DNA from: Candidatus Saccharimonadota bacterium
GTDB taxonomy: Archaea; Nanohalarchaeota; Nanosalinia; Nanosalinales; Nanosalinaceae
Reading direction: 5' to 3'
Assembly: GCF_029232205.1 (NCBI RefSeq)
Contig: NZ_CP107255.1
Span: 150,001 to 182,000 of the forward strand
Length of the DNA stretch: 32,000 nucleotides
This document shows, one piece after another, positions 1 through 32,000 of this stretch; within the stretch, counting starts at the first letter, position 1; the number at the start of each line of letters is the position of its first letter. A model generated the notes under the pieces. That model did no database searches. It was not told where the DNA came from and worked only from the letters and a program-made list of their open reading frames with translations. The translations under genes were made by a program, and so were the position numbers.

Positions 1-1205
1 CGTTCACATACAAAGCTGTAGAACCGGAAAAAGTCTCATTCAAACCGCTGGAATACGATAAACACATGCAGCTTGGAGAAATTCTGGATGAACACGAAAA
101 AGGCCAGAAATACGCATGGATTCTGGAAGACGAGGACAGATACCCGATAATTGAGGATTCTGAAGGAAAAGTGCTCAGCTTCCCGCCAATAATCAACAAC
201 CAGCTGACAGAAGTAGACTCCGAAACAACCGATATCTTCATCGACGTCACAGGAAAACACAGAGAAACAGTGATGAAGGCCCTCAACATCCTCACAACTG
301 CACTTTCTGAAAGAGGAGGCCAGATAGAATCAGTAACAGTCGACGGAGAAAAAATGCCGGATTTAACGCCTGAAGAAATGGAGCTTGATATCGAATACTT
401 CAGAGACATCTCAGGCCTTGATCTAGAACCAGAAGAAATTGTCAAAAGACTGGAAATGATGAAGCACGAGGCCAAAAAGAAGGGAGACAAGATCAAAGTC
501 AAGATTCCGGCCTACAGGAACGATATAATCCACCAGTACGACCTGATCGAGGAAGTTGTGATCGCACACCGGTACGACAATATAGAACCAGAAGTCCCAG
601 AAGTAGATCAAATGGCCTCAGTAAAACCTATTCAGGACTTCGCAGATAGAATAAGAGATGTAATGACAGGTGCCGGCGCTCTTGAAGCAAATACTTTCTA
701 CCTCTCCAGCAAGGAAAAAATCTTTGAAATGATGGAGATAGAGGAAAATGAAGTAGCAGAAGTAGCCAACGCATCAGGAGAGGAACAGGAGGTAGTCAGA
801 AACTGGCTTCTGCCATCACTGTTCCAGACACTGCACGATAACAGGCATCACAGCTATCCACAGACATTCTTCGAAGTATCCGATGTAGTAGAGCTCGACA
901 ACTCCAGAGTAGGAGCATCCAACAAAAAGAAGATGGCCTACATAGTAACAGGCAATGAAAAAGATTACACGGACGCAAGAGCAATCCTCCAGGTACTGGA
1001 AAGAGATCTAGGCCTTGAATTCGATGTACAGGAAAAATACCGGAGCTGCTTCAAAGAATCAAGATCAGCAGCAGTCTACTTCAAAGACAAGAGGGTAGGA
1101 ATAATCGGAGAGTTCTCAGAAGAAGTTATTGAAAACTGGGAGCTCAGCTATCCTGCAGCAGGCCTTGAACTGGACGTGGAAAAGATCCTTGAACTGAAAG
1201 AGTAA
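1..1205 (+). CDS. pheT: Phenylalanine--tRNA ligase beta subunit, archaeal type (5' end lies upstream of the window)
   Basis: The frame is open from the window edge (codons in phase with nt 3: FTYKAVEPEKVSFKPLEYDKH precedes the listed Met at 66). Stop codon TAA at 1203-1205. PheRS-beta hallmarks are present: VLSFPPIINN, IPAYRNDIIHQYDLIEEVVIAHRYDNI, and a C-terminal catalytic-like fold. Confidence 0.85.
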   Translation, partial: FTYKAVEPEKVSFKPLEYDKHMQLGEILDEHEKGQKYAWILEDEDRYPIIEDSEGKVLSFPPIINNQLTEVDSETTDIFIDVTGKHRETVMKALNILTTALSERGGQIESVTVDGEKMPDLTPEEMELDIEYFRDISGLDLEPEEIVKRLEMMKHEAKKKGDKIKVKIPAYRNDIIHQYDLIEEVVIAHRYDNIEPEVPEVDQMASVKPIQDFADRIRDVMTGAGALEANTFYLSSKEKIFEMMEIEENEVAEVANASGEEQEVVRNWLLPSLFQTLHDNRHHSYPQTFFEVSDVVELDNSRVGASNKKKMAYIVTGNEKDYTDARAILQVLERDLGLEFDVQEKYRSCFKESRSAAVYFKDKRVGIIGEFSEEVIENWELSYPAAGLELDVEKILELKE

Positions 1206-1246
1206 AGAAAAAAGAATTTTTGAAGGGTGGATGATGAACCCTGCGG

Positions 1247-1296
1247 GACCAAACTCTGCCGAGTTTGATCAGCTGAAGGCACAAAAAGTGCCTTTC
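1247..1296. terminator. Two adjacent stem-loops in the 127-nt spacer between convergent genes; possible bidirectional terminator
   Basis: 1250-1256 CAAACTC pairs with 1261-1267 GAGTTTG (7 bp, loop TGCC). 1276-1282 AAGGCAC pairs with 1288-1294 GTGCCTT (7 bp, loop AAAAA). A T5 run lies at 1309-1313. Function is inferred from position only. Confidence 0.3.
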
Positions 1297-1332
1297 GGAA
1301 GGGTTTGATTTTTGAGTGCTGACGCCCTGAAA

Positions 1333-1614
1333 TTATTCCTCATCGTTTTCTGAATTGGAATTGTCGTCAGGTTCCTCATGCGGACTCTCATCCTCTTCCT
1401 CTACTGCCACACTGTTTCTATCCTGTACTTCGCTCTCTGTAGGAATAATCAGCCAGGCCACAAGGTAAAGCAGAGGGCTCACTCCGGTAATAATCAGTAG
1501 CAACGTAATTAGGCGTACTACTGAAGGGTCAAAGCCGTAGACCTCAGCAATTCCTCCGCAAATACCGCCAAGGATTCTGTCAGTCTCCGACCGGTAAAGT
1601 CTGTTTTCTGCCAT
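1333..1614 (-). CDS. PspC-domain membrane protein with an acidic C-terminal tail
   Basis: N-terminus RLYRSETDRILGGICGGIAEVYGFDPSVVRLITLLL followed by a TM helix is the classic PspC-domain pattern. ATG start, with an A/T-rich box about 25 nt upstream. Confidence 0.75.
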   Translation of the reverse strand: MAENRLYRSETDRILGGICGGIAEVYGFDPSVVRLITLLLIITGVSPLLYLVAWLIIPTESEVQDRNSVAVEEEDESPHEEPDDNSNSENDEE

Positions 1615-1647
1615 TTTATTTCACACTACAAAGATTATATTCAAGGG

Positions 1648-2214
1648 TTAAATCTGTTCTTCTTCCTCATCAGTTGAGACACGACCTCCCTGCCACTGCC
1701 CCTCGTAATCGCGTACAAGGCCGCCAATAGCTTGTTTAAATACTATCTCGGCAACGCGAGCGCCTTCCTGAATCTCAAAGGTCTGATTGGAAACATTCTT
1801 CAAACCAAAAATCAGAGGCCCCTCATAACCTGGATTCGTATTCGTCCCTTTGAAGTACAGACCGCTTCTCTGCAGAGTACTTCTTGGATAGACATCAGGC
1901 ATCAAATGGGCCTCGGTCCCTCCAACCTCTACAGCATCGCTCGGAACCTCAACAGTCTCACGAGTCTTAATCAAGTAGTAATCGCCAGGCTCAAGAACAA
2001 GCGTGTCGCCAGAACCTTCCTCCAGAACTTTATCGCTGTCAGGAGTATCGCGGGTATCACGATGCAGAAAACCATCAGAACTCAGCTCAAAGGCCTCTCC
2101 CAGTCTTACTTCAAGGCCTACGCCTTCAGGATTTTCAAGCTCTCTATCAGCTAAATTATGAATCATTCCGTGCTCTTCACGCATTTCGAGCACTTTTCTC
2201 GCGGTAAGAATCAT
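1648..2214 (-). CDS. dcd: dCTP deaminase (dUTPase-fold)
   Basis: dCTP deaminase-like core: PRSTLQRSGL and TNPGYEGPLIFGLKNVSNQTFEIQEGARVAEIVF. I moved the start to the ATG at 2214 (MILTARKVLEM). The 2259 start would overlap the ndk 3' end and adds a non-acidic SFSLSF leader. Confidence 0.8.
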   Translation of the reverse strand: MILTARKVLEMREEHGMIHNLADRELENPEGVGLEVRLGEAFELSSDGFLHRDTRDTPDSDKVLEEGSGDTLVLEPGDYYLIKTRETVEVPSDAVEVGGTEAHLMPDVYPRSTLQRSGLYFKGTNTNPGYEGPLIFGLKNVSNQTFEIQEGARVAEIVFKQAIGGLVRDYEGQWQGGRVSTDEEEEQI

Positions 2215-2246
2215 AGAAAGAAAAAGGGAAAATGAAAGTGAAAAAC

Positions 2247-2744
2247 TTATCGAACCCACTCTTCTTGAGCGGTCTCAAAGTCGTGAATCTCGTCATCCTC
2301 AAACCAGATGCTGATCTCCTTCTCAGCTTCCTCTGGCTCAGCGGATGCGTGAATCAGGTTCTTGTGAAGCCGTCCGGACCCATCAGCGTGAGCGAATGAG
2401 ATGTGACCGTAAGTACCTCTGATTGTAGCAGGGTCGGCCTCAGTAGGATCTGTCTCTCCAACAATCTTTCTGATGTTCTCTACAGCATTAACACCTTCAA
2501 GAACCATTGCAACTACAGGCCCTTTCTTCATGTACTCTGCAAGCCTCTCGTAGAAATCCTTCTCTACGTGCTCCTCGTAATGCTCTTCAAGAAGATCATC
2601 TGTAGCCCATACCATCTTCATACCGCAGATCTTGAAACCTGCATTCTCAAAACGGGAGACAATCTCGCCAATAAGGCCTCTCTTAACAGTATCAGGTTTT
2701 AAAGCAACGAAAGTTTTCTCAACGTGTTCAAATTCTTCAGACAT
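2247..2744 (-). CDS. ndk: Nucleoside diphosphate kinase
   Basis: EKTFVALKPDTVKRGLIGEIVSRFENAGFKICGMKM, TIRGTYG, and the active-site region NLIHASAEPEEAEKEISIWF. The start is taken at the ATG at 2744 (MSEEFEH); the longer ORF start at 2828 overlaps the upstream gene. Confidence 0.9.
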   Translation of the reverse strand: MSEEFEHVEKTFVALKPDTVKRGLIGEIVSRFENAGFKICGMKMVWATDDLLEEHYEEHVEKDFYERLAEYMKKGPVVAMVLEGVNAVENIRKIVGETDPTEADPATIRGTYGHISFAHADGSGRLHKNLIHASAEPEEAEKEISIWFEDDEIHDFETAQEEWVR

Positions 2745-2784
2745 ATTTACACCTTCTATAACTAAAGTAGAGAAAGGAAATTTT

Positions 2785-3276
2785 TTAATTCGAATTCTCA
2801 GGAAGAGGCCTGTAAAAAGTCTGCTCACATGGCAGAAGAGTTACATTATCATTCTCAAGCCACTCAGTAGCAGTCTGATTCCTGTAAGAGGCCTCATCAG
2901 TCCATTCCATACCGCTTATATCCTCATTACAGATATTGTAGGCCTGCATCATCAACTCTGACTCAACCCTTCTGTAAAAGTTCGCGGTACCGGGCTCAAC
3001 CTCAGTATAATTATCGTAATTGTAAGTAGTATGATCCTGCTTCTGAAGACCCATACAGAAACCACCGGCCTCAACACCTACACACTCAACAGTAATCTCG
3101 GTGTAGCCAACTTTCTGACCAGTATCCGGCGCAAGAATATTATGAATGCCCAGCAGAAGAACAACAAGTCCAAGCGAAATACCTACATATTTGAGCTGTT
3201 CCTGAAGTTCCTCTGAAATCTCCTGGCCCATTACTTCCATACTCAGAAATCTGTTGACTATCTTCTTAAAACCCAC
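2785..3276 (-). CDS. Hypothetical membrane-anchored extracytoplasmic protein (one N-terminal TM, 4 Cys)
   Basis: One hydrophobic helix (YVGISLGLVVLLLGIHNILA) followed by an acidic domain of about 110 aa. No family recognised. The start is ambiguous (3276, 3240 or 3231). Confidence 0.5.
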   Translation of the reverse strand: MGFKKIVNRFLSMEVMGQEISEELQEQLKYVGISLGLVVLLLGIHNILAPDTGQKVGYTEITVECVGVEAGGFCMGLQKQDHTTYNYDNYTEVEPGTANFYRRVESELMMQAYNICNEDISGMEWTDEASYRNQTATEWLENDNVTLLPCEQTFYRPLPENSN

Positions 3277-3329
3277 TCCGGCCGAATATCGAGTATTTTA
3301 TCAATATTCGACTCGCCTGATTATACACG

Positions 3330-5195
3330 ATGCAGCTAGGAACAATCGAAGGAGAAGTCACCACATCATCATTCAAATTCCGAGCAGTGGAAGAAGTAAG
3401 AAAATTCGACTTCATCTCAGTAAAGAGCAACGAAAAATGGATACTAGGCCAAGTCGACGAAGTAACAAAGAAACCCGACGGCGAAACCATGGCCCATGCC
3501 AACATCATCGGATACAGAGACAAAGGCCTCACCAAAGCACCAAGAAGAGTAATAGAACCAGACTCAATAGTATACAAAGCAGACCAGGAACTAATATCGG
3601 ACACACTAGGCCTCGACGACGAAGGCCTCCGCATCGGAAACCTAGAAACCAATCCCGATATCGATATCCACGTTAACGCAGAGGACTTCTACAAACACTT
3701 TGCAGTACTGGCCCAGACAGGCGCAGGGAAATCATACCTGACAGGAGTGCTGATTGAGGAGATGCTGGAAGATGACTTCCCTGTACTGATACTTGATCCT
3801 CACGGAGAATACTCCTCGCTGCGACAGGAAAACCCGGAAAACGATGAAGAAAGACAGGCCTATGATATCAAGGAGTTCTCGCCAAACACAGATATCAATC
3901 CAGAGGCCGTACCGCTTAGATTCTCATCCAGGAACTTCGAGAAAAAAGAACTAACAACTCTAATTCCGGACTCACTGACAAACTCACAGATGGGAGTGCT
4001 CTACAACGCGTTGAAACGGCTGCAAGAGAAAGACGAAGACTACAACCTCAACGACTTGATGGACGCAGTCTCTAACGAAGACTCAACAGCCAAATGGAAC
4101 CTCCTCAACTATCTCGAGCAACTAGACGACTCAGGCCTTTTCTCCGACTCTCCAATGGATCTGGAGGAACTGGTCGAGCCAGGAAGAGCAACAATCATCA
4201 ATCTCAGAGCTGTAGAACCAGAAACAGCAGAAATGACAGCTTACATGCTCGCCAAGAAACTTTTCGACCTAAGAAAAAGAAACCAGATCCCGCCATTCAT
4301 AACAGTAATAGAAGAGGCCCACAACTTCACACCGGAAAAAGGATTCGGCCAGACAATCTCCAACCCAATACTAAGAAAAATAGCATCAGAAGGCCGTAAA
4401 TTCGGTCTAGGTCTCGGAGTAATCTCTCAGAGGCCGGCAAGAATCGACAAAAACGTATTATCTCAGGCCAACACACAGTTCATACTAAGAGTAACCAATC
4501 CAAACGATCTCAAGGCCATATCCAAGTCCTTTGAAGGAATAACAAGCGAAGTAGAGGATATGATCAAGTCGCTGCCGCCAGGAGTGGCCTTCGTACTAGG
4601 AAACGAGTATCCTGTTATGACTGATGTCAGAACACGTAAATCGAAGCACGGAGGAGAAACACAGACTTCAGACACCTATGTAGAGAAGGAAAGCGTGGAA
4701 GTCTTCGAAACAAGAAAATCTAGAGGCGAACTCGAATCAGAAACTGGGGAAAAGTACACTCCGGCCTACTATCCGCTTTATCTTCTCAAGAATGATGAGA
4801 AAAAAGTACTTGTCGATGGAGTAAAGAACAATATCAAGGCGGAGAGGCCTAAAATCTCTGGAAGTGAAAAAGAGGTCTACAAGAAGCTTCAGAGAGGAAA
4901 GGAGAAATCAGAAATTCTGGAAGACCTTGAAATGGATCTTTCAAAGCTAACGGCGATAATTGATGGCCTGCGAAAGAAAGGATTCGTGAAGGAGGGTTCA
5001 AACGACGTGGCGGAGTCAGTACTCGATCTTGAGATAGAGGATCAGAGTGTAGAGGCCGAAGAACTGATTGATTACGAGGTATCGGAGGACGAGGCCCGCT
5101 CACACCTGAAAAACTCGGAAGTCAGAAAAGTCCGCTACCCTTACTTTTCGAAGGGAGAAACTGTCTACGATCCGATTCTGGGTAAGGAAATCTAA
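3330..5195 (+). CDS. HerA-like (DUF87/COG0433-type) ATPase with a C-terminal extension of about 170 aa
   Basis: N-terminal HAS-barrel-like region. Walker A is FAVLAQTGAGKSY. Walker B region is FITVIEEAHNF. Conserved ASEGRKFGLGLGVISQRPARID and FILRVTNPND. The extension from about nt 4630 contains a winged-helix-like stretch (EVYKKLQRGKEKSEILEDLEMDLSKLTAIIDGLRKKGFVKE). Confidence 0.8.
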   Translation: MQLGTIEGEVTTSSFKFRAVEEVRKFDFISVKSNEKWILGQVDEVTKKPDGETMAHANIIGYRDKGLTKAPRRVIEPDSIVYKADQELISDTLGLDDEGLRIGNLETNPDIDIHVNAEDFYKHFAVLAQTGAGKSYLTGVLIEEMLEDDFPVLILDPHGEYSSLRQENPENDEERQAYDIKEFSPNTDINPEAVPLRFSSRNFEKKELTTLIPDSLTNSQMGVLYNALKRLQEKDEDYNLNDLMDAVSNEDSTAKWNLLNYLEQLDDSGLFSDSPMDLEELVEPGRATIINLRAVEPETAEMTAYMLAKKLFDLRKRNQIPPFITVIEEAHNFTPEKGFGQTISNPILRKIASEGRKFGLGLGVISQRPARIDKNVLSQANTQFILRVTNPNDLKAISKSFEGITSEVEDMIKSLPPGVAFVLGNEYPVMTDVRTRKSKHGGETQTSDTYVEKESVEVFETRKSRGELESETGEKYTPAYYPLYLLKNDEKKVLVDGVKNNIKAERPKISGSEKEVYKKLQRGKEKSEILEDLEMDLSKLTAIIDGLRKKGFVKEGSNDVAESVLDLEIEDQSVEAEELIDYEVSEDEARSHLKNSEVRKVRYPYFSKGETVYDPILGKEI

Positions 5196-5245
5196 TCCGT
5201 TCCTATTTTAAGAATTACTTATCCCTATCTATTATACGAACTCAC

Positions 5246-5319
5246 GGGTTCGTGGTCTAGTTGGTTATGACGTCGCCCTTACAAGGCGAAGATCCCCAGT
5301 TCGAATCTGGGCGAACCCA
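5246..5319 (+). tRNA. tRNA-Val (anticodon UAC), no encoded CCA, no intron
   Basis: Cloverleaf read by hand. Acceptor GGGTTCG/CGAACCC with discriminator A. Anticodon stem TCGCC/GGCGA with loop CTTACAA (anticodon TAC). T-arm CCCAG-TTCGAAT-CTGGG. Confidence 0.9.
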
Positions 5320-5482
5320 TCGTTCAAGGCTTATCAAGGCCTGAGCAGGATCTCTTATCATAAATCCTGCAGTATCTTGTAAGATTCAAAAAACTCAATG
5401 CCACACTTAACCTCATGGTGTTGTCACCAAAAGGTAAATAAACGTTGCATGGGAATAGTGAGAATGTGGCTAAGATTTCCCA

Positions 5483-5491
5483 TTTAATAAA
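5483..5491 (+). promoter_or_regulatory. TATA-like box for pth2-truD (leaderless arrangement)
   Basis: TTTAATAAA is centred about 29 nt upstream of the ATG at 5516. No Shine-Dalgarno sequence is present. Confidence 0.35.
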
Positions 5492-5515
5492 TCCGGAAAA
5501 ACAATATCTGATATT

Positions 5516-5863
5516 ATGACGCAGTACAAACAGGCCATCGTTTTGCAAGAGGACTTGAACATGTCTAAAGGAAAATCTATCGCACAGGCCTGTCACGCGT
5601 CACTGAAGGCCTATGAAAGGTCTGAAGATAAAATCCGGGAGAAATGGGATAAACAGGGAGCGAAAAAAGTTGCACTCGATATCGGCAACAAAGATATCAG
5701 GGTTCGGTTCCAAAAAGCAAAGGATGAAGGCCTACCAGCATATCTGGTGAAGGACGCTGGTCGGACCGAACTTAAATCTGGTACTGTAACAGCGCTCGGG
5801 ATTGGCCCTGCAGAAGAATCTAAAATCGATAGCATAACTGGAGATCTTGGCTTGATAGAATAA
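5516..5863 (+). CDS. pth2: Peptidyl-tRNA hydrolase, archaeal/eukaryal PTH2 type
   Basis: YKQAIVLQEDLNMSKGKSIAQACHASL, LVKDAGRTELKSGTVTALGIGP, and a length of 115 aa are typical of PTH2. Confidence 0.9.
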   Translation: MTQYKQAIVLQEDLNMSKGKSIAQACHASLKAYERSEDKIREKWDKQGAKKVALDIGNKDIRVRFQKAKDEGLPAYLVKDAGRTELKSGTVTALGIGPAEESKIDSITGDLGLIE

Positions 5864-7053
5864 TGGGTGAAGACGAAATGGAAATGGAGAATACTACAAT
5901 TAACTTGGTGGAAATGGACTGGGAGTACTACACTGATACTCTCGGTATTGAAGGCGTACTAAAAGAGCAGGTAAACGATTTCGTGGTGAGAGAGCTTGCC
6001 AGCCACGAAACAGGCGAAGGAGATCATCTTATCGTCAAGCTCCGAAAACAGAACATGACCACTATGGATGCCATTGGAAAGCTATCTAGCATGCTACACA
6101 TTTCCAAAGACAGGATAGGATACGCAGGAAACAAAGACAAGAAGGCCGTTACAGAACAGTACATCTCCGTTAAAGGAGTAGATCCAGAAGACATCCGAGG
6201 AATATACACTGACGAGTTCGATCTCGAAGTTGTAGGATACGGCCACAGAATTGGCATCGGAAATCTTTCTGCCAACAGATTCGAAATAACAATAAGAGAC
6301 CTCAACCTCCCAATCGAGGACCTGAGAAACAGAACACTGAAAATCGTCGATGAAATGGACGGCAAGTTCCCTAACTACTTCGGCCCACAGAGATTTGGTT
6401 CAACAAGACCAATTACACACCAGGTAGGCCGCCATCTTCTGAAAGGAAATTATGAGGAAGCAGTATGGACATACATCGCAAAGCCATACGACCAGGAATA
6501 CAAGAGCATCAGAAAGACAAGAGAAGAACTCTGGGAAACCAGAGAAGTAGAGGGTGCAGCAGAAAAATTCCCGAAAAAGTATCGATACGAGAAAACCCTG
6601 CTGTATCACCTGACAAAACACCCTGAAGACTATCAAGGCGCGATTAAAAGGCTGCCTGAAGGCCTACAAACACTTTTCATCCATGCATATCAATCATGGG
6701 TTTACAACCGAGTTCTCTCACAACTTCTCGAAGACGGATGGTACCAAGAAGATTATGAAATCCCTCTTGTCGGTTACAAGACAGATCTGAAAGATGAGAA
6801 ACCAGAAAACATAATGGAAGACGTCCTTGAGGAGGAAGGAGTATCACAGGACGACTTCAGACTATCTGACTTCCCAGAACTCAGGTCAGAAGGAAGCTAC
6901 AGGAGAGCATTCGCAGACTTCAGGAACTTTGAGATACTGGATATAGGAGACGACTCACTGAACATGGCCAAAAACAAGATGACTGTCAAGTTCGACCTAC
7001 CGAAAGGATCATACGCAACAGTATTTCTCAGAGAGATACAGAAGAACAACTAA
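5863..7053 (+). CDS. truD: tRNA pseudouridine synthase D (TruD/Pus7 family)
   Basis: Catalytic motif IGYAGNKDKKAVTEQYISV plus NYFGPQRFG. The start overlaps the pth2 stop (TAATG), suggesting translational coupling. Confidence 0.85.
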   Translation: MGEDEMEMENTTINLVEMDWEYYTDTLGIEGVLKEQVNDFVVRELASHETGEGDHLIVKLRKQNMTTMDAIGKLSSMLHISKDRIGYAGNKDKKAVTEQYISVKGVDPEDIRGIYTDEFDLEVVGYGHRIGIGNLSANRFEITIRDLNLPIEDLRNRTLKIVDEMDGKFPNYFGPQRFGSTRPITHQVGRHLLKGNYEEAVWTYIAKPYDQEYKSIRKTREELWETREVEGAAEKFPKKYRYEKTLLYHLTKHPEDYQGAIKRLPEGLQTLFIHAYQSWVYNRVLSQLLEDGWYQEDYEIPLVGYKTDLKDEKPENIMEDVLEEEGVSQDDFRLSDFPELRSEGSYRRAFADFRNFEILDIGDDSLNMAKNKMTVKFDLPKGSYATVFLREIQKNN

Positions 7054-7085
7054 CCCCTATTTTTCCTACTACCTCATCCCTAACT

Positions 7086-7098
7086 TTATTTTATTAAT
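7086..7098 (+). promoter_or_regulatory. TATA-like box upstream of the glycosyltransferase gene
   Basis: TTTATTTTATTAA is centred about 24 nt upstream of the ATG at 7116. No SD is present. Confidence 0.35.
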
Positions 7099-7115
7099 CG
7101 TTTAAACACAATAAC

Positions 7116-8537
7116 ATGGGCCTGCAACCAAGAGAAATAGCGGAAAGCACAGGTAACTGGATAAAACAAAATAAGACTTTTACAGCAATAATCACTGCAT
7201 TCGCGGTATCACAGGCCTACATTCTCACACAGATCTGGACACATCCTCTCATATGGGATACGTCAATCTACTGGGGAATGGGCAAAGCACTGTTCTCAGG
7301 AAACCAGATAGGCCTATGGGAACAGTTCAGACCACCAATGCTGCCTATAATCCTCGGAACACTATGGAAACTAGGCATGCCAGCAGAAGGATTCACAAGG
7401 CTGATGGCAGTACTTTTCTCAACAGCAGGCCTCACAGGAATCTATCTCATGGCAAAAGACCTCTACACAAAGAAAGTAGCAGCCTACACAGTAGGAATAA
7501 TAGCAGCATCAATCACATTTGCATACTACACAAACATGCTGCTCACAGGAATACCGGCCTCATTCCTCGTATTCACATCAATATACCTAGCAACCAAGAA
7601 AAAACACTTATCAGCAGGTATAATCGGAGGCCTGGCATTCCTCACGCGGTTCCCAGCAGCACTGGTAGGCCCAGCCGCAGTACTCTACATAGCATACACA
7701 TACAGAAATGAAATACAGCAAATGCTTGTCCAGGCCTCAAAATACACTGCAGGATTCTTCGCAGTAGCAATACCTTACATGGCCGCCAACCACTACTTCT
7801 ACAGTAGCGCACTGCAGCCATTCATCAGAGGATTCTCAATCCCGGCCTCAACACAGAGCACATACCTCTACGGAGTATTCTACATGTTCAACGGGATAAA
7901 AGCCAGCATCTTCCTGGCACTACTCCCGGTAGGCCTCTACATGATTCTCAAATACAGAGAGAAAAAATATTACGGGTTTACAGCAGCACTGACCCTACTC
8001 TACGGATTCTTCACATACTTCCCGAGAAAAGAAGTCAGATTTATCCTTCTGTTCCTGCCGCTAATGGCAATTGTATCAGCAAGAGGCCTTGAAGAGGTAG
8101 TTGAGAGGGTTCAACATGAGAAAATTACCTCTGAAAGAAAGAATATGTTGGTTGCTGCAGTATTTGTTGTTATAATTCTTTTCGCTGGGTTCCAGGTTTA
8201 TCAGCAGAAGCAATGGGTCAACCAGAATCAGGTTGACTTTTACAGAGCACATTCGAATCTTACTGGATCGGTAGCTGCAAATGACGCACAGATCATGCCT
8301 TACGGTGACTTCAAGTATCTGGCAATGCCGCCTCTAAGTCTTGAAGCCCACTACGAAATGGCCCAGGAGGAGGCTGATTACTTCTCGATTAACACATGTG
8401 CATGGTACTGTTTCCCGGGTGATGAGGAATGCAAGCAGAGAATTGAAAATTACGAGGAAAACGTCTCTGAGAATTACGCGAATGTTTATCAAGATCATGG
8501 GGAACAATGTCAATACGATATTTACAGAGTGAATTAG
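7116..8537 (+). CDS. Polytopic membrane glycosyltransferase, GT-C fold (PMT_2/ArnT-like)
   Basis: About 11-12 predicted TM helices with the layout and early-loop pattern of ArnT/PMT-family enzymes (HPLIWDTSIYWGMGKALF, GLWEQFRPPMLPIILG), then a C-terminal soluble domain with 4 Cys. No WWDxG motif, so this is not AglB/STT3. Confidence 0.55.
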   Translation: MGLQPREIAESTGNWIKQNKTFTAIITAFAVSQAYILTQIWTHPLIWDTSIYWGMGKALFSGNQIGLWEQFRPPMLPIILGTLWKLGMPAEGFTRLMAVLFSTAGLTGIYLMAKDLYTKKVAAYTVGIIAASITFAYYTNMLLTGIPASFLVFTSIYLATKKKHLSAGIIGGLAFLTRFPAALVGPAAVLYIAYTYRNEIQQMLVQASKYTAGFFAVAIPYMAANHYFYSSALQPFIRGFSIPASTQSTYLYGVFYMFNGIKASIFLALLPVGLYMILKYREKKYYGFTAALTLLYGFFTYFPRKEVRFILLFLPLMAIVSARGLEEVVERVQHEKITSERKNMLVAAVFVVIILFAGFQVYQQKQWVNQNQVDFYRAHSNLTGSVAANDAQIMPYGDFKYLAMPPLSLEAHYEMAQEEADYFSINTCAWYCFPGDEECKQRIENYEENVSENYANVYQDHGEQCQYDIYRVN

Positions 8538-8539
8538 AG

Positions 8540-9214
8540 ATGAGAGAACTTAAGAAATACCGTTATCTTTTCGCAGCGCTTTTGACAGTACTAGTATTCA
8601 GTCTAGGTATGCTCTTCAGTAACTTCATGGATACTCAGAGATCCAACGAACTTCAATCAGAAATGAATGAAGACATAATACAGTTACAGAGCCAGAATCT
8701 GCAACTAACATACCTGAAATCAAATCAGGTTAACTCATGCGCTGCAATGGAAGAAGGCCTGACCAACATGATCAAAGACTATAATAAAAGACTGAATAAG
8801 GTACAGGAGTATCAGCAGAACAGTATTGCAAACTCTGGAAGATTTGAACAGATCAAAAAGCAGTATATTATTTCAGGCCTCAGATACTGGATTTTTGTTG
8901 GAGATCTTAAGACTGAGTGCGACTACAATCCTGATACGGTTCTCTTCTTCACGGAAAGCCTTGAGGCCAGTAACTGTCAGGAATGTAAGCGGCAAGGCCA
9001 GCAGCTTGAGCTACTGAAACAGAAGTACAGAGAAGATGTTCTCATTTTCTCAGTGCCTACCTCAATGGATGACGGCATGATAAATGTTCTAGAGCAGCAG
9101 TACAATGTATCTAGGCCTCCAGCTGTAGTTCTTAACAGGGATACGGTTCTACAAGGCTACAGCTCAAGAAGTTTGATAGAGGAAAAACTGAATGAATCAG
9201 GTGGTTCGCAGTGA
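8540..9214 (+). CDS. Membrane-anchored thioredoxin-fold-like protein with a CxxC motif
   Basis: N-terminal TM (YLFAALLTVLVFSLGMLF), a coiled region, then VLFFTESLEASNCQECKRQGQQLELLK...VLIFSVP...RPPAVVLN. This resembles a Trx/DsbA-type fold, with CQEC at nt 8975-8986. The ATG at 8540 lies 2 nt after the upstream stop; an alternative ATG is at 8507. Confidence 0.45.
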   Translation: MRELKKYRYLFAALLTVLVFSLGMLFSNFMDTQRSNELQSEMNEDIIQLQSQNLQLTYLKSNQVNSCAAMEEGLTNMIKDYNKRLNKVQEYQQNSIANSGRFEQIKKQYIISGLRYWIFVGDLKTECDYNPDTVLFFTESLEASNCQECKRQGQQLELLKQKYREDVLIFSVPTSMDDGMINVLEQQYNVSRPPAVVLNRDTVLQGYSSRSLIEEKLNESGGSQ

Positions 9215-9498
9215 ACAAGAAGCTTATCGCAGCAGGATTGATTCTTGGACTGGTTGTGGGAGGCCTTGCCGCAGAGTATATTTCATCGGAGAAGACACAG
9301 AGCGCAGGATACTGTGATACGTTAGAAGCCAATATTGCTCAGAACAAGACTTTTGAAGGCACAGTTGACTGTTTCGATCCTGAAGAAGTAGAGACTGATC
9401 TACCGGACAGAGTGAATGATTCTGCTACGCTGAAATGTGTGTGCAGAAAGAGCTACAACGGCAGCGTCAGCTGGATGAATATTGCAGTAAGTAATTGA
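9211..9498 (+). CDS. Small membrane-anchored or secreted protein, 4 Cys
   Basis: The GTG start overlaps the upstream TGA (GTGA). Hydrophobic N-terminus KKLIAAGLILGLVVGGLAA, then an acidic 70-aa domain with four Cys. Confidence 0.45.
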   Translation: MNKKLIAAGLILGLVVGGLAAEYISSEKTQSAGYCDTLEANIAQNKTFEGTVDCFDPEEVETDLPDRVNDSATLKCVCRKSYNGSVSWMNIAVSN

Positions 9499-9501
9499 AG
9501 T

Positions 9502-10392
9502 TTAGAATCTGAATTGGCCTGAAATCCTTAGCTTGTTGCTTCTTCCCTCTTTCTCCTTCTGAACTATGCCTTGATCAACAAGTTCAGATACAACTCCGGA
9601 AACCTTGGCCTTTGAGTACTCTGACTCATCAACCACGTCCTTCTGAAGCATGCTTCCCTCATTTTCAATCAGTAGATCCACTACGTCTCTCTGATCTTCG
9701 GTAAGCTCGCCGTAAACCTCGCTGATGTCCTGGGAAGAAATCCTCTTCCATACTGCTAGTCCAAGGATTGAAAGTAGAATAATCAGTAGGCCTATTCCAA
9801 TATACCTGATCAAGCTGTCATCGCTAGATGAGTCGTTGTAGAAAACACTGAAAGAGATTGGCTCTCCTCCCAGCGCAGGATCTGTCTCCCATACAACAAA
9901 TATTCTCTGCCCATCGCTACCGGTTTCTCCGTAACTAGGTGAAAAAGCAGGCTGAGAAAGATTCTCATCGTTGACAATGACTGCGTTCTCAGGCAGAACA
10001 ACCTTCAGCCTGTAGTGATCTGTAGGAACACGGAAGACACGAGTAAACTGGAAAAAGTCCACGTTCTCCCTGCTTGAGGTAATACCTGAAGTCCGGAAAT
10101 CAAAGGATGCAGTAAAATTAGTAGACATATCGGTAGGACACTGAATCTCTGAACCAATCTGCAAATCCCTCACATCACATTCAACCTGCTCGCCATTAAT
10201 CCGTGACTCCAGATCATAAACAGGGTAAGAAACAACATAAGTCAGGCTTTCAGAAGTTAACTCATCAATATCAAGCCGAACATCAACCTCAGAATTGCTT
10301 AAATCAATAGTAACATCTTCCTGCGCAATAGCGGTGGCTGAAACAGTTGAAACAAATGCCACAAGCGCTAAAACAAATACAAACTTCTTCAT
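9502..10392 (-). CDS. Membrane-tethered winged-helix (MarR/ArsR-like) protein with an extracytoplasmic N-terminal domain
   Basis: Signal peptide MKKFVFVLALVAFVSTVSATAIAQ, an outside domain of about 180 aa, a TM (IGIGLLIILLSILGLAVW), then a cytoplasmic wHTH (LTEDQRDVVDLLIENEGSMLQKDVVDESEYSKAKVSGVVSELVDQGIVQKEKEGRSNKLRI). I prefer the ATG at 10392 over the TTG at 10401. Confidence 0.6.
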   Translation of the reverse strand: MKKFVFVLALVAFVSTVSATAIAQEDVTIDLSNSEVDVRLDIDELTSESLTYVVSYPVYDLESRINGEQVECDVRDLQIGSEIQCPTDMSTNFTASFDFRTSGITSSRENVDFFQFTRVFRVPTDHYRLKVVLPENAVIVNDENLSQPAFSPSYGETGSDGQRIFVVWETDPALGGEPISFSVFYNDSSSDDSLIRYIGIGLLIILLSILGLAVWKRISSQDISEVYGELTEDQRDVVDLLIENEGSMLQKDVVDESEYSKAKVSGVVSELVDQGIVQKEKEGRSNKLRISGQFRF

Positions 10393-10415
10393 GCCTTCCA
10401 ACCAAGGGATTGTTT

Positions 10416-10817
10416 TTATTCTTCACCAGATTTCGAAATCAGTACGCCTCCAGCCCCCATCTGCGCATAATTATGCATAGTATCGGCAACCTTCTGCAAG
10501 GCCTCCTGACTATCCTTCAAAGTCAAGTTAAAGTTCTCAGGACCTTCAATCTGTACATAAGTAGGCCCATAGTTAATCGTGATCTCAACTGCAGTATTGA
10601 AGTCATCAACCTCAACAACAGTCTCAACAACCCTGGAGAAACCTTCATCCAGATCAGGATGAGGATTATCAACCTTCTCAGTCTCATCCCAGTTAACCTC
10701 CTTAACCTCTACAGACTCATGTCCTTCAAGGCCTTCAATGTGGTCCTCAAGGGCTTCTTCAACTTTATCCTTATCGTTACTGACTGCCTCAAATACCATC
10801 CAGAGTTCGATTGCCAT
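10416..10817 (-). CDS. Hypothetical acidic cytoplasmic protein
   Basis: A 133-aa ORF with the same acidic composition as neighbouring genes. It lies 23 nt upstream of the wHTH gene on the same strand. No family recognised. Confidence 0.55.
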   Translation of the reverse strand: MAIELWMVFEAVSNDKDKVEEALEDHIEGLEGHESVEVKEVNWDETEKVDNPHPDLDEGFSRVVETVVEVDDFNTAVEITINYGPTYVQIEGPENFNLTLKDSQEALQKVADTMHNYAQMGAGGVLISKSGEE

Positions 10818-10871
10818 AAGTAAAATACCTCACCTTACCCTTAAAGCTATTACTTAAAACAATATAAAGAC

Positions 10872-11270
10872 ATGAAGGAAAAAATCCTCGAACACGGAAT
10901 AGACCAGACCTTCTTCATAATGGCCGCAATAGCACTCCTAACAGTAACAACATTTCTACTGACAAACGGCATACAGACCTCCGAGGCCCGCGGCACATGC
11001 TACACAGAAATCAAGACATGCAAAGGCCTCCCATTCAATGGTTCCTGCATAGGAAGTGTACAGATCGAGGAAAAATTCGACTCCGCCGAACAATGCAGCC
11101 AGCTGGAAAATGTAGAGGCCTCATGTAACTCTGTAAGAGAAAACCTTTGTGCAAGCTCGGAATACTCGGGTGATGAATGGAAGAAAGCTGTTGTCGAAGG
11201 ATTCAGTTGTTCGAGATGGGAGAAACAGTATAGCGGTGTAGATTTGAAAAGCTGCAGTTCCAATAACTAA
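10872..11270 (+). CDS. Small membrane-anchored Cys-rich (8 Cys) extracytoplasmic protein
   Basis: N-terminal TM (FFIMAAIALLTVTTFLLT) and eight Cys in about 90 aa. First gene of a co-directional five-gene run. Confidence 0.5.
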   Translation: MKEKILEHGIDQTFFIMAAIALLTVTTFLLTNGIQTSEARGTCYTEIKTCKGLPFNGSCIGSVQIEEKFDSAEQCSQLENVEASCNSVRENLCASSEYSGDEWKKAVVEGFSCSRWEKQYSGVDLKSCSSNN

Positions 11271-11281
11271 TACAGTAGAGT

Positions 11282-11710
11282 ATGAATTTTCAGGATCCGC
11301 GCAAGAAAATCAGAGAACTTGAGTACGAATACACTTTTGACAAGACAGAGCTAGGCAAGGTAATGGTTATTGCATCGCTGACACTTCTGATCGTGTCGGT
11401 GCACACACTTATGACTCTGCAACCAGCGATCGATGAGGCCAAGCAGACAGAGCAGAGACTCGACCAGCTGGACGCGGTAGTCTCCACGGACGCATTTAAC
11501 GACAGTCTTCAGGCCATAGATGATCTGCAGGGCACCAATATCGGCGACCAGATGCAGTACGCAGTCTCAACATTCAGAGGTATGCAGGTAACAACCAATG
11601 ACCAGCAAGCGATATACTCGGAACTAGAGCAAGCCAGCAAAACCTACCAATGGCTCGTATTAACGGGTATAATAGGCCTGGTAGCTGGCCTGGCGACAAT
11701 CTATGTATAG
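11282..11710 (+). CDS. Hypothetical two-TM hairpin membrane protein with a helical outside loop of about 80 aa
   Basis: TM1 is VMVIASLTLLIVSVHTLM and TM2 is WLVLTGIIGLVAGLATIYV at the extreme C-terminus. The stop overlaps the next start by 8 nt (ATGTATAG). Confidence 0.5.
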   Translation: MNFQDPRKKIRELEYEYTFDKTELGKVMVIASLTLLIVSVHTLMTLQPAIDEAKQTEQRLDQLDAVVSTDAFNDSLQAIDDLQGTNIGDQMQYAVSTFRGMQVTTNDQQAIYSELEQASKTYQWLVLTGIIGLVAGLATIYV

Positions 11711-13508
11711 AAAAATTTTTCTAGCCATCCTGGCAATCTTTCTAACAGCCAGCGCATCAGCAGCAAACGCAACAATAACTTTAGAAGCCCAGAACTCTCA
11801 GGGAAGCACAGTAGATGCAGAATACCTGGTAAAACAGGGAGGGACAACCGTGGCCTCTGCACAGAACCTTCTGGACACAAACCTGACAGAAAATGAAAAC
11901 TACACGGTAATACAGAACTTTCAGGGGTCAGGCCCGGATATCAATGCCACATGGCACGATCTCAACCTTACAGCAGACATCTCACCTCAGATGCAGGTCA
12001 TCAACTACGCTTCATCCGGTCCCTACATCGTAAATCACGAAAAAGTGTACGCGTTGGATGATACAGGATTAAACTATAATACTGTCGAAATAACGTATGG
12101 AAGGCCTTCCTCGCCTGAAAAAATCCTTTACTGTTCAAGCTACGACTTCGGATCCTCAAGCTGCAGCTCATGGCAAATACAGGATACCTCAACATATACT
12201 ACTTCTACGGGCTCTCAGACCTTCAGCTTCAATACCTCGACTTTCAGCGCTTACTCCGCAGGAAACACCTCTCCAAGACTCCAGCTCAACAATATAACAG
12301 TACACAATGTCACAGGCCTCTCACAGTCCAACAAGGAAACTGGTGGAGAACTGGTTGATTATGGTACAAACACTACTCTAAATCTGAAACAGGCCTCAGA
12401 GAATACATACAGATTTTCCTTTACAGTAGAGAATACAGGGAGCCAGAACTGGAGTATAGCACCTGAAGATATACTAAGACACTCGGGACTCAACAGTGCA
12501 TGGCCTGTAGGCCAGATCTGGTACAATCTTAACGGCCAGAAGACTGGAGGAACTGTTTTCACAGACTACCTGGAGTGGGATACCTCAAACAACGGTGTTC
12601 TAGAGACAGAAGGTTCTTCAAGCCAGATGGAGGCCAGTTACCTCGTAAACATAACAGATACTTCCACGAACACGTATCAGCAATCCTTCAACGCAACAGA
12701 TGATGATTCCTCGGCCTCAATATTTGATCAACATGATCTGAAGGTGGAAAAAGTCGGCGATCTTGATGTCGAGCTAATTACGCCACCCAATAATACTCTT
12801 CTCAGACAGAACGGAACCTTCTATATTGTAGCCAATGTAACCTGCGGCCCTGACAACTGTGGCAACGTTACAGCCACTCCTCGATACAATACTTCCACAG
12901 GCAAACAGATAATGCCAGAGAACTCAGGCCAGCCATTCCATCTAGATGAGGCCGCCCAGAAAGAATGCGAACTGTCATCGGGACAGGAATGCCAGCTTAA
13001 CTGGACAACAAATGCCACAGGAGAACAGGACTCCTACCATCTGATCGATGTCAACGCCTCCACACAGGAAGGCCTGACCTCGGCAGTCTCTAATGAAAGC
13101 CTGGTAGAAATTGACAGTATCATCCTCATGGATCTTGCTTTCAACGTTATAGATTTTGGTGTCCTTGATCCGGGCTGGCAGGACAGGCCTGCGGAAGGAA
13201 ACAGCAATGATCAGTACAATATAAGCATAGATGAAAACAGCAAACCTGTAGAAGGCCTCTGGGTGAAAGGAACAGATCTAACGTCTGAAGCAGATCCAAG
13301 CTACGAGATAGGAGTCTCAAACATCAGCTACAATCTCGAAAACAACGTCGACACCGCCAGCACCTTGCTGCATAACTACACGAAGATGGCCTCAAATATT
13401 GACCCAGGTACAATACTCACGTCATATTACTGGATTGATGTGCCGTATGGAATGACTCAGAGCGGCTATAATGGAACCATTACATTCAAAGCAAATGCAA
13501 CTGACTGA
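11703..13508 (+). CDS. Secreted surface glycoprotein candidate (signal peptide, no membrane anchor)
   Basis: Signal peptide MYRKIFLAILAIFLTASASA. By my count there are about 27 N-x-S/T sequons in 601 aa. Ser/Thr/Asn-rich, beta-strand-like composition. Confidence 0.65.
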   Translation: MYRKIFLAILAIFLTASASAANATITLEAQNSQGSTVDAEYLVKQGGTTVASAQNLLDTNLTENENYTVIQNFQGSGPDINATWHDLNLTADISPQMQVINYASSGPYIVNHEKVYALDDTGLNYNTVEITYGRPSSPEKILYCSSYDFGSSSCSSWQIQDTSTYTTSTGSQTFSFNTSTFSAYSAGNTSPRLQLNNITVHNVTGLSQSNKETGGELVDYGTNTTLNLKQASENTYRFSFTVENTGSQNWSIAPEDILRHSGLNSAWPVGQIWYNLNGQKTGGTVFTDYLEWDTSNNGVLETEGSSSQMEASYLVNITDTSTNTYQQSFNATDDDSSASIFDQHDLKVEKVGDLDVELITPPNNTLLRQNGTFYIVANVTCGPDNCGNVTATPRYNTSTGKQIMPENSGQPFHLDEAAQKECELSSGQECQLNWTTNATGEQDSYHLIDVNASTQEGLTSAVSNESLVEIDSIILMDLAFNVIDFGVLDPGWQDRPAEGNSNDQYNISIDENSKPVEGLWVKGTDLTSEADPSYEIGVSNISYNLENNVDTASTLLHNYTKMASNIDPGTILTSYYWIDVPYGMTQSGYNGTITFKANATD

Positions 13509-13511
13509 ACC

Positions 13512-14207
13512 ATGAAAAAGAAAGCTATCCTACTCCTGATCACAGCACTGTTTTTCATCTCAATGTCGTCCGCAGAGATAGCTATAACTGTCCCACAGCA
13601 GAACAAAGAAATAGAATCTCTCAAAACCAATTATCGTATCGGATTTATCAACAACGGCCCACAAAAGACAGTAAATCTAAGCTCAGATGCTCCAGAATAT
13701 CTAGATATTTCAATGCCTTCTACAGTAACTCTTCCTGAGTCCGGGCCTGAATCTACGCCTGAAGGAGATAACTGGTATCAGGTAGAGCCTGGAAAATACC
13801 TGAAAATTCATTACTACTCGATAGAGGTCTCAATAGATCCTCAGACAGATCAGAGAGATTTTAATTTTACTGTTTCGGCCGCTACTTCTCATCAATCAGG
13901 TGTGGCGAGGCCTGAGGTTGAAAATATCCGTCAACTTCTATTTACTTTAAGTACTACTTCGCCAGAGATAGATACTTCTTTTGACGGTGATTTATTTACT
14001 GAGAATGAAACTTCAGAGAATGAAGATCAGCAGTCGGATAGCGGTGTTGAGGAGAAGGAATTAAACTCTAGCAGTTCCTCTCAGAACCAGTCTGCTGAAA
14101 ATATTCAAGAAGAGGCAGAAGACTCTGGGTTTGACGGCCTCACTATTCTTCTGGCGGTAGGTATAACTGTTAGCGCAGCGTATGTTGTGCTGGAGGGATT
14201 CCTTTGA
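13512..14207 (+). CDS. Signal-peptide protein with one beta-sandwich-like domain, an acidic linker and a C-terminal TM anchor
   Basis: Signal peptide MKKKAILLLITALFFISMSSAEI, an acidic/Ser linker, and the terminal TM LTILLAVGITVSAAYVVLEGFL. It starts 3 nt after the upstream stop. Confidence 0.6.
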   Translation: MKKKAILLLITALFFISMSSAEIAITVPQQNKEIESLKTNYRIGFINNGPQKTVNLSSDAPEYLDISMPSTVTLPESGPESTPEGDNWYQVEPGKYLKIHYYSIEVSIDPQTDQRDFNFTVSAATSHQSGVARPEVENIRQLLFTLSTTSPEIDTSFDGDLFTENETSENEDQQSDSGVEEKELNSSSSSQNQSAENIQEEAEDSGFDGLTILLAVGITVSAAYVVLEGFL

Positions 14208-16462
14208 GAAAGAAGATAGTGTTCATCGGCCTGGTCTTGCTTTTCGCTGGAATATCGGCGGGAGAGGAGTTTACTGTAGCTAATTCTGGCAGCGGCGATA
14301 TTTCTGAAGGATCAAAGATTGTTGTCGAGTATAATGTTTCTGAGAGTTCGGATTACGAACTTTCGATCCAGGATTCTGATGATGACGTTGTTCTCTCCGG
14401 TGCACCAATGGTGCTGATCGATTCTTACAATGGTACGACAAATTCTACTACAGAGAGCACAAACGAAACCAGTACATCTACTAGCTCTGACGGTAATGAA
14501 ACTAATGCCACCACATCTTCTGATGACAGCTACTATGTCTATCAGTACAATTATACTATTCCTGATGACCCACAAGTAGGATTCTGGGAGGCCCAGGTAT
14601 TCGACGATTTCTCAGCTCAGAACTCTACAGAGTTCGCAGTAGAGCCCAAGAGGCTGAGAATTGTAGAGGCCCGTTCGAGGCCTGACTTCAAGAACTCGGA
14701 GGACGATGTCTCTTTCTACGCCGAGGTTACTAACGTGGATGAAGGCCTTGACTCGCTGGATGTTACTGTGGCCAATACTTCTATTGATTCTCGTTCTATG
14801 AATCTTCAGGAGTCAGGCCACTTTTACCAGACTTATACTTATGAGGCAGGCAGGTTTCCTGAGGGCACGTATAATTACGGTATAAATTTGAGAGGCGGCG
14901 ATGGGACAACGGATTCAAAATCCGATGAATTCTATGTTTACTCTTCCAATGTCGATGCTGATAGCGCTGATATCAGTGCCAGTATTTCAAGCCTCTGTGG
15001 GGTTGAAGTCCAGAGATTTAGAGCTCCGGGGGGAGGAGTTCTTTCTCTGAATGGTTCTGGCAGCTTTATGGTTGATTTCAATAATAATGGCAGTGCTAGA
15101 GCGAACTTATCCGCTGATCTAAATGTAACCTATCAGAATGAAACTCAGTGGCTTCCTGAGGATGGGAGAGAGGAGTTAGGGCCTTACATGAATCTTTCCT
15201 ATGATCCTATGAATGATAGTTTGCTGCCTGGAGAGTCCTCTGATACTTTTGTCAGGCAGTTCAATAAAACAGATGATCTTGGTTTCTACACAGGCCATCT
15301 AGATATGAATGCTACCTGCACGATTACTGACGGTGCTGCACAAAACCCGGTTGTTTATGGATACCAGGACTTTGATCTGTATGATTACACTAATTTCCGT
15401 GTTCTTGTTGCTGGTGGTGGCAGCGGTGGTAAAGGTAACCCTACAGGAGATCAGGCGGTTCCAAGAGATGCTAATCAGTCAGGTTCTGAATCAGATCAGA
15501 ACGTAGAGGGAGATAACGACAACCCTGGTCAGACGGAGGTAGAGGTTCCTGTACCAGAACCAGAACCTGTGCCGGAACCAGTGCCTGAGCCAGATCCAAC
15601 TGTTAACTTGAATGTTGAGGCCTGGAATGTGTCGGCTTCAACTGATAGAGGCCGTTTCGCCCGTATAAAGCTTAAAGTTGAGAATATTGGAGGTAGTCCG
15701 GCCTCTGATGTTGTGATACGTCCTGATACTGATCTTCTTCCAGGAGAATGGAGTGCAAGGCCTGCTAATATTGCGAATCTTTCTGTAAATGAAACTGTGA
15801 ATAGATCTGTGTTTATTCAGCCTTCTGAATCGGTTAATCCTGCTACTTACAGGCTGGTTATGAGAGCTAGGAACTCTGAGAGGCTTCTGGATATTGAGGA
15901 AACTCTTCTAACGGTTAATCAGGAGGTTTTCCGGTCTGAGATCAGGATAAGTGAGGCCCCACAGGTTGTCAGGATTGGAGCTAATCAGGGTAATCAGATT
16001 CCTCTTTTGATCCAGAATATTGGTGAAGGCCCTGTTAACAGCACTCAGGTACAGGTTCAGAATGTTGAGAGCTGTGGCTCTATAAGTGCGGAGGATGTAG
16101 GAGTCATCAATGTCAATGAAAGTAAGTCGCTTACTCTGAACGTCAATGCGTCTGACAACATTGAGGACTGTAATGCAACTGTTATTGTCTCGACAAACGA
16201 TGGTTCTTACTCTTTCTCCAACATGCAGATCCAGGTGGTGGCTGATCAGGGTATTGTGCCGCCAGAACTTAGATTTCCGGTCTTTGCGTCTGCATGGACA
16301 ATTCTGCTTGTAATCTACTCAATTGTAATGACAAGATACGAACTCAGCAGTTTGAGCGTCAGGATTCCATTTATACTTCTGATAGTTGGAGAAGCTGCAA
16401 TATTCATCTACATCTCGGCAGAGTACTACAGCCTGATACCGGCCTTCCTGCTACCATTCTAG
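14204..16462 (+). CDS. Large surface protein with two CARDB/NEW3-like domains and two C-terminal TM helices
   Basis: The TTG start overlaps the upstream TGA and yields a clean signal peptide (RKKIVFIGLVLLFAGISAG). Gly-rich and Pro-Glu linker. Two segments have the CARDB-like pattern (RIKLKVENIGGSPASDVVIRP and IPLLIQNIGEGPVNSTQVQVQN). The C-terminus has 2 TM helices. Confidence 0.65.
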   Translation: MRKKIVFIGLVLLFAGISAGEEFTVANSGSGDISEGSKIVVEYNVSESSDYELSIQDSDDDVVLSGAPMVLIDSYNGTTNSTTESTNETSTSTSSDGNETNATTSSDDSYYVYQYNYTIPDDPQVGFWEAQVFDDFSAQNSTEFAVEPKRLRIVEARSRPDFKNSEDDVSFYAEVTNVDEGLDSLDVTVANTSIDSRSMNLQESGHFYQTYTYEAGRFPEGTYNYGINLRGGDGTTDSKSDEFYVYSSNVDADSADISASISSLCGVEVQRFRAPGGGVLSLNGSGSFMVDFNNNGSARANLSADLNVTYQNETQWLPEDGREELGPYMNLSYDPMNDSLLPGESSDTFVRQFNKTDDLGFYTGHLDMNATCTITDGAAQNPVVYGYQDFDLYDYTNFRVLVAGGGSGGKGNPTGDQAVPRDANQSGSESDQNVEGDNDNPGQTEVEVPVPEPEPVPEPVPEPDPTVNLNVEAWNVSASTDRGRFARIKLKVENIGGSPASDVVIRPDTDLLPGEWSARPANIANLSVNETVNRSVFIQPSESVNPATYRLVMRARNSERLLDIEETLLTVNQEVFRSEIRISEAPQVVRIGANQGNQIPLLIQNIGEGPVNSTQVQVQNVESCGSISAEDVGVINVNESKSLTLNVNASDNIEDCNATVIVSTNDGSYSFSNMQIQVVADQGIVPPELRFPVFASAWTILLVIYSIVMTRYELSSLSVRIPFILLIVGEAAIFIYISAEYYSLIPAFLLPF
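15548..15598 (+). repeat. Pro-Glu/Pro-Val dipeptide repeat linker (PVPEPEPVPEPVPEPDP)
   Basis: Direct reading of codons: CCT GTA CCA GAA CCA GAA CCT GTG CCG GAA CCA GTG CCT GAG CCA GAT CCA. Confidence 0.7.
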
Positions 16463-18021
16463 AGGTCTTCAACCACGTGCTTACATAGAGCAATAACTTC
16501 ATCGGCTTCTACGTCGATCTTCTTGATATATTGCTCTCTGTTCATGGTCTCAAAGAAGTCTGCAAGTTGTTTCATATTGTCCGAGTCCTCAGGCAACTGT
16601 TCTGCCAGCTCCTGGTATGTAAGTTCGCGTTTTATACCTAGCTCGGTCTCGAGATATCCTTTCATCACGTGAGCTGTCTTTACCGCTACCTCTCTATCGC
16701 TTTCAAGCTTGGAGTATTTATCAAGAACCTCTTTCACATCAGAATCATTCATACTGCCGTCATCGTCACCTTGGCCTTTATCATCGCTGTTCAGACGCGC
16801 ACTAATCTTTTCACGGAAGTTCTGAATCTTCTCTCTAGGCCCTCCACCTTCGTCTTCTTCCTCTTCATCTTCGCTATCTCTTACAGCCCCCATCAACATC
16901 TGAAGATCTTCCTCGGCCTCTTCACGCATCTCCTCCTGGGACTTATCAGAATCATCTTCCTCCCCATCAGAACTTTCCCGGCCTTCGTCAACATCAATTT
17001 CCAGCTCTTCTGCAATCTTTCGCAGATCTTCTGTGCTGGACTGCTGAAGTTTCTCAGGATCAAGGCCTTCATCTTTCAGGCCTCCGATCAGGCCTTCTCT
17101 CTCCTTCTTATCGTCTCTGATTGACTTCAATTCGTCGATAGGGATATTTTCGAGTTCGTTATCTGGCACATCCATGTCAATGTCTTCAAGTATCTCTTTT
17201 TTCTTCTCAAACTCGGAAACTTCTTCATTTTCTCCCTTGCTATCTCCTTCCTCTTTTTCCTCTGTTTCTTCTTCACTTTCGGCCTCTTCACTCTCTTCTT
17301 CTGATTTATCTTCCTCTTTATCATTTTTGGAATCCTCTTTTTCTTCTTCGGAGGCCTCTTCATTGTTTTCTTTGTCGTCAGAGTCTTCCTCGTCTTCGCT
17401 ATCCTCTTCCTCGGTTTCTGGTTCTTGTTCGCCGTTCTCTGATTCTTCATCTATGTCGGAGTCCTTTTCTACTGTTTCCAGATCGGATTCCAGTTTTTCA
17501 ATGTCTTCGCTGGTTTTCTCTAGATCTTTCTCTACTTTTTTCTGTCTTATTTTCTTCTCAAGGAATTTTTTGGCAGTCTTTCGATCCTTGACTTTTTTCT
17601 CGGAGTTTAGAAGTGTCTGCATTACTTCTACGCTAGGATTGTTTTCTGTTACATATTTCTTGATGTCTGCAACTGTTCCACCAACTAGATCAAGGAGATC
17701 TTCCTGGCTGACGTCCTCTGCCTGGTCTCCATCAAATTCTGCGCTTTCAAGTTCCGTTACTTCGTTCATAAGGCCTTCAATATGTTCGAGTTCGTCCTCT
17801 GCCAGGCCCAATTTCTGCGATACCTTCTGTTTCTCCATCTGTCTGTCAATTATCTCGAGAACTTTCTCTCTGTTTTTTCCTGATTGTTCGGCCGATCTGA
17901 GAATTTCAAGGTCGTTGACAGGTACCTCTCTGCTTTCAATCTCTGATCTGAATTCTTCTACGCTGCTTGTTGTCAGTGATGAGATGTCGTTGATCTCGAG
18001 TTTTTCCAGTTCGTCGGCCAT
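16459..18021 (-). CDS. Hyper-acidic low-complexity protein, last gene of the MoxR operon
   Basis: Same strand as the VWA gene and 31 nt downstream of it. I prefer the ATG at 18021 (MADELEKLE) over the TTG at 18030. There are two 48-aa related segments near the N-terminus, a central Glu/Asp/Ser/Lys tract, and a C-terminal 80 aa resembling DUF4129-type domains seen in MoxR/DUF58 neighbourhoods (RELTYQELAEQLPEDSDNMKQLADFFETMNREQY). Confidence 0.6.
   Translation of the reverse strand: MADELEKLEINDISSLTTSSVEEFRSEIESREVPVNDLEILRSAEQSGKNREKVLEIIDRQMEKQKVSQKLGLAEDELEHIEGLMNEVTELESAEFDGDQAEDVSQEDLLDLVGGTVADIKKYVTENNPSVEVMQTLLNSEKKVKDRKTAKKFLEKKIRQKKVEKDLEKTSEDIEKLESDLETVEKDSDIDEESENGEQEPETEEEDSEDEEDSDDKENNEEASEEEKEDSKNDKEEDKSEEESEEAESEEETEEKEEGDSKGENEEVSEFEKKKEILEDIDMDVPDNELENIPIDELKSIRDDKKEREGLIGGLKDEGLDPEKLQQSSTEDLRKIAEELEIDVDEGRESSDGEEDDSDKSQEEMREEAEEDLQMLMGAVRDSEDEEEEDEGGGPREKIQNFREKISARLNSDDKGQGDDDGSMNDSDVKEVLDKYSKLESDREVAVKTAHVMKGYLETELGIKRELTYQELAEQLPEDSDNMKQLADFFETMNREQYIKKIDVEADEVIALCKHVVEDL
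17221..17463 (-). repeat. Low-complexity GAA/GAG/GAT-rich tract encoding an E/D/S/K run of about 80 aa
   Basis: The plus strand reads as TTC/CTC/TCT-rich repeats. It translates on the minus strand to DIDEESENGEQEPETEEEDSEDEEDSDDKENNEEASEEEKEDSKNDKEEDKSEEESEEAESEEETEEKEEG. Confidence 0.7.
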
Positions 18022-18052
18022 AGTATTCAACTAGTTTTTCTGAATTTAGTTG

Positions 18053-19000
18053 TTAAGGTAGGATTTCAAGACCGGTACTTTTCAGCACCCACTCCACTAT
18101 CAGAAGCAGGGCACCGAGGAAGATAAATACTGTAGTGAAGTCCTGAGCAGTTTCTCTATTGGTAATACCCACAATTTCAGGATCCAGAGCTGTATTGTTG
18201 GTCATGAAGACGCTTTCTCCGCCTGTGCTGTTTGAGAGTCTTTCAAGTTCGTCTTCGTTAAGGTTAGGGAAGTCAGCTCTTGAAGCATTGTTCCCGTTAA
18301 TTATCTGGTACTGATCTCCTTCTCTGTTCTTTCCAAGGCCTATAGTGTAGACTGAAATATTATTGTTGTTTGCAAATCGGATAGATTCATTGATTCCCGA
18401 TCCTACATTGTTTTCTCCATCGGTGATAAGTATTATTCTTCTTGGTGTTGTGGAGTTCTGAAGGATTGTGCCTGAGCTTATGACCGCGTCACCGATAGCT
18501 GTACCGGCCCTGTCGCCTATCTCCATCCTCCTGATATCTATCTTTTTCTCTGCAAGATTTCCAGAAGGCTCTGAAACCACGTTTACATCTCCAGAGTATG
18601 ATACGAGGCCTAGTGTTGTCTGATTTGTCATTTCATCTACGAGGCCTGTTGCGATATCTTTTGCTGCCTGGAATCTGGTCGGTTCTATGTCGGTTGTGAA
18701 CATTGATGAGGATGAGTCTACTGCGATGACGTAGCTTGCGTCTGCTACTGATGTTTCTCTGACAAGTTCTGGCCCTGATACTCCGATTATGAGGCATGTG
18801 ATTGCTGCGAGTTTTAGGAAGGCCAGTATATTGCTGGATCTGAGGAAGTTTCCTCCTGCTACTTTCTGAAGTGTTTCATAGTTCCCGAACTTCATGGCGC
18901 GGGCCTTCTTCATTTTTCGGGAGTAAATGGTTATTCCAAATAATAGGCCTATGATGAGTCCGAGGAGTGGTGCGTACTGGTATGAGAACTGTATTTCCAT
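18053..19000 (-). CDS. von Willebrand factor A domain membrane protein (BatA-like)
   Basis: N-terminal TMs (YAPLLGLIIGLLFGITIY and ILAFLKLAAITCLIIGV). MIDAS motif VIAVDSSSSM. Also TAIGDA, RRIILITDGENN, and a C-terminal TM (TVFIFLGALLLIVEWVL). Confidence 0.8.
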   Translation of the reverse strand: MEIQFSYQYAPLLGLIIGLLFGITIYSRKMKKARAMKFGNYETLQKVAGGNFLRSSNILAFLKLAAITCLIIGVSGPELVRETSVADASYVIAVDSSSSMFTTDIEPTRFQAAKDIATGLVDEMTNQTTLGLVSYSGDVNVVSEPSGNLAEKKIDIRRMEIGDRAGTAIGDAVISSGTILQNSTTPRRIILITDGENNVGSGINESIRFANNNNISVYTIGLGKNREGDQYQIINGNNASRADFPNLNEDELERLSNSTGGESVFMTNNTALDPEIVGITNRETAQDFTTVFIFLGALLLIVEWVLKSTGLEILP

Positions 19001-19002
19001 TT

Positions 19003-19890
19003 TTACCAGTCACTTCCGGTTTCATCCATGTACTCTGCGAAGGCTCCGGAGAACTGTTCTCGGGTGTCGACCTTGATCACTCCTGCTCCAGCACCTTCCA
19101 TTTTTGATTTCAGAGCTTTCTCTTCGTTTCGAGCTTTTTCGTTGTACTTCTCCCTTATCTTGTCAGTATTTACTGTCATCTGCTGGCTTCCGGCCGGTGA
19201 TTTGAATCTCATGTTTCCGCCCTCCGGCAGTTTGTAGTCTCTTAGATCGCGGGTCATGATGCACATTACGTGCCTGAACTTTTCTGACGCAATTTTCATT
19301 TTTGCCTTCCAATCTCCCTTGGCCTCGATAAAGTCTGATACAATGAATAGGGCGGTGTTGGCCTTGATCTGTCCAATAGTATCATTGAGGGCCTCTTCCA
19401 GGTTGAAGGTTCCGCCGTGGTTACTGAATTTGGTGACTTCGAGAAGTACTTTCTGGTACTGATCCTGGCCTCCATCAGGATTGATTGTTATCTGATCGTC
19501 ACCGTACATTCCGAATCCCGCGTTAATTCCGGCGTCGATAGAAGCGTATGTTAGAGCAGCTGCGACAACTGCAGCGTACTCTGACTTCATCTTGTCCGCG
19601 GTTCCAAACATCATGGAGTCGGAGACATCGAGAATAATGTAGACGTCCATATCTTTCTCCTCCTCATACTCTTTAACGAACAATGCGTCTGTACTTGCAG
19701 AGTTCTTCCAGTCGATTCTGGATGCGTCGTCTGTTACCTGGTACTCTCTGAGGTCGGAGAATTCGATACCTGAGGCCTGAAACTGTTCTTTGTATTTTAA
19801 CGCGAATCTGAAGAGTTCGGCAACACGTTTAACTTCTGTATCAACTCTTGCAGTTAAATCGTCGGAGCCGAAGAAGTCCTCTTCCTTCAT
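19003..19890 (-). CDS. DUF58 family protein (MoxR-associated)
   Basis: Signature DLREYQVTDDASRIDWKNSASTDALFVKEYEEEKDMDVYIILDVSDSMMFG. The gene abuts moxR with no gap, and an SD-like GGTGAGGT lies just upstream. Confidence 0.85.
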   Translation of the reverse strand: MKEEDFFGSDDLTARVDTEVKRVAELFRFALKYKEQFQASGIEFSDLREYQVTDDASRIDWKNSASTDALFVKEYEEEKDMDVYIILDVSDSMMFGTADKMKSEYAAVVAAALTYASIDAGINAGFGMYGDDQITINPDGGQDQYQKVLLEVTKFSNHGGTFNLEEALNDTIGQIKANTALFIVSDFIEAKGDWKAKMKIASEKFRHVMCIMTRDLRDYKLPEGGNMRFKSPAGSQQMTVNTDKIREKYNEKARNEEKALKSKMEGAGAGVIKVDTREQFSGAFAEYMDETGSDW

Positions 19891-20901
19891 CTACCTCACC
19901 GGCACTGTATTTACAATATCATCGATTATGTCCTTAATTTCAATTCCCTGGGCCTCTCCCTCGTAGTTAAGAAGGATTCTGTGGATGAAAACTGGCTCGA
20001 TAATGGCTCTGACATCTTCAGGTGTTACATAGTGTCTCTTGTTGTATAGTGCGTGAGCTCTTGCTGCCAATGCAAGGTTAATGCTTGCTCTCGGTGTGCA
20101 ACCCCATTCAATGTACTCTCCGTATTCCAGGCCGTAGTTTTCAGGGTTTCTGGATGTATCCACGAGGTCCACAATATATTCCTTGATCTCCTGACTGACA
20201 GTTACCTGTTTTGCGAACTCCTGTATTTCGAGCACGTCTTCGTCGTCTACAACTACTCCAACATCGAAGTCCTCGTCGTCCATAATGTTTGCGTTCATGT
20301 CGATAATCTTCTGTTCGTTCTTCTTCTTAGGGTAGTCAAGGTAGATCTTGAACAGGAAACGATCGATCTGGGCCTCCGGCAATGGGTATGTTCCACCCTG
20401 CTCTGTAGGATTCTGTGTGGCCAGTGTGAAGAATGGCTCTGGCAAATGGAAGGTCTGGTCTCCAATCGATACTTTGTGCTCCTGCATGGCCTCAAGCATC
20501 GCACTCTGAACCTTTGGAGGAGCACGGTTAATCTCATCTGCAAGAATAAAGTTTGCAAAGATAGGCCCTTTCTCAACGTAGAAACCTTTATCCTCGTTGT
20601 AAGCCTCTACACCGACAATATCTGAAGGAAGCTTGTCGGGAGTGAACTGGATGCGGTGGAAATCAGTGTTTCCAACTACGCGGCCCAGTTGTTCAACTAG
20701 AAGAGATTTTCCAAGGCCTGGTACTCCCTCAAGAAGCACGTTACCTCCGGCTACAATCGTCAATAGTATCTTGTTAATAACATCTTCCTGGCCAATATAT
20801 CCTTTCTGAATTTCCTTCTCCATCGTGCGGATCATCTCTCCAAACTCATCCGCAGTCTCACTCATCTCTTCCTCAGAATAATCGGCGTACTTACTGACCA
20901 T
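19891..20901 (-). CDS. MoxR-family AAA+ ATPase
   Basis: Walker A LLEGVPGLGKS. Walker B region FANFILADEINRAPPKVQSAMLEAMQEHKV. Also FFTLATQNPTEQGGTYPLPEAQIDRF and a typical length of 336 aa. Confidence 0.9.
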   Translation of the reverse strand: MVSKYADYSEEEMSETADEFGEMIRTMEKEIQKGYIGQEDVINKILLTIVAGGNVLLEGVPGLGKSLLVEQLGRVVGNTDFHRIQFTPDKLPSDIVGVEAYNEDKGFYVEKGPIFANFILADEINRAPPKVQSAMLEAMQEHKVSIGDQTFHLPEPFFTLATQNPTEQGGTYPLPEAQIDRFLFKIYLDYPKKKNEQKIIDMNANIMDDEDFDVGVVVDDEDVLEIQEFAKQVTVSQEIKEYIVDLVDTSRNPENYGLEYGEYIEWGCTPRASINLALAARAHALYNKRHYVTPEDVRAIIEPVFIHRILLNYEGEAQGIEIKDIIDDIVNTVPVR

Positions 20902-20923
20902 ATATACAAAACTGGCAAGGCCC

Positions 20924-20934
20924 GAATAAAAAAG
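20924..20934 (-). promoter_or_regulatory. TATA-like box for the moxR operon
   Basis: The minus strand reads CTTTTTTATTC, centred about 28 nt upstream of the ATG at 20901. No SD is present. Confidence 0.3.
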
Positions 20935-20972
20935 TCTACACTCAGTTGTGGATGCTAGAAAATTTCTGATTT

Positions 20973-21007
20973 GAAAGAAAAGAGAAAGAAAAAGAAATGG
21001 AAAATGT
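20973..21007 (-). terminator. Pyrimidine/oligo-T tract downstream of the 377-aa secreted-protein gene
   Basis: The minus strand reads CATTTTCCATTTCTTTTTCTTTCTCTTTTCTTTC starting about 10 nt after the TAG stop at 21018-21020. Oligo-T tracts are the usual archaeal intrinsic termination signal. Confidence 0.35.
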
Positions 21008-21017
21008 AGGTTAAGCT

Positions 21018-22151
21018 CTATCTCTGAGCGCTCTGGTCTGATGTCACATAGAATGTGATCTGACCTTGTGAAACTCCTCCCTGTGGAACTCCCTGTGGAA
21101 CTTCAATTGCTGTGTCCACGGTTAGTCCTTCTCCTGGGAGAAGCATTCTCTCAGGGTTGGCGGAGTCTGCGTTCAGAAGGAACTGTGATCGTTCTCCAGT
21201 CTCAGTTCCTGCTGTCAGGTCATCTACGTCTCCTGCCTGGACATTGTAACGGGTTCTAATTGTCCCTGCGTCAGAAATTGCTGACTTACCTGTATCACAA
21301 CCGGTAAGTACATCGTACTCTCTGTAGCTTCCGTCAGACATGTTGAGTCTGATACCAGTCTCTCCGTCTCCTGACTTTGTTGCTACACCGTAGCTTCCTG
21401 TTGTTGATACGATGTTATACTCTCTCCAGTCTCCTGGCCCGCTGTCTGTGAAGTCAACGGTTCCGAATGAGTCTGGGGAGTGAGCTGTGTTTCCTACTCG
21501 GATGATACTTGGACCACTTGAACCATCGCAGATGTCGTCAGATGCTACTGGGATTACCCAGAAGTACCATTCGCTTCCTGCTCTGAATCTTCCAACGTAT
21601 ACATCGTCAACACCTGAATCTACTTCTGTAGGTGCTGCTTCGATGTAAGAGGGAATATCTCCTCTTTCACTACTCCATGAGTTTGCATACTCATGTCTAT
21701 TAACGTAGTGATATGTTGATGTGTTTCCTCTTACTGAGGATTTCGAAGAAGAGTTTGCAGGTTTGATCTGTAGGAAGTTTCCTGCGTCATATTCTCCTGG
21801 AAGTCCTGTTCCGAAAGGATTGTCGGAAGGTGCCGTAGCTGACGTCCAAACTCGATCAATGTACTCTGAACCAATATTTTCCAGTTCAATTGATCCAAAA
21901 CTGTTTCCTCCGTTGTCTCCTGTTAGAGTTTGAGTTCCTACGTCAAGACTGTTATAGTCTAGAGACTCTGGCTTGACATCGATCGCTGTCTTACTGGCTA
22001 CAGATACTGTGATATTAGAGCTTTCTGAAGTGTTAACGTCGCCATCACTTGTGTTCTGAGTGTTATCTCCTTCAAGAGATTGTGCTGTCGCTGAGAAAGC
22101 CATTCCGAATGCTAGAAGTGCTACTGCTAGAATTGTCAATTTTTTATTCAT
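21018..22151 (-). CDS. Secreted protein without a membrane anchor; candidate abundant surface or matrix subunit
   Basis: Signal peptide MNKKLTILAVALLAFGMAFSATAQS. Gly/Ser/Thr/Asp-rich beta-type sequence (IDVKPESLDYNSLDVGTQ...IELENIGSEYI). Full SD GGAGGTGA sits 4 nt before the ATG, and an oligo-T terminator follows. Codon and k-mer usage is atypical (see findings). Confidence 0.7.
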   Translation of the reverse strand: MNKKLTILAVALLAFGMAFSATAQSLEGDNTQNTSDGDVNTSESSNITVSVASKTAIDVKPESLDYNSLDVGTQTLTGDNGGNSFGSIELENIGSEYIDRVWTSATAPSDNPFGTGLPGEYDAGNFLQIKPANSSSKSSVRGNTSTYHYVNRHEYANSWSSERGDIPSYIEAAPTEVDSGVDDVYVGRFRAGSEWYFWVIPVASDDICDGSSGPSIIRVGNTAHSPDSFGTVDFTDSGPGDWREYNIVSTTGSYGVATKSGDGETGIRLNMSDGSYREYDVLTGCDTGKSAISDAGTIRTRYNVQAGDVDDLTAGTETGERSQFLLNADSANPERMLLPGEGLTVDTAIEVPQGVPQGGVSQGQITFYVTSDQSAQR

Positions 22152-22155
22152 ATTG

Positions 22156-22163
22156 TCACCTCC
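22156..22163 (-). promoter_or_regulatory. Shine-Dalgarno site GGAGGTGA for the 377-aa secreted-protein gene
   Basis: The plus strand TCACCTCC at 22156-22163 is GGAGGTGA on the minus strand. The spacer CAAT precedes the ATG at 22151. This is the longest SD-like match I found in the window. Confidence 0.6.
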
Positions 22164-22228
22164 TTTGATTTGTAAAGGGTTTTGAGTTGAACCAGCCCTA
22201 TAGGGTTGGGATGTGTCGTTTCTAGGAC

Positions 22229-22242
22229 TGACTGATCAGTCA
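22229..22242. repeat. Perfect 14-nt palindrome TGACTGATCAGTCA in the 331-nt divergent intergenic region
   Basis: Read directly from the sequence. It could be a dimeric regulator site or a 5-bp hairpin in the leader of the 21018-22151 gene. Confidence 0.5.
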
Positions 22243-22442
22243 TCCCTAACTTTGCTGGTAAAGAAATACTACTTTCTGAGGAGTTCTGCTTCTTATTGCT
22301 GTAGTCTACTATATTCATGTTTGGGTACACTGTGGTTCTATCTGTTTCAAAGCTAAACTCCCCCTTCTGAGCACAATTATCGTGGGCTTGTATAAAAAGG
22401 TTCAGTATGTAACAGGGCCTGTTAAAGGCCTTCTGTGCCGCC

Positions 22443-22459
22443 ATATTAATCTATTAAAG
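22443..22459 (+). promoter_or_regulatory. TATA-like box for the 22483-27773 gene run
   Basis: ATATTAATCTATTAAAG, with TATTAAAG centred about 27 nt upstream of the ATG at 22483. No SD is present. Two AGGGCCTG copies flank it (22414-22421 and 22458-22465). Confidence 0.35.
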
Positions 22460-22482
22460 GGCCTGAGACCAAATAAATTCTT

Positions 22483-23586
22483 ATGAAGAAGCTTGGATTA
22501 GCAACTCTCGTACTTTTTCTGGTTTCGACTGCTTCAGCGGCCTCAGTAGGCACGAACCCTGGTTTCCAGGATTTTGGAGAGATCAGAAAAGGAGAGACAA
22601 GAGTTGCTAATGTCTATGTTACAACCACGGGATATGATAGTCCTTTTGCAGTAAGGCCTGTGGCCGGAGAGTCTCTTTCAAGTACTTACTTAGACTCCCA
22701 AGATAGTCCGTTCTCTCCTGCGGAATATTCTGGAGAGGATATAACTGAATGGATAAGATTTGATCAAAATGCGTTTAGAGTGACTCCAGCAAATACAACA
22801 GAGTATATTATTGGCGATGGAGTCACTGTAAATTATGCTGGTAGAATAAAGTTCTATATTGAGGTACCTCGAGATGCTGAGCCTGGTTACCATGCAGGCA
22901 TGATCAATGTCAATCCTCAGTTGACTAATTCGGGAACAGGTTTTGGAGCAAGTACTAGAGGCCAGTCAATGTATACTTTTGTTTTCAGGGTTCCTGGAAA
23001 TGTGGAGAAAAGTATTGATGTGGTTGATGCTCGCGGTATCAGGACTGGAGAAGATAGAGCAAGGATCGATATAAGAGTTGCTAACAGAGGAACGGTCACT
23101 ACTAGCATTAGAGGTTCTAACATCGACGTATATAATAGGCAGACTATGTCAAAAGTCGATGATCTGCCTATAGGATATCATAAATTAGCTCCAGGACAGA
23201 GTAAAATTATATCCAGAAATTTAAGATCAAATTCTATAGAGGAAGGCTCTTATCAGGTTAATGGCAGCATCGAGTACATCGGAGGCAGCTCCTTTGTCAG
23301 CCAGCAGACTTTCTCGCTAGCTGATACTATTCAGGATAATCCTCCAGAGGCCTCGAGTTTCGGGCCTTCAGACACAGAAGGTGATTCAGGTAGTCCTATG
23401 TGGTTGCTGGGTCTTTTCGTTGTGATGGTGTCTGTTATCATGTATGCAATGGAGTTCGAGTTGTTCTCCATTATACTTGTTGGCGGAGGCCTTGGAATTG
23501 TTGGTTTCATCGTGTTTACAGGTATTCCGAACTGGACTTTGCTGATACTTTTAACAAGTACGCTGGGAATACTGATGTATGGATAA
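22483..23586 (+). CDS. Signal-peptide protein with two beta-sandwich-like domains and about three C-terminal TM helices
   Basis: Signal peptide MKKLGLATLVLFLVSTASAAS. GFQDFGEIRKGETRVANVYVTT has an ASH/PapD-like strand pattern. RIDIRVANRGTVTTSIRG is CARDB-like. The hydrophobic C-terminus is WLLGLFVVMVSVIMYAMEFELFSIILVGGGLGIVGFIVFTGIPNWTLLILLTSTLGILMY. Confidence 0.65.
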   Translation: MKKLGLATLVLFLVSTASAASVGTNPGFQDFGEIRKGETRVANVYVTTTGYDSPFAVRPVAGESLSSTYLDSQDSPFSPAEYSGEDITEWIRFDQNAFRVTPANTTEYIIGDGVTVNYAGRIKFYIEVPRDAEPGYHAGMINVNPQLTNSGTGFGASTRGQSMYTFVFRVPGNVEKSIDVVDARGIRTGEDRARIDIRVANRGTVTTSIRGSNIDVYNRQTMSKVDDLPIGYHKLAPGQSKIISRNLRSNSIEEGSYQVNGSIEYIGGSSFVSQQTFSLADTIQDNPPEASSFGPSDTEGDSGSPMWLLGLFVVMVSVIMYAMEFELFSIILVGGGLGIVGFIVFTGIPNWTLLILLTSTLGILMYG

Positions 23587-24073
23587 CGTAGAGGACATGA
23601 TGGATTCGTCAAATCTTCTTGTTGGAGCAGCTATTTTTGTTGGAGTTCTTGCAATTGTTCTTTTGACAGCCCCTTATGCTGCAGATAACGCTCTTCTAAC
23701 AGAAAGAAAGTTTACTATACCGATTAACGGTTCGGTTGAAAATATGACTGGTAATGCAAGCTTTGGTGTATCTGCAGGTAGCGGTGGAGCACTTGACTTT
23801 GGAAGAATTGCTCTTGATGCATCTAACTCTACAAGAAATATTACCGTAGGTACTCCGGGCACAAACTACGTCAGACTGGATGCAGAAGGCAACATCACGG
23901 AGCACCTTGAATACAGCAAATACAATTACAATGTGTCCAGTATTCCTGTCAAGTTTATTGGAGAGGAAGAAGGCCAGTTTACAGGAAACATGACTGTAAC
24001 AGTTCAGATACCTAAAGAGGATGGAGGGGAAGCATGGCTAGGAACAAAGTACTGGTTCTACTCACTGCAGTAA
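23579..24073 (+). CDS. N-terminally anchored small beta-sandwich-like protein
   Basis: TM LLVGAAIFVGVLAIVLLTAPYA, then GALDFGRIALDASNSTRNITV and GQFTGNMTVTVQIP. The start overlaps the upstream stop. Alternative in-frame ATGs lie at 23597 and 23600. Confidence 0.55.
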   Translation: MDNVEDMMDSSNLLVGAAIFVGVLAIVLLTAPYAADNALLTERKFTIPINGSVENMTGNASFGVSAGSGGALDFGRIALDASNSTRNITVGTPGTNYVRLDAEGNITEHLEYSKYNYNVSSIPVKFIGEEEGQFTGNMTVTVQIPKEDGGEAWLGTKYWFYSLQ

Positions 24074-24810
24074 TCCTGTCACTTTCAACGGCCTCAGCAC
24101 TCAGCCTACAGGTAACAATCGACTCTATAACTACAGCCGATGTTAAGAATGTGCAGTTCCAGGAGAACTCATCTATCAGCAATGTTAATGCTTCAATAAT
24201 GAACACAGGCTCCATAGGCTGCCAGTACAGATTAAAGCTATCCTACACCTATGCAAATGATACTTACTCATCATACTCAGATAGAAAGGCCCTATGGCCG
24301 GGAGCCTCTGAACTTGCAGAACTGAAGGCGCCTGTATTCAACTATACAGGCCCTGTTAACTCCAGTCTTTACGTAATGTACTGCGATCAAATTAGAGGGC
24401 TTGAAAACTTCACTTTCACGTCCACAGAGAACATCACAGTTAACTCCAGTGTCGAAAGCACTACAAGGTCTGTAACTGAGGAAGAGGCCTCTCTTGAGCT
24501 CGGTGTTGAGAGTGGAGAGCTTGTTCCTGTTGATACACCGCCTTACTGGAAGGCTTCGTACGCTGAGATAGAGAATGGCTCGGCTACTGTAGAGTATGAG
24601 GCCCCGATCTTTGATGAACGGCAGAACCTGACCTATCTGGTTAAATCTGGCGATGAGATTCTTGGAACTACAGAGGTTCAGCTTGAGGCCCGGAAAACGT
24701 TTGTAGATAGGATTATGAGTGTGGACAGGAAGTGGCTTTTCGGCCTGATCGGTTTCCTTGCTCTGATCAACGTCTTTCTGCTTTACAGAACTCTAACAAA
24801 CAGGAATTAA
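24034..24810 (+). CDS. Signal-peptide protein with a C-terminal TM anchor
   Basis: Signal peptide MARNKVLVLLTAVILSLSTASA. SD-like GGAGGGG lies 4 nt before the ATG. Many N-x-S/T sequons. C-terminal TM WLFGLIGFLALINVFLLY. It overlaps the previous gene by 40 nt in another frame. Confidence 0.6.
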   Translation: MARNKVLVLLTAVILSLSTASALSLQVTIDSITTADVKNVQFQENSSISNVNASIMNTGSIGCQYRLKLSYTYANDTYSSYSDRKALWPGASELAELKAPVFNYTGPVNSSLYVMYCDQIRGLENFTFTSTENITVNSSVESTTRSVTEEEASLELGVESGELVPVDTPPYWKASYAEIENGSATVEYEAPIFDERQNLTYLVKSGDEILGTTEVQLEARKTFVDRIMSVDRKWLFGLIGFLALINVFLLYRTLTNRN

Positions 24811-24845
24811 AGATTTAAAGTAGTCCGCGAACAAATACCATCTAG

Positions 24846-27773
24846 ATGTCTCCCGAAAAGAGATTTACAAAAATTATTCTGGCAGGCCTTCTCACTCTAG
24901 CTTTTGTCAGTGCTACAGCTGCTGAAATCAGCACGGCAGGAGATCAGGAAATAGTATGGAAGAACTCAAACATTCAACCACAGTTAACTGCAACATGTTC
25001 TCTATCTAATGCAACCAGTTCAGAAATTGAGGTAGGCACGTCAGGAGACAATGTTTTTACTGAAAGTTCGGGCCAGATAGATGTTGAATCTTCTGAGCTT
25101 CAAGGGGTCTGGAGCTCGACAAAGTACGTAAACTATACTTGTTCTAACGCAAATGATACTGTTTCAGAGGCCCGCAATCTCAGCTTTGTAAGTTTCTCGC
25201 TAGTGTCTAAGTCGAATGAGAGAAGTGATTATTCTGATTTCAATGGTATAAGTTTCGTAGGCCAGCTGATGAAGGATGAGAAAGGAAGTCTTGGTAACAG
25301 AAGAGGAATCTTTCTCTCCTTTAATGATATAAGTCAGATTGGAGAGGATGAGCAGCTGGAGGGCCTTAAGCAGAGCAGTTACTCTTTCGGAACCAATGGA
25401 AAGCTTGTTAACTCCGATCAGGAGCCAAAAGTTGATTCCAATAATCAATATGTCAAGGTATTTCCTCGTGTCAGGTCATATATTGAATCTGATCAGAGTT
25501 TTAAGGTAAGATTTGATGGTTCTGGTGTTTTTTCAGGCCTTGAGAAGAGAGTACCTGTCGATAGTTTCACTCCCTTTGTTCATGCCTGGAGTTCAAGTGT
25601 TGAGAGAGATCCAGGCCGCAGAATGGGTTTTGACCAGGTCAGGCAGGGAGCTTACGTCTACGAGCTCTTTATGGATTATGAGCCAAGTGATAACTTCCCT
25701 GAGACCGAAATTGATGATGATAACTTTGTACTTGATGTAGAAAAGAAGCAGTCTGACTGGGATTCTGGTTATGAGACTGTAAAATCCGATCTTGAGGTTT
25801 TAACTACTTCTGAGCCTGAATCGGGTTCTGCAAATTACAAGGTAGAGATCCCTCAGGTTGCGGATACAGAGCTTGAAGGCCTTGAAAACGATGATGATCC
25901 TTACAAGTTTGTACTCAAGTACCGTTACGTTGAGGACGGTAGTACTTACTCTTTCAAGGTAGATGAGATGCTGGTAGATAAAACCGATAATCCTTCTAGA
26001 TTTTCAGGCCAGATACTGAATTCTGCTGGAAACGGCGTTCAGACTGATATGACTCTCAGTCCTTCAAATAATGATAATAGATACGTGATTTCTTCAGGGT
26101 CCAATGGCCAGTTCTCCAAGGATCTCTCAACAGATCTCAGTACCTCTTTCGATATTGGTATGGAGTTCTCGGATTCGGGCAGCAGGGTTTCAAGTGTTGA
26201 TCTTTCTGGTGTGCGGTTGGAGGATGCAAATCTTGGTTCTCAGGATATTTCGGCTATTAACTTTGATTACTGGCAGAATCCTCAGGATGTTGCAGGCCTT
26301 GATATCAGTGGTTTAAAGCCTGTTAACATGATGGCTGTCAGGTTTGGTTATGATATTGGAAGTGTTGATTCGATAAGTATGGACTTTGATTCTTCTGAGG
26401 TTGCTCCGAAGAATTTGAAGGTCTACGAATGTGATGCCTGGAATTTCTGGGGCACGAGATGTGAAAGCAATTGGGACAAGGTCGCGGACAACAGCAACAG
26501 CAGTGTTATTTCTTATCCTGAGGTCTGGGCCAATATAGATAATGCAAATCTCTACGGTACCTCCGGTGGAGAGGAGATTTTGAGAAATGCCTATGTTATT
26601 GGAAAGAGCGCGAAGATTACTCTTCAGAACTCGATCAGTGTCGAAAGTTCAAGTGTAAAGTACAACGGCGAGTTCCAGGCCTCTGGAGTTCTTGTCAGCG
26701 ATACAGGTGACAGAGTTTCGGATGCTGACGTTACTGTTTCTCTTGTTAAAGAAGGTGAGACTGTCGAGTCCTGGTCTACCAATTCTGACAGTACCGGTTC
26801 CTTCGAGATTTCGGAGACTGTTGATGATGCTGATGCAGGGAATTATCAGTTGAAGATTGAGGCCTCGAAAAGTCCGTATCAGAGCTTTGAAATGATGAGC
26901 GAGAAAACCATTGAGGTATACTACGAGACAGGTATCAGACTGGAGGCCCCTACCTCGAAAGAAGTTGTTCAGGGCAATAAGACCGAGATTGATATTACTG
27001 TTTCGAATACAGGCCAGCAGCCGGTTGAGAATGTTGATCTTTCGGTCAGCGGTGTGAAAAGTATTTACTACAGCTTTGATTCCAATGTTAACAGCCTTGA
27101 TTCTGGCGAGAGCAGAAGTTTAGGCCTCACGCTTGATCTTCCGGCTGATTACTGTAATCTTCCTTGTGGAAGTCCTCCGCAGCTTGATATCTCTGTTTCA
27201 GGTAGTTCAAATGAGCAGGATGTCTCCGACAGTATTCTGACTTCGATTGTTCTCGTTGAGGGAGATACAGAAAATACTGATTCTTCAGAGACTGAGGATC
27301 AGGATACTTCAACCTCTGATTCCCAGAGTTCGACTGAGGATGAATCAAGTCCTGAGAGCTCTACCTCTCCAATCTCTAATATGCAGGATATGACTGGAGA
27401 CTTTGTCCAGAAGCAGGGCGAATTGAATATTGCTCTTGGATTAATCTTCATCTTCACCATGATGCTGGCACTCTCAGTCAAGAAAAAGAAGGGTTCTGGA
27501 GATGACAGGAGAAGAGGTGGAAGTGGTAGAGGCGGTGGAAGGCCTCCGGTTCAGAGACCTCCTATTAATTCCTCTCAACAGGATCAGGAAGAAAATGAGG
27601 GTGATGAGTTAGAAGAATCTGAAGAAGATTCCGAAGACGAGGGAGAGGCCGAAGAGGATGAGTCAACTGCTGAAGATAGTGATGAGGAGGAAGAAGGTTT
27701 TGAGTGTAGTGTGTGTGGTGAAAGTTTTGAGTCGGAGTCTGGCCGTGATCTTCACGAGCAGGCCGTACATTAG
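24846..27773 (+). CDS. Large surface protein with a single-pass anchor and a cytoplasmic RGG-acidic-C2H2 zinc-finger tail
   Basis: Signal peptide KIILAGLLTLAFVSATAAEIS and about 870 aa outside. These include a carboxypeptidase-regulatory-like segment (DADVTVSLVKEGETVESWSTNSDSTGSFEI) and a CARDB/NEW3-like segment (KTEIDITVSNTGQQPVENVDLSVSG). An S/T/D/E linker follows, then the TM LNIALGLIFIFTMMLALSV. The tail is KKKKGSGDDRRRGGSGRGGGRPP, then an acidic run, then FECSVCGESFESESGRDLHEQAVH. Confidence 0.7.
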   Translation: MSPEKRFTKIILAGLLTLAFVSATAAEISTAGDQEIVWKNSNIQPQLTATCSLSNATSSEIEVGTSGDNVFTESSGQIDVESSELQGVWSSTKYVNYTCSNANDTVSEARNLSFVSFSLVSKSNERSDYSDFNGISFVGQLMKDEKGSLGNRRGIFLSFNDISQIGEDEQLEGLKQSSYSFGTNGKLVNSDQEPKVDSNNQYVKVFPRVRSYIESDQSFKVRFDGSGVFSGLEKRVPVDSFTPFVHAWSSSVERDPGRRMGFDQVRQGAYVYELFMDYEPSDNFPETEIDDDNFVLDVEKKQSDWDSGYETVKSDLEVLTTSEPESGSANYKVEIPQVADTELEGLENDDDPYKFVLKYRYVEDGSTYSFKVDEMLVDKTDNPSRFSGQILNSAGNGVQTDMTLSPSNNDNRYVISSGSNGQFSKDLSTDLSTSFDIGMEFSDSGSRVSSVDLSGVRLEDANLGSQDISAINFDYWQNPQDVAGLDISGLKPVNMMAVRFGYDIGSVDSISMDFDSSEVAPKNLKVYECDAWNFWGTRCESNWDKVADNSNSSVISYPEVWANIDNANLYGTSGGEEILRNAYVIGKSAKITLQNSISVESSSVKYNGEFQASGVLVSDTGDRVSDADVTVSLVKEGETVESWSTNSDSTGSFEISETVDDADAGNYQLKIEASKSPYQSFEMMSEKTIEVYYETGIRLEAPTSKEVVQGNKTEIDITVSNTGQQPVENVDLSVSGVKSIYYSFDSNVNSLDSGESRSLGLTLDLPADYCNLPCGSPPQLDISVSGSSNEQDVSDSILTSIVLVEGDTENTDSSETEDQDTSTSDSQSSTEDESSPESSTSPISNMQDMTGDFVQKQGELNIALGLIFIFTMMLALSVKKKKGSGDDRRRGGSGRGGGRPPVQRPPINSSQQDQEENEGDELEESEEDSEDEGEAEEDESTAEDSDEEEEGFECSVCGESFESESGRDLHEQAVH

Positions 27774-27799
27774 CTGGTTTTAGAAGATAAAAATTCTCT

Positions 27800-28579
27800 T
27801 TAATTTAGGTTTCCTGATAGGTTGCCAAGTTTTCTCTTCAGTTTGGCGAATCTGGGCCTCTGGTATTCGTGGCCTCCTACTGATGCTGCGAGTTCTTTTA
27901 TTTCGAGTGCGGCTTCTGCGAGTGGTTCGTGTTTGACTAGTGGTTCGCTTTCGAAGAGGCTTTTTCTCATTGTGTGGTCGTGTGGTATCTGGTGGAGGAT
28001 GTGTGATTCTGTCATCATTTCTATTTCTCTGTCGATGAGTTCGATTTCTGGGTCTCCGGATACTTTGTTGACTACGGTGCCAAGTACTGGTTGTCTGAGT
28101 TCTTTGGCTTTTTCGATTATCTGTGCTGCGTTTACGCCTGATGTCTGTGTTGGCATTGTGACTATCATTAGTTCGTCGACTGACATCATGATGTTTTCTA
28201 CTGTTGAGTTCAGGCCTGGAGGGCAGTCTACAAGTACATAGTCTGATTGTTCTGCTGCTGTTTCCAGTACCTCTCTCAGGTTTGAGATGTCGGGTTCGAC
28301 GAAGTCTATTTCGTTGGATGATACGATTCCTTTGATGCCTGTTGGGTGTCTGAATATTGCTGATTCTGGTTCGGCATCTCCCTGTAGAACTTCCTGTATT
28401 TTGACAGGGTGGTCGTATCGGCCCAAGTATACTCCCAGGTTAGAAGCTGCGAAGTCAGCGTCGACTATAGTTACTTCGTTGCCGAAGTCGCTTAGGGATA
28501 CTCCCAGGTTTACTGTTAGGCTGGTCTTTCCTACTCCACCTTTTCCTGAAATAAGGCCTATTATCCTGCCTTTAGACAT
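27800..28579 (-). CDS. minD: MinD/ParA-family P-loop ATPase (archaeal MinD-like)
   Basis: Deviant Walker A IGLISGKGGVGKTSLTVNLG. Also IVDADFAASNL and YVLVDCPPGL. The basic C-terminal tail is RPRFAKLKRKLGNLSGNL. Confidence 0.85.
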   Translation of the reverse strand: MSKGRIIGLISGKGGVGKTSLTVNLGVSLSDFGNEVTIVDADFAASNLGVYLGRYDHPVKIQEVLQGDAEPESAIFRHPTGIKGIVSSNEIDFVEPDISNLREVLETAAEQSDYVLVDCPPGLNSTVENIMMSVDELMIVTMPTQTSGVNAAQIIEKAKELRQPVLGTVVNKVSGDPEIELIDREIEMMTESHILHQIPHDHTMRKSLFESEPLVKHEPLAEAALEIKELAASVGGHEYQRPRFAKLKRKLGNLSGNLN

Positions 28580-28603
28580 CTAATTAGAGTTTCTTCTCTC
28601 AGG

Positions 28604-28612
28604 TTAATAAAT
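28604..28612 (-). promoter_or_regulatory. TATA-like box for the minD-like gene
   Basis: The minus strand reads ATTTATTAA, centred about 29 nt upstream of the ATG at 28579. Confidence 0.3.
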
Positions 28613-28692
28613 CTAGGTGCGGAAAGCCCGAGGAAAATTTCTCAAGGTGTTACTCCGTAGACTTTAAAACTTTTTACTAACAAGGAGTAGTT

Positions 28693-29112
28693 ATGAATAA
28701 GTTTTGGGTTATTACGGGGGGAGTTCTGGTTGTTGCTCTGGCGTTTTTAGCGCTTGAGATGCCAGGAAACAATACAATAAACTTTACTGATCTGGAGACG
28801 GAGTGCAGATATGATAGAAGCACTGCTTTTGATATAAGTTTGAAGCCAGGCAACAGACTGTCCTTTGAAGGACATTTCCCTGTCAATAATACTGAGTCAG
28901 ATCTTTCTTACCGTTACAGGAGAAGCGGAGATACTATCAGACTGAATATTGTCGCTGATGAAGATGACAACGTTCCTGAGAGCTTCTACAACAACTGTCT
29001 TGCTACAGTTGTCTACGATGCTCAGACATCAAGTATTCCAGAAGGCCGTTACGATGTGATTCTGGTTCACGACGGTGAGGAAGTTGAACATCAGGTAATT
29101 GGAATAAAGTAA
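28693..29112 (+). CDS. Small N-terminally anchored extracytoplasmic protein
   Basis: SD-like GGAG lies 6 nt upstream of the ATG. TM FWVITGGVLVVALAFLAL, then a 110-aa domain with 2 Cys. No family recognised. Confidence 0.5.
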   Translation: MNKFWVITGGVLVVALAFLALEMPGNNTINFTDLETECRYDRSTAFDISLKPGNRLSFEGHFPVNNTESDLSYRYRRSGDTIRLNIVADEDDNVPESFYNNCLATVVYDAQTSSIPEGRYDVILVHDGEEVEHQVIGIK

Positions 29113-29139
29113 GAAAAAAGAAGGTTATGAGGAGATAGG

Positions 29140-31653
29140 TTATCTCAGGGAGTATTTTTTCCCGTCATCGTCTTCCTCTACTTCTATTTTGCCTTCTTTT
29201 GCCAGCCATCCGAGAGCTTGGTTTAGCTTGTTGGAGTTGACTCCTGATGCTGTTTCCAGTATCTTGTTGGCTGTTGCTGTTCCTTGCTGGTTGAGTGTGT
29301 CGTAGATCTGGCCTGCGGTACTTCCTATGTCGGCCTCTACATCTACCTCTACTTCTACGCTGCTTCTTTCGTCCTGATTTTCCTCGATCTCTGCTACTTT
29401 CATGATTGTTTCGAGGGCCACGTCTGGTGACACTGAGATGGCGTCGATTCCTGCGTCTACAAGGAATTCTGCGTATTCGTCGTGGGTGGATGGTGCGTCT
29501 CCACAGATTCCTACGTGCCTGTCTTTTCTGTGGGCCTTGTTGATCAAGGTTCTTACTGATTTCTTGACGGCTTCATCTCTTTCGTCGAATACGTGTTTCA
29601 GTTTGTCGCTGTTTCGATCGACTCCAAGTGTGAGCTGTGTGAGGTCGTTCGTACCTACTGAGAATCCTTCGAACATCTCTGAAAACTCCTCAGCACGCAA
29701 GATGTTGGCTGGTATCTCAGCCATGACGTATACCTCTATGTCTCCCTTGTCTAGGCCATACTCTTTCATCTTTGCCCTGACTTTTCTGGCTTCTTCCATG
29801 GTTCTGCAGAAAGGTACCATGACTGTCAGATTGTCAAGGCCTAGTTCGTCGACGCATTTGCGCAGTGCCTTGCATTCGAGTTCGAAGGCCTTTGTGAATT
29901 CTTCGTCGTAGTAGCGGGATGCTCCTCTGAATCCGAGCATTGGGTTGGCTTCGTCTGGCTCGTATTTTTCTCCTCCTTCAAGCTGTGCGTATTCGTCGGA
30001 TTTGAAGTCGGATAGTCTGACTACTACCTGGTCTGGGTAGAATGCTGCCGCGATTTTTCCAATTCCGGATCTGAGGGCCTCTACGTATTCGTCTCCTCTG
30101 TCCTGTTCGATGAGGTGGAGAGGGTGTTCTCCTACGTGGCTGGAAATGATGAATTCTTCTCTTGCTAGGCCTACTCCGTCGACTGGTAGCTGTGCGAGGT
30201 TGAAGACCTCTGATGGTTCTCCGATGTTGATCTGTACATCGGTTTCTGTTTCCGGTATTTCGTCTAGGTGGTGTTCTTCGATGTCGAAGTCGAGTTCTCC
30301 TTCCCAGATTTTTCCTGTTGAGCTGCTGCCGTCTACTGTTACGTCCTGTCCATCGTGGAGGCTGGATGTCGCTGTTTCTGTTCCGATTACTGCTGGTACT
30401 CCGAGTTCTCTGGATACGATTGCTGCGTGGCTTGTTCGGCCTCCTTTGTTGGTGATGATTGCTCCGGCCTTCTTCATGATTGGCTCCCAGTCTGGGTCAG
30501 TCATGTCTGTTACGAGGACTTCTCCTTCCTCGAACTGGTCGATCTGTTTCGGACTGTCGAGGACGTGGGCCTCTCCGGATCCGATTTTTGATCCGATGGC
30601 TGATCCTTCGAGAAGTACTTCAGATTCTTCTCTGAGTTTGTAGTCTTTGATTACGTTTTCGTCTTTTTCGGACTGTACGGTTTCTGGCCGGGCCTGTACG
30701 ATGTAGAGTTCTTTGGTTTGGCCGTCTAGAACCCATTCGATGTCCATTGGTTTTCCGTAGTGTTCTTCGATTTTCAGGCCATATTTTGCGAGTTCCTTGA
30801 CCTGGTTGTCGGTTACGCAGAATTTTTCTCTTTCGTCCTGTGGTACTTTGACTCTTTCGTTGTCTTTTCCTTCTTCTTCGCTTCTTACGAGTTTGATTTC
30901 TTTGTCGCCGACTTTTCGTTCAAGTATTCCAAGGTTTCTTTTCAGTACTGTGAATTCGTCCGGGTTTACTTCGCCTGCGACGACGAGGTCTCCTAGGCCG
31001 TATGCTGCGTTGATTGTGACTACATCTTCGAATCCGCTGTCTGGATCCATGGTGAACATGACTCCTGCGCTTCCTGTGTCGGAGCGGCCCATTTTCTGGA
31101 CTACTGCGGAAAGTTTGACGTCGAAGTGGCTGAATCCTTTGTCTTCACGGTATGAGATTGCTCTGTTTGTGAATAGGGATGCGAAGCAGGCCTTGATTTT
31201 CTGAATTAGTTCTTTTTCTCCTGATACGTTGAGGTATGTGTCTTGCTGGCCTGCGAAGCTTGCTCCTGGCAGGTCTTCTGCTGTTGCGGAGGAACGTACT
31301 GCTACTTTTGGTTCGTCGACTCCCAGTTTTTCTTCGAGTTCTCTGTATGATTTTACAAAGCTTTTTCTGAGGTCTTCGGGCATGTCTGCGTCTTGGATGT
31401 GGCCTCTGATTTTTTCTCCTCTCTTCTGTATATTGTTTACGTCGTCGACGTCTAGGTCTGAGAGAAGGTTTTCGATTGTGCTTTTGAGGCCGGTTTCCTT
31501 CATGAATTGTTCGTAGGCGTCCGCTGTTGTAGCGAATCCTGGTAGTACAGGTACGTCTACTTCGTTTTGAAGTTCTCCGAGGTTAGCGCTTTTACCTCCC
31601 ACGCGGGAAGTATCGTCTGCTGTAATGTTTTCGAACCAGAGTACGTTCGGCAT
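29140..31653 (-). CDS. ppsA: Phosphoenolpyruvate synthase with a C-terminal winged-helix extension of about 79 aa
   Basis: N-terminus VLWFENITADDTSRVGGKSANLGEL. Phosphohistidine motif GGRTSHAAIVSRELGVPAV. PEP-utilizer barrel motifs SVGTNDLTQLTLG and HVGICGDAPS. The extra C-terminal segment is IGSTAGQIYDTLNQQGTATANKILETASGVNSNKLNQALGWLAKEGKIEVEEDDDGKKYSL. Confidence 0.9.
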   Translation of the reverse strand: MPNVLWFENITADDTSRVGGKSANLGELQNEVDVPVLPGFATTADAYEQFMKETGLKSTIENLLSDLDVDDVNNIQKRGEKIRGHIQDADMPEDLRKSFVKSYRELEEKLGVDEPKVAVRSSATAEDLPGASFAGQQDTYLNVSGEKELIQKIKACFASLFTNRAISYREDKGFSHFDVKLSAVVQKMGRSDTGSAGVMFTMDPDSGFEDVVTINAAYGLGDLVVAGEVNPDEFTVLKRNLGILERKVGDKEIKLVRSEEEGKDNERVKVPQDEREKFCVTDNQVKELAKYGLKIEEHYGKPMDIEWVLDGQTKELYIVQARPETVQSEKDENVIKDYKLREESEVLLEGSAIGSKIGSGEAHVLDSPKQIDQFEEGEVLVTDMTDPDWEPIMKKAGAIITNKGGRTSHAAIVSRELGVPAVIGTETATSSLHDGQDVTVDGSSSTGKIWEGELDFDIEEHHLDEIPETETDVQINIGEPSEVFNLAQLPVDGVGLAREEFIISSHVGEHPLHLIEQDRGDEYVEALRSGIGKIAAAFYPDQVVVRLSDFKSDEYAQLEGGEKYEPDEANPMLGFRGASRYYDEEFTKAFELECKALRKCVDELGLDNLTVMVPFCRTMEEARKVRAKMKEYGLDKGDIEVYVMAEIPANILRAEEFSEMFEGFSVGTNDLTQLTLGVDRNSDKLKHVFDERDEAVKKSVRTLINKAHRKDRHVGICGDAPSTHDEYAEFLVDAGIDAISVSPDVALETIMKVAEIEENQDERSSVEVEVDVEADIGSTAGQIYDTLNQQGTATANKILETASGVNSNKLNQALGWLAKEGKIEVEEDDDGKKYSLR

Positions 31654-31755
31654 AATATTTTAGAATGGAAAAGCCCTGAATTTAAAGAGAGCGTTATGAT
31701 TCAAGGGTAAAAAAGATCTGCAGAAAAGTTTTTCTGTTTCGTCAGGCCCTGAAAG

Positions 31756-32000
31756 CTATTTTTCGACAAGTACGCGGTCGATTCTTCCTACTTCTGGTCC
31801 TGAGGTGTCCTGGCCTGTGACTACTGCGTTGTCGTTCGTGAGGATTCCTGCTCCTACGAAAGGTGATCCTGTGTTTACTGTTCCAATATCTGCGTGTTCT
31901 ACGTCCAGTACTTCTTTTACCTTTTCAGCTGTTTCTTCTGAGGTATCTCTGTGCAGTAGGACTCCTCTGCTGTTTGCTGCTCCGCATGAGCCAGGGTTCG
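31756..32000 (-). CDS. eif6: Translation initiation factor 6 (aIF6), 3' portion only
   Basis: Not in the ORF track because it has no start in the window. The minus-strand translation from the window edge is NPGSCGAANSRGVLLHRDTSEETAEKVKEVLDVEHADIGTVNTGSPFVGAGILTNDNAVVTGQDTSGPEVGRIDRVLVEK followed by TAG. This is the repeated eIF6 subdomain pattern. Confidence 0.8.
   Translation of the reverse strand, partial: NPGSCGAANSRGVLLHRDTSEETAEKVKEVLDVEHADIGTVNTGSPFVGAGILTNDNAVVTGQDTSGPEVGRIDRVLVEK

Follow-up and report, generated by a model that had tools for sequence, protein, structure and literature searches.

A clade-specific, DNA-level pressure towards the palindrome AGGCCT in nanohaloarchaea

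Iterated palindromes and related genome-wide biases

The highly iterated palindromes (HIPs) of cyanobacteria, comprising HIP1 (GCGATCGC) and the alternate HIPs GGCGCC, GCCGGC and GCsGC, are the nearest described parallel to the sequence bias of the nanohaloarchaeon Ca. Nanohalovita haloferacivicina BNXNv (Elhai 2015, PMC4390886; Xu, Lawrence and Durand 2018, PMC5861425). They have been known for three decades, and there is still no agreement on their mechanism or function. Like the HIPs, AGGCCT is a GC-rich palindrome in gross excess over Markov and codon null models; it is dispersed through all gene phases and intergenic DNA without a longer repeat, is lineage-specific and tracks phylogeny. 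Like the alternate HIPs, it coincides with a word that known type II methyltransferases recognise. Unlike that of HIP1 (Xu et al. 2018), the site conservation of AGGCCT appears no higher than a generic pressure would lead one to expect. The host is a DPANN archaeon rather than a cyanobacterium, and the word has 6 bp with a 4-bp core in place of the 8 bp of HIP1. Its density in BNXNv is higher, approximately 7.4 GGCC and 2.4 AGGCCT per kb against approximately 1 per kb for HIPs, while its fold excess is lower (3–13 against 15–300). Alternate HIPs are accompanied by a cognate methyltransferase, whereas none was found in the DNA of the BNXNv clade that was read. AGGCCT extends the HIP phenomenon to the Archaea and to a cultivable symbiont with a genome of approximately 1 Mb. 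An initial reading of the sequence alone had recognised the HIP-like behaviour and knew of no such motif in halophilic nano-sized archaea; dispersal, phase distribution and null models agree with the former, and the literature searched yielded no earlier report in nanohaloarchaea.

Methylation-directed repair provides a second parallel. In E. coli, Dcm methylation combined with Vsr very-short-patch (VSP) repair leaves CCWGG enriched and CTWGG depleted. In both cases the over-represented word is a cytosine-methyltransferase-type site and a repair bias is suspected; however, VSP repair acts on T:G mismatches at the methylated cytosine only, whereas the AGGCCT bias involves six positions and all alternative bases, with a much larger effect. 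AGGCCT and GGCC are also the words of StuI-type and HaeIII/SuaI/PhoI-type restriction-modification systems, including those of archaea and hypersaline communities. An AgGCcT system is known from A. borkumensis (PMC12128166), M.SuaI and M.PhoI are m4C enzymes (PMC11033074), and Hqr. walsbyi has a predicted GGCC system (PMC11431627). Hqr. walsbyi avoids GGCC while the BNXNv clade enriches it in the same brines, a contrast that prompts questions about the ecology of restriction pressure and of DNA exchange where hosts and symbionts live together. Finally, GC-biased gene conversion (gBGC) and the DUS/USS and Chi-type drives would resemble the AGGCCT bias in that a genome-wide, non-adaptive or weakly adaptive fixation bias mimics selection, opposes codon optimisation and spills over into amino acids. 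Yet gBGC is word-independent, and DUS/USS and Chi are long asymmetric words; AGGCCT is a short symmetric hexamer without extended context, and lacks the long word and orientation bias of a DNA-uptake or Chi-like signal.

Excess and distribution of AGGCCT in the window

The window, i.e. the whole stretch analysed, is 32 kb long and represents approximately 3% of the BNXNv genome, and genome-wide statements are therefore extrapolations. Its source bears out the sequence-only reading, which had assumed a halophilic nano-sized archaeon. It contains 237 GGCC and 78 AGGCCT at a GC content of 44.8%, for which a zero-order model predicts 80.7 and 6.1, respectively; the sequence-only reading had come close with hand counts of about 235 and 78 and expectations of about 80 and 6 at about 45% GC. 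The first-order expectation for GGCC is 60, and dinucleotide-preserving shuffles yield 6.8 ± 2.5 AGGCCT with a maximum of 15. A maximal-order Markov model of the window gives z = 19.6 for GGCC, which is hence far from unremarkable, and z = 8.2 for AGGCC/GGCCT. The hexamer shows no further excess beyond independent flanks (78 against 143 × 135/237 = 81.5). When codons were shuffled synonymously with the proteins unchanged, GGCC fell to 86 ± 6.9 (z = 21) and AGGCCT to 15.2 ± 3.6 (z = 17), and codon permutation gave 74.5 and 8.1; the control palindromes CCGG and GCGC have ordinary counts under the codon nulls. The excess of both words survives these procedures, and the earlier assertion that codon-pair or amino-acid bias is insufficient to account for it is upheld. 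Overall, AGGCCT occurs at about 11–13 times expectation in BNXNv and its closest relatives, mostly at silent codon positions.

The sites are spread evenly along the window, with 10–19 GGCC per 2 kb and a mean spacing of approximately 134–135 bp (Table 1). The gaps between them are near-exponentially distributed (CV 0.90) with a slight shortage of short gaps, and one 980-bp stretch without GGCC is tolerated. No helical or regular spacing was seen at short range in the 32-kb window, nor was a tandem repeat or longer repeat unit bearing the sites found there, and the flanking sequence logo is flat past position ±1. Most GGCC outside the hexamer are half-extended, as had been noticed, with 122 of 159 carrying one consensus flank. 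The window is 96% coding; genes on the two strands carry 7.9 and 7.0 GGCC per kb, confirming an excess on both, and six sites lie in 1,471 nt of intergenic DNA against 2.1 expected. Coding sites fall predominantly into phase 0 (GGC-C, 108) and phase 2 (xxG-GCC, 98), with 26 in phase 1, and the codon contexts cited for the hexamer in all three phases are correct. Of the two non-coding examples given for AGGCCT, the one at 5337 is indeed intergenic, but the one at 22426 falls within a called ORF of 98 aa.

Table 1. GGCC and AGGCCT sites and related features of the window
Feature	Position	Strand	Details
GGCC sites (n = 237)	1–32000		78 as AGGCCT, 122 with the consensus base on one side, 37 on neither side
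AGGCCT, phase xxA-GGC-CTx (TCA GGC CTT)	413–418	+	In PheRS-beta gene
AGGCCT, intergenic	5337–5342		18 nt downstream of tRNA-Val (5246–5319)
AGGCCT, phase xAG-GCC-Txx (CAG GCC TGT)	5586–5591	+	In PTH2 gene
AGGCCT, phase AGG-CCT (Arg-Pro)	13908–13913	+	Phase 1 example
Tightest cluster, three AGGCCT in 33 bp	17063–17095		In gene 16459–18030 (−), no tandem repeat
GGCC cold spot, gene of a 377-aa secreted or surface-type protein	21018–22151	−	1 of 31 encodable sites realised

The hexamer as the unit under pressure and its clade

For a given amino acid, each of the six positions of A-GGCC-T is driven towards the consensus with odds ratios of 4–17, at the expense of alternatives with A, with T and with G alike. 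For glycine codons preceding a C, the share of GGA drops from 0.53 to 0.09 and that of GGT from 0.25 to 0.10, while AGG makes up 81% of AGR arginine codons before proline compared to 20% elsewhere. The flank preference is symmetric, A occupying position −1 in 60% and T position +1 in 57% of GGCC sites, and it rises to 88% for A and 73% for T at flanks that are freely variable wobble positions. The share of GCC among alanine codons following a G, with flanks fixed by the protein, is 0.81 with both A and T, 0.77 with A only, 0.65 with T only and 0.30 with neither, over a baseline of 0.16. Similarly, the ratio of observed to expected GGCC is 12.7 with two consensus flanks, 3.8 with one and 0.88 with none. 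Bare GGCC is favoured only about 2-fold and AGGCCT is the optimum; the unit under pressure is the hexamer with roughly additive half-sites, rather than bare GGCC. Approximately 35% of encodable sites are realised, compared to 6.5–15% in relatives. The pressure also shifts some amino-acid pairs, a spill-over to the protein level: about 30% more GGCC-encodable dipeptides have been gained in the clade than in relatives of similar GC content, and control comparisons of one relative with another are balanced.

A comparison with related genomes, which the sequence-only reading had proposed, shows that the excess is limited to one clade consisting of BNXNv, M3_22 (CP046106.1) and three metagenome lineages (L146/L147, L181). 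Within it the odds ratios are graded, from 11–14 in BNXNv through 6–8 in M3_22 and L146 to 2.4–3.6 in L181, and the same test returns 0.4–1.8 in six non-enriched relatives. In none of the 14 non-enriched nanohaloarchaeal loci does GGCC exceed the zero-order expectation, and non-enriched nanohaloarchaea avoid the word mildly by the Markov measure (observed/expected 0.67–0.94). The excess recurs in independent assemblies, namely the BNXNv culture reads in Logan (short contigs), the M3_22 genome, and JGI and ENA metagenome contigs. This pattern points to a heritable, clade-specific cause that is graded in strength, and sister lineages without the excess together with a gradient inside the clade offer a natural comparison in which the gene responsible could be sought by its presence or absence. 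A search of IMG/VR for AGGCCT-N(0-30)-AGGCCT-N(0-30)-AGGCCT returned at least 120 loci; those listed were all non-halophilic, with ratios of acidic to basic residues near 1, and included neither clade DNA nor clade viruses; exact-protein look-ups of PEP synthase and HerA returned no record.

Of the GGCC sites, 59% are conserved between BNXNv and M3_22, compared to 40% for an average 4-mer. However, dipeptide and phase class alone predict 51.7 of the 60 joint sites, and with an identity of 48.5% at 4-fold wobble positions between the two genomes, residual ancestry can cover the remaining joint conservation. Single sites thus seem to be conserved to no greater extent than a generic pressure would produce, which speaks for such a pressure rather than for a function of each site. 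Site losses between the two genomes comprise 13 outer transitions, 8 inner transitions and 22 transversions, without a transition hotspot, and the near-identical contigs of L146 and L147 differ by 12 SNPs in all, none of them inside a site. Depletion of one-off neighbours of GGCC relative to the relatives was considered as a mutational signature and discarded as too noisy, because the unrelated words CCCC and CCGG change as much.

The gene of the secreted or surface-type protein at 21018–22151 forms the one clear cold spot. Its codon use is strongly A-ending, with GGC used in 1 of 42 cases, GCC in 2 of 27 and AGG in none of 15. The L181 orthologue, 72% identical in amino acids, realises 1 of 29 encodable GGCC, and the syntenic counterpart SVXNc_0246 is expressed at an extremely high level (RPKM 55,024). 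Translational codon selection overrides the AGGCCT pressure in this gene, and the pressure has a codon cost, given that the sites use codons which the gene rejects. Recent horizontal transfer was rejected as a reason for the paucity of GGCC, since the L181 orthologue is equally poor, the protein family is phylum-wide and the codon bias is of the high-expression type. A highly expressed gene that resists the pressure, together with the per-position odds ratios, offers a quantitative handle on the phenomenon. Taken as a whole, the data show a DNA-level, site-specific and clade-specific pressure on A-GGCC-T, acting on intergenic DNA and on genes in every codon phase; neither codon bias nor classical restriction accounts for this pressure, nor does T:G (Vsr-type) repair by itself.

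Drive, selection and other explanations

The best explanation, which we put forward with reserve, is a modification-linked repair or conversion drive at AGGCCT. A protein acquired or altered in the ancestor of the clade would recognise AGGCCT as double-stranded DNA with two-fold symmetry; the most likely candidate would be a StuI/HaeIII-type cytosine-modifying enzyme without an effective restriction partner. The modified site would bias strand choice in mismatch repair or gene conversion, such that mutations creating a site would preferentially be kept and those destroying one preferentially reverted. The outcome would be a molecular drive comparable to biased gene conversion, with individual sites carrying no benefit of their own. 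Greater hesitation attaches to the specific version for this DPANN clade, in which an orphan AGGCCT/GGCC modification enzyme may be coupled to modification-directed repair or gene conversion. There are precedents for a drive: Elhai has proposed a ratchet of the same scheme for cyanobacterial HIPs, and cognate methyltransferases are found together with the alternate HIPs (PMC4390886); archaea commonly possess GGCC methyltransferases (PMC11033074), and an AGGCCT-specific cytosine-methylating system has been documented (PMC12128166). The near-expected joint conservation, the near-random spacing and the tolerated 980-bp gap point to a generic pressure rather than to site function.

Several observations count against a drive. 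The HIP ratchet is itself unproven, and Xu et al. argue that HIP1 is under selection rather than subject to biased repair (PMC5861425). The ratchet model saturates at approximately one site per kb (PMC4390886), and BNXNv with one per 135 bp is far denser. Moreover, no modification gene was found in the window or in the clade DNA that was read, amounting to approximately 5% of a genome. In this readable portion tblastn with a PDB-validated M.HaeIII query gave no match; scans of all nanohaloarchaeal ORFs read for (S/D/N)PP(Y/F/W) and PCQ motifs gave nothing; and Pfam and NCBIfam scans of the window proteins detected no methyltransferase, Vsr or other modification gene. A search of 5.8 billion proteins for a GGCC methyltransferase gave close bacterial HaeIII relatives throughout its best 120 matches and is uninformative for BNXNv. 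The published description of BNXNv lists only a type III Mod/Res system, and the supplementary tables of Reva et al. (2023) cover SVXNc only. If the drive reading is true, about a third of the permissible positions in a 1-Mb genome have been rewritten against translational optimality, and AGGCCT would surpass every iterated palindrome described so far in density and be the first from beyond the cyanobacteria. The question of drive versus selection in HIPs would then be directly testable in the cultivated, tiny-genome BNXNv.

Direct selection for site density is a rather doubtful but serious rival. Here AGGCCT would be the binding or recognition site of a clade-specific protein, with many sites benefiting the cell; possible roles include a nucleoid or chromatin organiser, a mark of self-DNA against the cell's own nucleases that degrade scavenged DNA, and a recombination or uptake signal. 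Such selection accounts for the symmetry across the six positions, for the additivity of the half-sites and for the confinement to one clade just as well as a drive does. It can draw on the argument that HIP1 is under selection and tied to chromosome structure (PMC5861425), on a reported link of HIP1 to transformation and a type IV secretion system, and on the idea that nanohaloarchaea import environmental DNA for nucleotides (published BNXNv description). Nevertheless, the apparent absence of single-site conservation beyond the generic prediction and a near-random spacing with a gap of almost 1 kb sit uneasily with it. The per-site effect, with log-odds of approximately 2.5, would need to be sustained at thousands of sites, each of necessarily tiny benefit, and the surface-protein gene rejects the very codons that the sites use.

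A Dcm/Vsr-type skew, which the sequence-only reading had named as an alternative in the form of a cytosine methyltransferase with very-short-patch repair, is improbable. A GGCC m5C methyltransferase would act with a T:G endonuclease or glycosylase turning GGTC or GGCT back to GGCC, and it is true that GGTC (0.63), GGCT (0.68) and GGCG (0.63) lie below the relatives while GGCC is over-represented. But T:G repair acts only at the methylated C and would deplete T-containing words alone, and the account fails because all six positions are driven: the pull on the outer C, both G and both flanks is no weaker than that on the inner C. For a given amino acid, codons ending in A lose more ground than those ending in T, as the glycine codons illustrate; the BNXNv/M3_22 site losses lack a transition hotspot, and no C5-methyltransferase was found in the clade DNA read. 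As a sole cause this skew is already contradicted.

An RNA-level motif is more improbable still. AGGCCU could be selected in transcripts as the site of an RNA-binding protein or RNase or for RNA–RNA pairing; the 96% coding window is probably transcribed, and genes of either orientation carry the palindrome in their sense strand. Because a palindrome reads identically in mRNAs of either strand, strand symmetry alone leaves room for such a motif. However, nothing would lead an RNA motif to equal its own reverse complement exactly and to have flanks of symmetric strength, the excess extends to the small intergenic sample, and AGGCCT is avoided in the gene for which the highest transcription is expected.

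We give very little credence to a conventional GGCC/AGGCCT restriction-modification system with an active endonuclease shaping the genome, although archaea, and halophiles that share the habitat, do possess systems of this kind. Active restriction yields avoidance and not a 3- to 13-fold excess: Haloquadratum walsbyi, with its predicted system, strongly avoids GGCC on chromosome and plasmids, and the non-enriched nanohaloarchaea avoid it mildly. The explanation is contradicted in direction, but a paired restriction-modification system of BNXNv could still supply the methyltransferase for a drive. Least credible of all is a by-product of codon, dipeptide or codon-pair usage, base composition or assembly: GGC, GCC, AGG and CCT are ordinary codons and glycine and alanine are abundant in halophile proteins, but the reading is already refuted by shuffles and permutations that give approximately one third of the GGCC count and one fifth to one tenth of that of AGGCCT (15 ± 4 against 78 in codon-preserving shuffles), by the lack of an excess in relatives of equal GC content whose proteins are orthologous, and by the recurrence of the signal across Logan, M3_22, JGI and ENA assemblies. 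In clade genomes the bias skews codon-usage statistics, tetranucleotide binning and the analysis of genomic islands, and it serves as a compositional fingerprint of the clade in metagenomes.

Motif excess and its codon-level anatomy

The window (GC 44.8%) contains 237 GGCC and 78 AGGCCT sites against 80.7 and 6.1 expected under a zero-order model, and the excess that the sequence-only reading had counted by hand is thus real. Dinucleotide-preserving shuffles yield 6.8±2.5 AGGCCT (maximum 15), a first-order model about 60 GGCC, and in maximal-order Markov models GGCC is the top 4-mer with a far from unremarkable z of 19.6, while AGGCC/GGCCT are the top 5-mers (z = 8.2). Codon nulls were built on a set of 31 ORFs covering 96% of the window. 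Synonymous shuffling within genes, with the proteins kept, gives 86±6.9 GGCC and 15.2±3.6 AGGCCT where 232 and 78 are observed, and codon permutation gives 74.5 and 8.1; codon-preserving shuffles hence fail to reproduce the hexamer, and neither control palindrome, CCGG or GCGC, stands out under the codon nulls. The reading's examples from the three codon phases are correct, as is its remark that the half-extended forms AGGCC or GGCCT make up most of the remaining GGCC; of its two 'non-coding' AGGCCT examples one has to be withdrawn, since it lies inside a called 98-aa ORF. Truly intergenic DNA carries 6 GGCC in 1,471 nt (2.1 expected).

The hexamer count is the product of its flanks and no more (78 versus 143x135/237 = 81.5). 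Information outside the core is limited to positions -1 (A, 60%) and +1 (T, 57%), so the sites are not embedded in a longer repeat, and no tandem repeat in the window contributes GGCC or AGGCCT sites. Site density is uniform across the window, and spacing is near-exponential (CV 0.90), short gaps being slightly too few; GGCC shows no helical periodicity. Other short palindromes are scarce, including GCGC/CGCG (observed/expected ~0.36-0.38, mostly low in relatives too), GTAC (Markov z = -7) and TTATAA (2 versus 10.6 expected, counted over both strands), which other restriction systems or CpG-type depletion may have brought about.

For a given amino acid, codon choice was compared between site-completing and other contexts. 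Every alternative base is displaced at the sites, A being the hardest hit.

Codon choice in site-completing and other contexts
Choice	Site-completing context	Other contexts
Gly as GGC	72% (next base C)	17%
Ala as GCC	62% (previous base G)	15%
Gln/Glu/Lys ending in G	84% (before GCC)	42% (before other Ala codons)
Arg AGR as AGG	81% (before Pro)	20%
4-fold wobble as A	88% (before GGC-C)	44%
Pro as CCT	73% (after GG)	41%

Where the protein dictates both flanks, core bias stands at 0.81 with both A and T, 0.77 with A only, 0.65 with T only and 0.30 with neither, against a baseline of 0.16 (0.10-0.16 for all flank classes in relatives). Over the whole sequence, observed/expected is 12.7 for sites with two consensus flanks, 3.8 with one and 0.88 with none. 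These values make the StuI hexamer AGGCCT the optimum, its half-sites being roughly additive; bare GGCC is favoured only weakly. The M3_22 locus and the JGI contig L146 follow the same flank dependence. The pressure also reaches the proteins: where orthologous proteins have diverged, the clade's gain of GGCC-encodable dipeptides exceeds that of relatives with similar GC by ~30%; controls were balanced.

Distribution and maintenance of the trait

The window encodes ordinary archaeal housekeeping functions (PheRS-beta, dCTP deaminase, NDK, HerA, PTH2, TruD, MoxR/DUF58/VWA, ParA, PEP synthase) and comes from the cultivated strain BNXNv of Ca. Nanohalovita haloferacivicina, one of its proteins being 100% identical to an NCBI entry of that organism; the BNXNv chromosome measures 1,046,959 bp at 45.0% GC (PMC10266531). 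Its nearest neighbour in the species collection is Nanohaloarchaea strain M3_22 (TruD 96% identical), which has been reported to group with BNXNv (PMC10443357). Observed over zero-order expected GGCC is 2.94 in the window, 2.55 in M3_22 and about 2.6 in the JGI contigs L146 and L147 (TruD 91%), versus 0.54-1.07 at 14 other nanohaloarchaeal loci (TruD 70-81%, GC 40-55%), where AGGCCT stands at 0-2.8x. GGCC is by far the tetramer most changed relative to relatives of similar GC (4.4-fold). Of the encodable sites, i.e. positions where synonymous codon choice could write GGCC, BNXNv and M3_22 each realise a fraction of 0.35, and relatives 0.065-0.153. The odds ratio for a GGCC-completing codon lies at 11-14 for BNXNv, 6-8 for M3_22 and L146, 2.4-3.6 for L181 and 0.4-1.8 for the six non-enriched relatives to which this measure was applied. 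The excess belongs to a single clade, inside which its strength varies by degrees. L181 (ENA ERZ28435099 k141_48445, 1-19140; GC 51%, AGGCCT 5.3-fold over) carries a weaker trait and may represent an early-branching or decaying state. Outside the clade, in L003-L011 and L148-L152, GGCC is mildly avoided (Markov observed/expected 0.67-0.94, z down to -4.4), as in Haloquadratum of the same brines, which argues for avoidance as the ancestral state and a reversal of sign in the clade.

DNA identity between BNXNv and M3_22 is only ~79%, so the trait has been kept up over a long divergence. GGCC sites are positionally common to both in 59% of cases (average 4-mer 40%). Of 209 encodable sites that the two share, 60 carry GGCC in both, where dipeptide and phase class predict 51.7, an excess that residual ancestry is able to cover, given 48.5% identity at 4-fold wobble positions. 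GGCC sites lost between the two strains have turned into the full range of one-off variants, and transitions form no hotspot among them. The pressure appears generic, not tied to the function of individual sites.

Coordinates of features
Feature	Position	Strand	Remarks
98-aa ORF	window 22148-22444	-	AGGCCT 22426-22431 sits 13-18 nt inside; overlaps surface-protein gene start by 4 nt
377-aa surface-protein gene	window 21018-22151	-	1/31 encodable GGCC realised
Surface-protein orthologue	L181 7962-9140	+	72% identity; 1/29 encodable GGCC realised
17.4-kb segment	window 11054-28505		missing in M3_22
Syntenic M3_22 junction	L002 15202-15220
PEP synthase	window 29140-31653	-	C-terminal winged-helix domain DUF2582, residues 774-829; fusion unusual for the enzyme

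The 17.4-kb segment carries the surface-protein gene, MoxR/DUF58/VWA and ParA, together with unknown proteins of 601, 752, 523 and 975 aa. L181 has it in syntenic position, and gene order places it in SVXNc too, a strain outside the enriched clade. Its native GGCC content speaks for deletion or relocation in M3_22, not insertion in BNXNv.

A GGCC-poor surface-protein gene

One gene escapes the pressure. Its 377-aa product starts with a signal-like segment, abounds in Ser, Gly, Thr and Asp, matches no Pfam or NCBIfam family and is conserved across Nanohaloarchaea (94 homologues); the gene has a strong bias for A-ending codons, with GGC, GCC and AGG nearly absent. Recent transfer is ruled out by the phylum-wide family and the equally GGCC-poor orthologue in the enriched L181. 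SVXNc_0246, which adjoins MoxR/DUF58/vWFA and was taken as the counterpart by synteny, reaches an RPKM of 55,024 (EF-1alpha 41,878), ~50 times its neighbours. The protein, which is unannotated, is probably the major cell-surface (S-layer-like) protein of nanohaloarchaea. We infer that the AGGCCT pressure yields to translational selection where expression is very high, which implies that this pressure costs translation elsewhere.

Candidate causes

The symmetric six-position pattern points to a protein with two-fold symmetry that reads AGGCCT as double-stranded DNA. Such a reader would be present in the clade, with relatives lacking it or using it differently, and a drive as proposed for the highly iterated palindromes (HIPs) of cyanobacteria (PMC4390886) would act on AGGCCT. 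A HIP-type drive fits the generic character, strength, cost, protein spill-over and graded strength across the clade. The AGGCCT excess is HIP-like, as the sequence-only reading proposed, but it occurs in a DPANN archaeon, in a shorter word and at ~7-fold higher density. In keeping with that reading's impression of novelty, a literature search gave no link of GGCC or AGGCCT excess to nanohaloarchaea or any archaeon. Because a cultivated strain carries the excess, its cause can be tested.

A serious rival to this drive is diffuse selection for site density in a nucleoid, self-marking or recombination function; selection was favoured for HIP1 by Xu et al. Pure T:G (Vsr-type) repair, also raised in the sequence-only reading, is excluded as sole cause, as all alternative bases are displaced, A most, the flanks matter and sites are lost without a transition hotspot. 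The direction of the effect excludes classical restriction: Haloquadratum walsbyi, for which a GGCC system is predicted, avoids GGCC (PMC3119063, PMC11431627).

GGCC-specific enzymes are common in archaea (PMC11033074) and AGGCCT-specific enzymes exist (PMC12128166); no gene for either was found in readable clade DNA (~5% of a genome), and the BNXNv paper, which gives no BNXNv methylome, reports a type III Mod/Res as the sole system (PMC10266531). In A. borkumensis SK2 nearly all of 1,674 AGGCCT are cytosine-methylated by an active R-M system (PMC12128166); AGGCCT appears not to be avoided there, and this would be an uncommon situation that merits comparison. Among IMG/VR contigs, in a sampling biased by retrieval, five low-GC (33-37%) non-halophile viral ones unrelated to the clade (L027, L105, L070, L067, L133) have GGCC 3- to 7-fold over, in some mostly outside ORFs.

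Follow-up and report, generated by a model that had tools for sequence, protein, structure and literature searches.

The envelope protein genes analyzed here in Ca. Nanohalovita haloferacivicina belong to a six-gene module that includes a gene for a MinD-type ATPase. This module is a real, co-inherited envelope system of many tiny, symbiotic DPANN archaea, in which it probably serves to build or anchor the main surface coat. A preliminary description of the window, the whole stretch of 32,000 nucleotides that was analyzed, had listed five ORFs, all of which were confirmed with identical coordinates and sizes (Table 1). The four genes of the forward strand (A367, B164, C258, and D975) are closely spaced, as first proposed, with overlaps of 8 and 40 nucleotides and a gap of 35 nucleotides. 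By hydropathy analysis, each of the five proteins has a hydrophobic segment at its N terminus, in agreement with the signal peptides or N-terminal anchors initially assigned to them. The five ORFs gave no match above the Pfam, NCBIfam, PADLOC, or PHROG thresholds. As had been reported, the five proteins include no recognizable enzyme and bear no class III signal, no PGF-CTERM, and no signature of a known S-layer family.

Comparison of 87 related loci from Nanohaloarchaeota, Aenigmatarchaeota, an Altiarchaeales MAG, and other DPANN archaea revealed a conserved gene order, one to four tandem copies of S377 adjoining A367-B164-C258-MinD-D975. The objection that the genes might lack synteny in related genomes is thus decisively answered: their order is shared by two or more named DPANN phyla. 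A367 and B164 were adjacent in 75 of the 84 loci with room for both genes, and the order A367-B164-C258 was found in 65 of 67, an arrangement far above chance expectation. In locus L056, S377 and the other module genes form one tight operon with gaps of 8 to 30 bp. S377 is divergent in the window, yet it has the same direction as the MoxR-DUF58-VWA genes, and in other lineages, as in L056, it forms one operon with the rest of the module. No prior description of the six-gene module was found in the literature.

The MoxR-DUF58-VWA operon and the MinD-like gene had been presented as the flanks of a five-gene cluster. Both are present. However, the MinD-like ATPase, whose membership had been overlooked, is a core member rather than a flank since the conserved order includes it, and the boundary was moved to encompass six genes. 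Among 69 MinD matches in the loci, 31 were co-directional between C258 and D975, 15 were inverted just past D975, and 3 more followed D975. The protein scored 185 bits (1e-54) against TIGR01969 (minD_arch), the cut-off being 201.75, matched the Pfam families AAA_31, ParA, and CbiA, and is 65–82% identical among nanohaloarchaea. Since the ATPase lies inside the unit, a cytoplasmic nucleotide-dependent component is present. The p139 gene adjoins MinD in nanohaloarchaea only (16 loci), and its membership of the module is uncertain.

Table 1. Features of the S377–D975 locus and its neighbors (positions in the window).
Feature	Coordinates	Strand	Description
Accessory module	16459..20901	-	downstream of S377, same direction
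p523	16459-18030	-	very acidic, 523 aa, conserved C-terminal domain
BatA-type VWA protein	18053-19000	-	VWA 1.2e-16, domain flanked by TM helices
DUF58	19003-19890	-	2.5e-40
MoxR AAA+ ATPase	19891-20901	-	AAA_3, 2e-56
S377	21018..22151	-	377 aa; Sec-type signal peptide, anchor absent
Divergent intergenic region	22152..22482	.	331 bp; read directly from the sequence
A367	22483..23586	+	367 aa; signal peptide, two beta-sandwiches, linker, three TM helices (AF2)
B164	23579..24073	+	164 aa; N-terminal TM anchor (13-31), small beta-rich ectodomain
C258	24034..24810	+	258 aa; signal peptide, ectodomain, C-terminal TM (233-251)
D975	24846..27773	+	975 aa; signal peptide, large multi-beta-sandwich ectodomain, TM 860-878
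MinD-like ATPase	27800..28579	-	deviant Walker A SGKGGVGKTS; basic C-terminal tail RFAKLKRKLGNL
p139	28693..29112	+	small protein, N-terminal anchor, Cys pair

The intergenic region contains a TATA-like A/T-rich element (TATAAAAA/TTTTTATA, positions ~22392–22400) usable in both directions, a putative promoter. A Shine-Dalgarno-like GGAGGTG motif is located a few nucleotides upstream from the S377 start. The putative S377 leader had no unusual RNA structure (z = -0.9) and no Rfam match.

S377 is a candidate major subunit of a coat or of a fiber. Its homologues (n = 94) extend to Aenigmatarchaeota, and it is generally the best-conserved extracellular member of the module (34–58% identity between nanohaloarchaeal lineages). 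The protein harbors two conserved Cys residues (208 and 285) and, after the signal peptide, a conserved strand motif (V-x-V-x-V...T-x-I-D-V-x-P). In the AF2 monomer model (pLDDT 86.7, pTM 0.83), this alternating-hydrophobic segment is of low confidence and was assigned no strand. Foldseek searches of PDB and BFVD with S377 gave no match at E≤0.001. Expression data are available for Ca. Nanohalococcus occultus, in which SVXNc_0246, adjoining MoxR, is very probably the S377 equivalent, by gene order alone. Its expression score (55,024) is second among ~1,050 CDS and exceeds that of EF-1alpha; 'S-layer'-annotated genes scored 3,458 and 747, and CDS 0101 was expressed ~7-fold above SVXNc_0246 (PMC10266531 Table S1).

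The beta-sandwich pattern initially recognized in the cluster (ASH/PapD-like and CARDB/NEW3) was borne out by structure prediction for A367 and by the D975 orthologues. The A367 model (pLDDT 79.3) comprises sandwiches at residues ~21–170 and 178–279 and TM helices at 306–366, three in the model versus two by hydropathy. Two motifs are invariant (D-A-E-P-G-[YW]-H and N-x-G-x-V-T), and the loop at 148–158 is conserved and modeled with low confidence. The top Foldseek match was WxLIP 9i25_C (E 3.3e-10, TMq 0.38, TMt 0.50), ahead of ASH/PapD-like folds such as that of the PapD-like chaperone DraB (8.8e-7); 1311 matches in the representative library had E≤1e-3, 151 of them ≤1e-30. B164 displays the ectodomain motifs LNFG, GNIS, and GNYTG, and C258 a conserved ectodomain Cys pair (63 and 117). 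D975 contains transthyretin-like/CarboxypepD_reg and NEW3 domains near 613–770, with weak matches to NEW3, CarboxypepD_reg, and CARDB in D975 itself; in the D975 orthologues, CarboxypepD_reg (to 3e-15) and NPCBM_assoc score above the Pfam cut-offs. The cytoplasmic tail of D975 (97 aa) passes from a polybasic through a Gly/Arg-rich to an acidic stretch and ends with a C2H2 zinc finger (954–975); these motifs are conserved. By hhalign, B164 matched A367 (86%) and C258 matched A367 domain 2 (93.6% over 100 columns), the four anchored proteins having a related NEW3/CARDB-type sandwich in common (74–94%). The C-terminal TM anchors noted earlier were confirmed in A367, C258, and D975; by hydropathy, B164 has only an N-terminal anchor, and S377 has none. 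The earlier impression of many N-x-S/T sequons holds statistically for two proteins only: sequons are enriched in B164 (8 observed vs 1.9±1.1 expected) and C258 (10 vs 3.3±1.6) but not in S377, A367, or D975.

[quoted passage not shown] Both are four-gene surface clusters with products of similar sizes (~350 aa with two sandwiches and a TM, small, ~250 aa, and large multi-domain). WxLIP is the best solved structural match of A367, and the non-halophile A367 homologues have the WxLIP layout, with a signal, two sandwiches, and one C-terminal TM. The conserved flexible loop of A367 domain 1 may be equivalent to the flexible WxLIP loop that turns into a partner-inserting strand. Pfam WxLIP models gave sub-threshold scores (0.009–0.07) in a few members, and homology is therefore unproven. 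In contrast to WxL/Csc, the DPANN module is devoid of WxL domain, LPXTG motif, and peptidoglycan, its partners bear their own TM anchors, and it adds the MinD ATPase and a separate secreted protein, S377, whose equivalent is highly expressed in a relative.

Archaeal S-layers with a separate anchor, SlaA/SlaB in Sulfolobales and MSTP/DUF1608 tiles in Methanosarcina and, by prediction, in DPANN archaea, resemble the module in their beta-sandwich-rich build and in having an abundant secreted surface glycoprotein, for which S377 is the candidate here, encoded beside membrane-anchored partners. However, S377 gave no match to MSTP/DUF1608, SlaA/B, or csg by sequence or fold, the subunit is much smaller, and four anchors and a MinD ATPase replace one stalk protein. 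The module also recalls machines positioned by MinD/ParA/FleN proteins (TadZ for Tad pili, BcsQ for cellulose synthase, FlhG for flagella, MinD4 for Haloferax archaella; arCOG00589) since an archaeal MinD-subfamily ATPase with a deviant Walker A motif is found in an operon with membrane proteins, and its basic C-terminal tail could be a membrane-targeting helix. Unlike these machines, the module encodes neither MinC/MinE nor a secretion ATPase, TadC/FlaJ, or synthase as partner, and its cargo consists of single-pass beta-sandwich proteins.

Gene content, conservation, folds, topology, and the expression of the positional equivalent are observed, and from them we infer the identity of the coat, all contacts between the proteins, and the role of MinD. 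S377 would be exported via Sec, probably glycosylated, and produced in very large amounts as the chief building block of the outer coat, which would most likely be the S-layer-type layer seen on nanohaloarchaea. Lacking an anchor, it would be held to the membrane by a platform of A367, B164, C258, and D975, in which A367, WxLIP-like in build, would grip a partner through beta-strand or edge-to-edge sandwich contacts and the conserved flexible loop. Inside the cell, the MinD-type ATPase would bind the membrane when loaded with ATP and may act on the conserved basic tail of D975, thereby positioning or licensing platform assembly. In nanohaloarchaea, the adjoining MoxR-DUF58-VWA proteins may supply a chaperone-like maturation step. 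We regard the chances of this full assignment, with S377 as major coat (S-layer-type) or fiber subunit, the anchored proteins as platform, and MinD positioning or regulating assembly, as evenly balanced. It is supported by the conserved order, the location of MinD in or after the operon, the WxLIP-like A367, the common sandwich module, the conservation, anchorless confident fold, and tandem paralogues of S377, the expression of SVXNc_0246, the presence of an S-layer on nanohaloarchaea, and the D975 tail motifs. The 'envelope scaffold' reading of the preliminary description also fits this evidence. Against the coat, S377 at ~35 kDa in its mature form would be a small S-layer protein by archaeal standards, an ATPase and four distinct anchors exceed the needs of any known S-layer, and the similarity of A367 to WxLIP is moderate. 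The equivalence of SVXNc_0246 and S377 is drawn from gene order, and the higher expression of CDS 0101 also speaks against the coat assignment. In addition, a preprint predicts MSTP/DUF1608-like S-layer proteins for Aenigmatarchaeota and Altiarchaeota, to which S377 is dissimilar; S377 may therefore be a non-S-layer protein in these lineages.

S377 could alternatively polymerize into a surface fiber or pilus by donor-strand complementation via its V-x-V-x-V strand, as in TasA fibers, archaeal bundling pili, Sulfolobus threads, and chaperone-usher pili. A367, tethered to the membrane, would serve as a two-domain chaperone or as the base, D975, C258, and B164 would form the anchor or tip, and MinD would fix the site or number of fibers. 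The N-terminal segment of S377 that was assigned no strand in the model, tandem paralogues resembling major and minor subunits, the match of the A367 ectodomain to DraB and ASH folds, and the WxLIP strand entering a partner sandwich (PMC10599100) are consistent with such a fiber, as are a weak Foldseek match of S377 to TasA (E 0.16) and the FleN/MinD ATPases accompanying archaeal filament systems (PMC4858521). We nevertheless consider it rather unlikely: S377 does not significantly match TasA, ABP, thread, or usher-pilus subunits in structure or sequence, neither a SipW-type peptidase nor an usher is encoded in the cluster, S377 was modeled as a compact protein, and transcript levels above EF-1alpha are better explained by a layer around the whole cell than by appendages.

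The host-attachment role initially put forward is unsupported and decidedly improbable. We framed it as an adhesion complex of the anchored proteins and S377 that would bind the haloarchaeal host surface, with MinD localizing it at the contact site. In its favor, the organism is an obligate ectosymbiont, every extracellular member has the Ig-like or beta-sandwich build common among adhesins, a role in host binding has been proposed in Firmicutes for the WxL clusters, which are closest to the module in architecture, and a MinD-type ATPase could provide polar or local placement. However, the module persists in DPANN archaea, halophilic or not, whose hosts and habitats are unrelated. It has no lectin, LamG, or PKD-type binding domain, strain-specific LamG/PKD proteins being encoded elsewhere in these genomes. 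S377 is not the most variable member, as a fast-evolving strain-specific adhesin would be, and the very high constitutive transcription of its positional equivalent, at housekeeping-structural levels, suggests a bulk structural role.

Every nanohaloarchaeal locus with sufficient upstream sequence has MoxR-DUF58-VWA next to the module, as do L009, L063, L066, and L079, and VWA/p523 also adjoin it in L039, L050, L051, and L065. The recurrent link to S377 had been overlooked; in L009, an Aenigmatarchaeota contig, S377 paralogues are immediately upstream of MoxR-DUF58-VWA. Only 20 of 87 loci had MoxR within ±10 kb, whereas 57 of 87 had MinD within 6 kb despite the truncation of many contigs, and a second MoxR-DUF58-vWA set in SVXNc is distant from the module. 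MoxR-DUF58-VWA is a recurrent accessory neighbor with a facultative link to the six-gene module. A 'putative novel secretion system' of the arCOG01314 type (Makarova 2015) or a Bat-like envelope-stress module, with the ATPase and VWA protein as functional core and the beta-sandwich proteins as substrates or accessories, is the least probable reading: the adjoining co-directional genes and the association of MoxR and vWA with Ig-like 'S-layer' membrane proteins (PMC5898192) favor it, but Pfam scans of the window detected no arCOG01314-like flavodoxin-domain membrane protein, and no BatC/D/E homologue reached threshold, the single BatD match, in one S377 homologue, being weak (E = 1).

An S-layer is visible in nanohaloarchaea by EM or cryo-ET, with no protein assigned to it (PMC11291902, PMC11803251, PMC7443923). 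If the coat assignment is correct, the six-gene module would account for the main surface coat of many DPANN archaea, whose protein had never been identified.

The five uncharacterised envelope genes of the window, designated S377, A367, B164, C258, and D975 according to the length of their products in amino acids, were recovered as ORFs in exact positional agreement with the preliminary description. On the plus strand, A367 and B164 overlap by 8 nt, B164 and C258 overlap by 40 nt, and C258 is separated from D975 by a gap of 35 nt. In a simple hydropathy scan, each of the five proteins had a hydrophobic segment at its N-terminus, and A367, C258, and D975 also had TM helices at their C-termini; the anchor of B164 is N-terminal only, and S377 is devoid of any anchor. 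All five products had been described as rich in sequons. This holds for B164 (8 versus 1.9 ± 1.1 expected) and C258 (10 versus 3.3 ± 1.6), but S377 (6 versus 4.3), A367 (3 versus 2.8), and D975 (7 versus 10.9) are not enriched. Scans of the five proteins against Pfam, NCBIfam, PADLOC, and PHROGs returned no match above curated thresholds, which excluded known enzymes, solute-binding proteins, defence systems, and phage proteins as homes for them. Neither the 331-bp intergenic region nor a putative leader was found to contain a riboswitch or other structured RNA (z = -0.9, no Rfam match).

Coordinates of the genes and features of the window and of related loci (L-numbers) from other genomes
Feature	Sequence	Positions	Strand	Description
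S377	window	21018-22151	-	377-aa ORF
A367	window	22483-23586	+	367-aa ORF
B164	window	23579-24073	+	164-aa ORF
C258	window	24034-24810	+	258-aa ORF
D975	window	24846-27773	+	975-aa ORF
C2H2 motif of D975	window	27705-27773		residues 952-975
MinD	window	27800-28579		deviant Walker A ATPase gene
p523	window	16459-18030	-	acidic 523-aa protein
Second envelope cluster	window	10872-16462	+	five envelope proteins
Intein-bearing MoxR	L092/L093	19061-20759		
S377 homologue	L011 (Natronococcus sp. A-GB1, JARUKW010000018.1)	8001-9125		
Split S377	L015	8493-9658		two overlapping ORFs
Split D975	L016	12329-15243		two overlapping ORFs

Contigs carrying A367 homologues (32-48% identity) displayed the same neighbouring genes. 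Searched against one genome of each GTDB species, the A367 alignment identified 104 relatives. The 80 loci kept belong to Nanohaloarchaeota, some 20 MAGs of Aenigmatarchaeota, one Altiarchaeales MAG, 'Nanobdellati', and numerous archaea without classification. Loci were mapped by combining six-frame ORFs with iterative HMMs for every protein of the window. The recurrent order was S377 / A367 > B164 > C258 > MinD > D975, with one to four tandem copies of S377, mostly divergent upstream of A367. Synteny, which the preliminary description had proposed to test across Nanohaloarchaeota and DPANN MAGs, is conserved: A367 and B164 were adjacent in 75 of the 84 loci with room for both genes and the order A367-B164-C258 was kept in 65 of 67. 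The MinD-like gene had been regarded as a mere flank of the cluster. Among 69 MinD-family ORFs detected in the loci, 31 were co-directional between C258 and D975, 15 were inverted and came immediately behind D975, the nanohaloarchaeal configuration that the window also shows, and 3 more followed D975. MinD is therefore a core member of the module, which in one Aenigmatarchaeota contig (L056) forms a single operon of six genes with gaps of 8-30 bp. At least two named phyla share the module. Two contigs entitled 'Colwellia polaris' MAG (L013, JBLGBK010000007.1) and 'uncultured bacterium' (L029, CAYLKS010000092.1) contain the archaeal module in a DPANN-type gene order and are probably mis-binned or mislabelled in public MAGs. 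The splitting of S377 in L015 and of D975 in L016 probably reflects frameshifts or assembly errors.

The MinD protein harbors the deviant Walker A motif SGKGGVGKTS (residues 11-20) and matched the Pfam families AAA_31, ParA, and CbiA above their cut-offs. Its sequence places it in the archaeal MinD subfamily of the SIMIBI deviant Walker A ATPases, the match to TIGR01969 (minD_arch; 1e-54 over residues 5-243) scoring 185 bits, just below the cut-off of 201.75. Identity among nanohaloarchaea is 65-82%, far above that of the extracellular proteins of the module. The conserved neighbours of MinD are C258 and D975, and no MinC- or MinE-like gene was found in the window or in the loci. Four Aenigmatarchaeota loci (L071, L076, L078, and L082) contain a second MinD paralogue upstream of A367, about 41-43% identical to the in-operon copy and paired, in the minus-strand run of S377, with an anchored protein of about 430 aa resembling C258 and D975. 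These pairs suggest that a MinD gene and an anchored sandwich protein constitute a duplicable sub-module. The same loci encode, downstream and on the opposite strand, a giant D975-like protein of 1,720-1,740 aa.

The cytoplasmic tail of D975 is conserved and is polybasic immediately after the TM helix. In Aenigmatarchaeota, the polybasic part is followed by the amphipathic motif E-R-x-x-I-K-N-L-L-x-D-I-K-x-E-I; in nanohaloarchaea, a Gly/Arg-rich and then an acidic stretch come next, and a C2H2 zinc finger closes the tail. In the window, this zinc finger (C-x2-C-x12-H-x4-H) terminates the cytoplasmic side of D975, a surface protein with a single TM pass. Nanohaloarchaeal orthologues keep it, and those of Aenigmatarchaeota lack it, having the amphipathic basic motif in its place. 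Outside the cell, D975 orthologues of non-halophiles contain CarboxypepD_reg and NEW3 domains above Pfam cut-offs, and the Pfam scan revealed no enzymatic domain in them. Profile-profile comparison related the second domain of A367 to C258 (93.6%), and A367 to B164 (86%) and to residues ~660-750 of D975 (74%).

A structure model of A367 built from a 24-sequence alignment (pLDDT 79.3) starts with a signal peptide, continues with two beta-sandwich domains, and ends, after a linker, in three TM helices. The best match of this model among solved structures (Foldseek) was the WxL-interacting protein (WxLIP) of Enterococcus faecium (9i25_C; E 3.3e-10, TMq 0.38, TMt 0.50), followed by ASH/PapD-like folds (DraB, 8.8e-7) and RbmA. 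The A367 homologues of non-halophiles, of about 315-325 aa with one C-terminal TM helix, have the WxLIP layout, which consists of a signal peptide, DUF916 (PGBD), DUF3324 (HBD), and a C-terminal TM helix. Since the Pfam families WxLIP_PGBD and WxLIP_HBD matched the A367 family only below threshold (E 0.009-0.07) and in few members (1-3 of 24 and of 63 scanned), the model is taken to indicate a resemblance in architecture, and homology is not claimed. A PDB profile search with the A367 family alignment produced chance-level matches only, none to WxLIP. A full HMMER search with A367, run over 1.84 billion representatives, returned 1311 matches at E<=1e-3 and 151 at E<=1e-30. Within domain 1, the only stretch modelled with low confidence is a conserved loop (residues 148-158) with an invariant glycine, G153. 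In WxLIP, a flexible loop turns into a strand that completes the sandwich of the partner (PMC10599100), and the A367 loop may be analogous to it.

The remainder of the module departs from WxL/Csc clusters. These clusters have at least two WxL proteins, whereas no Pfam match to a WxL domain was obtained at E<=1 for B164, C258, or D975, and the S377 fold showed no match to the WxL chain of the 9i25 entry. They also have a small LPXTG protein, and reading through the five translations revealed no LPXTG motif. Finally, WxL/Csc clusters attach to peptidoglycan, which the window organism, an archaeon, lacks. T2SSE and T2SSF genes (FlaI/PilB and FlaJ/TadC), expected for type IV pili or archaella, were not found in the module. 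Class III signals typically contain a basic K/R-G/A cleavage motif; the N-terminus of B164 (MDNVEDMMDSSNLLVGAAIF...), as read from the sequence, does not, and this segment is not conserved.

S377 has 94 word-indexed homologues, extending to Aenigmatarchaeota. Its model, obtained from 52 sequences, is a compact all-beta structure (pLDDT 86.7, pTM 0.83) for which Foldseek found nothing in the PDB at E<=0.001. Weak NEW3 matches in 10 of the 52 family members, together with sequence motifs, suggest a NEW3/CARDB-type sandwich carrying a large inserted domain. Right after the signal peptide, the family displays a conserved alternating-hydrophobic segment, V-x-V-x-V...T-x-I-D-V-x-P, which is partly unstructured in the monomer model. 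No Pfam or NCBIfam match connected S377 to known S-layer families (DUF1608/MSTP, halobacterial csg, and SlaA/SlaB). Homology to MSTP/DUF1608 S-layer proteins was rejected, as Foldseek, family, and PDB profile searches revealed no similarity, the latter search with the S377 family alignment giving a single chance-level match. Searches directed at TasA and archaeal bundling pili found neither a Peptidase_M73 nor a SipW-signal match and no signal peptidase gene within the module; the Foldseek comparison with the TasA fibre was no better (E 0.16 over 99 columns). An isolated homologue of S377 (35% identity) is present on a haloarchaeal contig (L011) next to a phage-type integrase, a primase-polymerase-like gene, and a TnpB-like gene. 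It could result from transfer between symbiont and host lineages, from mis-binning, or from a mobile element. The viral or plasmid origin of S377 raised by this locus was rejected, the BFVD Foldseek search and the phage and plasmid tblastn searches being all negative.

Transcript values are available for Ca. Nanohalococcus occultus SVXNc, a cultivated relative (Reva et al. 2023, PMC10266531). In this genome, vWFA (SVXNc_0243; 212), DUF58 (SVXNc_0244; 414), and MoxR (SVXNc_0245; 1,382) precede the hypothetical genes SVXNc_0246 (55,024), SVXNc_0247 (662), SVXNc_0248 (886), and SVXNc_0249 (448) and a FleN-type ATPase gene (SVXNc_0250; 1,830), with PEP synthase (SVXNc_0254) downstream, as in the window. 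S377 is the neighbour of MoxR in every nanohaloarchaeal locus inspected (the L015 copy being frameshifted), and S377, A367, B164, C258, MinD is the commonest order in the loci. For these reasons, SVXNc_0246 is very probably the S377 orthologue, an assignment made by synteny only. In the whole table, SVXNc_0246 ranks second of about 1,050 CDS, ahead of EF-1alpha in third place (41,878), and genes annotated as S-layer reach 3,458 and 747 (PMC10266531). Only SVXNc_0101 ranks higher (376,629). The value of this 'hypothetical protein' CDS is 7 times that of SVXNc_0246 and exceeds those of all annotated ncRNAs (PMC10266531 Table S1); the CDS may represent either an RNA annotated wrongly or a further major protein. 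An S-layer has been seen in nanohaloarchaea by cryo-ET or TEM (PMC11291902, PMC11803251, PMC7443923), and our literature search found no protein assigned to it.

Downstream of S377, the window contains in one operon MoxR (AAA_3, 2e-56), DUF58 (2.5e-40), and VWA (VWA_2, 1.2e-16) genes. Together these qualify as a Bat/MoxR-DUF58-VWA module, the BatA-type assignment of the VWA protein being based on matches below cut-offs (BatA N-terminal region, 3.8e-4; VWA_BatA_Lepto, 2.7e-16). These genes and p523 adjoin the module wherever a nanohaloarchaeal locus extends far enough upstream, as well as in L009, L063, L066, and L079; VWA and p523 do so in L039, L050, L051, and L065. MoxR was detected in just 20 of the 87 loci overall. 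The MoxR-DUF58-VWA set is a recurrent accessory and not an obligate part of the module. In some nanohaloarchaea, the adjacent MoxR, of about 926 aa, contains an intein with a LAGLIDADG homing endonuclease (Pfam Intein_splicing, LAGLIDADG_3), as in L092/L093 and in ORFs of 932 and 925 aa in L012 and L015; the MoxR of the window (336 aa) is intein-free. The p523 protein has 180 Asp and Glu among its 523 residues, no TM segment, and no Pfam match; its C-terminal ~120 aa are conserved and are encoded beside a BatA-type VWA gene in Aenigmatarchaeota too (L009, L039, L051, and L065). A second tight, co-directional cluster encodes envelope proteins of 132 aa (N-terminal TM), 142 aa (two TM), 601 aa (signal peptide), 231 aa (signal and C-terminal TM), and 752 aa. 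The latter protein has a signal, two C-terminal TM segments, a NEW3 domain, and a HYDIN/VesB-like Ig domain that passes the Pfam cut-off; its gene is conserved next to p523 in other nanohaloarchaea. The second cluster and the module jointly make up an envelope island of some 18 kb. No membrane-anchored protein with an extracellular flavodoxin-like domain of the arCOG01314 type was seen when the proteins of the window were scanned with Pfam.

Together, these observations are best fitted by an envelope-building module. S377 would be the abundant, anchorless secreted protein of a coat. The anchored and mutually related beta-sandwich proteins A367, B164, C258, and D975 could hold or organise it, and the MinD-type ATPase would be placed to act from the cytoplasm on the conserved tail of D975. 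In nanohaloarchaea, the MoxR-DUF58-VWA set would assist as a chaperone-like accompaniment. That the coat is of the S-layer type is the reading that we favour over a fibre, with confidence evenly balanced between acceptance and doubt: S377 is small, it is unlike the MSTP-like S-layer proteins predicted by a preprint for Aenigmatarchaeota and Altiarchaeota, and the amount of accessory machinery is unusual. More tentatively, the module may represent an unrecognised class of archaeal surface assembly, confined so far to DPANN, in which a WxLIP-like strand-complementing platform would capture and polymerise a coat or fibre subunit while a dedicated cytoplasmic MinD-type ATPase would drive the placement or activity of the platform through the tail of a single-pass protein. 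The subunit fold would have no solved counterpart in the PDB (Foldseek), and the class would be unrelated to type IV pili, chaperone-usher, and known S-layer systems.

The same parts list could also build a donor-strand fibre, as the N-terminal strand motif of S377, its tandem paralogues, and the PapD/WxLIP-like A367 would allow. This alternative appears unlikely; S377 had no fold match to pilins (FimA, E 0.39), and no usher-like protein is present in the module. A MoxR-centred secretion or Bat-like module is improbable, because the linkage of MoxR to the module is facultative. Host attachment, which the preliminary description had put forward for the cluster, is likewise improbable given that the module occurs in lineages with unrelated hosts, lacks lectin-type domains, and has in S377 the generally best conserved of its extracellular members.

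No earlier account of the module emerged from our literature search. The closest ideas in print are those of Makarova, on a 'putative secretion system' combining MoxR, vWA, and Ig-like proteins (PMC5898192) and on FleN/MinD genes, often found in operons with unrelated membrane proteins (PMC4858521). The module may be a variant among envelope or coat systems with separate anchors, with a considerable probability that it constitutes an assembly system of its own under ATPase control. Its families have no Pfam model and S377 has no fold match in the libraries searched; they are therefore good structural targets, for which fitting approaches include cryo-ET on existing co-cultures, such as those of Ca. 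Nanohalovita or of Nanohalococcus with Haloferax. They would also be useful as markers for the annotation of DPANN genomes. Much of the diversity of archaea belongs to DPANN lineages, whose way of life depends on contact with the surface of their hosts. The module provides a concrete candidate for a major coat protein together with its anchoring and assembly partners, and the link of a MinD-type ATPase to envelope proteins would be a new role in archaea for this ATPase family.
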